DNA from: Rivularia sp. (in: cyanobacteria)
GTDB lineage: Bacteria; Cyanobacteriota; Cyanobacteriia; Cyanobacteriales; Nostocaceae
Length of the DNA: 64,000 nt
Reading direction: 5' to 3'
Assembly: GCA_965225665.1 (NCBI GenBank)
Contig: OZ245322.1
Span: 1,672,728 to 1,736,727, forward strand
Position 1 is the first letter of the stretch; the number at the start of each line of letters is the position of its first letter. The position numbers and the translations under genes were made by a program. The notes beneath the pieces were generated by a model. That model made no database searches. It had not been told where the DNA came from and was given only the letters and a program-made list of their open reading frames with translations. Below are positions 1 to 64,000 of the stretch, in pieces.

Positions 1-1110
1 TTTAAGTAAGTTTTAGGTGCGATTTTGAAAGGTGCTACTGCTAATGTAAGTCCAGAAAATATTAAACCGTCATCAACTGGGTTATCTCTAGAAGAAAAGA
101 TATTACTGGTATGAAAGTAGCCTACACGACCCTAGCAAATAGCCTACAGGTTTAAACTTTTCTTCAGTTTTTTCTATTGGCGGTGGTTGTTTTTGCTCTA
201 AAGGCTGCGGTGGCTCCGGAACTTTTATCGCTCTAATAGTGCCTAATTCATTGTTAATAGAATACTGTTTTTCTTCTTCTTTGTTCTCTTCGAGTAGCTG
301 CAATAGCTTTTTTAATCTTATGGAGCGCTCGTCTTCAAGAGTATCCAATTTTTGTTCGACTTCTTCAGGAGAAGTTGCAGGAAAATCTGTAGGTTGACTT
401 TCTAAAGGTGGAGGATTTTTTTCGACATTTTCTGGAGTGGGTGGTGGTGGCTCCGGATTTTGCACTATTTTTACCGATATCGGAGGTAATTCCTTATTTG
501 GATTTGAGAAGTCCGAAAATTCTGGGAGTACAATATTTTTTTCTGGAGATATAATATTTTTATCTGTAGCGCTTGTATCCTTTATAGATGGCAAAATGAT
601 TCCATCTTCTAACGGTTCTGAAATAATCTTATTCTGCACCGATTGTGAAACAATTGCATCTTTTAACGGTTCTGAAATAATAGGCAGCGAAATGCTTTCT
701 CTAAATCTTTGCTTTCCCACCGATGCTTGCATTTTACTGTCGGAAGTATTCGCGTGATGAATTTTCGATTGCAAGATTACCGAAGTATTTTTATTTTGTT
801 TTATTTTCTTCGTATCCTCTGCTTTAAGGCGATTACCTGCGATAGAGCTATCTCTTATGTGCTTCGGAAACGCTGCGCTAACAGAGACGCTCCGCGAACG
901 CTTAACACCATTTGAGGAAGATTTCTCAAATGATTTAGAAATGAATCCTAATTTCTCCGGAAATGATATTTTTGATACCAATTCTCGTTGCTTGGTTTGT
1001 CGGCTTGAATTGGTAGCTTTTACCACTTCTAAGTTTGTAAAACATAATGTTGTACTGCCAGACGCGAATATTGCATATAAACACAATTTTTTCCAATCTT
1101 TCGATTTCAT
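1..1110 (-). CDS. Secreted, Pro-rich hypothetical protein; C-terminal part (possibly an outer-membrane domain) runs off the window edge; one frameshift near 131
   Basis: Signal-peptide-like N-terminus and Pro/Glu-rich middle. Removing one base from CCC at 130-132 continues the frame as GRVGYFHTSNIFSSRDNPVDDGLIFSGLTLAVAPFKIAPKTYL to the window edge. Confidence 0.6.
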
Positions 1111-1465
1111 ATTAAAACTTGTTTTAGTTTGATTAAATTCAAGAATAATTATTACAACTACTTTGCCTACAATCTGAAATTCCGCACCAAATTAATATCT
1201 ATTATTTATTGAGATAATAACGAAATTATTAGATAATTATTTCTAATAACGAGCTTAATTACTAATAAGATTTTCTTTAGTATCGCAAAATAATTTTAAA
1301 GCTAATACTATATAGTAGATTCGCTTATTTTATATTGAATTATTAAAGCAATTTAAGCAGAATTACGTAAAATAATTGCTATAACAGTTTACAGGCTCGA
1401 ATTTTTTACTCCGCTGCCCGTGTTGGCCGGTGTGGTAATTGTAAAATTATGCAAGGCACACAATT

Positions 1466-3354
1466 ATGTTTCGCAAGTTAGTTCCTTTGGCGATCGCCAG
1501 CTTATGGGGAGTTGTATTGATACCGCTACCGCATACTGCGGCAAATGCATCAACTCCTTTGACTAGGGCTGTAGTTAAGAAGTTGCATAACTGGGTACAA
1601 CTCATGCCTCGAAATCGACCAAAGCGTCGAGCGAGAAGAAGTGACAGGATGAATCCTGGGGATGGGTTGGCTACAGGTAGAGCTTCTTTAGCTGACTTGC
1701 GTTTCAATGATGGTTCTTTAGCGCGGATTGGCGAGCGAGCAGTATTTAGATTTTTGCCTAGGGGACTCGAACATTTAGACTATCGAACGGAACTGTATTG
1801 CTGCTTATACCACCAGGGCAGGGACAAACAAGAGTAAGAACTCGTAGTGCTGCTGCAACGATTCGTGGTTCGGCATTATTTGTACGTTATGACGAGCAAG
1901 CAGATACTACGGTTGTAGGTTCGCTAACTAATAGCGGTATAGAAGTTTTTAATAAAGATGAATCTCGCTCTCAAGTACTTAAAGCGGGACAATTTGTAGT
2001 AGTAGTTAAAGGAAGAATTGAGGGATTATATAATTTTGATTTAAGAACTTTTTACGATACAAGCGATTTAGTGCGAGGGCTGGATTTAACAACGCCTAGC
2101 GATACTTCTTCAGATCCTGCTATGGCTAGCGTTCAAGCAGAAACCTCTGAAGCTTTAACAAAACAGGTGCCGATTGTTGGCGATAAAGTAATTGAAAATC
2201 CATCTTTTATAGAATTGAGTCCTGTTTCTTCAGATATACCGGGTGAAGAAGTTGGTCAAACAGATATATTACCAGTAAATCCTTTAGATACTGAGCAAAT
2301 TATTATAAATACTCCAGATAAAAAGGAAGATGAATCAGCTTCTGATAACGATAATACAGTAACGCCGCAGACTCCCATAACTCCAGCAACTCCGACAAAA
2401 CCACCAACAACAGGTGGCGGTACTCCAACAACACCAACAACTCCAACAACAGGTGGCGGTACCCCAACAACTCCAACAACAGGTGGCGGTACCCCAACAA
2501 CACCAGCGCCAGAACCACCAACAGGTGGCGGTACCCCAACAACACCAACAACTCCAACAACACCAGCGCCAGAACCACCAACAGGTGGCGGTACCCCAAC
2601 AACACCAACAACTCCAACAACAGGCGGCGGTACCCCAACAACACCAACAACACCAACAACACCAGCGCCAGAACCACCAACAGGTGGCGGTACCCCAACA
2701 ACACCAACAACTCCAACAACACCAGCGCCAGAACCACCAACAGGTGGCGGTACCCCAACAACACCAACAACTCCAACAACACCAACGCCAGAACCACCAA
2801 CAGGTGGCGGTACCCCAACAACACCAACAACACCAACAACACCAGCGCCAGAACCACCAACAGGTGGCGGTACCCCAACAACACCAACAACACCAACAAC
2901 ACCAGCGCCAGAACCACCAACAGGTGGCGGTACCCCAACAACACCAACAACACCAACAACACCAGCGCCAGAACCACCAACAGGTGGCGGTACCCCAACA
3001 ACACCAACAACACCAACAACACCAGCGCCAAAACCAGAACCAAAACCAGAACCACCAGCGCCGAAACCAGAACCACCAGCACCAAAACCAGAACCACCAG
3101 CGCCTAAACCAGAACCAAAACCAGAACCACCAGCACCAAAACCAGAACCAAAACCAGAACCACCAGCGCCGAAACCAGAACCAAAACCAGAACCACCAGC
3201 GCCTAAACCAGAACCAAAACCAGAACCACCAGCACCAACAACACCAGCGCCAGAACCACCAGCGCCGAAACCAGAACCACCAACACCAACAACACCAGCG
3301 CCAGAACCACCAACACCAACAAATCCACCGGAGAAACCTCCGATATCTACTTAG
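1466..3354 (+). CDS. FecR-domain secreted protein with long Pro/Thr-rich repeat tail (~628 aa after frameshift repair)
   Basis: ORFs 1466-1837 and 1798-3354 join at GGGG 1761-1764, giving FLP.TRTFRLSNGTVLLLIPPG. Signal peptide, plus FecR-like motifs (GD.L.TG..S.A.L.F.DGS..R.G, TRSAAATIRGS). Confidence 0.8.
2380..3330 (+). repeat. Coding tandem repeats: 60-bp units encoding TGGGTPTTPTTPTTPAPEPP, followed by (A)PKPEP(KPEP)P units
   Basis: Exact 60-bp periodicity is visible across consecutive sequence lines 2641-3000; 12/18/30-bp units follow. Confidence 0.95.
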
Positions 3355-3368
3355 ATAACCAATTGCGC

Positions 3369-5712
3369 TTAATTATTATTCCAAGGTTCTGTAGGAGCAT
3401 CTGAATCCTTTAGAGATACAGTATCTATTGATGAGTTGTCTGTGAATAAATTGGAAGAAGTAGAACCTGTCAAATCATAAAGTGCTTGAAGTACTTCTAT
3501 GGCTGACTGATACCTGGAATGATGGTCATCAAGTATCATTTTGCTGAGAATTTGAGCAAAAGCAATACTGATAGTTGCTTTGTCAACCCATTCAACTTCT
3601 TGGTTTTCATCTGTTGGCAACTCATGAGGGGGTATACCAGTTAAGGCAAAGATACCGATCATTCCTACAGCATAAATATCGCTACTGTATTGCGGATAGC
3701 CCAAACATTGTTCTCGTGGTGCATAACCCTTGGTACCAATACCAATCGTAAAAGCTGTTTGTTCTTGAGAATTGAGTACTTGAGTCGATACTTGTTTTAC
3801 AGCACCAAAGTCAATCAACACTAACTTTTCGTCCAATCTGCGTCGTATAATGTTGCTGGGCTTAATATCACGGTGGATTACACCTTTGTTATGCACAAAC
3901 ACTAATGTTTGCAATATATCTTTGAGAATTTCAATTACTGCTGGTTCTGGAATACGTTTACCTAAAAGTATTTCTCGATTTAAGGGGCCACCGATAATAT
4001 GTTCTTGAACCAAATAAAATTCTTCTTCTTCTTCAAAATAAGCTAGAAGTTGGGGTATTTGATTGTAGTTTCCTAATACTTGTAGGGTTTGCGCTTCTGA
4101 TTTAAATAAGCGTCTGGCTACTTGTAATTGTTCCGATCTGTTATTGACTGGCTTTAGCTGTTTAACAACACATCGAGGATTGCCTGGAAGTCTGGTATCT
4201 TCAGCGATATAAGTTTCGCTAAATCCGCCCGAACCTAAAACTTCGACTATTTTATATCTACCGTCTAGTACTTTACCGGATATTTCTTTTAAGCGCTGTC
4301 CTAATAAATCTTTTAAATCTTCCTGCTGAGATATTATCTCCTGTACGACGCGATTAGAAGCGTGCTTTTGTAAAATATCAACTAGCTGAGTTTTTCTTAA
4401 CTTTTCCCGAGCTACTTCGGTTCCAAAATAGCAAAATCCAACCGTACATATTGTAATTATTGGTAGGCTCGTGGGAAGAATTAACTGAGCGTAGACAAAT
4501 AAACTGTAACTAATTAATCCCCAAATGGTTGCCAGCACAAGGCTTGCTGCAAGTCTATTTGTTCCTTGTCTGACTCTGGCAATTATAAGCGTAGATCCAC
4601 CAACTAAAACGAGTATAAAGAAACTCCGGTGTAATGAAGAAGAAAGTGGAGAAACAATCGTTTTCCCTTGCATCAAAGTTGCGATCGCGTGGGCGTGAAT
4701 TTCGACTCCATACATTTTTTCTGGATATAGCCACTCAGAAGATACGGCGACAGAGCGGTAATTTTCTCCTTTGTGCGTTCTAGCTGTAGAGCCGATGATA
4801 ACGATTTTATCTTTAAAAAACTTTCCAGAACCTAAATTTGTATCCCAAAATTCTGGATCGAATAAATTCCAAAAAGAGCGAGTCTCGAATGTCTGTGCCC
4901 CTCCATAAAAATGAATGCGATCGCCTTTTGGCTGGGGATATTTGATACCGGCGGCCAAAAGTACGGATTGATCGAATGAGGGTATAACGCTGGGAACTAT
5001 GTCATCCTGCTCCGCTAATAGCTTGGGAAATACGCTTGCTAACCGATGAACTTTGCCATCTATTTCCAGGGGAAAATTTGCGGAACCTATAGATACTGAA
5101 CCCGTGCGAAATTGCTTATGAGGTAGGACTAATTGCCAAGAAATTCCTTGGTATGACTCAGATTTTTCGTAAAGTGCGGCTAAGGTTACTTTGTTTCCAT
5201 AACGCTCTAACACTTCAGTAAACTCTCGATCGTCGGCTTTCCCGTTCCTGCTTGGGTAATCGAAAAGTATATCTATGGCAACATGACGCGCTCCAGCTTC
5301 AATTAATTTCTTAATAGCTTCACCGTATACTTTGCGCTGAAAGGGATAAGACTTGAGCGGTTCTAAATAAGCGTACTCAACCGGATTTATTTCATAAGAT
5401 TCCTTGGGGCGCGATATTGACTCATTATCTATTGCCAAAATGACAATATCTTTTGGAGGAGTCACCTTTCCCCGAAGTACATAAAAAAGGCTTTCTGCTT
5501 GGTTTTCTATCCAAGCCGTCAAATTAGAACTAGAACCTGCTAGTAATACAGCCCCTAAAACCGAAGCACCACCAAGAATATGACCCCAAACGAGCCATCA
5601 TCTTAAATGACTGTGCCGACACTGTGGAAGTACCTTGCTTAGGAAGGTTCAGTAGTTTCTTGGCAGCAGACACATATTTTTTAGTTGTGTTATATGTAGG
5701 ATCTTCTGCCAT
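3369..5712 (-). CDS. CHASE2-domain transmembrane Ser/Thr (Hanks) protein kinase (~780 aa after repair)
   Basis: ORF 5530-5712 joins 3369-5522 by removing one base at CCCC 5584-5587 (ARLGHILGGASVLGAVLL = TM). CHASE2 motifs (IVILAIDNES, DILFD, GVEIHA), 3 TM helices, and kinase motifs GSGGFS, HRDIKPSN, DFG. Confidence 0.9.
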
Positions 5713-6777
5713 ATTGTATTTAGAGTTGATTTACGTACAATAATCCAATGCCGTCTTAGTTTACACATTTATTTGTGCAAGCTACCCAATTGATACTACT
5801 TAAACGAAACTATATAGATATGAAAATATTATACTTCTATAAACTATCATCTGATGTTGTTTTTTGTTGCCCTAATAAGACTAACTTTTTTGTTCTCAGA
5901 ATCAATACCGCTTAACTTATAGTCGAAAGATGTTTCCTTAAGTTTGATTTATGTACAATATGCGGGCAAATTAGCGATTATAGCCGTATGTGTTTTAGGT
6001 AAGAATATGTATGTTTTATATTCTAATTATATGTAACTAAAGTAAATCTGCGGGTTTACGCTTTGATGTTGAATTATTTTTACAAGTAAGTTTAAATACA
6101 GCAAAAATATTTTTCAGAAGTCCCTTGGAAATGCTGCAATGGCTTAACAATACAATATCGAGTTGAGCTTTGCGTTTCGGGGTGAGTTTTGACTCAAACT
6201 TATTACGACACTTGACTAGTAAGATGATTTATTGTCTGAAACTGGGTACCCTATTATTTGTAAGTTATCGTTAAAATTTTCTAATAATCACTGCCTTTTA
6301 AATACTCTGAAGCCGTTATAGCGCCTTCTGGGAGTTCTTAACACAGATGAAAAACCAAGTATTTTTAATTTTTGACCATAGCAACAACATAGTGGTATTT
6401 ATTCAAACTCATGAAAACCACGATTATTCCCTTAAGAGCGTAGGAAACTAAGCGCGTCAAACTAGGCGTTTGAGAGTTACTTACTACCACCTTTAGGAGT
6501 AAACTTAACTAATATACAGCTAAAAATTCTGTTACTTAGTCAATTTTATTGGTAGATTTTGATTATAGGGTGCTTATAGCATATTAAAAGTGAAAAACAC
6601 TCACTATGTGTTTTAACCACAATTTTATGTTTTAGTCAATCTCTTAAATTGAATTTTGATAGATAAAAGCTATACATGACAATATAATTTATATAAAAAG
6701 GGCGAATTTGTCATTTTATTATTGCTATAATCTATTGTTCAATCTGGATTCATTTATATTTAATGGTGTAATTTCCT

Positions 6778-7299
6778 ATGGAATCTCGTATGACTCGTCT
6801 GTCTATTTTTGTAGACGGAAATAATATGTTCTATGCTCAACAAAAGAACGGTTGGTTTTTCGATCCGCGACGAGTATTAGAATACTTCAAATACGAACAT
6901 ATACATACAGATTTAATCAATGCATTTTGGTATACAGGCTTAAAAGACCCACAGGATCAACGAGGTTTTCGGGATGCTCTAATTAGTTTAGGATATACAG
7001 TACGAACTAAAATACTCAAAGAATATTATGATGATTCCTCCGGACGTTACTCTCAAAAAGCTAATTTAGATATTGAAATTGTCGTAGATATGTTTAATAC
7101 AGTAGACCAATATGACAAAGTAATATTATTTAGTGGAGATGGAGATTTTGAAAGAGCAATTGAATTATTACGCTCGAAAAACACTCATATAACTGTCGTG
7201 TCTACAGAGGGAATGATAGCACGAGAATTACGTAATGTTACCGATAGATATATAGATTTAAACGAAATTAGAAACAGTATAGAAAAAACTGAAGCTTAA
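6778..7299 (+). CDS. labA: LabA-family NYN-domain protein (circadian feedback protein LabA)
   Basis: IFVDGNNMFYAQQKNGWFFDPRRVL, DMFN and LFSGDGDFERAIELLR match cyanobacterial LabA. Confidence 0.85.
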   Translation: MESRMTRLSIFVDGNNMFYAQQKNGWFFDPRRVLEYFKYEHIHTDLINAFWYTGLKDPQDQRGFRDALISLGYTVRTKILKEYYDDSSGRYSQKANLDIEIVVDMFNTVDQYDKVILFSGDGDFERAIELLRSKNTHITVVSTEGMIARELRNVTDRYIDLNEIRNSIEKTEA

Positions 7300-7373
7300 T
7301 AATCTTTACAATTATTTAGAAAATTAATAGTAAAAAAAATTAAACTAGAAAGTATTGCTCCGGCACCTTCGAT

Positions 7374-8988
7374 ATGAACGACAAAAACAGGGTTATGAAA
7401 ACAAATCCAGAACGAATCATTATTTTTGATACCACTCTCCGCGATGGAGAACAATCTCCCGGAGCAGCGTTGAATATCGATGAAAAGTTGGCGATCGCCA
7501 AGCAGCTAGCTCGTTTGGGTGTGGATGTCATTGAAGCGGGTTTTGCTGTTACAAGCCCTGGAGATTTTGAAGCTGTTAGCAAAATCGCTCAAACTGTAGG
7601 TACCGAAGATGGCCCGGTAATCTGTAGTTTGGCAAGAGCAATTAAAAACGATATTAAAGCAGCAGCCGAAGCTTTAAAACCTGCTGTGAACGGAAGAATT
7701 CACACTTTTATTTCAACTTCTGATATCCACTTAAAATATCAGTTAAAGAAAACTAGGGAAGAAGTGCTATCAATAGCAGAAGAAATGGTTGCTTACTCAA
7801 AATCTTTTATAGAAGATGTAGAGTTTTCTCCAATGGATGCAGTACGTTCCGATCCAGAATATCTTTATCAAGTATTAGAAAAAGTAATTGCAGCCGGAGC
7901 AACAACAGTTAATATTCCCGATACTGTTGGTTATACAACTCCGAGCGAATTTGGAGCCTTAATTAAAGGAATTAAAGATAATGTTCCAAACATTGATAAA
8001 GCAATTATTTCGGTTCACGGACACAACGATTTAGGTTTAGCTGTTGCTAACTTTTTAGAAGCAGTAAAAAATGGTGCTAGACAATTAGAATGTACCATCA
8101 ATGGTATTGGAGAACGTGCGGGGAATGCAGCTTTAGAAGAATTAGTCATGGCTTTGCACGTTCGTAGGCAATATTTTAATCCTTTCTTAGGAAGAGATGT
8201 AGATTCGGAAGCACTATTAACTAATATTGACACCAAACAGATATATAAAACCTCTCGTTTGGTTTCCAACTTAACGGGAATGATGGTACAGCCAAACAAA
8301 GCAATTGTCGGAACAAATGCTTTTGCTCATGAATCCGGAATTCATCAAGATGGCGTGTTAAAAAACAAGCTTACTTATGAAATAATGGATGCCGAATCAA
8401 TTGGTTTGACAGAAAATAAAATTGTTTTGGGCAAGCTATCTGGAAGAAATGCCGTTCGTAGTCGTTTGAAAGAATTAGGCTTTGAACTGTCAGAAAATGA
8501 ATTAAACAAAGCATTTGTTCGATTTAAAGAAGTTGCTGATAAAAAGAAAGAAATTACCGATTGGGATTTAGAAGCGCTTGTTAATGATGAAATTCAACAA
8601 GCACCCGAATTGTTCAAGTTGGAATTGGTACAGGTTTCCTGTGGTAGCAATGCAAGTCCCTACCGCAACCGTAACTCTACGCAATCCAGAAGGAGAAGAA
8701 TTAATCGATGCAGCGATTGGTACTGGTCCTGTAGATGCTGTATACAAAGCAATAAACCGCGTAGTAAATGTACCGAATAACTTGATTGAGTTTTCCGTAC
8801 AATCGGTAACTGCTGGTATTGATGCGATTGGAGAAGTAACGATTCGCTTGAAGTATGAAGATAAGATATATTCAGGACGCTCGGCGAATACAGACATTAT
8901 CGTTGCATCGGCGCAGGCTTATGTAAATGCACTTAACCGTTTGTATGGTGCATTACTGAGTAAGCGAAAGCAGGAAGTGAGTGCTTAG
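7374..8988 (+). CDS. leuA: 2-isopropylmalate synthase (frameshift at CCC 8658-8660)
   Basis: [25 protein letters not shown] motifs; ORF 8578-8988 supplies the regulatory C-terminal domain (GTGPVDA). Confidence 0.95.
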
Positions 8989-9023
8989 TATAGATTGTTT
9001 GAAGAATAGTTTTGGAAATAAAG

Positions 9024-9056
9024 AAACCCGGTATCTTATAGATAGCGGGTTTTTTT
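9024..9056 (+). terminator. Rho-independent terminator after leuA
   Basis: Stem AAACCCGGTATC / GATAGCGGGTTT followed by a T run. Confidence 0.7.
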
Positions 9057-9153
9057 AGTAAGAATAAAATTTTTGCATAATCGAAACCTCACCCTCGCTT
9101 TACCTACGGTAAATCTTTCCCTCTCCTTCCGCCAGGAGAAGGATAATTATTAG

Positions 9154-10617
9154 TTATTTAGAAATTATTCCAGATAATCTACGAATTCCCTCGGTAAGCT
9201 GTGTTTTTGTCAAATCGCCGTAACCGAAAATAAACTCACCCGTGGGATGATTTACCAAATAATGGGGATTAGCAGACATCATTCCTATACCAACTGTTGC
9301 AGCCTTTTGAATAATTTCTTCGTCACTCAAGTTACTTTTGAAGCACACCATCAGGTGAATTCCGGCTTTTTCTCCTAAAATTTTGGCGCGTTTTCCAAAG
9401 TGTTTTTTTAAGGCTTTTACTAAAACTTGACGGCGTTTATCGTATATTGAACGCATTTTTCTGATATGACGTTCTAAATGTCCTTCGTTGATAAATTCTG
9501 CAAGCACTTGCTGTTCTAAAATTGGTAAATGTCTGTCATTCAACCATTTTGCACGGGTGAATATTGCAACCAAACTTTTTGGAAGTACTAAATAACCGAT
9601 TCGTAATGAAGGAAATAATACTTTTGAAAACGTCCCGATGTAAAGTACCGAATCGCTTTTATCTAATCCTTGTAATGCCGGAATTGGTTTTTCACCATAA
9701 CGAAATTCGCTATCATAATCATCTTCAATTATTAATCCCCCGCTTTGTTGCGCCCAATTTAGTAATTCTAAGCGTCGCGGTAATGATAAAATTGCTCCGG
9801 TGGGGAATTGATGGGAAGGTGTTACGTAAACTAATCGAATATTTTTTTGTGTAGAATCGGCTAATTCTTGTACTATTAAACCCGAATTATCCACGGAAAC
9901 GGGTAAAACATCAGCATTTTGAGTTTCAAATATAATTCTGGCGCTTAAATAACCGGGATTTTCAATTGCTATAGTTTCTCCCGGAGAAATTAATAAACGC
10001 AAAATTAAGTCGAGTGCTTGTTGGGTACCGTTAGTAATTAATATCTGCTCAGGTTGGCAATTTACCGCACGGGAGCGGGTAAGATAATGTGCGATCGCTT
10101 TTCGTAAAGGTTGATATCCTAAAGGCTCTGTTGAATAATCCAGCCAATCTAAGTTAGCGCTACAGTAACGCGATAATAATCTGCGCCATGTTTTGATCGG
10201 AAATTCGCTGAGTGCTGGTGTTCCATAACGAAAGTTGATTTGTAATTTCGCTTCTGGAATTCTGGGGACATTTTTCGTATTAACTAAATCTCCATATTGA
10301 GATAATTTAATTGGTGCAGAATTAATTTTTTTGATATTTTCAATTGGATTTGAGTAGATTAAATCGTCAGGAATTTGCTGACAAACAAAAGTGCCACTAC
10401 CCGTAACTGTTTCTAAATAACCTTCGCTTAAAAGCTGTTCGTAACTTGTGGTAACTGTAAAACGAGAAATTGACAGAGATTTAGCTAAAAAACGAGTTGA
10501 AGGAATTCGTTCCCCTGGTGTTAATCTTCCGGTGAGAATTGCTTGACGAAGTTGTTCGTAAAGTTGTTGGTGTAAGGGTTTTGATGAATTGTTGTTGAGA
10601 GTTATTGCTAAATCCAT
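9154..10617 (-). CDS. MocR/GabR-family GntR regulator with PLP-dependent aminotransferase domain
   Basis: N-terminal wHTH (LYEQLRQAILTG.L.PGERIPSTR), YVTPSHQFPTG, IIEDDYDSEF, GTFSK with PLP lysine. Confidence 0.93.
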   Translation of the reverse strand: MDLAITLNNNSSKPLHQQLYEQLRQAILTGRLTPGERIPSTRFLAKSLSISRFTVTTSYEQLLSEGYLETVTGSGTFVCQQIPDDLIYSNPIENIKKINSAPIKLSQYGDLVNTKNVPRIPEAKLQINFRYGTPALSEFPIKTWRRLLSRYCSANLDWLDYSTEPLGYQPLRKAIAHYLTRSRAVNCQPEQILITNGTQQALDLILRLLISPGETIAIENPGYLSARIIFETQNADVLPVSVDNSGLIVQELADSTQKNIRLVYVTPSHQFPTGAILSLPRRLELLNWAQQSGGLIIEDDYDSEFRYGEKPIPALQGLDKSDSVLYIGTFSKVLFPSLRIGYLVLPKSLVAIFTRAKWLNDRHLPILEQQVLAEFINEGHLERHIRKMRSIYDKRRQVLVKALKKHFGKRAKILGEKAGIHLMVCFKSNLSDEEIIQKAATVGIGMMSANPHYLVNHPTGEFIFGYGDLTKTQLTEGIRRLSGIISK

Positions 10618-10937
10618 AGAATGGATAAAGTAAATTTATAAATTATGATTTTAGAAACTGTATGTAAAAAGATGTAAATAATTCTTTGGAAATTTTGACA
10701 GCAGTTGCGATAGTAATTAAGTCATGCTTTAGAAATTATATAAAAATAGATAATTTGCCAAGCTAACAATAAAATTATCTTAAATTATCTACCTACAGTT
10801 TTACAATTTATATTTTTCTGAATCTTTCTTCGGGAAGAAGCCTAATGTGCAAACTATGAGCAAATATTTTAAATGTTACCAATTATCAAATGCCCAATTC
10901 CCAATTCTCAATGCCCAATTCCCAACCATAAATAACA

Positions 10938-11916
10938 ATGGCAGCAAGTAATTTTAAAGATTATTATCAGGTTCTGGGTGTAAGTAAAAGTGCGTCTCAG
11001 GATGATATCAAAAAAGCTTTCCGCAAACTGGCGAGAAAATATCATCCAGATTTGAATCCCGGTGACAAAAAAGCAGAAAACCGCTTTAAAGAAATCAACG
11101 AAGCTCAAGAAATACTTTCAGATCCCGAAAAACGGCAGAAATACGACCAATACGGGCAATATTGGCAGCAGGCAGCAAGTCAACGTCAGCAACAATCTCA
11201 ACCTGGTGCGACTCCCAGAGGGGGAGTTGGTGTAGATGTTGGTGGCTATGATTTTAGTAAGTACGGTAGCTTTGATGATTTTATTGAAGAACTTATTAGG
11301 GGTAAAGCTGGTAGTGGTGGTAGCAGAAGAAATTATTCTTATCGCACTTCCTCCGGTAGCGAGGGATTTAGCCAACCAGGGCAAGATGTAGAAGCAGCTA
11401 TTACGCTCAGTTTTTCTGAAGCTTTCAACGGAGTACAGCAACAGTTTAAATTGGGTGATGAGGCAATCAAAGTCCGCATTCCCCCTGGAGCAAAACCCGG
11501 TAGTCGTCTGCGAGTTAAAGGTAAAGGACAACCTAGCCCTTTCTCCGGTCAGCGCGGAGATTTATATTTAAATATAGAATTAAAACCCCATGCTTTTTTC
11601 AGTTTTGAAGATGATAATATCGTTTGCGAAGTCCCGATTACCCCTCCCGAAGCAGCTTTAGGAGCCGAAATCGATGTACCCACACCCGACGGTAACGTTA
11701 CCATGAAAATACCTTCAGGAATTGATTCCGGTCAATCTCTGCGGTTACGCGGCAAAGGCTGGCGCAAACCCAAAGGAGAAAGAAACCGACCAAATTGTCA
11801 AGCTAAAAATTGTTACACCAAAAGAATTAACCGACAAAGAAAAAGAATATTACGAAAAAATCCAGCAAGAAAGTAATTTTAATCCACGCAAACAGATTCT
11901 GGATTTTAGATTTTAG
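10938..11916 (+). CDS. cbpA: DnaJ-class co-chaperone, CbpA-like (J domain + DnaJ_C, no Zn finger); frameshift near 11784
   Basis: DYYQVLGV...HPD motif, G/F region, GDLY, LRLRGKG. Removing one A gives [13 protein letters not shown]. Adjacent to cbpM. Confidence 0.8.
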
Positions 11917-11940
11917 ATTTTGGATTGGGAATTAATTTTT

Positions 11941-12083
11941 GGCGTTGCTGATTCAAAATATGATGTGCCCCCCAATTCCCAATTATGGGGGAGAAATATA
12001 TTTTAAAGTCCCCCAAGATTAGGGGATTTAGGGGGCGCAACGCCAGATAGTAAAATAAATTCATATCTGTATTCAGCAACGCC
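11941..12083. mobile_element. 143-bp MITE with imperfect ~23-bp terminal inverted repeats and 8-bp target duplication
   Basis: Left end GGCGTTGCTGATTCAAAATATGA; right end, reverse-complemented, GGCGTTGCTGAATACAGATATGA. TAATTTTT flanks both sides (11933-11940, 12084-12091). Confidence 0.8.
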
Positions 12084-12161
12084 TAATTTTTCCTTGTCCC
12101 CTTGTCTCCCCATCTCCCCCTCTCCCCCTCTTCCCCCTCACCCATTTTCAGGTACTAACTT

Positions 12162-12455
12162 ATGAGCCAAATATCCCGCGTCGTAGTTTCTCTTGACGGA
12201 GAAAATTTAATCAGCTTTGAGCAAGCAGCGACAATTACCCAAACCTCAGTTACCGTCATCGAACGCTTTACCAGCCTGGGTTTAATAGAGCCAGAAGGAG
12301 CAATGTTACGTCCTCAAGATGTAACTCGCATCATTCAAATTATTCGTTTGCGTCAAGATTTAGGATTGAATTTAATTGGTGCATCAATGGTATTGGAAAT
12401 GGCACAAGAAATAGCTCAATTAAAATCGCAAGTAGAAGCTTTGAGGAAACAGTGA
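12162..12455 (+). CDS. cbpM: Chaperone modulator CbpM (MerR-like HTH)
   Basis: GLIEP, RLRQDLGLNLIGASMVLE motif; downstream of the cbpA-like gene. Confidence 0.8.
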   Translation: MSQISRVVVSLDGENLISFEQAATITQTSVTVIERFTSLGLIEPEGAMLRPQDVTRIIQIIRLRQDLGLNLIGASMVLEMAQEIAQLKSQVEALRKQ

Positions 12456-12543
12456 ACAGTGAACAGTGAACAGTGAGCAGTGAACAAGATAATACAGATA
12501 TTGTTTCTCAAGAACAAAATCGTCAAATGCACGCTGGAAGTAG

Positions 12544-15300
12544 TTAGTTTACCGATTGCTTGAGGTTAAGGCTTTTGTGTAGCAATTCCTCAACTTCTTC
12601 TAATTCAAATTGCTTTAATAACTGGACAATTTTTTGAGTAAAGGGTAGATAAGAATTGTCTTTTTGAGCAATTTCTTCAACCGTTTTCATTAGCTTGCTC
12701 AGCGAACCATTCTGCGACAATGCTAATAAAGTCTGTAAATCTTCTGTGCTTGGTAAAATTAGCTCTGCATTATTATCTTCATTAATTTGAGTGGCTGATT
12801 CTATTTCTGTTTCGTCATATTTCCAAGTTAGCTGTAGATGTTTGGCAAGAATGATAAATAATTCTTCTGCATCTACAGGTTTGGGCAGAAAATCATTAGC
12901 ACCTGCATCTAAACTGCTAGTTCGATCTATATCCGATACTGATGCCGATGAAATAATCGTAGTTATATGTTTGATTTCAGAATCATTGCGTAACTGTTTG
13001 AGCATTTCAAAGCCGTCCATTTCCGGCATCATAATGTCAGTTAGAATCAAATCGAATGGTTGTTGTTTGGCTTTGACTAATGCTTCTTTACCGTTTTCTG
13101 CTTCAGTTAATTTAAAATTAAGCGGCTTTAGTAATTCCATCAAAACTGAGCGGTTTTCCCATAAATCATCCACGATTAGAAGATGGCGAGGAACACCTTC
13201 ATAACCTACGATTTGTTCTTGATTATCTACTGAAATTTGTTTTGCCCATCTGTCAGAAATAGCTAAGCTGACTTCAAAACTGAAAGTACTACCGCTACCA
13301 AGTTGACTTTCAACTTCAATCTTGCTACCCATAAGTTCAACAATTTTTTGACTAATTGCTAAACCTAAACCCGTTCCCTCCGCTTGCCGTTTTTTATCGC
13401 CTACTTGCTCGAAGGAAGCGAAGATTTGCGCTTGCTCGCTATCGGCAATACCAATTCCTGTATCTTCAATTTGGAAAACGATCGAAGCGATGGATTGTTC
13501 GGTTGTTGATGCTTCTGAATTAATGTATTTGATGCGGAAGGCGACGCTGCCTTGCTCGGTAAATTTGATGGCATTGCTGAGGAGGTTAATTAATACTTGG
13601 CGCAGTCGTTTTTCATCTGCCAAAATACCTGTGGGAAGATTAGCATCTGGTTCGTAAATCAAGTCAATTCCTTTTTTTTCAGCCTGCACATGACAGATTT
13701 CCATTACTCCTTGCAAGAAAGCAGGAAAGTGAATCTCTTTGAATTCTAATTCTAATTTACGAGCTTCTATCTTAGAAATATCTAAAATGTCATTAATCAG
13801 GGTAAGTAGATGAGAAGCGCATTGGTGAATAATTTGAACTCCACGATCTTCTTTTTCTTTTAATTGTTTAGAGCGTTTAAGAATCTGGGCATAGCCTAAA
13901 ATACCGTTGAGGGGGGTACGAAGTTCGTGACTCATGTTCGCCAAAAATTCACTTTTGGCATGATTGGCAGCATCAGCAATTTCTTTCGCTTCCTTTAATT
14001 CTTCAGTGCGTGCCTCAACCCGATTTTCTAAGACTTCATTACTTTGGTGCAGTGCATTAAATGCAGATTGCAGTTGGGCAGCCATGCGGTTAAAAGCCTG
14101 GGCTAAAATATCAATCTCATTGACTTGAGATTTACCGACATTTTGATCTAGCTTACCTGTGGCGATCGCCTCGGAAGCTTGGCTCAACATCATGATAGGC
14201 TTGGTAATCCAGCGAGAGGTGAAAATACCTAAGAGTGTGGCAATACCCAGAGCAGCTAAACATAGCAAAATAGTGGTGTGGGTATTAGCATCGATTTGTC
14301 CCATAAAGTCAGATTCGGGAACAACAACAATACTCAGCCAATCCACGCCCCTTCCATCGTTAATCGGCAACACCTGAACAAACTGACGCTCACCTTGGAA
14401 ATCAAATTCTAATTGATGACTTTTGGTAATTTTATTAAGACTGCCAAATCTTCGATCTAAATATTTCGCAGTGGCACTAATAATACTGTCGCTAGAATTT
14501 ACAGCTTTAATTCTGCCAACTTTTTTGCCTTCAACAATATAAGGCTGCTCGATTTTTGAGCTAGCAACCATGTTTCCATTTCTTTCAATAACAAAGGTTT
14601 GTCCCGTACTACCAATTTTAATACTTGCTAAAAAATCGCTAATTTGTCCGACTTCAAAAAGATTTTGCAGAACCCCTAAGAGTTTGCCCGATTTATCGTA
14701 AATAGGTTGAGAAGGAGAAATCGCAACAACGGGACGATTGCTAGCTGCTCTAGCGTAAAACGGACTCCAAAAAGGAGCATTTGCTTTAACAGTAGTTGTG
14801 TACCAAGGGCGGGTTCGAGGATCGTATTCTTTCGACTTAATCAGTTTGATGCGATCGCCACGATTATCAAGGCTGTACACTTCCCGAATCGGCGCGGTGG
14901 AAGCATCTCGATATCGAGCCACCAGTCGATCTTCTTGCACTCGCTCGACAGCAACGTTGTATCCATCCACGCTGCCAAACTGAAGATAGTTGACGATTTT
15001 TTTATCTACCAATCGCCAGAAATATAGTTCTAGAGCCGGTAAATCGTTGACATCAATTTGTCCCGCTTCCATAGCCTCGGCAACCACCGCATTAACCGTA
15101 TGAGGATCGTTGAGGTAAGAAAAAACTCGTAGCTTAATGCGATCGCTGACTTCACTTCTTAGTTGACTGGCAACATCATTGACTGCCTTATGTCCGTTGC
15201 GGAGGGAAAGCCAACCAGTTAATCCCACCGCAGCAAAAATTTGCAGAATAAAGGGTAAAATTAATAACAGTTGCAAAGATATTTTTTTAGAATTATTCAT
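12544..15300 (-). CDS. Hybrid sensor histidine kinase: TM-dCache-TM-HAMP-HisKA-HATPase-REC plus C-terminal helical domain
   Basis: YDPRTRPWY Cache motif, [27 protein letters not shown] with LILTDIMMP. Confidence 0.92.
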
Positions 15301-15543
15301 TATTACTATTTGAATAAATAAGGATAAATTAAAGTCAAGGCAATTCGTAATTGCTTAGAGGTTGTTTGAAATAGCCTAATTTCATACTTCACCTGACGCT
15401 TGAAACCGCAGTTCCCGCGCAACGAACTGGCTTAGCTACATAAACAAAACCCCTCCGGCTTCATATCGGTGAATAATGAGCAGTCTAGTAGCGGTTTTTA
15501 CCACCGGATATGAAAGCATCCTCTTAATCATGTTAGTTTGCCT

Positions 15544-15552
15544 AGTATTCCC
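15544..15552 (-). promoter_or_regulatory. J-box (SigJ-type promoter element) GGGAATACT, 244 bp upstream of the 15300 start
   Basis: Exact GGGAATACT on the coding strand, preceded by T, in intergenic DNA. Confidence 0.6.
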
Positions 15553-15636
15553 AAATAATTGAAAAAACAAGCACAATTTAGTTATTAATTTTTAATTTAT
15601 TAAGTTAATTTAAAAATTTATTCAGATATAACTAGT

Positions 15637-17569
15637 TTAATAATTACCTTTGCCAAGGCTTTCTTGGAGCAGTTCCTCTATTTTTTCAAGTTCGCATTGC
15701 TTCGCTAAATACACAACTTTATGAGTAAAAGGCAGACAATCGCCATGCAGACCAATTTCTTCAGCAGTTTTCATTAGTTTGCTTAATGAACCATCCCGCG
15801 TTAATTTCAACAAAATCTGTAAATCTTCAGCGGTTGGTAAAACTAGTTCTGCCTGATTATCTTCACCGATGCTAGGAACTGAGGTAGAGTCAGCTTTCTC
15901 ATATTTCCAAGTTAGCTGAGGAACACCTTCATAAGCGATAAATTGCTCTTCGTTATTCACCGAATCCTGTTGTGTCAAGTTTTCAGAAAGACCCTAAGTT
16001 GACTTCAAAGCTGAAAGTACTACCTAACCCCAGTTGGCTCTCAATTTGAATTTTGCTACCCATAAGTTCAACAATTTTCTGACTAATTGCTAAACCTAAC
16101 CCCGTTCCTTCAATTTGGTATTTTTTATTACTTCCTTGCTCAAAGGAACGAAAGATTTTTGCCCGCTCGCTATCAGAAATACCGATACCTGTATCTTCTA
16201 CTTGGAAGCGAATACAATTAATAGATTGTTTGGCTAGTTTTTCAGATTTAATGTATTTTACTCTAAAAATAATGCTGCCTTGCTCGGTAAATTTGATAGC
16301 ATTGTTGAGGAGGTTTATTAATACTTGGCGCAGTCGTTTTTCATCAGCTAAGATAACTGTGGGGAGATTCAGATCGGGTTCATAAACAAAGGTAATTGCT
16401 TTTTCTTCTGCCTGCAAGCGACAGATTTCTATCGCTCCTTGCAAGAAATAAGGAAAGTGAATCTCTTTGAATTCCAATTCAAATTTGCCAGCTTCTATCT
16501 TAGAAATATCTAGAATGTCATTAATAACGGTGAGTAGATGAGAACCGCATTCGTAAATAATTTGCAGCCCATGATGTTCTTTTTCTTTTAATTCTTTTGA
16601 CTGTAGGAGAACCTGAGCATAGCCCAAAATACCGTTAAGAGGGGTACGAAGTTCGTGGCTCATGTTCGCCAGAAATTCACTTTTAGCTTGATTGGCTGCA
16701 TCAGCAACTTCTTTGCTATATTCGAGTTTTTCTGTATAGATTTGCTGTTCAAGTAAAAGTTGGTTGACACGATGAATAAGTTGATTAAAAGAAGAAGATA
16801 GCAATCCTACTTCGTCTTTGCTTTCAAGGTGAGCTTGTAGAGTAAAGTTATTTTCTTTAGTAACCTGTAAGGCGATTTGATTTAAAGTTTGGATAGGATA
16901 GGCAATCGTTCTACTAATATACACAGCTAGAATAATCCCGATCGCGATAGATATTACCAAACTTATAATGATAATTTGAGTACGGTTTTTTTCTGCCTGA
17001 AATAAGTAAGTTTGATTATAATTTTCTTGCTGTTCTGCAATCTCATAAAACTCAGTTAATCGATCTGAAAATTCAACAAAATCAGCAAACTCTTGGCTTT
17101 TTGCTAAATTCACCACCAGCTTTTCGGCTTTTTCTCTGTTGTCGGGTGATGCGATTAATAATGCATCTATCTCAGCGATAATATTTCGTGACAGCTCGGC
17201 AAACTCAGCAACGGTTATCTCATAATCTTCAAGTAGTGGCTGTAACCCTTTTAAAGTAGTAGCTCTAGCCGATTGATTATGGGTAGTCAACACTGCTTGA
17301 ATTTTTTCGATGCGCTCAATTAACTTCACGCCTTCGTTACGGAAAGCTTGCCGATTTTGCAAATGGGGCGTTAGTTGCTTAGTAAGACGATTGTACAAAA
17401 TATCAACTTGCAATTTGCTGAGAAATTTTCTTTCACTAGAAGCTCTTCGTTGAGCTTGTAGTGCCTGTTGCTGATGATGGTTTCCTACAAATAATCCTAT
17501 TCCCGTTCCTACTAGTGCAATTCCCAATGCGAGTACGTAACCGTAAATAATTTTATTTCTAATTTTCAT
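15637..17569 (-). CDS. HAMP histidine kinase paralog lacking the receiver domain but keeping the C-terminal helical domain (~643 aa after repair)
   Basis: ORFs 15983-17569 and 15637-15978 join by removing one base at CCC 15992-15994 ([14 protein letters not shown]). HisKA/HATPase closely resemble 12544-15300; YEGVP is followed directly by QLTWKY. Confidence 0.8.
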
Positions 17570-17702
17570 ACTTAATTACCGGCTTTGCATTTATTGAAAG
17601 TTGTAAGCAATGCCAGTGTGCGCTTCTCGATACGATAGATAATGAAGATGTATTTCCTCTGAGTGAAAACCATACTGCTAAATCCCTGATGCTTTTAGAT
17701 TT

Positions 17703-17711
17703 AGTATTCCC
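17703..17711 (-). promoter_or_regulatory. J-box GGGAATACT, 134 bp upstream of the 17569 start
   Basis: Exact match on the coding strand in intergenic DNA. Confidence 0.65.
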
Positions 17712-17798
17712 ACAGCAAACCGAATAAACTAGACATATATAAAAATATTTTCATAGTTATTGCAACCAAAGCCTATAGGAATATTATATTTTATCTAA

Positions 17799-20700
17799 TT
17801 ATTTAATAGGCAATTCAATTAAAAATTCTGTTCCTTCTCCTAATATTGAATTACAACTCAAATTACCCCGATGTTTTTCTACGACAATTGAATAGCTTGT
17901 TGATAAACCTAAACCCGTACCGCTACCGACGGGTTTTGTTGTAAAAAATGGGTCAAATATCTTATTTAAGATTGTTTTATTAATTCCAACGCCATTATCT
18001 TTGATACCAATTAATATATTTTGTTTATCTTTAAGTGAAGTACTAATTGTAATTATTGGTTTATCTTCCTGCTTTGCTCGCAAAGCATAAGTCGCATTAC
18101 CGATGATATTTAGAAACACCTGATTTAATTGAGAAGCATAGCAGTTAATTTGTGGAAGTTGACTATAGTTTTTAATTACTTCAATTTCTGAATATTTACT
18201 ATTTGAATTGATTTGATGCTGCAAAATTAATAGAGTGCTATCAATTCCAGAGTGAATATCTACGGGTTTTAACTCGGCTTCATCTAAGCGAGAGAAGTTT
18301 CTTAATGACAGAACAATTTCACGAATCCGCTCTGCACCTATTTTCATAGAATTAAGTAATTTTGGTAAATCGTCAATTATAAAATCGAATTCGATATCTA
18401 CAATTTTTGATTCAATTTCTTTTAGAGGTTGAGAATATAGATTTTGATACAAATCAATTAATTCAACTAAAGATTTTACGTATTCCGAAGCTGGGGTAAG
18501 ATTAGCGTAAATAAAGCTGATGGGATTGTTGATTTCGTGAGCGATACCGGCGACAAGTTGCCCCAAGCCGGACATTTTTTCAGTTTGAATCAGTTGGGCT
18601 TGAGTGCGTTGCAGTTGTTTTAACGTTTGGGTTAATTCTTGAGTACGTTGTTCAACTTTTTGCTCTAAAGTATAAGAATAATCTTCTAATTTGCTGTAAA
18701 GTTGAGCGTTTTCTAAAGAAATTGCAGCTTGGGTACAAAGTAAATTAAGAATGTCAACACGATTTTTTGTAAATGCACCAATCGTCAAGTTGTTTTCTAA
18801 ATACAATAATCCGATTAATTTACTTCGGTTCAAAATCGGCATACACAGCAAACTTTTGGGTTGTTGCAGTATTAAATATGAATCTGCGATAAAATCCGGG
18901 TGTTGTGCCGCATTATCTAATAGAACTGTTTTTAAGTTGCGTTTGACATAGTTAACTATTTTGTTGGGGATGTCTTTGCTGTTTTCACATGGTAAATCTA
19001 GCAGCTTAATATTTTCTTCTGTATTAGCTACTGCTTTTAACACTAAGGTATTATTTTTGAGCAACACTAAAGCAGCTTTTTGCGCTCCTGCATTTTCTAT
19101 AACTACTTGCATTAGCTTGGAAATTAATTGTTCTAATTGAATTTCGCTTGATAAAACTTGTGTTGCTTTGAGAATGCTGGCTAAATCGAGCTTTTCTGAA
19201 ATACTGCTACTTGAACTGGTTACTTGGATAGTTTGACTAATATTTTCCGATTTATCGAGGTTTTTAAAATCATTTTTTTGCGTTTTTAATATGGGTGCAA
19301 GCATTTGAGGATAGCTTTTTTCTAAGCGATCAATTTTAGCTTTTGCTTCCCATTTTAAGTAACAATAGTATGCTTTTTGCATATAGCTTGCAGCGATTTG
19401 TTCTTTACTCCAATCTAAGTAGAATTTGGCAGCAAGTTCGTTAGCAAGAGCTTCTTCATGGATAAAATTATTTTCTTTAGCTGCTTCAATCGCTTTGTCA
19501 TAATTTTCAATTGCATTTGCGAAATCGCGATTAACTCGATTGATTTCGGCTTGTAGTAGAAAGTATTTATGTTGAAAATTTTGCGGACATTGTTCAGCCC
19601 AACTTTTTAACTTTTCTTGATGAGTTATTACCCTTTTCCAGTAATAATTTTGCTGTTCTTTCTCCATACTTGGTAACTGTTTGAGAAAGACTAAAGGAGT
19701 ATAAAAATGATATTCGCCAGAAGTCACAAAACCGGCGATCGCCAATGTCAATTTTTCTGCCTCTAGGGCATGATTTAAGGATACCTCGGGCTGGTTTAGC
19801 AAGTAAAATACCTGACACTGGTATATATGATAAATTGCAAGTGCTATTGGGCTTTGATACTGAGTTAATTTACTGTTGGGGTTATTTTTTCCTAACAAGT
19901 TAAAGACAGTAAACTGAAGCGCTGATAAGATTTCAAATGTTAACTGATTTTTGGTTTTCTCGGCGAAAGGCAACCAATTGCTAATTTGTTCGTGAAGTTG
20001 CTCAAGTTTCGTACCTTTAAAATGAAGAATACAACCCAAAGCAAACAAATTGTAACCTGCAAATTGGATTTCTCCAGATTCTAAACCTGCTTGATACCCA
20101 CTCAGAGCAAACTTTTGTGCATCAGCGATGGGTTGATTCCAACTTGTTAACCAAGCACTCAGCAGCAAACTAGCTTTACACAATTGTTCCTGTTTTTGAA
20201 ATATTTCGCTTAGATTATAAGCAAGTAAGCCAAATTCATAGCCGGTTTTATAATCTCCTAAAACCGTACCTAAAATTAATCCATAATTTGCATAGGCTTT
20301 CGCCGATTCCGCAGCGTTACCGTATTCTAAGGAAAGTAAAGCTGCTTTGAGAGAAACAAATATATACAGATTCCAATTCCCAGTAATATAAGTTGGTGGA
20401 TCGAGATTTAGCAAAAGCTTAATTGCTGCTTTCTTGTCTTCTTGCTTCATCATCGATTTGTGCAAGATAGAGACAATTTCTTGTTGCTTTAATTCGGTTG
20501 TAATTTTTTGTAATTGTTCGTCGATTGAAGATTGCAAGTTATCTTGAGGTATATGAATACCCAATAAACGAAGTCCCTTGTTCGCCAACTTTAATTGCTT
20601 GCTCGTATTTACCTTCTAACGTAAATCTAACTACTAAAAGGTTATAAAGGTCAGCTTTTTCAATGTCTGAATTTGCTTTTTTGAGAGTATCGTAGACTAA

Positions 20701-23215
20701 ATTTTCTGTTCGTTCAAAGTTACCATTAAGGTATTCAGCTTCTGCCAATTGTCGATACAGTTGAAAACTTAATTTATACTCATGTTCCCAGCAGTCGCCA
20801 GCGAGCAAACTAATTCCTTGATTTAGATAGCTAACAGCGGCAGTATATGCAGTTGAATTCTTAGCTTTTAGCCCTGCTTGTAAATTGAGTTGAGCGATTT
20901 TATGTTGATTTTTTGCATCTTTTTTACAATAGATCAGACCATTATTTAGTTGATTGACTAATTCAAAAATCTTTTCTTCTAACTGTTGTTCTGAAAGTGT
21001 TGTTAATAGCAGTTGTCCAATTTGCCAATGAGTTTTATGTTTATCTTCCTCTGGAATCAAAGAATAAGCAGCTTGTTGAATTCTGTCATGTAAGAATTTA
21101 TATTTAACTACTTGAGAAGTCTGAGAATTAATTTCTTGATTTTCTACTTGAATAAAAAACTTATAAACATCACTTTGCGGTAATATCAAACCTTTTTGCA
21201 AAGCACTCCACAAACAAGCTGCCGTTTCTGTCTTTGATTGTTCCGAAATAATCGCTAATGTTTCTAAATCAAATTTATTGCCAATACAAGCGGCTAATTT
21301 CAAAATATCTTGAGTTGATTCTGGTAACTTGCGTAATTGCAGTACCATAAATTTAACGACATCATCTGTTAAAGCTGCCGAGCGGACTTTGTTAATATTG
21401 CATTGCCAATAACCTGCTTGATTATCGAAGTTAATTAGTTCATCCTGATATAGCGCTTTCAAAAACTGAGTTGCGAAAAACGGATTACCTTTGGTTTTTT
21501 GATAGACAATATCAGTTAAAGGTTTTGCTAATTGACTCGAACATGAAAGAGTATGAGCAACCAAATGAATTAAACTTTTCTTACTTAAAGGTTTAAGGAT
21601 AATTGTATTAATTATTGTTCCGGCTTTTTTCACCCCATCTAATATCAACATCAAAGGATGAGCCGGGAAAACTTCATTATCTCGGTAAGCACCAATTAAT
21701 AATAAATAACCTGTTTGTAATTCACATAAAAGCAACTGCATTAACTTTAAAGATGCGGAATCAGCCCACTGTAAATCATCTAAGAAAATAACTAAAGGAT
21801 GTTCTTTAGTAGTAAAAACTTGAATAAATTTTTGAAATAATAAATTAAATCTATTTTGTGCCGCAGTACCCGATAATTCCGGTGCTGGTGGTTGCTGATT
21901 TATAATTAGTTCTAATTCAGGAATTACATCTATAATTACTTGGGCATTATTTCCTAAAGCCTGTAATATTTCGTGTTTCCAGCTTGACAATTGAGCATCC
22001 GATTCGGTTGTTAACTGCTCCATTAAATCCCGAAATGCTTGCACAAAGGCACTCAAAGGAATATTGCGGTTGAACTGATCGAATTTGCCTTTAATAAAAT
22101 AACCGCGTTGTTTTACTATTGGTTTATGAACCTCATTGACTAAAGCAGTTTTTCCAATACCAGAAAATCCTGCTACTAACATTAATTTCGCTTTCCCCTC
22201 GTTAGGCACTGCCAGGGAACGAGAAGTGACACCAGCAACTCTATCAAATGCTGATAATAATTGTTCAACTTCGCTTTCTCTTCCGTAGAGTTTTTCCGGA
22301 ATAATAAATCTATCACAAATATCTCTTTGAGCAATTTCAAAACTTTCGATCTTTCCGGTTTGTTTAATTTGGTTTAAACAAGTTTCTAAATCATGCTTTA
22401 ATCCCAAAGCACTTTGATATCTATCTTCGGCATTTTTCGCCATCAACTTGATGACAATATTACTAATAACCTGGTGAATCTCTTGTCCCCCTCTCCTTAC
22501 CAAGGAGAGGGTTAGGGTGAGGTTTTTTCATGTTTGGAGGAGTTTTCGCAATATGACAATGCACTAATTCCATTGCATCATCCGATTGAAAAGGCAATTC
22601 CCCCGTTAATAATTCAAACAAAGTTACACCGAATGCATAAAAATCAGCCCGGTAATCAATTCCTCGATTCATCCTTCCGGTTTGCTCTGGTGATAAATAT
22701 GCAAGCGTCCCTTCTAAACTATTAAAACTTTTAATTTCTTGAATTTCTTTAGGTAGTAAAGATGCAATACTAAAGTCAATTAATTTAACTTGTTTTTCGG
22801 AATTTATTAAAATATTGGCAGGTTTAATATCTTTATGAATAACGCGATTTTGATGAAGATGGTGGAGAATATCGCTAATTTGCACTGCAATTGATAAGAC
22901 ATCTTGTAGAGACGCGATTTTTTTCCCTAGCATATATTGACGTAGAGAAACCCCACCAAAATCTTCCATTACCAAAGCATAGCTATTTCGATAAGGTTCA
23001 AGACTGTAAAAAACAACAATACCGGGAATATTTAAGTTTTTTACAATTGTGTATTGATTGCGAAACTGTACTAACTCGCTGAAATCTGGTAATAAATTTT
23101 TAAGCAGCTTGATAACTACAGGTTTTTGGTCATTTTCTCGAACAGCACGATATACCAGGGTTCTCGAACCGTTGTAAAGTTGTTCTAATATGTGATATCC
23201 GGAGATGCTAACCAT
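17799..23215 (-). CDS. Trifunctional Ser/Thr kinase - AAA (P-loop) - helical repeats - GAF - His kinase (~1804 aa after repair)
   Basis: Three ORFs join by single-base removals at 22487-22491 and 20575-20577. Motifs: HKDIKPANILI, DFS, GFSGIGKT, FLDDLQWAD, GAF (LLCMPIL...GLLYLEN), AHEINNP, GTGLGLS. Confidence 0.9.
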
Positions 23216-23250
23216 GCTGCGTTGATTCCAGTCTAAATGCTTGTGGATTT

Positions 23251-23259
23251 AGTATTCCC
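23251..23259 (-). promoter_or_regulatory. J-box GGGAATACT, 36 bp upstream of the 23215 start
   Basis: Exact match; flanking context nearly identical to the box at 34937. Confidence 0.75.
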
Positions 23260-23416
23260 AAATCATTCACAAAACAATCAAAATCATTCTTAAACATAGA
23301 ATTAGATGGTTAGCAATCTTCGCATTTTATTTCCCGGTTGTCAGAAAGCAAGATACGAACATTACGAAAATTAATTGCAACAACTAGATATAAACTAAGG
23401 CATTAATTGTTATTTC

Positions 23417-24523
23417 TTAACGTGCCAAAATAATTTCAAAGATTGCTCCTTGGGGCTGGTTATTCCTAACATTAATTTTGCCTCCATGTGCTTCTACAAC
23501 CATTTTGCAAAAAGCTAAACCCAAGCCTATTTGAGAGACATCCGTCATTAAAGTTCCAATTTCGTATTTCTCGAAAATTTTGTGTTTCAATTCATCGGGA
23601 ACCCCCCGTCCACAGTCAATAACCTGAATTTTGCAATCACCAGATGCAAGGAATTCTGCCTTGACTACAATTTCACTATTAGCTGGAGAATATTTAATTG
23701 CATTTGAGATTAGATTATCCAGGGTTCGGTGCATCATTGTGATATCAACAAAGACTTTTCTGGGGGATTCTTCTGGTAATTGACCGATCAAAAGCTGATT
23801 TTTTCGAGTTGCAATCGTTTCAAAATTTGAGATGACAGACAAAATAAGTTCGCACAGGTTAACCTCCATACAATTAAGAGAAACTTGATCGGATTCGAGC
23901 AGTGCCATTGTCAGTAAATCATCAATTAATAGCTTTAGTGTTTGTGCCGACGAATAAATTCGAGACAGTTTATGCTGTTGCTTCTCTCTAGAATGGTTCC
24001 CACTTTTGAGAATCTCCACACCCAGCAATACATCAGTAAGGGGATTGCGGAGGTCGTGAACTACCATGTGAACCATGTCTTCCCGCAGTTTTAGCAGTGA
24101 TTGCAACTCGTCATACTGATGTTTAATTCGTAGCATCGAGTCAACTCTAGCCAGCAGTTCAATCGCATTAATCGGCTTGCTAATGAAATCATCGGCACCC
24201 GATTTTAGACAGTTAGCTAAATCTTGTTTACCGTTAAGAGCCGTAACCATAATAATGGGTACCGATCGCCACTGGGGCATTGCTTTAATCCGCCCGCAGG
24301 CTTCGATACCATCCATTCCCGGCATCATTACATCAAGTAAAATAATATCGGGTTTAAAGGTGTCAAGAGATCCGATCGCATCTTCTGCATTTGCCGCATA
24401 GTGCAATTGATAATCACGATCTTCCCCTGAAGAAGCTTTACTAACACCAACGCTCAACAAAGTTTCAATTACATCAAAATTACTGGGTTCGTCATCAACG
24501 ATTAATACGGATGGTTGATTCAT
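23417..24523 (-). CDS. Hybrid response regulator / histidine kinase (REC-HisKA-HATPase)
   Basis: VLIVDDE, ILLDVMMPGMDG, ISKP, VHDLRNPL, GLGLAFC; start overlaps the stop of the upstream gene by 4 bp. Confidence 0.9.
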   Translation of the reverse strand: MNQPSVLIVDDEPSNFDVIETLLSVGVSKASSGEDRDYQLHYAANAEDAIGSLDTFKPDIILLDVMMPGMDGIEACGRIKAMPQWRSVPIIMVTALNGKQDLANCLKSGADDFISKPINAIELLARVDSMLRIKHQYDELQSLLKLREDMVHMVVHDLRNPLTDVLLGVEILKSGNHSREKQQHKLSRIYSSAQTLKLLIDDLLTMALLESDQVSLNCMEVNLCELILSVISNFETIATRKNQLLIGQLPEESPRKVFVDITMMHRTLDNLISNAIKYSPANSEIVVKAEFLASGDCKIQVIDCGRGVPDELKHKIFEKYEIGTLMTDVSQIGLGLAFCKMVVEAHGGKINVRNNQPQGAIFEIILAR

Positions 24524-26340
24524 GCTAGTTTATCCTCGCGAGCAGCTAATAACTCTCGAATAGTGAATGCTAATTGGTTGAGTTTCACAGGTTTGCTAAG
24601 GTAATCATTAGCTCCAGCAGCCAAACAACGTTCGCGATCGCACTTCATTGCTAGAACCGTTAGAACTAAAATTGGCACTGAAGCTAAGTTTGGATTGCGG
24701 CGAATTTGCTGTATTGCTTCTACCCCATCCATATCAGGCATTTTAATTTCCATCAGAATCAACTCAGGGGTTTCAGATTCAGCTAAATCAATTGCCTGCT
24801 GTCCATTTTTTGCTACAAGTATTTGATAGCCTTTGGCTCCGAGATAGCTTGAAACTGTACTGATATTGGCTTCGTTGTCTTCAACTAACAAAATTAAGTG
24901 TGAAGTCTTCTCTATTGGGTAGTTTTGTTTTTGCTGCGTTTTGATTTGAACAGAACAAAAAGCCGCTTCGGCGCAAGGCAAGTCAACTGTAAAGCAACTT
25001 CCAACCCCTACCTTACTTGTTACACCCACTTGACCACCGTGGAGTTCGACAATGCGTTTCACTAGGGCAAGTCCTAAGCCGGTTCCTGTATATTTGCGGT
25101 TCAAGGCACTATCAATTTGCACAAAAGACTGAAACAATTTTTTGGTATCTTCTAGGGCAATGCCAATGCCTGTATCAATGACGGCAATTCGGAGAAAATT
25201 TTGGGGTGGGGAATCGGTGCAATCTGCGTCGGCAGTAGACTGATGCAAACTGACTTTCAGAGTAATGCTTCCCCCATCTGGAGTGAATTTAACGGCGTTA
25301 TTAAGTAGATTAATTAAGACTTGGCGAATACGTCGTTGATCGATTGATAAATCGGGTATTTTGTCGGGTAATTTAGTTTCTAGCTGAATGCGTTTTTTAA
25401 GAGCTTGTCCTTTGATAAAGATTAAACTTGATTCGCACAATAAAGCGACGTTAGTAGGAATGAGATCGAGTTCAAATTGACCCGATTCTATCTTAGCTAT
25501 ATCGAGGATATCGTTAATAATTTCGAGCAAATGCGAACCACTGCTCTCAATAGTTTGTAATGCTTGCAGTTGTTGCTCGTTGATGCTGCCAAATACCTGC
25601 TCTTGCAAACCTTCAGTCATGCCTAAAATGGCGTTAAGAGGGGTGCGAAGCTCGTGGCTCATATTAGCGAGGAATTGGCTCTTAGTAATGTTTGCCTGTT
25701 CTGCAAGTTGCTTAGCCTGCTTGAGTTGAGCAGTTCGAGACTCAACTTGCTGTTCCAAGGTTTCGTTGAGCTGCATTAGATTTGCTTCAGCTTGCCGTTG
25801 AGAAATCGCCCCACCAATGCTGCCCGCAATTGCCATTAGCGCCGCTTTCATAGTTTCATCCCAATAACGCTCCAGATGGCAATCATCAAATCCAGCAAAT
25901 CCCCAAAAATAATCTCGGATAAAAATTGGAACAACAATAATAGATAAAATCCCTTGGCTTCCTAGTAAAATTCGTTCAGTTTCGGGTAAATCTTTAGTCA
26001 AACCTAAAACCGGCTGTTTTTGGCAGAGGATATCATACCATCGGGGTAAGTATGCTTCATAAAGAAGGTTTTGCAGTTCGGGGTTATCAATTTCCGGATG
26101 TATATCTTCGGCTACCCACTCCCAGCGCTGGCTCATCGCGTGTTGCCCCGTTTCAGCATCATTATGGTTCTCGAAAATATAAATCCGATCTACATCCGTA
26201 GCCAATCCCAAGGCATTTAGGGCAGCTTGAACTGACTCGCGAGCGTCTTCAACCGTCAGCAAACAATTATTAGCGATCGCAATTCCCCGTAAAAGGCGAT
26301 CGCTGGGTGATAAGTTAGGGGGTTGATAACTAAAGAACAT
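24520..26340 (-). CDS. GAF hybrid histidine kinase with atypical (D to E) receiver
   Basis: GAF (IDNPELQNL..., WGFAGFDDC), [22 protein letters not shown]; receiver reads LILMEIKMPDMDG. Confidence 0.88.
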   Translation of the reverse strand: MFFSYQPPNLSPSDRLLRGIAIANNCLLTVEDARESVQAALNALGLATDVDRIYIFENHNDAETGQHAMSQRWEWVAEDIHPEIDNPELQNLLYEAYLPRWYDILCQKQPVLGLTKDLPETERILLGSQGILSIIVVPIFIRDYFWGFAGFDDCHLERYWDETMKAALMAIAGSIGGAISQRQAEANLMQLNETLEQQVESRTAQLKQAKQLAEQANITKSQFLANMSHELRTPLNAILGMTEGLQEQVFGSINEQQLQALQTIESSGSHLLEIINDILDIAKIESGQFELDLIPTNVALLCESSLIFIKGQALKKRIQLETKLPDKIPDLSIDQRRIRQVLINLLNNAVKFTPDGGSITLKVSLHQSTADADCTDSPPQNFLRIAVIDTGIGIALEDTKKLFQSFVQIDSALNRKYTGTGLGLALVKRIVELHGGQVGVTSKVGVGSCFTVDLPCAEAAFCSVQIKTQQKQNYPIEKTSHLILLVEDNEANISTVSSYLGAKGYQILVAKNGQQAIDLAESETPELILMEIKMPDMDGVEAIQQIRRNPNLASVPILVLTVLAMKCDRERCLAAGANDYLSKPVKLNQLAFTIRELLAAREDKLA

Positions 26341-26480
26341 AAAGATATAAACTAAAATATCTAGTAATTTTCTCGGATAGCCAGATATATCTAGGTTTTA
26401 GAACTGATATTATCTTTTTTTTTGATGCGATATCTGGGAATGTTAATCATACTGTTTCTATGCTTTATATTTATGGATTC

Positions 26481-26489
26481 AGTATTCCC
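26481..26489 (-). promoter_or_regulatory. J-box GGGAATACT, 141 bp upstream of the 26340 start
   Basis: Exact match on the coding strand in intergenic DNA. Confidence 0.65.
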
Positions 26490-26558
26490 AAACCATGCAA
26501 AAAAATTACATTTTAAGTTTAAATCTTTATATTTCAGATCATTTCTGAGGGGTTAGGG

Positions 26559-26640
26559 CAGTGCGTTAGCGCAGCGTGTCCGTCAGGACATGCATCTTGC
26601 TCGCTAGCTAAAACCAGGGAGCGAGACGCTCCCACTACAA
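26559..26640. repeat. Inverted pair of small dispersed palindromic repeats (GTAGTG[C/G]GAGCATCTTGCTC[G/C]CTA family) with a nested 26-bp insert
   Basis: Same family at 38902-38981, 49029-49169 and 62458-62508. Confidence 0.7.
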
Positions 26641-26723
26641 ATGTGTTACCCACAAAAAAAATTGTAGAAACGGCTTTAATACACCTTCTCTACAATTTTT
26701 TTTACCCACCATTTAATTAACTA

Positions 26724-28307
26724 TTACGCTTTGACAACTTCAGCTTTTTTCACAATTTCATAAGGCTTCTCTGCACCTTGCGCTAAATACTCTTGAAGCT
26801 GAGATTCGATTTGCTCGCGAACAATTTGACGGTATTCTAGAAAATGTTCGTTATGAGCGCAGGAAGATAAATAATGTTCAAAAACTGCTGGATTGCGCTT
26901 TAAAATACTGAATAAATGATGCCAGAATTTCCACCTGGTTTCGCGTTTAATACCTTGTCGCCAAATCACAGTTGCAAGTGCTTTGACAACAACCCATTCT
27001 GTCTTCTTAGCTGGTGCTTTCCAACTCGGTTTACCCATCATTAAGAAGCAGCGATAGGTACGATCTAAGTAAGCTATCGGGTCATATAAAGCACAAAAAG
27101 CTTCAATATATTCCCTGCCAATATCTTGTAGCGGACGAGTCGGAATAAAATTCATCAACGTGGTTTGGTTAATGTTTCCGTCTGTAGATTCGCGCATTCT
27201 GCCTTCTTTTTCCAGACGATGCCACAATGCTGTGTTGGGTAATGCTTGTAACATGGCAAAAGTAGTAGAAGGAATCGCTGCTTGCTCCGCAAACCGAACA
27301 ATGCGATCGCCTGCTCCAGATTTTTCGCCGTCAAAACCAATAATAAAGCCAGCCATCGGACGCAAACCCGCTTTAATAATAGACTGTACGGATTCAACAA
27401 GAGAATTGCGCGTGTTTTGAAATTTCTTGGTTAGCTGCAAACTGTCTTCGTCTGGTGTCTCAATACCCAAAAACACCGCAGCAAAACCACATTCAACCAT
27501 CAATTCCATCAATTCTGGATCTTGTGCTAAATCTACTGAAGCTTCGGTATCAAAGCGGAACGGATATTCATGTTCTTTCATCCATTCTTTTAACTCTACG
27601 AGCAACAGCTTAACGTTGCGCTTGTTGCCAATAAAGTTATCATCCACCATAAACACCCCGCCACGCCAACCCAATTCATACAAACAATCTAGTTCGGCTA
27701 AAAGCTGTGCTGGGGTTTTGGTACGGGGTTTGCGTCCGTAAAGTACGATAATATCGCAAAATTCGCATTGAAACGGACAACCGCGAGAAAACTGCACCGA
27801 CATCATGTCGTAAGCATCTCTTTCCAATAAATCGAAACGAGGAATCGGGGTTGAAGTCACATCTGGTTTTTCTGTTGCGCGAAATACACCGCTTGTTTTA
27901 CCAGCTTGTACGGCTTCGACAAACATTGGTAAAGTAATTTCCCCTTCATCAAGGATGAGAAAATCGGCTCCAGCTTTTTGAGCTACTGCGGGTACGGAGG
28001 TTGGATAAGGGCCACCAACTGCAACTAATTTACCGTGTTGTTTTGCAACTTTGATTTGATCGCATAAGTCTTCTTTTTGCACAATCATCGCAGATAAAAT
28101 TACCATATCTGCCCATTCCCATTCAGCTTCCGTCACAGAGCGAATATTACGATCTACTAACTTAAACTCCCACTCTTGAGGCAAAATTGCGGCTACAGTC
28201 GCTAAACCCAAAGGTGGTAATAAGACTTTTTTATCTACCAACTCCAAAATTTTTTCATACGACCAAAAAGTTTTTGGAAATAAAGGATAAATTAATAAAA
28301 TTCGCAT
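26724..28307 (-). CDS. B12-binding radical SAM protein (DUF4070 family)
   Basis: PPLGLATVAA and VAVGGPY (B12 domain), CPFQCEFC radical-SAM motif, DDNFIG. Confidence 0.88.
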   Translation of the reverse strand: MRILLIYPLFPKTFWSYEKILELVDKKVLLPPLGLATVAAILPQEWEFKLVDRNIRSVTEAEWEWADMVILSAMIVQKEDLCDQIKVAKQHGKLVAVGGPYPTSVPAVAQKAGADFLILDEGEITLPMFVEAVQAGKTSGVFRATEKPDVTSTPIPRFDLLERDAYDMMSVQFSRGCPFQCEFCDIIVLYGRKPRTKTPAQLLAELDCLYELGWRGGVFMVDDNFIGNKRNVKLLLVELKEWMKEHEYPFRFDTEASVDLAQDPELMELMVECGFAAVFLGIETPDEDSLQLTKKFQNTRNSLVESVQSIIKAGLRPMAGFIIGFDGEKSGAGDRIVRFAEQAAIPSTTFAMLQALPNTALWHRLEKEGRMRESTDGNINQTTLMNFIPTRPLQDIGREYIEAFCALYDPIAYLDRTYRCFLMMGKPSWKAPAKKTEWVVVKALATVIWRQGIKRETRWKFWHHLFSILKRNPAVFEHYLSSCAHNEHFLEYRQIVREQIESQLQEYLAQGAEKPYEIVKKAEVVKA

Positions 28308-28404
28308 TGCTCTACACTTGCCTTCAGCCTTTTATAACTGACTAAGTTTTCTTCGCAAACTGACTATTTCGGGATTTAATTACAGATTGAATAACGTACT
28401 TATC

Positions 28405-28420
28405 TGTACTTCGATCTACA
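28405..28420. promoter_or_regulatory. Possible NtcA-type site TGTA-N8-TACA
   Basis: TGTACTTCGATCTACA, 98 bp upstream of the radical SAM start. No correctly spaced -10 box was found, so it could be chance. Confidence 0.3.
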
Positions 28421-28809
28421 ATGCACAACAGTAGTATTACGATAATCAACACTTACCTGTTTGGGGTTATAACTTACTGTAAAGTTTCACCAGCCCTGTA
28501 GTCTTTTTTGATTTTTCAACCAAAGGGCTATAAAAGCATACCTATACTTAGATAATATTTGCGAAAAAATTGTATAAAAATGTTTTTGTGAATAAACAGT
28601 TCTACTCATTTACATCTGATGCAACTCTATGTTAGCACCCGTATTTTTATTTACGTCGAATTATAATCTATTTATAAGATTGGTAAATTTAACTCCAAAA
28701 TAGCGCAAGCATAATTACTCGCATAGTAAGGGAAGGTGTTCTAGCAAAATTCCTGCGATTGTAAAATGTAAAATATATAATGAAAACCGCAAAAATCTTT
28801 TCTATACAT

Positions 28810-28962
28810 ATGACTTCGGAATCCCAGACAGAAAAAGATAAATCGCAAGCGAAGAATGATGCAGAAAAACAAGACGAAAAAGTTCTGTGTCCCCACTGTA
28901 AGCGCACCGCTACCAATGGCATTAAATGTAAAGGGATTTGTGTGGCTGATGATGATTATTAG
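28810..28962 (+). CDS. Small Cys-rich protein (CPHC-x9-C-x3-C), 50 aa
   Basis: ORF track 28780-28962, second Met taken as start. Low-complexity charged N-half and a four-Cys C-terminal motif. Confidence 0.65.
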   Translation: MTSESQTEKDKSQAKNDAEKQDEKVLCPHCKRTATNGIKCKGICVADDDY

Positions 28963-29064
28963 GGAACGGGGAGTAGAAAGTAGAAAGTAGAAAGTAGGGA
29001 GTAAGGAGTAGGGAGTAAGAAGTAGAAAAATTTAATCTAAAATCTAAAATCTAAAATCTAAAAT

Positions 29065-32000
29065 CTAAAATTCATTAATTGGTAGCTCAATTACAAACTC
29101 AGTTCCTTCTCCTACCTTTGAATTGCAACTGATTTTACCATTATGGGTTTCTTCGACAATTTGTTTTGCGATAGCTAATCCCAAACCCGTACCTTTACCG
29201 ACTCCTTTGGTGGTAAACAGATTATCAAAGATACGTTCTCTGATTGATTCGGGCATTCCCGAACCATTATCTTTGATGCTAATCAGTACTGTCTTTCTCA
29301 CAGTAGATTCAGAGGTGTTAATAGTTATTTTGTGAGGATTAGCTTCTATTTCGGCGAATGTTTTTCCTTGATTTGTCATGTCTAAAGCATCTATGGCGTT
29401 AGCAAGAATATTCATAAATACTTGATTTAACTGTCCCAGAAAACACTTTACAGATGGCAACTTTCCGTATTCTTTGATAACTTCAATTGCGGGACGTTTA
29501 TCATCCGCTTTGAGACGATATTTTAAGATTAAAATTGTGCTATCAATGCCTTCATGAATATTGCAAGCAATTTTTTCGGCTGTATCTGCTCTAGAAAAAG
29601 TACGGAGACTGGTACTAATATCTTTAATTCTTTCTGTCGCTAACCTCATAGAATTTAACAGCTTTGGTAAATCTTCGGTAAGATATTCCAAATCAATTTC
29701 TTCCCCATGTTCCATAACTTCCTCTTCTGGATTGGGATAATTTTCTTGATAGCATTCTATGTGAGCAAATAAGTCTTTTATATACTCTTCGGCATTATTG
29801 ATACTGCCTTTGAGAAATCCGATAGGGTTGTTGACTTCATGTGCTACCCCTGCAACTAAGTTACCCAAAGTAGCCATTTTTTCATTTTGCACCATTTGTA
29901 ATTGGGCTTGGTTTAATTCTTGTAGAGCGTTTTCTAACTCTTGTGATTTTTGAATTACTGCTGATTCTGCTTGTTTGCGATCGCGCAGTGCGGTTTGCTG
30001 TTGAGTGATATCTCTTAATATCATCAATCCGTGCAATTTATCTCTGTAGATAAAAGATACTGCTTTGGCTTCAACGTCAAAAAAACTACCATTCTTCCGT
30101 TTTGCAATAGCTTGGGTATAAAATTCTTTACCTGAATTCAAAGTTTCTAAATAATTATCGAAGATATAAAAACAATTTGGATGCAAATAATCTAAAGCTG
30201 TCAGATGTAGCCATTCTTCTTGGTTGTAGCCATAAATCTCACAAACGGTGGGATTAGCCGCTATTATCTTTCCTGTTTCTAAATTGCTTATTAACAATCC
30301 ATCATTAACGCTTTCAAAGATACTGCGATACTCTACTTCTTTTTGAGCAATTTCCCGGACTTTTTCTTGTTGTTGAACGTATAAACGAGCATTTTCCAAA
30401 GAAATAGCAGCTTGAATACATAACACATTAATTACTTCCAATCGTTTCCCGTGTAAATGCACCTTTGATTAATTTATTTTCCAGATACAGCAACCCGATT
30501 AATTTACCTCTATCTAAAATCGGCGTACATAATAAACTTTTGGGCTGCTGCTGCATTAAGTATTCGTCTCTGGCAAAATCCGCAGTAATTGCGGCATTAT
30601 CTAACACAATGGTTTTTAAACTACGTTTGACATAATTTATAACTGTATTGGGAATATCAACGCTGGTTTCGTATGGTATTGATAAGTGAGTTACACCATC
30701 ATCTTTAGTCGCTACAGCTTCTAAATTTAGAATATTATTTTTGAGAAAAACTAAAGCAGCTTTGTCTGCTCCAGCATTTTCGATTACTATTTGCAGTAAA
30801 GTTGAAATTAATTCTTCTAATTGAATTTCCTGCGATAAAGCTTGCGTTGCTTTGAGAATGCTCGCGAAATCTAAAGTATCGCAAACGCTGCTGCTCGAAC
30901 GACTTGTTTGGATAGTTTGACTGGTTTGAAAGTAGGTTTCGTTGATTTGAAAGCTATGTTTTTGTGTTTGCAAGATTGGTGCAAGTAGCTGGGGATAGCG
31001 TTTTTCTAAGTCATCAGTTTTAGCTTTGGCTCCCCATTTCGCATAACAATAGTAAGCTTCTTGCATATAAGCTTGAGCAACCTTTTCTTTACCCCAATCT
31101 AAATAAAATTTGGCTGCGAGTTCGTTGGCTATTGCTTCTTCCTGAATATATTTATTAGCTTTGGCTCCAGAAATAGCTTTATCGTAATATTCTATTGCTG
31201 CGGTTTTTTCTCCTAACACTCGATGCTTTTCTGCTTCAACTAAATCATATTTGTGTTGAAAATTCATTGGAGCGTGATTTGCCAATGTTTTTAGCTTTTG
31301 TTGGTTGGTTTGTACTTTTTCTAAAAAGTTAGTTTGAGCTTCTGAACATTCCCAATCCAGGCTGAATAATACCAAAGAATTGTAGAAATAAAATATAGAT
31401 CCATACAGACACCCAGGTACACCATCTAGATATATTTCTACTTGTTTTGAATTCTGTAATGCTTGAGAATATTCTCCAAAAAGATAACAGAGAATCAGTT
31501 TGTGAATATAAAGCAAATAGAGTCCAATTCGGTCATTTGCTGCCAGTTTCAGCGGCAATATTTCTTCTTCGTTATAAACTTCACCAACTAAACGATAAGG
31601 CTGCTCGGATTTGTGGATTAAATTTAAGATTGCCTGTTGAACTGTTTTGTATTGATTGAGAATAGTTGTTTGCTTAAACTTAACTAAATTAGTGGCAATA
31701 TTGGCTGCTTCCCCTGCCAAAGAATCTAATTCCCGAGCCGCAAAATATGCGTGTTGACAGCGATTCATTGCTGCATGAGAAGCATATTCTAAATCTCCGT
31801 TATCTATTCCACTTTGATATGCTTCTTCAAAAAGTGGTAACAACATTTGAATATGCTCTTTTCCATGTTTTGTAGATAAAGCAACCATAAAAAATGTTTT
31901 GGTTTTCATTTCAGAAGCATTGAGCTTTTCTACCAAATTTAAAGCCAATTGTCCGAATTGATAACTTGATTCTGCATCCTGTAAAAATGCTTGCAAAATT

Positions 32001-34907
32001 AATCCATAGGCTGCATAAGCAAAAGTAGAAAAAGGTGAATTACCATATTTTATTGACAGATTTACTTGCTTGAGTATTGTCAGTGGAAATAGTGCAGGAA
32101 CACAGGCACCAGATGGGAAAAGGATAATTGAAAGTATTCTCATTGCTGCTAATTTCCCTGCGTCACACATCACAGGTAAATTAACTAAATCTGAGATATT
32201 TTTATCTTGTAAATAAGATGTTACCTCTTGCATAGCTTGCTGGGTATCTAAGGGTGTAGGAGATTCCGGTAGTTTCCATACCCAACAAATTCAAAACTTG
32301 TAATCCTAACTTCACAGCTTCGGTAAGTCTAACTTGAGCAATTTGAGTTTGGATAATGATTTCGTAAGCTTTAATTTTGTCTAATATTGTCTTCGCTTGC
32401 TGCAAAATAATATTAGCCCGATGGTTTGCCCCGACAAAATCACCATTTAAATAAGCAACTTCTGCCGCTTTCTCATATAAAGATAAACTCAAATCATATT
32501 GGTGTTCCCAACTGTCTATTAACAGTAAATTAATACCTGTAGTTAGATATTCATTAGCAGCACTGTAAGCAGTAGAAACTTTAGCTTTATGTGCAGCCAT
32601 CAAATTAAGTTTAGCTAAATTTTGTTGTTCCCAAGACTGAGTTATTAACTCTATTCCAAGATTAAACTGGTTAACAATATCAAAAATATTTTCTTCTTGT
32701 TCTGATTGTGGAATATTCTGCCAAAAAAGTCGCCCAATTTGCAAATGAGTCTTTTGTTTGTGAGTTTCCTGAATCAAAGAATAAGCCGCTTGTTGAATTC
32801 TATCGTGTAAAAATCTATAATTTATATCTTCAGAGACAGATTCAATTTCTTGTCTTTTTTCAAGATAAAATTTATAAATCTCACTTTGCGGTATTATTAA
32901 TCCTTGCTGTAAAGCTTTCCACAAATCAGCAGCAGTTTCAGCTTGCGATTTTTGACAAACTATTGCCAAAGTTGCTAAGTCAAATTGATTGCCAATACAA
33001 GCCGCTAGTTTCAAAACTTCCTGCGTTGATTCGGGCAACTTTTGCAACTGTAATGCCATAAATTCAATAACATCATCAGTTAAAGCCAACTTCTTAACTT
33101 CAGAAATATCGCATCCCCAGGAACTAACATCAAAATCAAATTTTATCAAACCATCTTCATAGAGTGCTTTCAAAAACTGCGTACTAAAAAATGGATTCCC
33201 TTGAGTTTTTTGATATACGAGTTGAGTTAGCGAACGCGATATTTCTGAGGAACAATTTAAAGTATCGGCAACGAGTTGATTTAAACTTATTTCTGATAGC
33301 GATGTTAAAACAATCGGATTAATTTTACCTTGTATTTTGGCAATTTCCTCTAAAGTCAACATCAAAGGATGAGCCGGGAATACTTCGTTATCTCGATAAG
33401 CTCCAATTAACAATAAATAATCAATTCCTGCTTCATTAATCAACAACTGCATCAAATTCAAAGAAGCAGAATCTGCCCACTGTAAATCATCCAAAAATAT
33501 AACTAAAGGATGTTCTTTTGTAGTAAAAACTTGAATAAACTTTTGAAATAATAAATTAAAGCGATTTTGTGCCGCAGTACCAGATAATTCCGGTGCAGGT
33601 ACTTGTTTCCCAATAACTTCTTCCAATTCGGGAATCACATCAACAATAACTTGTCCACTTTCACCCAAAGCTTTTAAAAGATTATTTTTTAAACTAATCA
33701 ATTGAGCATCACTTTCTGTTCTTAACTGCCCGATTAAATCCCGAAATGCTTGCACATAAGCAGAGAAAGGAATATTACGATTAAATTGGTCAAATTTACC
33801 TTTAATAAAATATCCCCGTTGTTTAACTATCGGTTTATGAACTTCATTAACAATAGCCGTTTTACCAATACCAGAAAAACCTGCTACTAAAATTAATTGA
33901 CTATTGCCCTTCGATACATTCTCAAACGCACCTAATAGTTGTTCAACTTCATTTTCTCTACCATAAAGTTTTTCGGGAATAATAAATCTGTCAGAAATAT
34001 CTCTTTGGGCAATTTGAAAATTTTCTATTTTCCCTGTTTCTTGAAGTTGTTTTAAACAAGATTCTAAATCATGCTTTAATCCCAAAGCACTTTGATATCT
34101 ATCTTCAGCATTCTTCGCCATCAACTTGATAACAATATCTGATAAAACTTGAGGAATATCTTCTTCCCTCTCTTTACTAAGGAGAGGGTTAGGGTAAGGT
34201 TTTATTATCTGTGGAGGTGCTTTCGCAATATGATAATGCAGCAACTCTATTGCATCTTCCGATTTAAACGGTAATTTACCCGTTAATAATTCGTAAAAAG
34301 TAACACCCAAAGAATAAAAATCTGTACGATAATCAATTCCTCGATTCATCCTTCCAGTTTGCTCTGGAGATATATAGCTCAACGTCCCTTCTAATACATT
34401 AGGATTGATTAAGGTTTGGCTTTCTTTTGGTAGCAAAGATGCAATACTAAAGTCAATTAATTTAACTTGTTTGGTTTCCGGATTAATTAATATATTGGCT
34501 GGCTTAATATCTTTATGAATTATTCTATGGCGATATAAAATATTTAAGGTATCGGATAAGGAAATTGCTATTTGTAGAAATTCCTCTAGAAACGTTATAT
34601 ATCGCGTCTCTACATTATTGGTGAAATATTCACTCAGAGAAATGCCTCCCATATCTTCCATTATCAACGCATAGCCATTTTGATAATCTTCTAAGCTATA
34701 GGTTTGGATAATTCCTTGATAGTTAAGATTTTTGGCTATAGTGTACTGATTGCGAAACTGTACCAACTCACTGAAGTTAGGATAAGGATTTTTAAGCAGT
34801 TTGATGACTACAGGTTTTTGGTCATTTTCTCTAATCCCTCGGTAAACCTGGGTTCTAGAACCGTTATAGAGTATTTCTTTGATAGAATATCCGGTAATAT
34901 TAACCAT
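29065..34907 (-). CDS. Trifunctional Ser/Thr kinase - AAA - helical repeats - GAF - PAS - His kinase (~1946 aa after repair)
   Basis: Three ORFs join by single-base removals at TTT 32273-32275 and 30445-30447. Motifs: HKDIKPANILI, GFSGIGKT, FLDDLQWAD, GAF, PAS (IFESVNDGLLI), AHEVNNP, GTGLGLA. Confidence 0.9.
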
Positions 34908-34936
34908 AGTGCTAAATCCTTAACGCTTCCAGATTT

Positions 34937-34945
34937 AGTATTCCC
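34937..34945 (-). promoter_or_regulatory. J-box GGGAATACT, 30 bp upstream of the 34907 start
   Basis: Exact match on the coding strand. Confidence 0.75.
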
Positions 34946-35071
34946 AAATCATTCAAAAAATTATAATTAAAGTCAAAATATTTATCTTTATTATTGACAA
35001 AAAACGCTGCTTATGGAGTAAGAAACGAACTGTTTGCTCTTTCCCAGCTATAGAAATTCATTTCTACGATG

Positions 35072-35120
35072 AAAGTGGACTGGTATTAGATCATAAAATT
35101 GGCTCTTGTAACCAACCACT
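35072..35120 (+). promoter_or_regulatory. Candidate MocR-family operator (two direct and one inverted TGG-core boxes)
   Basis: AAAGTGGACT and AAATTGGCTC 24 bp apart, then inverted ACCAACCACT, upstream of the MOSC gene. The layout resembles MocR operators (inference). Confidence 0.35.
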
Positions 35121-35174
35121 ATATAAAATACGCTGTTACTAAGTTCGAGTACAGCGATTATCTGGAGGCTAAAT

Positions 35175-35951
35175 ATGCCCCATGTAGCCAGGATTTGCAT
35201 CTATCCAATCAAGTCGCTTGATGGGGTGGAAGTTATGCAGGCTCTTGTTTTGCAGAGTGGCGCATTAGAAGGCGATCGCAAATTTGCCATGTTTGACGAA
35301 CAAGGTAAGTATGTCAATGCTAAACGTTATGCAAAAATACATTTATTGCGGTCAATATTTGATTTAGAAAATAAAATTGTTTCGTTACAAATCCAAGGTA
35401 GCGATACAGAAGAAAGTTTCAATTTAGAGTCAGAAACACCACGGTTAGAAGCTTGGCTAAGTGAGTTTTTTGGTTTTACCGTTAAACTACGAAAAAACTT
35501 AATAACAGGCTTTCCAGATGATACCGTTTCACCGGGACCAACTATAATTAGTACTGCCACTTTAAAAGAAGTTGCTTCTTGGTATTCCGATTTAACTGAA
35601 GATGATATCTGCCGTCGAATGCGTACCACAATAGAAATAGATGGAGTGCCCGCATTTTGGGAAGATAAACTTTTTTCTGAAAGCGATAATCCAATGAATT
35701 TTAAAGTTGGAAATTTGCAATTTGTTGGTGTAAATCCCTGTCAGCGCTGTATTGTTCCGACTAGGGATGCAGTTACAGCAGAAGTTAATTCAAGTTTTCA
35801 GAAGATATTCATTAATAAACGTAGAGATTTACCGGAGTGGGTAAATAAATCTCGTTTCAATCATTATTATAAGCTGGCAGTTAATACTCGGTTAGCCAGT
35901 GAAGAAGTTGGGAATCAAGTTATTAAAGTTGGTGATGAAATTATCTTGTAG
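35175..35951 (+). CDS. MOSC-domain protein (MOSC_N + MOSC)
   Basis: IYPIKSLDG, GDRKFAMFD, GFPDD, PCQRCIVPT. Confidence 0.88.
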   Translation: MPHVARICIYPIKSLDGVEVMQALVLQSGALEGDRKFAMFDEQGKYVNAKRYAKIHLLRSIFDLENKIVSLQIQGSDTEESFNLESETPRLEAWLSEFFGFTVKLRKNLITGFPDDTVSPGPTIISTATLKEVASWYSDLTEDDICRRMRTTIEIDGVPAFWEDKLFSESDNPMNFKVGNLQFVGVNPCQRCIVPTRDAVTAEVNSSFQKIFINKRRDLPEWVNKSRFNHYYKLAVNTRLASEEVGNQVIKVGDEIIL

Positions 35952-36147
35952 GGGAGGCAAATTGGGGTGTGGATGTTCCTCCCCCAATATTGCCGTTGTG
36001 TTACGGCTCGAATTAATATCCGAGCAAAACAAATATCTCAGCGCTGCCGTAACGCACCATCATATTGTGTAAAAAACCGCAGAGAGCGCAGAGTACGCTG
36101 AGGAAGAAAGAGAGGTAGAGAGATTATGCATTTTTAATTGAGGTGAA

Positions 36148-36627
36148 ATGTATAAATATATGAAAGTTAAGATTAGAGAAACAACTTCAAAGGAAGATTC
36201 AATAATTGCAGAGCATTTTTATCAAATGTGGTTAGATGTCGGCGCTCCTGAAAAATTTATCAAATCCAACCACCGCGATCTGACTTTAGAGTTTATCAAA
36301 CAAGCTCGTCAAAACTTATTTTACAAAGGTTTTGTGGCAGAAGTCGATAATTTAATAGTTGGCTCTGCAAGCTGTCAGCTATTTACTGGTTTATATTCAC
36401 TAATTTTAGAAGAAGAATATCGCAAATACGGATATATTTGGGGCGTTTACGTAGAACCTTCTCATCGTAGAAAAGGAATAGCTAAACAATTAACTAACGC
36501 TACAATTGAGCATTTGAAATCTATCAATTGTACAAAAGCTATTTTAAATGCATCACCAGCAGGAAAACCCCTTTATGAAAACTTGGGATTTTCACCAAGT
36601 AACGCAATGCAATTAGATTTAACTTAA
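36148..36627 (+). CDS. GNAT-family N-acetyltransferase
   Basis: VYVEPSHRRKGIAKQL acetyl-CoA motif, GKPLYENLGF. Confidence 0.9.
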   Translation: MYKYMKVKIRETTSKEDSIIAEHFYQMWLDVGAPEKFIKSNHRDLTLEFIKQARQNLFYKGFVAEVDNLIVGSASCQLFTGLYSLILEEEYRKYGYIWGVYVEPSHRRKGIAKQLTNATIEHLKSINCTKAILNASPAGKPLYENLGFSPSNAMQLDLT

Positions 36628-36714
36628 ATCTTTTTGTTCGTAGAAAACGGCGGCTCAGCGTGCCCGGAGGGCATATTAAATCGCCAGGTAATTTAATTTA
36701 AAAACCAAAAAACC

Positions 36715-37410
36715 ATGACTACTTCAAACAACGAAACCAATCAACTCACTCCCACCCAACGCAGCAAAATTAAAAGAGTACCAAAACGCGGTAATTATGA
36801 AACTCAAGTTATCTACAACATCTTAGATGAAGCATTAATTTGTCACGTTGGATTTATCGTAAACAATCAACCCTTTGTTATTCCCACAGCTTACGGAAGA
36901 ATTGACGACAAACTTTATATTCACGGTTCACCAGCAAGTAGAATGTTGCGTAATTTAACTCAAGGTATCGAAGTATGCGTTACGGTAACTTTATTAGATG
37001 GACTTGTATTAGCGCGTTCGGCTTTCCACCACTCAATGAATTACCGTTCTGTAGTTATATTTGGTACTGCGACTTTAGTAAATGATACTGAAGAAAAATC
37101 GGAAGCGCTGCGAGCCTTTACCGAACAGGTTGTACCGCAACGCTGGCAAGAAGTACGTCAGCCAAATAAACATGAATTGCAAGGCACGATGGTACTTTCT
37201 CTACCTTTAACAGAAGCATCCGCGAAAATGCGTACTGGCAATCCTGTAGATGATGAAGCGGATTACGATTTACCAGTATGGGCGGGTGTTTTACCGTTGC
37301 AGATGATTCCAGGTAAAGCTATTAATGACGAGCGTTTGATTAAAGGAGTTAAAGTTCCCGATTATATAGATAATTATGCTCGTAATCAACCAAATACCAC
37401 ATCCTCATAA
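36715..37410 (+). CDS. Pyridoxamine 5'-phosphate oxidase-like FMN split-barrel protein
   Basis: ILDEALICHVGF, LYIHGS, ARSAFHHSMNYRSVV. Confidence 0.88.
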   Translation: MTTSNNETNQLTPTQRSKIKRVPKRGNYETQVIYNILDEALICHVGFIVNNQPFVIPTAYGRIDDKLYIHGSPASRMLRNLTQGIEVCVTVTLLDGLVLARSAFHHSMNYRSVVIFGTATLVNDTEEKSEALRAFTEQVVPQRWQEVRQPNKHELQGTMVLSLPLTEASAKMRTGNPVDDEADYDLPVWAGVLPLQMIPGKAINDERLIKGVKVPDYIDNYARNQPNTTSS

Positions 37411-37955
37411 AGTGCGCTCATTTCTACCTCTAAATTAATACTTTGCAGTTGAAAACACTTGTCCTCAGAAGCATAAAACTGTAATACCCAAAGCCCTTCA
37501 TTATTGCGTCGAAAACAATCAACTCGCTGACGTTTGGCATTAATTAAAACGTATTCTTGAAGGGTTTCTAATTGTTGATAATCCTCAAATTTATCACCTC
37601 TATCAAATGCTTCTGTAGAATCGGATAAAACTTCAACAATTAAACAAGGGAATTTCTTCTCTTGTGTATTTTCCTTATCTCGTTCATCGCATATTACCAT
37701 CACATCGGGATAATAGTAACGATTTGATTTTTCGATACGAGCTTTCATATCCGAGATGAAAACGCGACAACCAGAACCCCGTACATGATTTCGGAGAAGC
37801 GCAAACAAGTTACCCGAAACAGTAACGTGAGCATCATTAGCACCAGCCATTGCATAAGCGTAACCGTCGATGTACTCATGCTTGACATCGCTTTCTTTTT
37901 CTAATTGAAGGTATTCTTTTGGGGTGATGTAGTCTTGTTGCGGGGATGCGACCAT
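37386..37955 (-). CDS. Uma2 (DUF820) family putative endonuclease
   Basis: KHEYIDG, YYPDVMV, LIVEVLSDSTEAFDRGDKF; start placed at MVASPQQ. Confidence 0.9.
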   Translation of the reverse strand: MVASPQQDYITPKEYLQLEKESDVKHEYIDGYAYAMAGANDAHVTVSGNLFALLRNHVRGSGCRVFISDMKARIEKSNRYYYPDVMVICDERDKENTQEKKFPCLIVEVLSDSTEAFDRGDKFEDYQQLETLQEYVLINAKRQRVDCFRRNNEGLWVLQFYASEDKCFQLQSINLEVEMSALYEDVVFG

Positions 37956-38002
37956 TATTTTAAGTTTAGAGCAACTATTATTATTGTAAGTATTTTTATG
38001 CA

Positions 38003-38851
38003 ATGAAAACCAGACAAAAAATATATCAGATTATTTATTCTATTTTATTAGCAATTTTAATTAGTTTAAGTAATATAGCCCCAGCTACAGCAGCAACATA
38101 TCCTTACTATTTCTATTGGGATTTCATTAATGTAGATATTGATGTGCAAACTAATGGGGATATGCTGATTACAGAAAATCAAAAATATGTATTTACTAAA
38201 CTAGGAAAAAATCAGCGATATCGCTATATCCCTTTAGATAAAATAGAAGGGATATCTGATGTATCTGTATTTGAAGAAGATAAAAAAATTGCATTTGATA
38301 CCGGAATAGAAAATAATAATTTCTGGATTCGATGGCAGCACGAATTGAATCCCCCAGAAAAACATACTTTTACTTTAAAATATCGAGTTATTGGTGGGTT
38401 AAATATTTATGATGAAAAATACGAAGTTTATTGGAAAGCAATATTTGCAAAACGCAATGCTTCTATTCGTAAAGCCAAAATAAGAGTTTCATTCCCAGAA
38501 TCTTTTTCACGTAATATTCAACACTTTAAAAGTTATGGCGTATCAACTAAAAACAAACAAATAGATGAAAATACCGTAGAGTTTGTATCTAATAGAAGCA
38601 TACTGCCTTACCAGGAAATCGAAGTCAAAGTTATTGCATATGACAAAAAAATCCAAGAGCCTATTGAATATAGCGGATTCACAATATTTGTAGTTACCCT
38701 ATTATTTTCATTAATATTTTTATTCCCTTTACTGTTAGTTTTGTTTCTTTTTTCGTATTTAGAAGGAGGAGATGGTGGTGATGGTGGTGGCTTTGGAGGT
38801 GGTGGAGGTGGTGGTGGTGGAGGCGGAGATGGCGGTGGAGGAGGTGGTTGA
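38003..38851 (+). CDS. DUF2207-like membrane-anchored protein with poly-Gly tail
   Basis: Signal peptide, IDVQTNGDMLITE, LKYRVIGG, a C-terminal TM helix and a GGGG tail. Confidence 0.7.
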   Translation: MKTRQKIYQIIYSILLAILISLSNIAPATAATYPYYFYWDFINVDIDVQTNGDMLITENQKYVFTKLGKNQRYRYIPLDKIEGISDVSVFEEDKKIAFDTGIENNNFWIRWQHELNPPEKHTFTLKYRVIGGLNIYDEKYEVYWKAIFAKRNASIRKAKIRVSFPESFSRNIQHFKSYGVSTKNKQIDENTVEFVSNRSILPYQEIEVKVIAYDKKIQEPIEYSGFTIFVVTLLFSLIFLFPLLLVLFLFSYLEGGDGGDGGGFGGGGGGGGGGGDGGGGGG

Positions 38852-38901
38852 TATGATATACCCTTTATCTTTATGATGTTATAGTAGCTCTAATTAATTT
38901 C

Positions 38902-38981
38902 CGTAGTGCGTTAACGCAGTGTGTCCGACAGGATATGCATCTTAATCTCTTGATACTAGCGAGCAAGATGCTCGCACTACG
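38902..38981. repeat. Inverted pair of dispersed palindromic repeats; left copy carries the 26-bp insert, right copy is empty
   Basis: CGTAGTGCG[TTAACGCAGTGTGTCCGACAGGATAT]GCATCTT ... TAGCGAGCAAGATGCTCGCACTACG. Confidence 0.7.
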
Positions 38982-39062
38982 TACCATCTGCTTTTTCCGC
39001 GCATTAATATCAAATGTAATAACAAAAAGCCCCCCTTGTTAAGGGGGGTTGGGGGGATCTAA

Positions 39063-39900
39063 ATGTCTGAAAACAAAACAGTTAACCTACCGTACTTCGA
39101 CGCACTATTCAAAGACTTCCAGCAAAACAAAACAGAAATTATTCAAAGCTTTGGAAATCACGTCCCACTGGGGTTACTGGGAAAATATAAATACAGCAGA
39201 TGGTTCCATAAAAGACTTTACTCAAGCAGCAGAAAAATTATCTCAAAAAGTATGCGATTCAGCCAAAATTACAGATAATATGCGCGTTTTAGACTGCGGT
39301 TGTGGCTTTGGTGGAACAATTGCCAGTTTAAATAATCGCTTCAATAATATGCAGCTAACTGGATTAAATATTGACTCGCGACAATTAGCAAGAGCTAAAG
39401 AAAAAGTTCAACCCCGCGCCCAAAATCACATTGAATTTATCGAAGCAAATGCCTGCGAATTACCTTTTGAAGATAATTCCTTCGATGCAGTACTTGCTGT
39501 AGAGTGTATATTTCATTTTCCCAGCCGAGAGCAGTTTTTTCAAGAAGCATCGCGAGTTTTAAAACCGGGGGGAACACTTGCTATCAGCGACTTTGTGCCC
39601 AGACAAATAATTCTTCCTATGATAAAAACAGGTTCCGAGTTAGCAAAAGATACTTTATTAAAAACCCTCGGAGAGGTGGATCTTAATTTTAGCCTTAGTA
39701 ATTATCGTAAATTATCGAAAAATATAGGTTTTACAACTTTAATAGAAGAAGATATTACCCGCAATACTTTACCAACCTATTCCCTTGTACGAAAATTGCA
39801 AAAGAAAGAAGATAAAATAATTGATTTTGCCGAAAGAGTAAGCCGTTGGGGGATAATTCGTTATTTTATTTTGTCTTATAAAAGTATAAAAATTAATTAA
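39063..39900 (+). CDS. Class I SAM-dependent methyltransferase (sterol/tocopherol MT-like; ~278 aa after repair)
   Basis: Removing one C at 39164-39166 gives FGNHVHWGYWE; VLDCGCGFGG, LPFEDNSFD, VLKPGG. Confidence 0.85.
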
Positions 39901-40104
39901 AATACCTCTTCTCTTCAATTCTTTATTAACAAGCTGCTCCTCATCTCTGAGTCTTACATTTCCTTTTTCTTGAATAAAAACTTTAGAAATCAATATCTTT
40001 ACTCCTTCCCCTCTCTGCGTACCGAGGCTGTAAAAAATTATATTTATTTTAATTAATAATAGTTGTTGGTCAATTGTGCAGATAAAATTGTGATTTCACA
40101 TTGA

Positions 40105-40131
40105 TAGAGACGTAGCAGTGCTACGTCTCTA
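40105..40131. repeat. Palindromic dispersed repeat AGAGACGTAGC-AGT-GCTACGTCTCT
   Basis: Perfect hairpin; second copy at 61465-61489. Confidence 0.75.
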
Positions 40132-40254
40132 CAAGAATTCTGTTTATTCCCCGGCTTACCAAAATCTACTCCAAAACTTAAGGATACAATAAGTAAAAAT
40201 ACTGTACCTATATGTGACTAATAAAAGCTATATTCAAAGCTCGTCATAAAAAGT

Positions 40255-41733
40255 GTGCAAGGCGAGGGGTGTATCTACTCATTTACTATGAATCAAGCCC
40301 AAATCCCATCCTGGCAGCAGGTTCGCGCTACATTCCAACAAGTTTGGGGTTATGAAGATTTCCGTCCACCCCAAGGCGAGATTGTCCAAAGTCTACTTGC
40401 CAAAAAAGATACTTTAATTATTATGCCTACTGGCGGGGGTAAGTCAATTTGCTTCCAGCTTCCCGCACTTTTGCAAACAGGCTTAACTTTAGTAGTTTCT
40501 CCCTTAGTAGCACTGATGGAAAACCAAGTACAGGAATTAAAAGAACGCAATCTAAAAGCGGCTTTATTACACAGTCAATTATCTTCTTTCCAACGTAAAC
40601 AAACTCTACAGGCATTGGAAAGACAAGAGCTAAGATTACTTTACCTATCTCCAGAAACTTTACTAAGTCCGCCAGTTTGGGAAAGATTATCTCACCCAGA
40701 ACTTGAAATCAACGGTTTAATATTAGACGAAGCACATTGTTTAGTGCAGTGGGGTGATAGTTTTAGACCAGCTTATCGAAGATTAGGGGCAGTAAGACCA
40801 GCGCTACTCAAGTTAAAAAGAAGAGGAACAAAAATAGCGCTAGCCGCTTTTACCGCCACTGCCGACCCTTTAGCCCAAACTGTAATTTCAGAAACTTTAC
40901 GATTGCAGCAACCTGTTGTATTTAAACTGAATCCTTATAGAAGCAATCTTAACCCGAACGTCCGGATTATTTGGACTCCACAAGGAAGACAGCAACAATT
41001 GTTAAAATTTATTCATAAAAATCAACAAAACTCTGGATTAGTTTACGTTCGCACGCGCAAAGATAGTGAAAATTTAGCCGCATGGTTGACGCAAAAAGGT
41101 AACAAGACTGCTAGCTATCACGGCGGATTGGGTGCAGAAGAAAGACGCGAGATTGAAGCTAGCTGGTTGAGTGGAAAAATACCTTTTGTGGTTTGTACGT
41201 CAGCTTTCGGTATGGGAATCAACAAACCCGATGTCCGATGGGTGATTCACTATCAAGCACCATTATTGCTCTCAGAATACGTACAGGAAATTGGACGCGC
41301 CGGAAGAGACGGGAAACCCGCAGAAGCGCTGACATTAATTAGCGAACCCAGCGGATTATTGAATCCAGAAGACAAACAAAGACAGAAATTTTTTGAAGAG
41401 AAGATAAGAGAACAACAGCTTACAGCAAAACAATTAATTAAAAAATTACCAGCGACAGGAGAATTACAAGCAGTAACGCAAAAATGGAACGATGCACCAA
41501 TAGCGCTATCTTTGCTCCATAGCATGGGTAAATTAAAGTGGATCGATCCTTTTAACTACAGTATTTCCAAAGAATCGAAAAACAAGACAGATCGGCGATC
41601 GCACCCCCGAAATCAAATGCAGCAGTATTTGACTACCAGAAAATGTCGCTGGCAATTCTTATTAACCGCTTTCGGATTTGAAAAAGAAGCAACGAATTTA
41701 CATTGTGGGCATTGTGATAATTGCCGGAAGTAG
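40255..41733 (+). CDS. recQ: RecQ-family ATP-dependent DNA helicase (short form)
   Basis: MPTGGGKS, SPE, DEAH, QEIGRAGRDG, C-terminal CRW...CGHCDNC Zn site. The start may be MNQAQ at 40288. Confidence 0.85.
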   Translation: MQGEGCIYSFTMNQAQIPSWQQVRATFQQVWGYEDFRPPQGEIVQSLLAKKDTLIIMPTGGGKSICFQLPALLQTGLTLVVSPLVALMENQVQELKERNLKAALLHSQLSSFQRKQTLQALERQELRLLYLSPETLLSPPVWERLSHPELEINGLILDEAHCLVQWGDSFRPAYRRLGAVRPALLKLKRRGTKIALAAFTATADPLAQTVISETLRLQQPVVFKLNPYRSNLNPNVRIIWTPQGRQQQLLKFIHKNQQNSGLVYVRTRKDSENLAAWLTQKGNKTASYHGGLGAEERREIEASWLSGKIPFVVCTSAFGMGINKPDVRWVIHYQAPLLLSEYVQEIGRAGRDGKPAEALTLISEPSGLLNPEDKQRQKFFEEKIREQQLTAKQLIKKLPATGELQAVTQKWNDAPIALSLLHSMGKLKWIDPFNYSISKESKNKTDRRSHPRNQMQQYLTTRKCRWQFLLTAFGFEKEATNLHCGHCDNCRK

Positions 41734-41823
41734 AGAGAGGGGGGAGAGGGGGAAGAGGGGGGAGAGTGGGAAGAATCAATAATTATTACCAATGCCCAAT
41801 GCCCCATGCCCAATTCCCATTCT

Positions 41824-42820
41824 TTAAAATTGCTGTAAAAACCGCAAATCGCTAGAATACACGCGGCGGATATCATCAAGTTGATGTAATACCATTGCAA
41901 AGCGCTCTACGCCGAAACCAGCGGCGAATCCGGTGTATACTTCTGGGGTCGTAACCTACAGCTTTCAACACATTTGGATCTACCATTCCGCAACCCATTA
42001 CTTCTAACCAGCGTCCGTTCCACCTTAAGTCAACTTCTGCTGAAGGTTCGGTGAATGGGAAGTAACTGGCGCGGAAGCGAATATCTTCGATTTCACCAAA
42101 CATTGCTTCCAAAAACTCTTTGATAGTGCCTTTGAGGTCGGTAAAAGTTAATCCCTCGTCAACTGCCAAAAGTTCCATTTGATGGAAAACCGCTGCGTGA
42201 GTTGCGTCTACATTGTCTCTTCTATAAACTCGTCCCGGTGCAATAATCCGAATCGGTGGTTCGCTTTCTTCCATAAACCTAATTTGCACCGAAGAAGTTT
42301 GAGTCCGCAACAGATTGCCGTCGGGAAGATAAAACGTATCCTGCATATCGCGAGCGGGATGATCTGGGGGAGTATTTAAAGCCTCAAAATTATAATAGTC
42401 GCTTTCCATTTCCGGCCCGGCAGCTACCGTATAACCCATACCCACAAAAATATCCAGGGTTCGGTCAATAACGCTATTTAACGGATGAATGCGACCTTGA
42501 GGACGAAAAACTCCCGGCATCGTCACATCAATCGTTTCCGATTCAATCTGCGCTTGGATTTTCGCAGTTTCCAAAGCCACACGCTGCTTATCTAAATTAT
42601 TTTGTAAAGCTTCCTTAACAACATTGGCGATCGCACCAATTTTTGGTCTTTCTTCAGCGCTTAATTTACCCATACCGCGCAGCAGAACACCCAACTGACC
42701 TTTTTTACCTAGATAATCAACCCTGAGTTTCTCCAAGCTTTCCAAAGAATCAGCACCAATAATTGCTTTTTCAGCTTCAATACGTAATTCTTCTAATTGA
42801 GATTGTAAATCGCTAGTCAT
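41824..42820 (-). CDS. pheS: Phenylalanine-tRNA ligase alpha subunit (331 aa after repair at GGGG 41945-41948)
   Basis: [33 protein letters not shown]; repaired frame gives [25 protein letters not shown]...FLQQF*. Confidence 0.95.
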
Positions 42821-43050
42821 CAGTCAAATAATTTTGGATTTTAGATTTTGGATTTTGGATTTTGGACTTTAGATCGACCCCACAGATCGATCGGAGCAAT
42901 ATCTCACACGCTTTTATAATGCCATTTAAAGGGGAATTGGGCATTGGGAATTATTAACTCCTAACTCTTAACTCTTAACTCCTAACTCCTAACTACTCCC
43001 CACTTCCTACTGTTAAATTGACTAGTGACAGTTAAGACTTCGTAATAATA

Positions 43051-43848
43051 ATGAGATTGTTAATTTCTAACGATGACGGTATTTACGCTCTTGGTATACG
43101 TGCTTTAGCCAACACGATGGCAGAAGCTGGTCATGATGTGAGTGTAGTTTGCCCGGATAGGGAACGTTCCGCAACGGGACACGGCTTGACTTTGCATCAA
43201 CCGATTCGCGCTGAAATTGTCGAATCGTTGTTTCATCCTAATATCAAGGCTTGGGCTTGTGATGGTACTCCCTCTGATTGTGTAAAATTAGCGCTGTGGG
43301 CTTTGCTGGATTCACCCCCCGAATTGGTTCTTTCTGGGATTAATCAAGGTGCTAATTTGGGAACGGAAATTCTTTATTCTGGTACTGTTTCGGCTGCTAT
43401 GGAAGGTTTGATTGAAGGAATTCCTAGCGTTGCATTTAGCCTTACTAGCTACTCTGACAAAAATTTTGCAGTTGCGGCTAACTTTGCCAAAATGCTTGTA
43501 GAACAATTAGCTGAAAAATCTTTACCGGATTCAATTTTATTTAACGTTAACATTCCGGCGGTGGAATCTTCGCAAATCAAAGGAGTTAAATTCACCCGTC
43601 AAGGAGTGCGACGCTACGTTGACGTATTTGATAAACGAGTAGATCCACGGGGGAAAACTTACTATTGGCTAACAGGAGAAGTTCTTGAGGATGTAGAACC
43701 GCCAGTCAGTTTTAATTTATCCGAAAATATACCGATTGATGTACGTGTTATCCGCGATAACTACATCAGTATTACTCCTTTACATTATAATCTTACTTAC
43801 CCTAATGGACTCAAAGACTTGTCAGAGTGGGAATTCCAGTTTAAGTAA
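43051..43848 (+). CDS. surE: 5'/3'-nucleotidase SurE
   Basis: [38 protein letters not shown]. Confidence 0.95.
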
Positions 43849-44142
43849 AATATTTGTAGTCAAAAAAACAAGCTTTTTAAGAGGTTAAATGCATTACTGG
43901 AAAATATAGGTTATAAAGAAAAAACGTCTATAAAGAAAATATGCAGGCGTATAGTTTAATTAATCGCAGCATAAGTTTAAAAGTGGCTCGCATTAAAGTG
44001 CGAAAAACTCTTGAAAAATATGTTGCGAACGCTTATTTTCCCTTTCTACAAGAATAGGTTAGACAGCGTTAACTGAACTATAGATCGTAAGATCGTAATT
44101 TTTTTGTATTGTTCGCCCGCTCAATCTTGACAAGCAACACTC

Positions 44143-45030
44143 ATGTCTAGGACAGAGAATCAATTTACCGTAAAATTTTGGGGTGTTCGTGGCAGTATCC
44201 CCTGTCCGGGACCCCAAACTGTTCGTTATGGAGGTAATACCCCTTGCGTCGAGATGCAAGTGGGCGACAAACGCTTTATTTTCGATGGAGGCACGGGAAT
44301 CCACGTTTTAGGGCAGTCTCTATTACCTAAAATGCCGTTAGAAGCTTATCTCTTTTTTACACACTCTCATTGGGATCACGTCCAGGGATTTCCGTTTTTT
44401 GTTCCTGGATTTGTTGCGGGTAATAAATTTCATATATATGGTGCAGTCGCTCCTGATGGTTCTACTGTAGAACAACGTCTAAACGACCAGATGCTGCACC
44501 CAAACTTCCCCGTACCTTTGCAAATTATGCAGTCGAATTTGGATTTTTGCGAAGTAAAACCTGGAAAAACCATTCATATAGAAGATATTGCCATAGAAAC
44601 CGCACCGCTAAATCATCCGGGTGAGTCGGTAGGATACCGAGTTAATTGGCAAGGTGGTTCTGCCGTTTATGTTACGGATACCGAACATTATCCCGATAAA
44701 TTGGACGAAAATGTTTTAAGGCTTGCCAATAATGCCGATATTTTGATTTATGATTCAACTTATACCGATGAGGAATATTATTCATCAAAATCGCCCAAAA
44801 TTGGCTGGGGACATTCTACATGGCAAGAAGCCGTCAAAATAGCCGAAGCTGCGAATGTCAAAACTCTAGTTATTTTCCATCACGATCCATCCCATGACGA
44901 CGAGTTTTTAGACCGCATTGGGCAAGAAGCCAAACAGAGATTTCCCGGTGCAGTCATGGCCAAGGAAGGAATGGTGCTAAACGTTCCTATGAATGTTCCC
45001 TTATCAAAAACTTTTCCTATTAGTCGATAG
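44143..45030 (+). CDS. MBL-fold metallo-hydrolase
   Basis: FWGVRGS, YGGNTPCV, THSHWDH, YVTDTEH, FHHDP. Confidence 0.9.
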   Translation: MSRTENQFTVKFWGVRGSIPCPGPQTVRYGGNTPCVEMQVGDKRFIFDGGTGIHVLGQSLLPKMPLEAYLFFTHSHWDHVQGFPFFVPGFVAGNKFHIYGAVAPDGSTVEQRLNDQMLHPNFPVPLQIMQSNLDFCEVKPGKTIHIEDIAIETAPLNHPGESVGYRVNWQGGSAVYVTDTEHYPDKLDENVLRLANNADILIYDSTYTDEEYYSSKSPKIGWGHSTWQEAVKIAEAANVKTLVIFHHDPSHDDEFLDRIGQEAKQRFPGAVMAKEGMVLNVPMNVPLSKTFPISR

Positions 45031-45254
45031 TCAGGATAAAGCTTCAATCTCAGATTGATTGCAGAATTTGGATTAAATTGGTATTCGAGAGCCAAAGTTC
45101 AAACTATGGCAAATTGGGAATAGGTAATGAGCATTGGGCATTGGACATTGGGCATTGGGAATAAAAAAATAATTCCTAACTCCGGTGGTACTAACTCCTA
45201 ACTTCTCTACTCCTCTAGTCCCCGTCTTGTTAAACCTCTCGTCCCAAAATCGAC

Positions 45255-46247
45255 GTGCCAAATCTGTCTCAAAATGGGTGTTCTGTGTGGGTAACATCTT
45301 CAACCGAATTGATTCAAACTCCTACTGCTGTTGCCCTTGGTAAGTTTGATGGCGTTCATCGCGGTCATCAAAGGGTAATCCAACCAATTTTGCATAAATC
45401 AGCAGGCGCAGAACGCATTTACCCAACAGTTATTACATTTGAACCGCATCCCCAAGAGTTTTTTACGGGGAAACCGAGAAGTTTGTTGACTCCTGTGGAT
45501 GAAAAAGTCCGACAGTTAGAACTGCTTGGGGTAGAACAACTTGTACTAATCCCCTTCAACAAAGAATTAGCTGCTTTGACTCCCGAACAGTTCGTAGAAC
45601 AAATTATCGTAGAGAAATTACAAGCTGCAAGAATCAGCGTTGGACAAGATTTTTGTTTTGGTTCCCAGCGCAGCGGTACTGCAATGGACTTACAGGTACT
45701 TGTGGCTAAGTATGGTATTCCCGTTACCATCGTTCCTTTAGAAATGCATGAAGACGATTTACCGCTAATTGAAGAGGAAACTCGCATCAGCACTTCACTA
45801 ATTCGCCAAACACTCGAAACTGGCGAGCTTGAAAAAGCCAACCGATTGCTGGGAAGAGCTTATACTCTTATGGGTAAAGTAATCAAAGGACAGCAACTCG
45901 GTAGAACGATTGGATTCCCCACTGCCAACTTGGAATTACCAGAAGATAAATTTTTGCCCCGACAAGGAGTTTACGCCGTTAGAGTTAGCGATATCAACCA
46001 CTCAGATATTATCAACAACCGTTGGGGAGTGATGAACATTGGCGATCGCCCCACCGTAAACGGCACTAATCTCACAATAGAAGTACATCTTTTAGATTTT
46101 GCTGGAGATTTATACGATAAAAAACTGCAAATCCAATTAGAAAAATTTCTCAGGCCGCAACAGAAATTTTCATCATTAGAAGCCCTCAAAACTCAAATTC
46201 AACTCGACTGCACCACCGCCAGAAAATTTTTCAGCCAAGCGTGTTAG
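45255..46247 (+). CDS. ribF: Bifunctional riboflavin kinase / FAD synthetase
   Basis: GKFDGVHRGH, ISTSLIR, GRTIGFPTAN, IEVHLLDF. Confidence 0.93.
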   Translation: MPNLSQNGCSVWVTSSTELIQTPTAVALGKFDGVHRGHQRVIQPILHKSAGAERIYPTVITFEPHPQEFFTGKPRSLLTPVDEKVRQLELLGVEQLVLIPFNKELAALTPEQFVEQIIVEKLQAARISVGQDFCFGSQRSGTAMDLQVLVAKYGIPVTIVPLEMHEDDLPLIEEETRISTSLIRQTLETGELEKANRLLGRAYTLMGKVIKGQQLGRTIGFPTANLELPEDKFLPRQGVYAVRVSDINHSDIINNRWGVMNIGDRPTVNGTNLTIEVHLLDFAGDLYDKKLQIQLEKFLRPQQKFSSLEALKTQIQLDCTTARKFFSQAC

Positions 46248-46269
46248 TTTATGCCAACTCTGGGAACAA

Positions 46270-46412
46270 TAAATGAGGATGGGGGGATGGGGAGATAGGG
46301 AGACAAGGGGACAAGGTGACAAGGGGATGGGGTGAAATCAAGATTCTTAACTCATAACTCATAACTCCTAACTCCCAACCTTTGACCTTTGACCTTTGAC
46401 CTTTAACCTTTA
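46270..46412. repeat. Heptamer STRR arrays (representative locus)
   Basis: TAACTCA/TAACTCC and TGACCTT runs. Similar arrays near 10885, 11900, 12450, 28965-29070, 41800, 42835-43000, 45110, 49185, 56780 and 60055. Confidence 0.85.
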
Positions 46413-46426
46413 ACCTTATTCGTTGC

Positions 46427-47336
46427 ATGAGAGACAAAATTGACGCTCTGACACAAAATCTAGCTCGTACCATCGTTGGTAAATCTGAAGCTATCCGCTT
46501 GGTATTAGTCGCCTTATTAGGTGGCGGACACGCTTTACTTGAAGACGTTCCCGGAGTTGGTAAAACTCTGCTAGCGAAATCCTTGGCTCGTTCCGTTGAT
46601 GGAAAATTTCAACGTTTACAATGCACGCCCGATTTACTTCCTACTGATATTACGGGTACAAATATTTGGAATCCTAAAACTGGTGAATTCACTTTTTTAG
46701 AAGGGCCTATTTTCGCCAACGTCATGCTAGCAGACGAAATCAACCGCGCTACACCTCGTACTCAATCTGCCTTACTAGAAGTTATGGAAGAAGGGCAGGT
46801 AACGGTTGATGGTGTCTCTCGTGCCGTTCCCGCACCGTTTTTTGTCATCGCCACTCAAAACCCAGTTGAATATCAAGGTACTTTTCCCCTACCCGAAGCG
46901 CAAATGGATAGATTTATGCTGTCCTTGAGTTTGGGTTATCCTACGGAGCAAGAAGAGTTACAAATGCTATCTCGACTTCAAGATGGTAACAAATATACTG
47001 ACTTGAAACCCTGCATAACCTTAGCTGAAGTAGAAGAATTGCAGCGTATTTGTGCTGGTATCAAAGTAGAAGCTTCATTACAGCAATATATGCTCGACTT
47101 GGTAAGAGCAACAAGATGTGACGAAGAAATTACTTTAGGTATCAGTCCCGAGGGGAACTGTAGCATTACACAGAGCCACACAAGCCTTTGCGTATCTTTC
47201 CGGACGCGATTATGCAATACCCGATGACGTAAAATTTATTGCTCCCCACGTTCTGAGTCATCGTTTGATACCCGTGGGAGGAAGGAGAGCGCAAAGTGTA
47301 ATGGAACGTTTGTTGCGAGTTGTAGCGATTCCTTAG
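46427..47336 (+). CDS. MoxR-family AAA ATPase (302 aa after repair near 47148)
   Basis: LLEDVPGVGKT, DEINRA, ATQNP; repaired frame gives ISPRGTVAL...PDDVK...HRL. Confidence 0.9.
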
Positions 47337-47564
47337 ATTGGTTAGTGGTTAGTAGATAGTTGTTAGTAGTTGGTAGGGTGTGTTATGGCTTCAGCCTAAC
47401 GCACCGGAATGTATAAGTTATTGATTAAGTTAAATACAAAGCAGGTTGTTGACATAAAAGACGGGCTGGAAGCCCATCCCACAAGACTTATTTGTATTCA
47501 ACATTTTCTATGTAAATATAAAAAATATTATTCAGCTTAATTTTGCGTCAGTTGAATTGTTAAT

Positions 47565-48992
47565 ATGACAGCAATTAAAAATAATTTAAAGCGAATCTGG
47601 GCTTGCATAGAAGAAAAAGCACCAGAAGTTAAAGATTTATTTCAACCGGGATTAAAATCTGAAGAGATTGATGAAATAACCAAAGATTTACCCTTTAAAT
47701 TACCTAAAGAAGTTTACGAGCTTTATCAATGGCGTAATGGTTTAGTAGATAATACTTATTTTGAATTTTCTGATTATGGTAGTATCACAGGTCATTTTGA
47801 TTCACTTGAAGAGACTATTCGTCATATAAAAAAAGTAAACGATGATAGCGAGGTTTTCTATTTTATAATAATCTTCTCGTTCTCAGGGGAATTTGGAGGA
47901 AATTTTTTTGCAGTTCCTCTTGGAATCAATGAATGTTCTGTAATCATGTTATACGATGATGACGGCTTTTATGAAGATTTTGATTTTAATCAAGAGTTTA
48001 AACACGAACGAGACAATTTTAAGAGCATAAAAAAGAAAACCTGGCTTTTTGATACCCGTCAAGAATTTAATAATATTGGAGATTTAATTGCAGAAGTTGC
48101 AGACTGTGCCGAACAAGCATTTGTTAGTTTGGAACGCGATCAAAATTTTGTTTCTATTAATTTAAATTGGCAGAAGTTTGAATTTATTCATTATAGATAT
48201 AGATTCGCAGATGAAAATAAAAATATATACTGTTTAACACCAGCCCAAGAAACAGAACTTTTTGAAACGAAACAACGCTGGTTAAATTTAAACGACACAC
48301 CTTTAAATAAGCAAGAAGCAACGAAAGTTATTCAAGAATTATATAGATACTCAGAAGAGGAAATACCGGAAATTATTTTTGTACCTAGTTTTTACACTGC
48401 ACATCTAGGATTTTTTGAGCAATCGGACTTTTTGAAACAAACCGAGAATAAATATCTGGCAGATAAATTAAAATCTCTGTATTGGGATTTTCTATTACTT
48501 CCTTTTGATTATGCTCTAACAAAACCAGTAATTACATCTGCTCTAAAATCATTGCAATCTGAGCTAAGTGACGTTTTAAATGATTTTATCGAATATGATT
48601 TGAAAAGTAGTATAGAAAAAATATTTAACAAAGATATAAATTCCAATTTAGAAAGTATAGCGAAGTTTTTATATACTGCGCTAAAGTACGATTTAAGAGA
48701 TGCTTTAGATAAAGATTCTATCTTACTATATTTCAATTACGAACATATTTTGAGCAACAATGAATTTGTCGCTTCAGCAGCACTGTTTGAATTTGCTCGT
48801 TTTATAGGAGTTAAATTCAACGAACAAAAGCTTAACTTATATATTTCATATTGCCGAGAAATTTGGTGCGTTATTGCTTTCGATAAAACCGTGATTGTTT
48901 GTGAAAAACCGCAAGTTTCATGGAATGATAATCCATTATCATATGCTAACGAGCAACCAAATCTGAGTTTTCCTGATGGTTATAGTATTTAG
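47565..48992 (+). CDS. SMI1/KNR4 immunity-type domain fused to a DUF6745-like domain
   Basis: N-terminal LQPGL..EEI....LPFKLP.EVYELYQWRNG is SMI1-like. LTPAQE...PEIIFV.S and C-terminal CEKP...P.LSFPDGYS resemble DUF6745. Both recognised by eye. Confidence 0.6.
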   Translation: MTAIKNNLKRIWACIEEKAPEVKDLFQPGLKSEEIDEITKDLPFKLPKEVYELYQWRNGLVDNTYFEFSDYGSITGHFDSLEETIRHIKKVNDDSEVFYFIIIFSFSGEFGGNFFAVPLGINECSVIMLYDDDGFYEDFDFNQEFKHERDNFKSIKKKTWLFDTRQEFNNIGDLIAEVADCAEQAFVSLERDQNFVSINLNWQKFEFIHYRYRFADENKNIYCLTPAQETELFETKQRWLNLNDTPLNKQEATKVIQELYRYSEEEIPEIIFVPSFYTAHLGFFEQSDFLKQTENKYLADKLKSLYWDFLLLPFDYALTKPVITSALKSLQSELSDVLNDFIEYDLKSSIEKIFNKDINSNLESIAKFLYTALKYDLRDALDKDSILLYFNYEHILSNNEFVASAALFEFARFIGVKFNEQKLNLYISYCREIWCVIAFDKTVIVCEKPQVSWNDNPLSYANEQPNLSFPDGYSI

Positions 48993-49040
48993 GTTTATCA
49001 AAAAAAATATTTTTTTACAATTGATTTACGTAGTGGGAGC

Positions 49041-49169
49041 ATCTTGCTCCCTAATTTCAATCTTGCTCCCTAATTTAAATCTTGTTCCCTAATTTGAATC
49101 TTGCTCCCTAATTTGAATCTTGCTCCGTAATTTGAATCTTGCTCCCTAATTTCAATCTTGCTCCCTAGC
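49041..49169. repeat. Tandem array of a 19-bp unit ATCTTGCTCCCTAATTT(C/G/A)A, 6 full copies plus 1 partial
   Basis: Units start at 49041, 49060, 49079, 49098, 49117, 49136 and 49155; no spacers. Confidence 0.9.
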
Positions 49170-49234
49170 TTTGCACAAAATTTTTAATCCAAAATCCAAA
49201 ATCTAAAATCTAAAATTCTATGCCCAATTCCCAA

Positions 49235-51715
49235 CTATTTACAAATACATTGTTTCAAGGGAATAGTAATTACAAACTCAGTTCCTTCTCCGGGTGCGGA
49301 AATACACTCCAAAGAACCAAAGTGTTTTTCTACAACAATTTGATAACTAATTGATAATCCCATTCCGGTACCTTTTCCTACTGGTTTAGTTGTAAAAAAT
49401 GGATCGAAAAGTCTTGTTTTAATTTTTTCGGGAATTCCCTTTCCGTTGTCGGATATAAAGATTTTTACTTGCTTGCATCCTTCTAATTCCGTTTTAATAC
49501 TAATAGTAGGAGAATTCTCATCTCCAATTTCTTCTTCTAATGCATCGAGTGCATTAGCTAAAATGTTCATAAACACCTGGTTTAATTGACCGGGATAACA
49601 TTCTATTTGTGGTAAATTACTATAATCTTTGATAATTTCAATTCTGGAACGGTCGTGTTTAGCTTTGATACGATGTTCTAAAATCATCAAAGTGCTGTCA
49701 ATGCCTTCATGGATATCAACTTCTTTCATTTGTGCTTCATCCATGCGGGAAAAGTTACGTAAGGAAGCCACTATTTCCCGAATGCGTTGCGCTCCTACTT
49801 TCATCGAACTTAAAAGCTTGGGTAAATCTTCTACTAAAAATTCTAAGTCTAATTCTTCTGTTAATTCCTGTATTTCTAATGCAGGCTGAGGATAATTTAT
49901 GCGGTAAGTTTCGATGATTTCTAATAAGTCTTGAATGTAGTTATTCGCATGGTTTAGATTTCCGTAAATAAAGTTGACAGGATTATTTATTTCATGAGCT
50001 ACACCTGCCACCAATTGACCTAAACCGGACATTTTTTCGCTTTGCACTAATTGTGTTTGGGCACGTTGCAGTTCGCTAAGTGTATTTTCTAAATCTTTAG
50101 CTTTTTGATTTACTTCTGTTTCGGCTTGTTTGCGAGCGGTAATATCGTTACGAATGGCAATGTAGTGTTGTGGTTTACCTTCTTCATTTAGCATTGGCAC
50201 AATGGTTGTGTCTACCCAGTAAAGACTTTTATCTTTGGCACAATTTTGTATTTCTCCTCGCCAAACTTTACCGTTAGTAATGGTTTCCCACATTTGGGTA
50301 AAGAGGGATTTAGGATGATTCCCAGAGTTAACAATCCGATGGTTTTTACCAATTAATTCTTCGCGGCTATATTGGGATATTTCGCAAAATTTATCGTTAA
50401 CGTATTCAATATTTCCACTTTCGTCAGTAATCGCTACAATTGCAGCTTGTTCTAAAGCAAACTTAATATCGGCGGATTCTTTTAAAGAGTTGAGTAATGC
50501 TGTTTCTGCTTGCCTGCGTTGGGTAATGTTTAAAGCTGTGGATACAAGTCTGTAGATTTTGCCAGAATTATCTTTTAAAGGATTAATAGTAATTAAATGC
50601 CAACTTGGCTGATTTTTAAAAGTGACACATTCTTCAAAGCAAAAAGATTGACCTGTTTCCAAGCATTTACGATAACTTTGGGATAATCTTGCACCTTCAA
50701 CCTCTCCGAATAATTCTTCTGGAGTCTTACCAATAACTTGTGTTTGAGTTAAACCACTATTTTTTTCTGCTGCTGAGTTAATTCCTGCATAGCGAAAGCC
50801 GTCTTCGCTAACATCAATAACAACTATAGAATTATCAGCACCATCGTAAACTGTGCGAAGAAATTGCTCTTGCTTTTGTAACAATTCCGACTCTCGTTTG
50901 CGTTCGGTAATATCAAATGCCATTGAAGCAATACCAACTACTTCACCATTAGCAGCCACCAAAGGATAGTTATACCATTCGCAAACAATTTTTCTACCAT
51001 CTTTAGTTACATTTTCATTGGTGCTGAACATCCTTTGTTTCTCAATAACAAAGTTTTGGAACATTTCTTCTAAACGAATTTTAAAATCATCTGTGGCTAA
51101 AAAGCTAAAATCACGACCTAAAACTTCGCTTTTGCTGTATCCGAAAATCCTTTCTGCGGCTTGATTCCACTCTTTAATTTCAAAATTACGATTCCATTCA
51201 ATCACCGCTAGCGGAGTTTGTTGCACCATTAATGCTAAACGGCGCTGTTGAGACTCTATCAGCAATTGTTCCTCTAACTTACGCTTAGTTATATCTTCAA
51301 TGCGGCAAAGCATACCAACAATTTCGCCAACAGAGTTAATTAAAGGATTTTTACGAATATCTAACCAGACTTGCTCGTTTGAAGCTAAACTATAAATGAT
51401 TGTTTTCTCAACAGTAATATTTTGTTCGATAACTTGGCGATCGCCCGCAAAGCTACCATTTTGAACCTGATTTCCCAAGAAACCGAACATTGGATTTTTT
51501 AAAGGTAATTCCGAGTCTGTTTTACCGACAATCTGTTGGGGGGAAGTTAACCCTACGGCTCTAGCAAAAGCTAAATTACAACCTTGAAAAACTAAATCAT
51601 TATTTTTCCAGTAAATCAATTCAGGTAAATTGTCAATGACTAATTGACACATAGGTAGCGAATTGACTGCATTTTCGTTAAGGGGTTGTAAAGACTTAAA
51701 TTCTGCCGGTAGCAT
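49235..51715 (-). CDS. Cytoplasmic multi-PAS histidine kinase (4 PAS/PAC)
   Basis: Repeated PAS/PAC (DIT.RK), AHEINNP, DPFFTTKPVGKGTGMGLS; no TM segment, no receiver. Confidence 0.9.
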   Translation of the reverse strand: MLPAEFKSLQPLNENAVNSLPMCQLVIDNLPELIYWKNNDLVFQGCNLAFARAVGLTSPQQIVGKTDSELPLKNPMFGFLGNQVQNGSFAGDRQVIEQNITVEKTIIYSLASNEQVWLDIRKNPLINSVGEIVGMLCRIEDITKRKLEEQLLIESQQRRLALMVQQTPLAVIEWNRNFEIKEWNQAAERIFGYSKSEVLGRDFSFLATDDFKIRLEEMFQNFVIEKQRMFSTNENVTKDGRKIVCEWYNYPLVAANGEVVGIASMAFDITERKRESELLQKQEQFLRTVYDGADNSIVVIDVSEDGFRYAGINSAAEKNSGLTQTQVIGKTPEELFGEVEGARLSQSYRKCLETGQSFCFEECVTFKNQPSWHLITINPLKDNSGKIYRLVSTALNITQRRQAETALLNSLKESADIKFALEQAAIVAITDESGNIEYVNDKFCEISQYSREELIGKNHRIVNSGNHPKSLFTQMWETITNGKVWRGEIQNCAKDKSLYWVDTTIVPMLNEEGKPQHYIAIRNDITARKQAETEVNQKAKDLENTLSELQRAQTQLVQSEKMSGLGQLVAGVAHEINNPVNFIYGNLNHANNYIQDLLEIIETYRINYPQPALEIQELTEELDLEFLVEDLPKLLSSMKVGAQRIREIVASLRNFSRMDEAQMKEVDIHEGIDSTLMILEHRIKAKHDRSRIEIIKDYSNLPQIECYPGQLNQVFMNILANALDALEEEIGDENSPTISIKTELEGCKQVKIFISDNGKGIPEKIKTRLFDPFFTTKPVGKGTGMGLSISYQIVVEKHFGSLECISAPGEGTEFVITIPLKQCICK

Positions 51716-51744
51716 AAGTTAATTTGAGGAAACACGTTATACTT

Positions 51745-51753
51745 AGTGTTCCC
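51745..51753 (-). promoter_or_regulatory. J-box variant GGGAACACT, 30 bp upstream of the 51715 start
   Basis: 8/9 match, same spacing as the box at 34937. Confidence 0.65.
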
Positions 51754-51881
51754 ACATTAGCTTTGTAAATAAACAATCTAATATAGGGAATGGGGAATAG
51801 GGAAAAAACAAAAAAGATAAATTTTCATTGCAAATTATTTTGAATTTTTAGCACTACTCGCTATTTACTACTCTCCACTCC

Positions 51882-54800
51882 CTACTCCCTTTTATAAACT
51901 GGTATTTGTATTTGAAATTCCGTACCTTCTCCCAAAGTAGAAATACAGTTTAATTGTCCCTCATGCTGCTCAACTATAATCTGGTAGCTCATAGATAATC
52001 CCAAACCAGTACCTTTACCTACAGGTTTGGTAGTAAAAAATGGGTCGAATAGCTTGTTGATATTGTCTTTGGGAATACCGGAGCCATTATCAATTATGCT
52101 AATTTGCACAATATCCTGCTGTATTAGTTTAGTTGAAATACGAATTTGGGGATATTCGTTTTCAGATATTTGTTGATTTTTGATTGCTTCTTCTAAAGCA
52201 TCAATTGCATTATTCAAGATATTTAGAAAAACTTGATTAAGTTTTCCTGCATAACATTCAACTAAGGGTAAATCTTCAAATTCTTTGGTAACTACAATTG
52301 CAACTCTTTCTGGTTTTGCTTCAAGATTATTCTGCAAAATCATTAAAGTGCTATCAATACTTTCATGAATATCAATCGTTTTAAACTCTGCTTCATCTAA
52401 GCGCGAAAAAGTTCTCAAAGAAAGTACAATTTTGCCAATTCTTTCGGCTCCTGTTTTCATAGATTTAATAATCGAATGCAAATCTTCTTGAAGATAATCA
52501 AATTCAATTTTTTGAATAAATTCTTCTGCTTCCGAATTATCGGGAGAATTGCTCTGATAAATTTTAATCAATTCTAATAAATCTTCAAAATATTCTTGAG
52601 TGTAGGTAAGATTAGCATCAATAAAGTTAACGGGATTATTAATCTCATGAGCAATTCCGGCTACTAATTGTCCCAAACTGGACATTTTTTCACTTTGAAT
52701 TAGCTGAACTTGAGTACGTTTTAATTGTAAAAGAGCTTTTTCTAATTCTTGTGTTTGCTGACGTAATTTTGCTTCAGCTTGCTTGCGTTCTGTTATATCT
52801 CTAAAATAGAATATCTTACCATAATTATCTCCAGCTAAAGAAAGTACTGAAGCAATATAGCGCTCCAAAGTTTTTCCATCTTTTAAATAAATCTCATTAC
52901 GGCAACTTTTATCTGGATGCTCAAATAGATATTCTAAAGTAGATACAAATTCTTCGGGATTTTCTTGTTTGTCTAACATCGAAGCAAAAATTGGTTCGTG
53001 CTTACCTGTTTCAATGGCATACTGGGGAATTTGCCATAAATCGATAAAACGCTGATTATATGATATCGATTCGCGATATTCATCAACAACTAAAATACCA
53101 TCAATAGAAGCTTCTTGTTGCGCTTGCAAAACTGAATTAGTCCTCTTCAAAGATTGTTCTGCTTGTTTGCGTTCGGTTATATCTCGGAAATACCAAACTC
53201 TACCAATATATTCCCCTCTCAAAGAATTTACAGGAGCACAATAGCGTTCAAAAGTTCGTCCATCTCCTAAATCAATCTCATCGCGAATAGATTTTTCTGC
53301 ATCATTATATAAATTTTCTACTTCATTAATAAATTCTCCTAAATTTGTAAATTTATCTACCATTGATGCTAAAAACTGTTGTTCATCTCCGCTTTCAATA
53401 ATCGACTGAGGAATTTGCCATAGCTCTACAAAACGCTGATTGCACGATAAAATATTTTGATTTTCATCAACAAATAAAATACCGTCAATTGCAGCTTCTT
53501 GTTGAGCTTGTAACATGGCGTTACTAAGCAATAGAGCTTTTTCTGCTTGCTTGCGTTCCGTTACATTTAAGATAAAACCATACCAAGCAATAGTGCCATT
53601 TTCTAATTTTTCGGGACGAGAATGACTTTTTATCCATTTAATTTCTCCAGAAGCAAGAACTATTCTTCCTTCATGTTCCCAAGGTTTGAGATTCTTCGCA
53701 GAAATAGTCCAAGAAGTTTCAAAACTTTTCAAATCATCTGGATGAGCCATTGAAAAAATGGAATCGGGATCTGCTTGAATTTGTTCTGGTTGTAAACTAT
53801 AAATTTCATAGCAACCAGGGGACTAACATAAGGAAAAGACATCGAACCATCGGGATTCAGTTCAAATTGATAAAGCATTCCCGGTACATTTGCTGCTAGT
53901 TTCTGCACTTTAGCTTCAGTTTCGCGCAGCGCCTCTTCGGTATTTTTACGTTCTTCAATTTCAGCTTTTAATACTTTATTTGTCCGGCTTAATTCTTTAG
54001 TTCGCTCTAAAACCAGCGATTCCATTTCTCCATAAGCTGCTTGCAAAGCTTTTTTTGTTTGCTTGAGGTGAGTAATATCGGAAAGAAAACCATCCCAAAT
54101 AATTGAACCATCAAGTTGTTTCTGAGGACGAGATTCAGTTTTTACCCATTGAATCTTTTCAGATGATTTAATTAAACGTCCTTCCCAATAAAATGGTTCA
54201 AAAGTTTCGACTGAATTATTAAGCGACTTCTCAAAAGTTTTATAGTCTTCCGGATGAATCATCGAAATAAACAAGTTCGATTCTGCTTGAATTGTTTCTG
54301 CTGCTATTCCTAATAGTTCATAACTACCAGGACTAACATAAGGAAAAGACATCGAACCGTCGGGATGCATTTTAAATTTGTAGAGCATTCCCGGTATATT
54401 CATTGATAACTGATGAAATTTCTCTTCGCTTTGTTTTAAAGCTTCTTCTACCTGCTGGCGTTCGGTAATATCTTCAATAGTCGCAAGCACTCCTACTACA
54501 TTCTCTTCTTCATCTTTTAATGGAATTTTGTTAGTATCTAACCAAATTTGTTTACCATCTGCTAGCTGTTTCTTCTCGATGATATGTAATTCTGGAACTC
54601 CAGACTCTATTACTCGCTTGTCCCCATTCCCGATACCAGTCAGATTGTTCTTTACTTATAGAAAAATCATCGTCAGTTTTTCCAAATATTTCCTCAGTAG
54701 AACTTAAACCCCATACATTCGCAAGTTTTTGGTTACAACCAAGAAAAGCACTATTGCAATCTTTCCAAAAAATACTTTGCGGTATATTATCGACTACTAA

Positions 54801-55742
54801 CTGTAAAAAATATTTTGATTCTGTCAGTTTTTCTTGCAATTTATGGCGATAAAAAGCTCCTGCAAAACATTCAGCAGCAGCTTGTAAAGCAGACTTTTCG
54901 CTATCTAACCATTGACGTTTTTCAGAACTATCAAAGCGGATATATCCCCAAAATTCTGCTACCTGAATTGGTATTACCAAAGTAGAATAAATATTGGCAG
55001 CTTCTAAAATTTCTCGCTCCGAATCGGGAAAATCATTTACCGAACCTGCAATAATATCACCTTGAGAAAGTATTTCATCCCATCGTGTAAAAATATCGAA
55101 TTGTTTTTCAACATCATTCTTTGACCATTTCCAATGCTGGTTGACTTGTTTATTTTCAGTATTACTTTTACTATTAAAACCTATTATAGATACTTGATCT
55201 ACATCCGTAGCACTTCCTAAAGCCGCCAAAGCAGCATTATATGATTCATCAAAATCGCTAATAGTTAAAAGATTACTTATTGCTTTAATTAAATCTAAAG
55301 TAAAATCGTTTAATTTCTCTTCTAGTAGTTGCTTATTCTCAGAAGCTTTAATTTCTTTAATCGTACCAATTAAAAATTGATTGCCAGACTCATCATTAAA
55401 TAAAGATTTTTTTGTCGAAACAATATAAACTTTACCTTCAGCGTCGGTAAAATATCCTTCCGAGTCATTACTGACACCCGAAGTGAATATTAATTCATCT
55501 TTTTCGCGAAAAATATCGGCTTCTTTGGTAGAAAAAAAATCGTAGTCCGATTTACCAATCAATTCCTCCTGGCCATAGCCCGTCAACTCGCAGAAAGCAT
55601 TATTAAGAAATATCCATTGATGTTGCCGGTTTTTAACAAAAATAGGATCGGATACATTATTAATTATTTCAAGCAGAAAACTTTGAGAAAGGAAATTCCT
55701 GGAGTTGTCTGTTGGTAGATAGGGATTCATTGGCGAAGTCAT
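51882..55742 (-). CDS. Large PAS-GAF-multi-PAS histidine kinase (~1285 aa after repair)
   Basis: Three ORFs join at CCCC 54622-54625 (-1) and GGGG 53818-53821 (-2, restoring YVSPG as in the preceding PAS copy). AHEINNP, GTGLGLS. Confidence 0.85.
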
Positions 55743-55790
55743 CTATTACGAATCAGCTTGATACTTGCTGCTTCTCTAGCCTTATCTTCT

Positions 55791-55799
55791 ATTATTCCC
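55791..55799 (-). promoter_or_regulatory. J-box variant GGGAATAAT, 49 bp upstream of the 55742 start
   Basis: 8/9 match on the coding strand, preceded by T. Confidence 0.55.
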
Positions 55800-55882
55800 A
55801 ATCTGGACAACATTTCAACAATTATTAGCGAACAGTTACCAGTTATCAGTTTTCGTAAATAACTATAACTATTCTCAATTCC

Positions 55883-56773
55883 TCAAACAGTTAGATGATT
55901 ACCTAACAACGCGATCGCAATTTCAGGTGTTTCTAGATGCGGTAAAACACCTGTATCGGGGATGATATGAAAATTACGAATTGCATTTTGATTCAAATCT
56001 GCCAAGCGTTTTCCTAATTTGACGTTGATGAATTGTGCTTTTTCACCCCACAGTATTGCTGTAGGTACTGTAAGTTGTTTAATATATAGACTAAGATCGA
56101 AATACAAATCGCCTCGTAAAAATGCCAAAGCTGCAAATATAGCGTTGGGTTGTTGAGCGGAAGCTAAATAAGCTTGTACAATTTCTTCCGATATTCGTGT
56201 AGGCTTTGCAAACAGAAAATTCTGTAAAAAATTTCTGACTGCAATTTCATTTTCCGCACCTAATTTATAAATTAAATTATCTAATAACGGTGTATTTATA
56301 ACTTCTAAAGGAAGTCTACGTCCGCTACCTTGTCCAAAATCATCAAATCCAGATGGACAAGAAAGAAATAATGATTTAAATAAGTGCGGTTGCTCAATAG
56401 CTAGACGAATAGTCAAAGCAGCAGTAAGAGAAGACGCTACAACTGTTACAGGTTCTCGACAAGTTTGTTTAATAAATTCTGCAATAGTGGTGATGTAATC
56501 ATTAACTTGATAATCCCGTACCGGATGAAAAGATTCACCCCAACCAATTAAATCTGGGGCAAAAATACAGTGAGTTGCAGCAAAAGCAGAATACACCTTC
56601 GAGAATTCATAAGCAGAAGCACCACCACCAAAGTTATGTAGAAAAACTAGTTGCGGTAAGTTTTTAGTTTCAGCAATATCCCAAGGTGCAGCAGTTTGGG
56701 TATAGTAAACCATTGCTCCAAGAGATGTTTGAATAATTTTATGCCCAAAGCCGGGAGGTTGAAATTGAAGCAT
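55883..56773 (-). CDS. Alpha/beta-fold hydrolase
   Basis: VFLHNFGGG, APDLIGWGES, VASSLTA, GVLPHLE. Start moved to MLQFQPPGF because the upstream Met lies in STRR DNA. Confidence 0.85.
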   Translation of the reverse strand: MLQFQPPGFGHKIIQTSLGAMVYYTQTAAPWDIAETKNLPQLVFLHNFGGGASAYEFSKVYSAFAATHCIFAPDLIGWGESFHPVRDYQVNDYITTIAEFIKQTCREPVTVVASSLTAALTIRLAIEQPHLFKSLFLSCPSGFDDFGQGSGRRLPLEVINTPLLDNLIYKLGAENEIAVRNFLQNFLFAKPTRISEEIVQAYLASAQQPNAIFAALAFLRGDLYFDLSLYIKQLTVPTAILWGEKAQFINVKLGKRLADLNQNAIRNFHIIPDTGVLPHLETPEIAIALLGNHLTV

Positions 56774-56935
56774 GAGGAGATGGAGAGATGGGGAGACAAG
56801 GGGATGGGGAGACAAGGGGACAAAGAGAAGTTAGGAGTTAGGAGTTAAGAGTTTTAAACCTTTGATAATTGATAATTGATAACTGTATGTCCCTTCGGGG
56901 GACACGCTTCGCTAACACTGTTCACTGTTTACTGC

Positions 56936-57427
56936 TCACTGTTTACCTATTTGCACGAGTTTGTCTAGATTGTCACCGCTAATATGATATGCTTGCCCGA
57001 ATCCAATTACAAAACGACCGCTGTAAGGAGTCAGTTTAAAAATACGAAAATCGGCTAAACCGCGCAACATTTCAATTATTTCACCGAAACGGACTGCAAA
57101 TTTATCTACAATATTTTTCCATAGTTCGGTTTCGCGCTCTATCAAAGTTGCCGTACAATCATAATTTAATCTACGACGGGCAAAGATTTGTGGGGTTTGA
57201 GCTTCATCTTCGATTAATAAAACACTTGCTCGGGGGTTGATGTTTAGATTTTGCGTGTGTGTTGAAAGCCCGCTGACATAGATATAAATATTTTTCGATT
57301 CGTCCATTATGAAGGGAGTGTAACTACCATTGGGCATTCCCTCTTCATTTACGGTGCTGATAATGATACTTTGGAATTCTTGGGTGAATTTCTGATATTC
57401 TACCGTAGCTTTTTCTAATTGATTCAT
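56936..57427 (-). CDS. HugZ/HutZ-like split-barrel (heme/FMN-binding) protein
   Basis: SYTPF, YIYVSGLS.HTQNL, FARRRL, GRFVIGFGQAY. Confidence 0.8.
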   Translation of the reverse strand: MNQLEKATVEYQKFTQEFQSIIISTVNEEGMPNGSYTPFIMDESKNIYIYVSGLSTHTQNLNINPRASVLLIEDEAQTPQIFARRRLNYDCTATLIERETELWKNIVDKFAVRFGEIIEMLRGLADFRIFKLTPYSGRFVIGFGQAYHISGDNLDKLVQIGKQ

Positions 57428-57620
57428 AATCCAAACTTGCTATGCTCTAAGAATAGTTTTGATCTGAGGTATCCAGGTAATGTCCGAGTTGCCTAAAAAT
57501 TAAGAATAACTTGGAAACTTTCTATGGTAAAAACTTGATTGTATACCTGTTTTATAAATCTATGTATAATTGTACTTTTGAATATATAGGTTCATTCTAT
57601 AACCAATACTCCCAATTATT

Positions 57621-58286
57621 ATGACTGAATTTCACGAAATGTTGAATTTGCTCGAAGCCGAAAGGGAACGCTATATATTAGAAGCAGCACGTTTGGAACG
57701 CCGTTTAGAATCTATTCGCACTCAAGTTACTGCTATAGATAACTTAATATCGGGTTACATTGAAGAAAAACAACATCATACTTTTTCTCAACAGTTTCCT
57801 CAATCTCAAACCCTAGCATATTTAGAAGAAGGTAGACGAGATATTAATATCTTATCTATCGATCAAAAGATTGAGGATAAACCTAATTTGGATGTTGATT
57901 TAGATCGAGAAAAGTTCGTTCCAGTCGATAATTACAACGATTCACAACCGCAGCAAGAAGAAATTGATATTTCCGATATCCCAAAAACAAAAGGAAGGCA
58001 ATCCAAACTCTTGCAAATGTCAGTTCAATTTCAAGGATATTCAATCAGAAACGCCATTCTGATCTTAATGCGTCGCCGACCCAATTTTCATTTTCATATT
58101 TATGATATTGTGAGCGATTTATATGCCGATTTGACAAAAAAGCAACGGGATACTGCTAGAGTAAGCGTTACCAAAGCTTTATCTCTAGGTTTTAAATCCG
58201 GTTTATGGTTTAAGGTGCTGCGTTCTCCTGGAGTATACACGTTCAAATATGAAAAAGGAATTACAGCTAAAACTCCGCCATGTTAA
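57621..58286 (+). CDS. Hypothetical protein: N-terminal coiled coil, acidic linker, basic C-terminal winged-helix-like domain
   Basis: Heptad pattern in residues 5-50. The C-terminus AILILMRRRP...IYDIVSDLY...SVTKALS.G...GLW.KV...PGVY resembles a wHTH (inference). Confidence 0.55.
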   Translation: MTEFHEMLNLLEAERERYILEAARLERRLESIRTQVTAIDNLISGYIEEKQHHTFSQQFPQSQTLAYLEEGRRDINILSIDQKIEDKPNLDVDLDREKFVPVDNYNDSQPQQEEIDISDIPKTKGRQSKLLQMSVQFQGYSIRNAILILMRRRPNFHFHIYDIVSDLYADLTKKQRDTARVSVTKALSLGFKSGLWFKVLRSPGVYTFKYEKGITAKTPPC

Positions 58287-58735
58287 ACAGATGCAAACAG
58301 TTATATCATTAAGTAATAACAAAACCGTTGGACAAATTTTCTCAACACTGTTATTTAGCGTGCCACCAGCTTTATTTTACAAAACTCTATCTGTAGTTAG
58401 ATACATAGCCTTGATTGGTGCGGGAGGATTGTTTTATTTAAGACTGCAATGCCGGATTATTCTATTGGGCGTGAGTTTTGTAGATTTATTTTAGATTTTA
58501 GATTGTTGAGATAAATGATTTTGTTTATTTAATAAAAACGATTTATAAAAACGATAGTTATTAAGTAAAATATTTTTAACTGATAACTGACTGATAACTG
58601 AAAAATGTGGGATTTAAATAGATTCGTAAAAACTCTTACCTTCTTTGAAGTAATCCCATTACTTAATTGGGTACAGGATTTTTTTAAAGGTGATTTAAAG
58701 GATAGTCCCCAGAGAAATTAATTGGAGCAAAAACA

Positions 58736-60070
58736 GTGGGTGTAGTATTAGTCGCGGGTGCAACGGGTGGTGTTGGTAAACGAGTGGTGCAACGACTTAT
58801 TGATAAAGGCTATAAAGTAAGATGTTTGGTGCGCGATATTGATAAAGCTAGGTCAATTCTTGACGATAAAGTTGATTTAGTGGTTGCAGATATTACCAAA
58901 CCAGAAACTTTAACTTCGCTATTAATGGCAAACGTTCAAGCTGTTATTTGCTGTACTGCGGTACGGGTACAGCCAGTTGAAGGAGATACTCCTGATAGGG
59001 CAAAATATAATCAAGGGGTTAAATTTTATATGCCCGAAGTTGTTGGCGATACTCCAGAAAATGTAGAATATAAAGGCGTAAAAAACTTAGTTGAAGCAGC
59101 TAAAAAATATTTACCCGCTTCAAACGAAAAAATACTATTTGACTTTAATAATCCATCCGTAGATGTCAAAAATGTATGGGGTGCGGTGGATGATGTAGTT
59201 ATGGGTGGTGTCAGTCAAAGTAATATCAAATTATCTTCAGGTACAGCTTTATTTTCCGGAAACGTTTCCACTGAAAACTCCGGTGGATTCGCTTCTGTTA
59301 GAACTAAAAATTTCGATCCTTCCTTTAACTTATCTGGTTACGAAGGCGTTGAAATTCTGGTTAAAGGTGACGGAAAACGCTATAAATTGATCTTGCGTAC
59401 AGAAACAAATTGGGATGGTGTTGGATACTGTTATTCCTTTGATACCCAAGCAGATACTTGGATAAACATAAAGGTTCCTTTTGCAGAATTAATACCAGTT
59501 TTTCGTGCCAAAACTGTAAATGATGCTCCGAGAATTGAATCTAACAAAATTTGTTCTTTTCAATTAATGTTGAGCAAATTTGAATACGACGGAGGATTAA
59601 ATCCGAACTTTTCACCAGGTACCTTTAGCTTAGAAGTCGAAACAATTAAAGCTTACGGAGGAGGAAACTTACCTCAATTTGTTTTAGTTAGTTCGGCAGG
59701 AGTAACTCGTCCGGGAAGACCTGGTATAAACTTAGAAGAAGAACCACCAGCAGTCAAATTAAACGATCAACTTGGAGGCATTCTCACCTGGAAATTAAAA
59801 GGAGAAGATAGTTTAAGACAAAGTGGAATTACTTACACTATAATTAGACCATGTGCTTTAACAGAAGAACCAGGTGGTAAAGAGTTTATTTTTGAGCAAG
59901 GTGATAACATTAAGGGCAAAATTAGCCGCGAAGACATTGCAAAACTTTGTGTACAATCCTTACAGCAACCATTAGCTTGTAATGTCACCTTTGAAGCTAA
60001 AGAAGGAGAAAATAACGCTAATTATATAGATTGGGAAAAACTTTTCAAAACAGTGAGCAGTGAGCAGTGA
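58736..60070 (+). CDS. NAD(P)-binding (NmrA-like) protein with inserted CIA30 domain
   Basis: VAGATGGVG, WGAVDDVVMGGVS, GGFASVR, IIRPCAL; GTG start. Confidence 0.88.
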   Translation: MGVVLVAGATGGVGKRVVQRLIDKGYKVRCLVRDIDKARSILDDKVDLVVADITKPETLTSLLMANVQAVICCTAVRVQPVEGDTPDRAKYNQGVKFYMPEVVGDTPENVEYKGVKNLVEAAKKYLPASNEKILFDFNNPSVDVKNVWGAVDDVVMGGVSQSNIKLSSGTALFSGNVSTENSGGFASVRTKNFDPSFNLSGYEGVEILVKGDGKRYKLILRTETNWDGVGYCYSFDTQADTWINIKVPFAELIPVFRAKTVNDAPRIESNKICSFQLMLSKFEYDGGLNPNFSPGTFSLEVETIKAYGGGNLPQFVLVSSAGVTRPGRPGINLEEEPPAVKLNDQLGGILTWKLKGEDSLRQSGITYTIIRPCALTEEPGGKEFIFEQGDNIKGKISREDIAKLCVQSLQQPLACNVTFEAKEGENNANYIDWEKLFKTVSSEQ

Positions 60071-60174
60071 ACAGTTATCAATTATCAATTATCAATTATC
60101 AAGCTCAAAGCTTAAAATTAAGTAACTCCTAACTCTTAACTACTAACTATTAACTTCTCCCCATCCCCATTTCC

Positions 60175-60525
60175 ATGTTTAAAAAGTTATTACTCACAAT
60201 ACTTTTACTCATTCTTATCTGGGGTGGTTTACTTTCTGATACGGCTTATTCTGGGTTGCTAGAATCACGTCTTAATAATTTAGAATCTGATTTTTACCGT
60301 TTAGAATCCCAAGTAAGCCGTATAGAAACGCAGTTGAATCGAGCGGGTGTTTCCCAACCAAGGATACCAAATAACCCTCTACCATCCCAGCGTCGTTCAA
60401 GAAGATTATCGCAGCAACAGCGTGACAAAATGTTTGATAGACTCGCAACTTTGGTAATTGAATTAAAGCAGGATATCAAGGAATTACAAAAGCGAGTTTC
60501 CCAGTTAGAAAATGCCGATAATTGA
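60175..60525 (+). CDS. Secreted/membrane-anchored coiled-coil hypothetical protein
   Basis: Hydrophobic N-terminus and two heptad stretches. Confidence 0.65.
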   Translation: MFKKLLLTILLLILIWGGLLSDTAYSGLLESRLNNLESDFYRLESQVSRIETQLNRAGVSQPRIPNNPLPSQRRSRRLSQQQRDKMFDRLATLVIELKQDIKELQKRVSQLENADN

Positions 60526-60550
60526 TGAACTTAACAACTAACCCTCTGGG

Positions 60551-60667
60551 TATCTCCCTCCGGGAGACGCTCCGCTAACGGCAGTTGCTACAACGCGGCG
60601 CTACTTTGCTCAACGGAGGGAAACCTCCGCACGCAAGTAGCTTGGGAACCCGCGCAACGCACTGCCT
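60551..60667. repeat. Cluster of nested small dispersed repeats
   Basis: Hairpin element 60551-60579, then GCAGTTGCTACAACGCGG[...]GGGAACCCGCGCAACGCACTGCC interrupted by a related copy. Confidence 0.6.
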
Positions 60668-60692
60668 CACAACTAACCACTAACAACAATTT

Positions 60693-61457
60693 ATGAATCT
60701 TCTTACCTATATCATGCATTTAGCGGGTTCTGGTGCAAGTGCTTATTTTAGCGCTCTGCAAATCCGCGATATTAAAACTCGTCCAAATGTTTTAGCAGGA
60801 TTTCAATTAGCTGAATCTGGCTCGGTTCCTTTTTTAACTAATCTTAGTCAACGTGCTGCTCAAGAAGGCGATACGTGGCTTGCGGAGAAATTAGCCAAGC
60901 ACGCAGAAGACGAAAAGAGACATGGACAAATTTTTGCTCACGCCCTCAAGCAGCTTGATAAAAAAGTTCGAGACTTCAAAACTCAGTCATCAGATAAAAG
61001 CGAAAGCAATACGGATAAAAAGAAATCAAAACAACGTGGTAGTTCCTTTTTTAGCACCTATTATGAAGGCTACGAAGGGGAACAGTTAAAAGCAGAGTGC
61101 ATTGACTGGAATGTGTTTATGGCTAGCACTTACATATTAGAGTTGGATGCAAGTAAAGATTTTGCTCGCATGGCGAAAGCTTTGCCAGAAAATGATGCCA
61201 AAGCCCGTAACCTTAAATTAGGAATGCTCAACATTGCTGAAGACGAAACAACTCATGCAGCATATTTGTATGAAGCAATGCACCGACGAATGAGTGCAAT
61301 TCAAGTACAGCAACTTGTCGATGAATGGCGATCGCGCAAAGTGAATGCTATCACAACATATGTCACAAACAAGTTGCAGGGTACAGATAATACACCTTCC
61401 TTAGCCGAAGATGATAAATCATCAGAAAAAGAAGCCGACGTATTAGCAATTGCTTGA
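60693..61457 (+). CDS. Ferritin-like (di-iron four-helix) domain protein
   Basis: E..S, HAEDEKRH, ELDA and EDETTH carboxylate/His motifs. Confidence 0.8.
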   Translation: MNLLTYIMHLAGSGASAYFSALQIRDIKTRPNVLAGFQLAESGSVPFLTNLSQRAAQEGDTWLAEKLAKHAEDEKRHGQIFAHALKQLDKKVRDFKTQSSDKSESNTDKKKSKQRGSSFFSTYYEGYEGEQLKAECIDWNVFMASTYILELDASKDFARMAKALPENDAKARNLKLGMLNIAEDETTHAAYLYEAMHRRMSAIQVQQLVDEWRSRKVNAITTYVTNKLQGTDNTPSLAEDDKSSEKEADVLAIA

Positions 61458-61464
61458 TCAACGT

Positions 61465-61489
61465 AGAGACGTAGCACTGCTACGTCTCT
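61465..61489. repeat. Palindromic repeat between convergent genes; possible bidirectional terminator
   Basis: AGAGACGTAGC-ACT-GCTACGTCTCT lies between stops at 61457 and 61499. Confidence 0.65.
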
Positions 61490-61498
61490 TCAATTGCG

Positions 61499-61636
61499 TT
61501 AAGCGCCAGAATACATAGTCATCATCGCCAATAATACGACTAAACCACATATCCAAAGCGTTAACATTCCCCAACTAACAGAATCATTCTGTAATTTGCG
61601 CCATAAACCGTTTTTTAAATCATTGCGAATTGCCAT
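61499..61636 (-). CDS. Small single-pass membrane protein, 45 aa (not in the ORF track)
   Basis: MAIRNDLKNGLWRKLQNDSVSWGMLTLWICGLVVLLAMMTMYSGA*; GGAGG ribosome-binding site ends 9 nt upstream of ATG. Confidence 0.6.
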   Translation of the reverse strand: MAIRNDLKNGLWRKLQNDSVSWGMLTLWICGLVVLLAMMTMYSGA

Positions 61637-62152
61637 TTTTATATCCTCCGGTTTTTAGTTATATCTAGTTCCTTTAAATTCTCATAGTTACCATATTTAG
61701 AATATTGCAAATTCTTTTATCCGAATGCTTTCAAAACAGCTTTCGAGAAATATCGTAACTACGATAGTTTATCCAAACTAGACATCAGATTGCCTTGTAC
61801 GCTTAAAAAGCGAATTGATATACAGCACCCGCTATTACAAGCACCGAACAAGAATGTTCCTAGAAAAAAGTTTTTTAATCTCTACTTGTATTCTCCCACA
61901 GGTAATCATTAGCACTCTTTAATTGCCCTGTTTCGCAAGAAATCTTAATGCTGATATTTATCAAAAAAATCTTAAATAAAAGTTACCAGTCATAAGAAAA
62001 AGATACGTGTTTATGATTAAAAATATATAAATTTAAATTAATTATAATTTTACGAAAAACTCTTGTGAAGCATACATCTTATCCGTTCAAAATATGTCTA
62101 TATTCATTTAACTGACTTAATTATTTCATACCAGTTTTTGTCTCTTATTAAC

Positions 62153-62330
62153 AGGACTTACGTTCTTCTGAGCGTGACGCGATAGCGTCATTATTGTCAC
62201 AAATGGTTGTTAGTGGAGCGTGACGCGGTAGCGTCATTGGTGCGTGACGCTACAAGCCTTATTGCTACGTTGAAATTTTCTCAATACGTCACACACCCTA
62301 CAAAAAAAATGTACCAGTTGCGTAAGTCCT
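62153..62330. mobile_element. MITE-like element with AGGACTTACG / CGTAAGTCCT ends containing repeated GTGACGC..TAGCGTCA hairpins
   Basis: 10-bp perfect inverted ends; no clear target duplication. Confidence 0.5.
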
Positions 62331-62539
62331 AATTAAAAAAAAAGACAATCTTGTTAGGGTAAATATAAAATCTTAAACAAACCAAACGCATCCGTTGTTA
62401 AAATCTAAAATCGAATAACATATATTCTTAAAAACCCGCGCAGGCGGTTGATACATATAGCGAGCAAGATGCTTGTTCTGGCGGGACACGCTACGCTAAC
62501 ACACTACGATATATTTTTTAAAAATTAGGATGCTCCCCT

Positions 62540-62700
62540 TGAATTTGTACAAAGTCTACCGTTACATAAAACTTACCCAAAACTACTTATAACTAGACAA
62601 AACTAGACATATAGCAATAAGCGTGTTTACTTCCTGCTTCAAACTGGGGTAGTCGGCTACTTCCCATCCACAGGCTGAAACTGTCTAACTGACAGCCATA
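62540..62700 (-). ncRNA. Predicted TnpB omegaRNA/reRNA (right-end scaffold plus flank-derived guide)
   Basis: GCCTGTGGATGGGAAGTAGCCGACTACCCCAGTTTGAAGCAGGAAG hairpin-rich right end downstream of tnpB. Boundaries are inferred from known TnpB biology. Confidence 0.5.
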
Positions 62701-63912
62701 GATAAATTGATTGCAGCGTTTAAATCCCGGTAAGCAGTAAAATTACAGTTCTCACAAGAAAAAACTCTTTCACTTAAGAAGAGTATTTCTTTTTTATGAC
62801 CACAATTAGAACAAGTTTTAGATGATGGGAACCATCTATCTACTACAACTAATTTAGAACCGTACAACTTACATTTGTATTCAAGTTGTCTTCTAACTTC
62901 ATAAAATCCCATATCAGAAATCGATAAGGCTAGTTTATGATTTTTTATCATACCCGATACATTTAAATCTTCTATCACTATCGTTCCGTGGTTCTTGGCT
63001 AATAATGATGTAAATTTATGGATCGTATCTTTTCTTATATTGGAAATTATTCTATGAAGTCTAGCTATTTTTAGTTGAGCTTTTCTCCAATTCTTAGAAC
63101 CAATTATTTTATTGCGATTTATCCATTGTAATCGTGATAATTTTGTTTTATTTTTACGATATGCTTTCGCTCCTTCTATAACTTCACCTGTCGATAAAGT
63201 CGCTAAGGATTTGACACCTAAATCAACTCCTACAACAGTTGTATTATAATTTTCTCGGATTTGGGTATCAATCTTAAAGCTAATAAACCATCTATCAGCT
63301 TGTCGGGATATCGTTACAGATTTTATTTTATCTAGTTGGGGTAATTTCTCATATGTTCTTAATTTTCCTATTCTTGGAACTTGAATAGTAAAACTGTCTA
63401 TAGTCTTACAAATTCCCTCTAAAGTAAATGAATCATTTTTTCCTTTCTTCTTAAATCTTGGTTGACCACTAATTTTTTTAAAGCATCGTTTCCAAGCGGT
63501 AGATAAATCTCTTAATGCCGATTGTGGTGCAGACTTTGAACACTCATAGTACCAAGGGTTTTCGGGTTTGACTAAAGCCACTAAATATTTATGTAAATCA
63601 ATCGCACTTGGAAATTTTATTTTAGAATCGGGATTAATTTTATTGTTTTCTAATATTGCGCTGGTTAATGCTAATCCCCAATTCCAAGCATGTCTAGAAA
63701 CTCCACAATGTTTGAGTAAAACAGTTTTTTGATTGTTATTTAATTTTAATTCTGTCTTAAATCCGAGTAACATTGTATAAAATTTACGTTTTCAAGTTTT
63801 ATAAATAAAAACCATCTATCTTTTAGATTATTAGATATAAACATATCATCCTTATTACTATCATTAATAGTATAAATGTTAAAGTTATTAATTCTTAAAA
63901 TTCAATTGGCAG
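62559..63912 (-). mobile_element. Non-autonomous IS607-type element carrying tnpB only
   Basis: Both junctions read AACGG on the minus strand (GG core typical of IS607). Only ~140 bp lie upstream of tnpB, so there is no tnpA. Confidence 0.7.
62685..63773 (-). CDS. tnpB: RNA-guided endonuclease TnpB
   Basis: MLLGFKTEL...RHAWNWGL HTH; RuvC residues GVDLG, VIEDL and RDLNAAINL all intact; CSNCG...CENC Zn finger. Confidence 0.93.
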   Translation of the reverse strand: MLLGFKTELKLNNNQKTVLLKHCGVSRHAWNWGLALTSAILENNKINPDSKIKFPSAIDLHKYLVALVKPENPWYYECSKSAPQSALRDLSTAWKRCFKKISGQPRFKKKGKNDSFTLEGICKTIDSFTIQVPRIGKLRTYEKLPQLDKIKSVTISRQADRWFISFKIDTQIRENYNTTVVGVDLGVKSLATLSTGEVIEGAKAYRKNKTKLSRLQWINRNKIIGSKNWRKAQLKIARLHRIISNIRKDTIHKFTSLLAKNHGTIVIEDLNVSGMIKNHKLALSISDMGFYEVRRQLEYKCKLYGSKLVVVDRWFPSSKTCSNCGHKKEILFLSERVFSCENCNFTAYRDLNAAINLSMAVS

Positions 63913-64000
63913 CCGTTGGCAACCATTAGTAGAATAAACAACCTTTAACCATCGCTTTACTGTAAAGCTCGCCGTGGGGAGTATCCCCACGGCAGACTTT

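What the first reader, a model, noticed from the sequence alone, without database searches (positions are those of the whole stretch)
12544..55799. Seven sensory-kinase transcription units each carry a SigJ-type J-box: a candidate hormogonium signalling network
Seen in sequence: TGGGAATACT lies on the coding strand upstream of 15300, 17569, 23215, 26340 and 34907 (exact). One-mismatch variants lie upstream of 51715 and 55742. That is every kinase unit here except the CHASE2 kinase, covering 8 kinase genes, and I saw none upstream of housekeeping genes. A rough base-composition estimate gives about 0.5 exact 9-mers per 64 kb; the only other exact copy I noticed is antisense inside a gene (33376). 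Established knowledge: GGGaAtacT is the SigJ-dependent promoter element reported for hormogonium development in Nostoc punctiforme. Inference: these hybrid, multi-PAS and Ser/Thr-His kinases form one co-induced, uncharacterised developmental or motility signalling network. No DNA-binding response regulator is present, so the output may be post-translational or encoded elsewhere.
Basis: partly seen in the sequence, partly recalled or inferred. Interest (0 to 1): 0.82.

Follow-up and report, generated by a model that had tools for sequence, protein, structure and literature searches.

The report
SigJ-type promoters upstream of sensor kinases
In this Rivularia-like cyanobacterial segment, the published SigJ "J-box" promoter motif sits in front of seven of eight sensor-kinase transcription units, largely because one promoter was copied along with duplicated kinase genes and then kept, so these kinases are probably switched on together with the motile-filament (hormogonium) programme; this is a solid but unsurprising extension of a known regulon.

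Summary
Five exact TGGGAATACT copies and two one-mismatch variants lie intergenic, on the coding strand, upstream of seven kinase units; 0.43 exact 9-mers are expected by chance. A weight matrix built from 78 published Nostoc punctiforme SigJ promoters scores these sites 14.8-21.8 bits.

The boxes are not seven independent events. All five exact copies belong to one 52-nt repeat family. The two Ser/Thr-His "HstK-like" genes are paralogues, and so are the dCache and HAMP kinases. Two boxes carry decayed HstK 5' coding remnants in front of unrelated kinases.

The box is nevertheless conserved. Syntenic Rivularia, Calothrix and Richelia loci keep it, and 27 of 56 HstK-like genes from species-representative genomes have one within 110 nt of the start (about 0.35 expected). 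N. punctiforme promoters of the same design (Npun_R4071, Npun_R2272) and a hybrid kinase (Npun_F1600) are experimentally sigJ-dependent.

Verdict: these are very likely SigJ-type extended -10 promoters, new members of a known kind. No transcript data exist for this organism. The "hormogonium network" idea is plausible but untested.

The parts
34937..34946 (-). J-box TGGGAATACT (21.8 bits), ending 29 nt before the ATG at 34907 of HstK-A
   Evidence: The identical box and leader occur in L001 and L002, which are about 95% identical in nucleotides. A box next to the MOSC gene is also present in Richelia L061.
29065..34907 (-). HstK-A, a Ser/Thr kinase-AAA_16-GAF-PAS-HisKA-HATPase gene read here as three overlapping ORFs (32202-34907, 30428-32233, 29065-30462)
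   Evidence: Pfam. L001 and L002 are uninterrupted for more than 1100 aa. The first junction is an AAA versus AA homopolymer difference.
26481..26490 (-). J-box TGGGAATACT (19.3 bits), followed 30 nt later by a decayed HstK 5' remnant (MINIPRYRIKKKDNISSKT*); 140 nt before the ATG at 26340
   Evidence: Window 26364-26534 aligns to the HstK promoter and 5' end in L001 (2124-2292, 70% identity, E 7e-11). A terminator-like hairpin at 26617-26633 separates it from the radical-SAM gene upstream.
23417..26340 (-). GAF-HisKA-HATPase-REC hybrid kinase (24520-26340) and REC-HisKA-HATPase kinase (23417-24523), which overlap by 4 nt
   Evidence: Pfam. It is not an HstK paralogue: 26% identity, in the kinase core only. 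The gene order is syntenic in L005 and L057.
23251..23260 (-). J-box TGGGAATACT (21.1 bits), ending 35 nt before the ATG at 23215 of HstK-B
   Evidence: The orthologous box is in L005/L057 at the same place (20.7 bits).
17799..23215 (-). HstK-B, a paralogue of HstK-A (75-84% nucleotide identity), read as three ORFs (22463-23215, 20539-22503, 17799-20588)
   Evidence: Pfam. Repeat families D2-D9 have a spacing of about 11.7 kb. The junctions coincide with G-run length differences against L057.
17703..17712 (-). J-box TGGGAATACT (21.1 bits), followed 29 nt later by a decayed HstK 5' remnant (MVFTQ...); 133 nt before the ATG at 17569
   Evidence: The box and leader are conserved in L057 (19.9 bits). 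The small ORF is broken by indels between the two genomes, so it is not a conserved coding sequence.
15637..17569 (-). HAMP-HisKA-HATPase kinase (528 aa plus a 113-aa continuation; one 639-aa gene in L057)
   Evidence: It is a paralogue of the dCache kinase over the kinase core (D1, D6, D14; 79-84% identity).
15544..15553 (-). J-box TGGGAATACT (17.7 bits), 243 nt before the ATG at 15300
   Evidence: The identical 19-mer is in L057, but that whole intergenic region is highly similar. There is no box in Mastigocoleus L058 or Nostoc L062, and only a 12.6-bit site in Nostoc L064.
12544..15300 (-). dCache-HAMP-HisKA-HATPase-REC hybrid kinase
   Evidence: Pfam; orthologues.
51745..51754 (-). J-box variant TGGGAACACT (19.6 bits), ending 29 nt before the ATG at 51715
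   Evidence: It is conserved at the same place in L059 (identical), L060 Calothrix CCY 0018 (GGGAACACT) and L061 Richelia (GGGAATACT). The variant occurs in validated N. punctiforme promoters such as Npun_F4125 and F5544.
49235..51715 (-). 4xPAS-HisKA-HATPase kinase
   Evidence: Pfam; orthologues of 73-94% identity.
55791..55800 (-). J-box variant TGGGAATAAT (14.8 bits), ending 48 nt before the ATG at 55742
   Evidence: The identical 19-mer is in L059 and L060. The variant occurs in validated N. punctiforme promoters Npun_R4127, R1060 and R3263.
51882..55742 (-). PAS-GAF-PAS-HisKA-HATPase kinase read as three ORFs (54552-55742, 53729-54490, 51882-53750)
   Evidence: Pfam. It is a single 1286-aa gene in L059.
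46259..46277 (+). J-box-like site TCTGGGAACAATAAATGAG (17.2 bits), 165 nt before the moxR-like AAA_3 ATPase gene at 46427-47227; not in the original finding
   Evidence: It is conserved before moxR in L059 (17.6 bits), L060 (15.1) and L061 (17.7). GGGAACAAT occurs in N. punctiforme J-box promoters Npun_R5142 and F0944.

Best explanation
The seven boxes are extended -10 promoter elements of the SigJ type.

Mechanism (inferred). RNA polymerase carrying a group-3 sigma factor (SigJ or a close relative) binds GGG through sigma region 3 and opens the DNA at the aAtacT hexamer. Transcription should then start about 6-7 nt after the terminal T. That gives leaders of about 22 nt before the two HstK-like Ser/Thr-His kinases and the 4xPAS kinase, and longer leaders (about 40-240 nt) before the other four units. 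All eight kinase genes would therefore be transcribed whenever that sigma factor is active. In Nostoc punctiforme that is during hormogonium (motile filament) development.

Origin (shown by sequence comparison). The local concentration of boxes comes from history as well as selection. One HstK-type promoter was multiplied by gene duplication: HstK-A/HstK-B, and the dCache/HAMP kinase pair. In two places a roughly 170-bp piece holding the promoter and the first codons of an HstK gene sits in front of an unrelated kinase.

What is shown: the presence, orientation, statistics, paralogy and cross-species conservation of the boxes, and sigJ dependence of same-design promoters in N. punctiforme.
What is inferred: the start sites, the identity of the sigma factor and the inducing condition in this organism.
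For: - The motif and its flanks match the published consensus (TGGGWAWWCTAAAC, TGGGAATWMTAAA).
- All sites are intergenic and co-oriented with the downstream gene, and scores are bimodal between kinase and other genes.
- The 10-mer is 100% identical in five copies whose 52-nt context is only 62-75% identical.
- Orthologous boxes are kept in L057 (the only three sites of at least 12 bits in 22.8 kb), L059, L060 and L061.
- 27 of 56 HstK-like loci from different species have a box of at least 12 bits within 110 nt of the start. Background is 0.006 per 100 nt.
- Information content peaks on the box.
- Npun_R4071 (cluster 12, sigJ regulon) has its annotated start 6 nt after the box. Its promoter is 92% identical over 39 nt to the sequence just upstream of a Pkinase-AAA_16 gene in Nostoc L026.
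- Npun_R2272 has the same 29-nt spacing from box to ATG.
- Npun_F1600, a hybrid histidine kinase, has an exact box. Its reads rise 11->655 in wild type and stay at 0-2 in the second block of columns, which I read as the sigJ mutant.
- Rivularia sp. PCC 7116 has a J-box before pilB.
- Ordinary sigma-70 consensus sites are not enriched here (56 found against 67.9 expected).
Against: - There is no transcript start, expression or mutant evidence for this organism. The only RNA run is a metatranscriptome from relatives about 90% identical, and its contig stops 32 nt inside the 4xPAS CDS.
- The sigJ gene is not in the window.
- The sites are paralogous, so the enrichment statistics overstate independence.
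- For the dCache kinase the box is conserved only in a close relative whose whole intergenic region is similar. It is missing in Mastigocoleus and in one Nostoc homologue.
- The box at 55791 is the weakest (14.8 bits).
- That Npun_R2272 and Npun_R4071 are HstK-like rests on promoter homology and spacing, not on their protein sequences, which I could not retrieve.
- About half of the HstK-like homologues, mostly Oscillatoriales, have no box.
Confidence: 0.72

Rival explanations
1. Passive paralogy. The boxes are only leftovers of recent duplications of one upstream region and have no promoter function of their own. The apparent enrichment is a copy-number artefact.
For: All five exact copies belong to one repeat family (D10). 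The HstK-A/B and dCache/HAMP genes are paralogues. Two boxes are followed by decayed HstK coding remnants.
Against: - The 10-mer is invariant while its 52-nt context has drifted to 62-75% identity.
- The coding remnants have decayed and differ by indels between genomes, but the box and leader have not.
- The two non-paralogous PAS-kinase promoters and the moxR promoter also carry conserved boxes.
- The box persists before HstK-like genes in Rivularia, Calothrix, Nostoc and some Oscillatoriales.
- Promoters of the same design are functional in N. punctiforme.
Confidence: 0.08
2. The element is the same but the regulator or the condition differs. The boxes are read by SigF or another group-3 sigma factor, or by SigJ under a condition other than hormogonium differentiation, such as desiccation or light stress. 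The kinases would then be co-regulated but would not form a hormogonium network.
For: The source paper reports J-boxes before pilB in species that lack sigJ but have sigF, and notes similarity to the SigF -10 region. A later paper mentions overlap between SigJ and SigF promoter recognition. From my own knowledge, untested here, SigJ of Anabaena PCC 7120, which makes no hormogonia, has been linked to desiccation and light stress. The moxR box shows the set is not limited to signalling genes.
Against: In the one organism tested, promoters of this design are stringently sigJ-dependent and induced in hormogonia. Rivularia sp. PCC 7116 has a J-box before pilB. From my own knowledge, Rivulariaceae do form hormogonia.
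Confidence: 0.17
3. Composite control region. In the HstK-type copies the conserved block is wider than a J-box. AATGAT lies directly upstream, and an inverted repeat CTAAATC-N13-GATTTAG spans the predicted start. It could therefore be an operator for a DNA-binding regulator, or overlap a second, sigma-70-type promoter. The J-box resemblance would then be only part of the story.
For: TTGACT-17-AATGAT lies immediately upstream of the box at 34937. AATGATT is conserved in many HstK-type promoters. Inverted repeats of 6-10 bp occur in several copies, and Npun_R2272 has a different arm sequence.
Against: The inverted repeat is absent from, or no better than shuffles in, about half of the copies. 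Sigma-70-like sites are not enriched. The PAS-kinase and moxR boxes lack these extras. This rival adds regulation to the SigJ promoter reading and does not exclude it.
Confidence: 0.1

Closest known systems
J-box (GGGaAtacT) SigJ-dependent promoters of Nostoc punctiforme (Gonzalez et al. 2019, PMC6495340)
   Same: The core is the same, with invariant GGG, A at position 5 and T at position 9. The preferred flanks are the same (T before the box, AAA after it). The upstream region is AT-rich and otherwise weakly conserved. Orientation is forward relative to the gene, and the box lies tens of nucleotides before the start codon.
   Different: In this organism they are predicted from sequence only, with no start-site or sigJ-mutant data. 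Eight such sites lie within 42 kb, seven of them before kinases, largely through local duplication.
N. punctiforme sigJ-regulon genes Npun_R4071, Npun_R2272 and Npun_F1600
   Same: - R4071: the promoter is homologous to that of a Pkinase-AAA_16 gene in a Nostoc genome.
- R2272: it has the same 29-nt box-to-ATG spacing and leader style as the window's HstK genes.
- F1600: a membrane hybrid histidine kinase with the box TTTGGGAATACTAGG, like the window's dCache kinase, and strictly sigJ-dependent induction.
   Different: Orthology to the window genes is not proven; I could not retrieve their protein sequences. They are scattered in the N. punctiforme genome rather than clustered, and the paper's main text does not discuss them.
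HstK-type dual Ser/Thr-histidine kinases of heterocystous cyanobacteria (HstK of Anabaena PCC 7120; named from my own knowledge)
   Same: The domain order Pkinase - AAA_16 - (TPR) - GAF - (PAS) - HisKA - HATPase is the same. A full-length 1881-aa relative exists in Mastigocoleus.
   Different: Both window genes are interrupted by frameshifts, possibly assembly errors. I did not find the link to a J-box promoter discussed in the papers I read.
SigF-dependent promoters such as pilA1 of Synechocystis PCC 6803
   Same: They depend on a group-3 sigma factor and on a G-rich extended -10 region. The source paper proposes that SigF may read J-boxes where sigJ is absent.
   Different: The consensus sequence differs, and I could not compare it here because the SigF motif was not available to the tools.

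Membership tests
SigJ-dependent J-box promoter | Core GGGaAtacT with invariant GGG, A at position 5 and T at position 9 | tested here: met
   All seven sites and the moxR site keep these five positions. Five sites are the exact consensus.
SigJ-dependent J-box promoter | Forward orientation, upstream of the first gene of a transcription unit | tested here: met
   All sites are intergenic and on the coding strand, 29-243 nt before the start codon. A terminator-like hairpin precedes the unit at 26481.
SigJ-dependent J-box promoter | Flanks of the published consensus: T before GGG, A-rich after the box, AT-rich and weakly conserved -35 region | tested here: met
   Weight-matrix scores over positions -2 to +16 are 14.8-21.8 bits. 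The upstream regions are T/A-rich.
SigJ-dependent J-box promoter | Transcription start about 10 bp downstream of the centre of aAtacT | not testable with these tools
   No RNA run exists for this organism. The metatranscriptome contig ends inside the CDS. In N. punctiforme the annotated start of Npun_R4071 is 6 nt after the box.
SigJ-dependent J-box promoter | Transcription abolished in a sigJ mutant and induced during hormogonium development | not testable with these tools
   This is shown only for the N. punctiforme counterparts.
SigJ-dependent J-box promoter | A sigJ (or sigF) gene is present in the genome | not tested
Indirect support: Rivularia sp. PCC 7116 has a J-box before pilB.
SigJ-dependent J-box promoter | Conservation of the box in orthologous promoters | tested here: met
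   Met for HstK-A and HstK-B, the remnant/HAMP unit, and the 4xPAS and PAS-GAF kinases. Met only weakly for the dCache kinase. The promoter at 26481 could not be checked in a relative.
HstK-like dual Ser/Thr-His kinase | N-terminal Pkinase, AAA_16 NTPase, GAF, and C-terminal HisKA plus HATPase_c in one polypeptide | tested here: inconclusive
   All domains are present in the right order, but each gene is split over three frames. Close relatives are uninterrupted. The breaks fall at homopolymer length differences, and leuA is also split, so assembly error is likely.

The most novel reading that the evidence does not exclude
The HstK-type SigJ promoter acts as a copyable cassette of about 170 bp, holding the J-box, the short leader and the first codons. 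This cassette has been placed in front of unrelated sensor-kinase genes at 26481 and 17703. There the coding remnant decayed while the box stayed intact. The SigJ (hormogonium) regulon would thus grow by promoter capture. HstK-like dual kinases, which carry a J-box in Rivularia, Calothrix, Nostoc and some Oscillatoriales, would be core, still uncharacterised regulators of the motile-filament programme.
Probability: 0.35. Interest if true: 0.5.

Novelty: new member of a known kind. Interest (0 to 1): 0.35.

Why it matters
If the prediction holds, a defined set of eight sensor kinases and a MoxR ATPase joins the SigJ programme in a second family of heterocystous cyanobacteria. The widespread HstK-like Ser/Thr-His kinases, whose function is unknown, would gain a testable role in hormogonium development or motility. 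N. punctiforme offers ready mutant targets: Npun_R2272, Npun_R4071 and Npun_F1600. The locus also gives a small, clear example of regulon growth by duplication of a promoter together with gene fragments. It does not change what is known about how SigJ promoters work.

Tried and rejected
- Exact-sequence look-ups of three window proteins found no record, so the source genome could not be named. Relatives place it in Rivularia.
- Literature searches for Npun_R2272, R4071, R2804 and R2301 found nothing. The Cappable-seq paper on hormogonia (10.1099/mic.0.001111) is not held. Data Set S1 is cut before Npun_R2272.
- A homologue search seeded with Nostoc L026 did not single out the N. punctiforme protein.
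- Two read-laying runs failed, one on length and one on a filter. Runs X1 and X2 look like genomic DNA of this strain plus a strain about 2.4% divergent, not RNA. Metatranscriptome X12 gave no 5' end.
- I rejected the idea that the GAF-HK-REC gene is an internally deleted HstK: 26% identity, in the kinase core only.
- I rejected the idea that the small ORF after the box at 17703 is a conserved leader peptide: indels break the frame between the two genomes.
- I rejected the idea that the leader inverted repeat is a universal feature: it is significant in only about half of the copies.
- The J-box-like site antisense inside HstK-A (GGG at 33975, 17.9 bits) is not kept in the paralogue (CGG at 22297), so it is probably coding chance.
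- Weak sites before surE (12.4 bits) and ribF (11.7 bits) are not conserved across the relatives.
- Deep conservation of the dCache-kinase box was not found.


Full report
**Observation.** Exact TGGGAATACT occurs five times, always on the - strand, at 15544, 17703, 23251, 26481 and 34937. One-mismatch variants lie at 51745 (TGGGAACACT) and 55791 (TGGGAATAAT). Six exact 9-mers are found against 0.43 expected, and no shuffle reaches six. The sixth is antisense inside a CDS at 33376. All seven named sites are intergenic and co-oriented with the next gene downstream.

**Genes.** Pfam gives these units on the - strand:
- a dCache-HAMP hybrid kinase (12544-15300);
- a HAMP kinase (15637-17569);
- a Pkinase-AAA_16-GAF-HisKA-HATPase gene, here called HstK-B (17799-23215, three ORFs);
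- a GAF hybrid kinase plus a REC kinase (23417-26340);
- a radical-SAM gene;
- a second dual kinase, HstK-A (29065-34907, three ORFs);
- a 4xPAS kinase (49235-51715);
- a PAS-GAF-PAS kinase (51882-55742, three ORFs).

A CHASE2 Ser/Thr kinase (3369-5522) has no box.

**Organism.** The closest relatives are Rivularia genomes, with 88-95% identity in several genes. G+C content is 37%.

**What the motif is.** GGGaAtacT is the published J-box, the extended -10 region of sigJ-dependent promoters in Nostoc punctiforme. In that paper 93 of 118 promoters in three sigJ-regulon clusters carry it, and the gvpA start site places aAtacT at -10 (PMC6495340). The paper's MEME motifs extend to TGGGWAWWCTAAAC and TGGGAATWMTAAA. 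I built a weight matrix from 78 of those promoters and scanned the window. Eight sites score at least 15 bits against 0.5 expected. Six of these are kinase promoters, and the site at 55791 scores 14.8.

Gene by gene, the best upstream co-oriented site scores 14.8-21.8 bits for 7 of 8 kinase units. It scores 12.4 bits or less for 27 of 28 other genes. Both one-mismatch variants, and GGGAACAAT, occur among the validated N. punctiforme promoters.

**The sites are not independent.** All five exact boxes fall into one 52-nt repeat family whose members are 62-75% identical outside the invariant 10-mer. HstK-A and HstK-B are paralogues along their whole length. The dCache and HAMP kinases are paralogous over the kinase core. 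The boxes at 26481 and 17703 are each followed, 29-30 nt downstream, by an ATG and a decayed HstK N-terminus: MINIPRYRIK...* and MVFTQ...*. Window 26364-26534 aligns to the promoter and 5' end of an HstK gene in L001. The kinase downstream of 26481 is not an HstK derivative. The small ORF after 17703 is not conserved as coding sequence. A single promoter type has therefore been multiplied by gene duplication and, twice, by copying a promoter-plus-5'-end fragment in front of another kinase.

**Conservation.** In the syntenic Rivularia locus L057, the only three sites of at least 12 bits in 22.8 kb are the orthologous boxes before HstK, before the remnant/HAMP kinase and before the dCache kinase. 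Before the 4xPAS kinase the box is kept in L059, in Calothrix CCY 0018 (L060) and in Richelia (L061). In L061 it reads GGGAATACT and the sequence further upstream has diverged, although roughly 25 nt before the box and the leader remain similar. The PAS-GAF box is kept in L059 and L060, and the moxR box in all three.

Across 56 HstK-like loci from species-representative genomes, 27 have a box of at least 12 bits within 110 nt of the start. The background rate is 0.006 per 100 nt. Information content peaks on the box. The homologues without a box are mostly Oscillatoriales.

The dCache box is the weak case. It is absent in Mastigocoleus, where the gene follows an intact 1881-aa HstK. It is absent or marginal before Nostoc homologues.

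**Link to experiment.** In the published sigJ regulon (cluster 12), Npun_R2272 has GGGAATACT followed by 29 nt and then ATG. That is the spacing seen at 34937. Npun_R4071 has GGGAAAACT with the annotated start 6 nt downstream. Its promoter is 92% identical over 39 nt to the sequence immediately before a Pkinase-AAA_16 gene in Nostoc sp. JL34. [quoted passage not shown] Its reads rise from 11 to 655 in wild type and stay at 0-2 in the second block of five columns, which I read as the sigJ mutant. Rivularia sp. PCC 7116 has a J-box before pilB. The paper's main text does not discuss these kinases.

**Mechanism.** The best reading is that these are SigJ-type extended -10 promoters, so the eight kinases and moxR are co-transcribed when that sigma factor is active. 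What is shown: motif, orientation, statistics, paralogy, conservation and the behaviour of N. punctiforme counterparts. What is inferred: start sites, sigma identity and the inducing condition in this organism.

No RNA data exist for the organism. Runs X1 and X2 look like DNA, and a marine metatranscriptome gave no 5' end.

Three rivals remain. Passive paralogy is unlikely given the invariant box in drifting flanks and its conservation across genera. Recognition by SigF, or a condition other than hormogonium development, cannot be excluded. An added operator or second promoter in the HstK-type copies is possible.

**Split genes.** Three kinase genes are each read as three ORFs. Close relatives are uninterrupted. 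Three of the five junctions compared coincide with single-base length differences at or beside short A or G runs. The housekeeping gene leuA is split too. Assembly indels are therefore as likely as real pseudogenes, and I make no claim either way.

**Verdict.** This is a new set of members of a known promoter class, with a modest extra point: the J-box is conserved before HstK-like kinases, and the promoter has been copied to other kinases. It is of interest to specialists in cyanobacterial development but is not surprising.

Noticed in passing
window 46259-46277 (+); L059 13318, L060 13304, L061 11771: A J-box-like site (GGGAACAAT, 15-18 bits) lies about 120-165 nt before a moxR-like AAA_3 ATPase gene, just after the ribF stop. 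It is conserved in four genomes, so the predicted regulon here is not limited to kinases.
   Followed up: partly
window 32273, 30445, 22480, 20560, 8578-8988, 46427-47227: Three kinase genes, leuA (468 aa plus a 136-aa LeuA_dimer fragment in another frame) and probably moxR (266 aa against 302 in relatives) are interrupted. Three junctions are single-base length differences at or beside short A or G runs against relatives. These may be assembly indels or real frameshifts.
   Followed up: partly
window 34909-34946, 17675-17712, 23223-23260; L021; Npun_R2272: An inverted repeat spans the predicted start in several HstK-type promoters: CTAAATC-N13-GATTTAG, 10 bp in Calothrix NIES-2100, and GCTGAA/TTCAGC in N. 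punctiforme. It is absent in about half of the copies and its meaning is unknown.
   Followed up: partly
window 34948-34976 (-) and equivalent positions in HstK-type promoters: AATGAT(T) lies directly upstream of the J-box and is conserved in many HstK promoters. At 34937 it forms TTGACT-17-AATGAT, a possible overlapping sigma-70-type promoter.
   Followed up: no
window 33975 (+), inside HstK-A CDS: A strong J-box-like site (TTCGGGAATAATAAATCTG, 17.9 bits) lies antisense within the AAA_16 region. The paralogue has CGG instead of GGG at 22297, so it is probably a coding coincidence rather than an antisense promoter.
   Followed up: partly
window 62685-63773 (-) and 63975-63995: This is an IS605-family TnpB gene (OrfB_IS605, Cas12f1-like TNB). 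Upstream lies the palindrome CCGTGGGGATACTCCCCACGG, which produces a false one-mismatch hit to the motif.
   Followed up: no
L058 (Mastigocoleus testarum) 1-5751; L057: The dCache hybrid kinase lies directly downstream of an HstK-like gene in Mastigocoleus as well. The neighbourhood of HstK-like and dCache kinases is therefore older than the Rivularia lineage.
   Followed up: no
L060 6562-7815 (Calothrix sp. CCY 0018); L061: In Calothrix the PAS-GAF kinase is reduced to a HisKA/HATPase remnant that keeps its J-box. In Richelia RM2_1_2 it is absent altogether. This part of the cluster is being lost and rearranged among relatives.
   Followed up: no
window 29100-35200, runs X1/X2: Two 2024 runs of one organism hold contigs identical to the window at low depth (53x and 3x). 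They also hold a strain about 2.4% divergent at about 320x, whose sequence lacks one A at 32273 and so keeps HstK-A in frame there.
   Followed up: partly
window 10938-12455: A DnaJ-like gene (CbpA-type, 312 aa) is followed by a 97-aa ORF. Its L057 counterpart is a MerR_2 protein (CbpM-like), giving a chaperone-modulator pair next to the kinase cluster.
   Followed up: no
window about 51780-51830; L059, L060: Short C-rich heptamer-like repeats (CCCTATT/CCCCATT) lie just upstream of the 4xPAS kinase promoter. They vary between relatives and are absent in Richelia L061.
   Followed up: no
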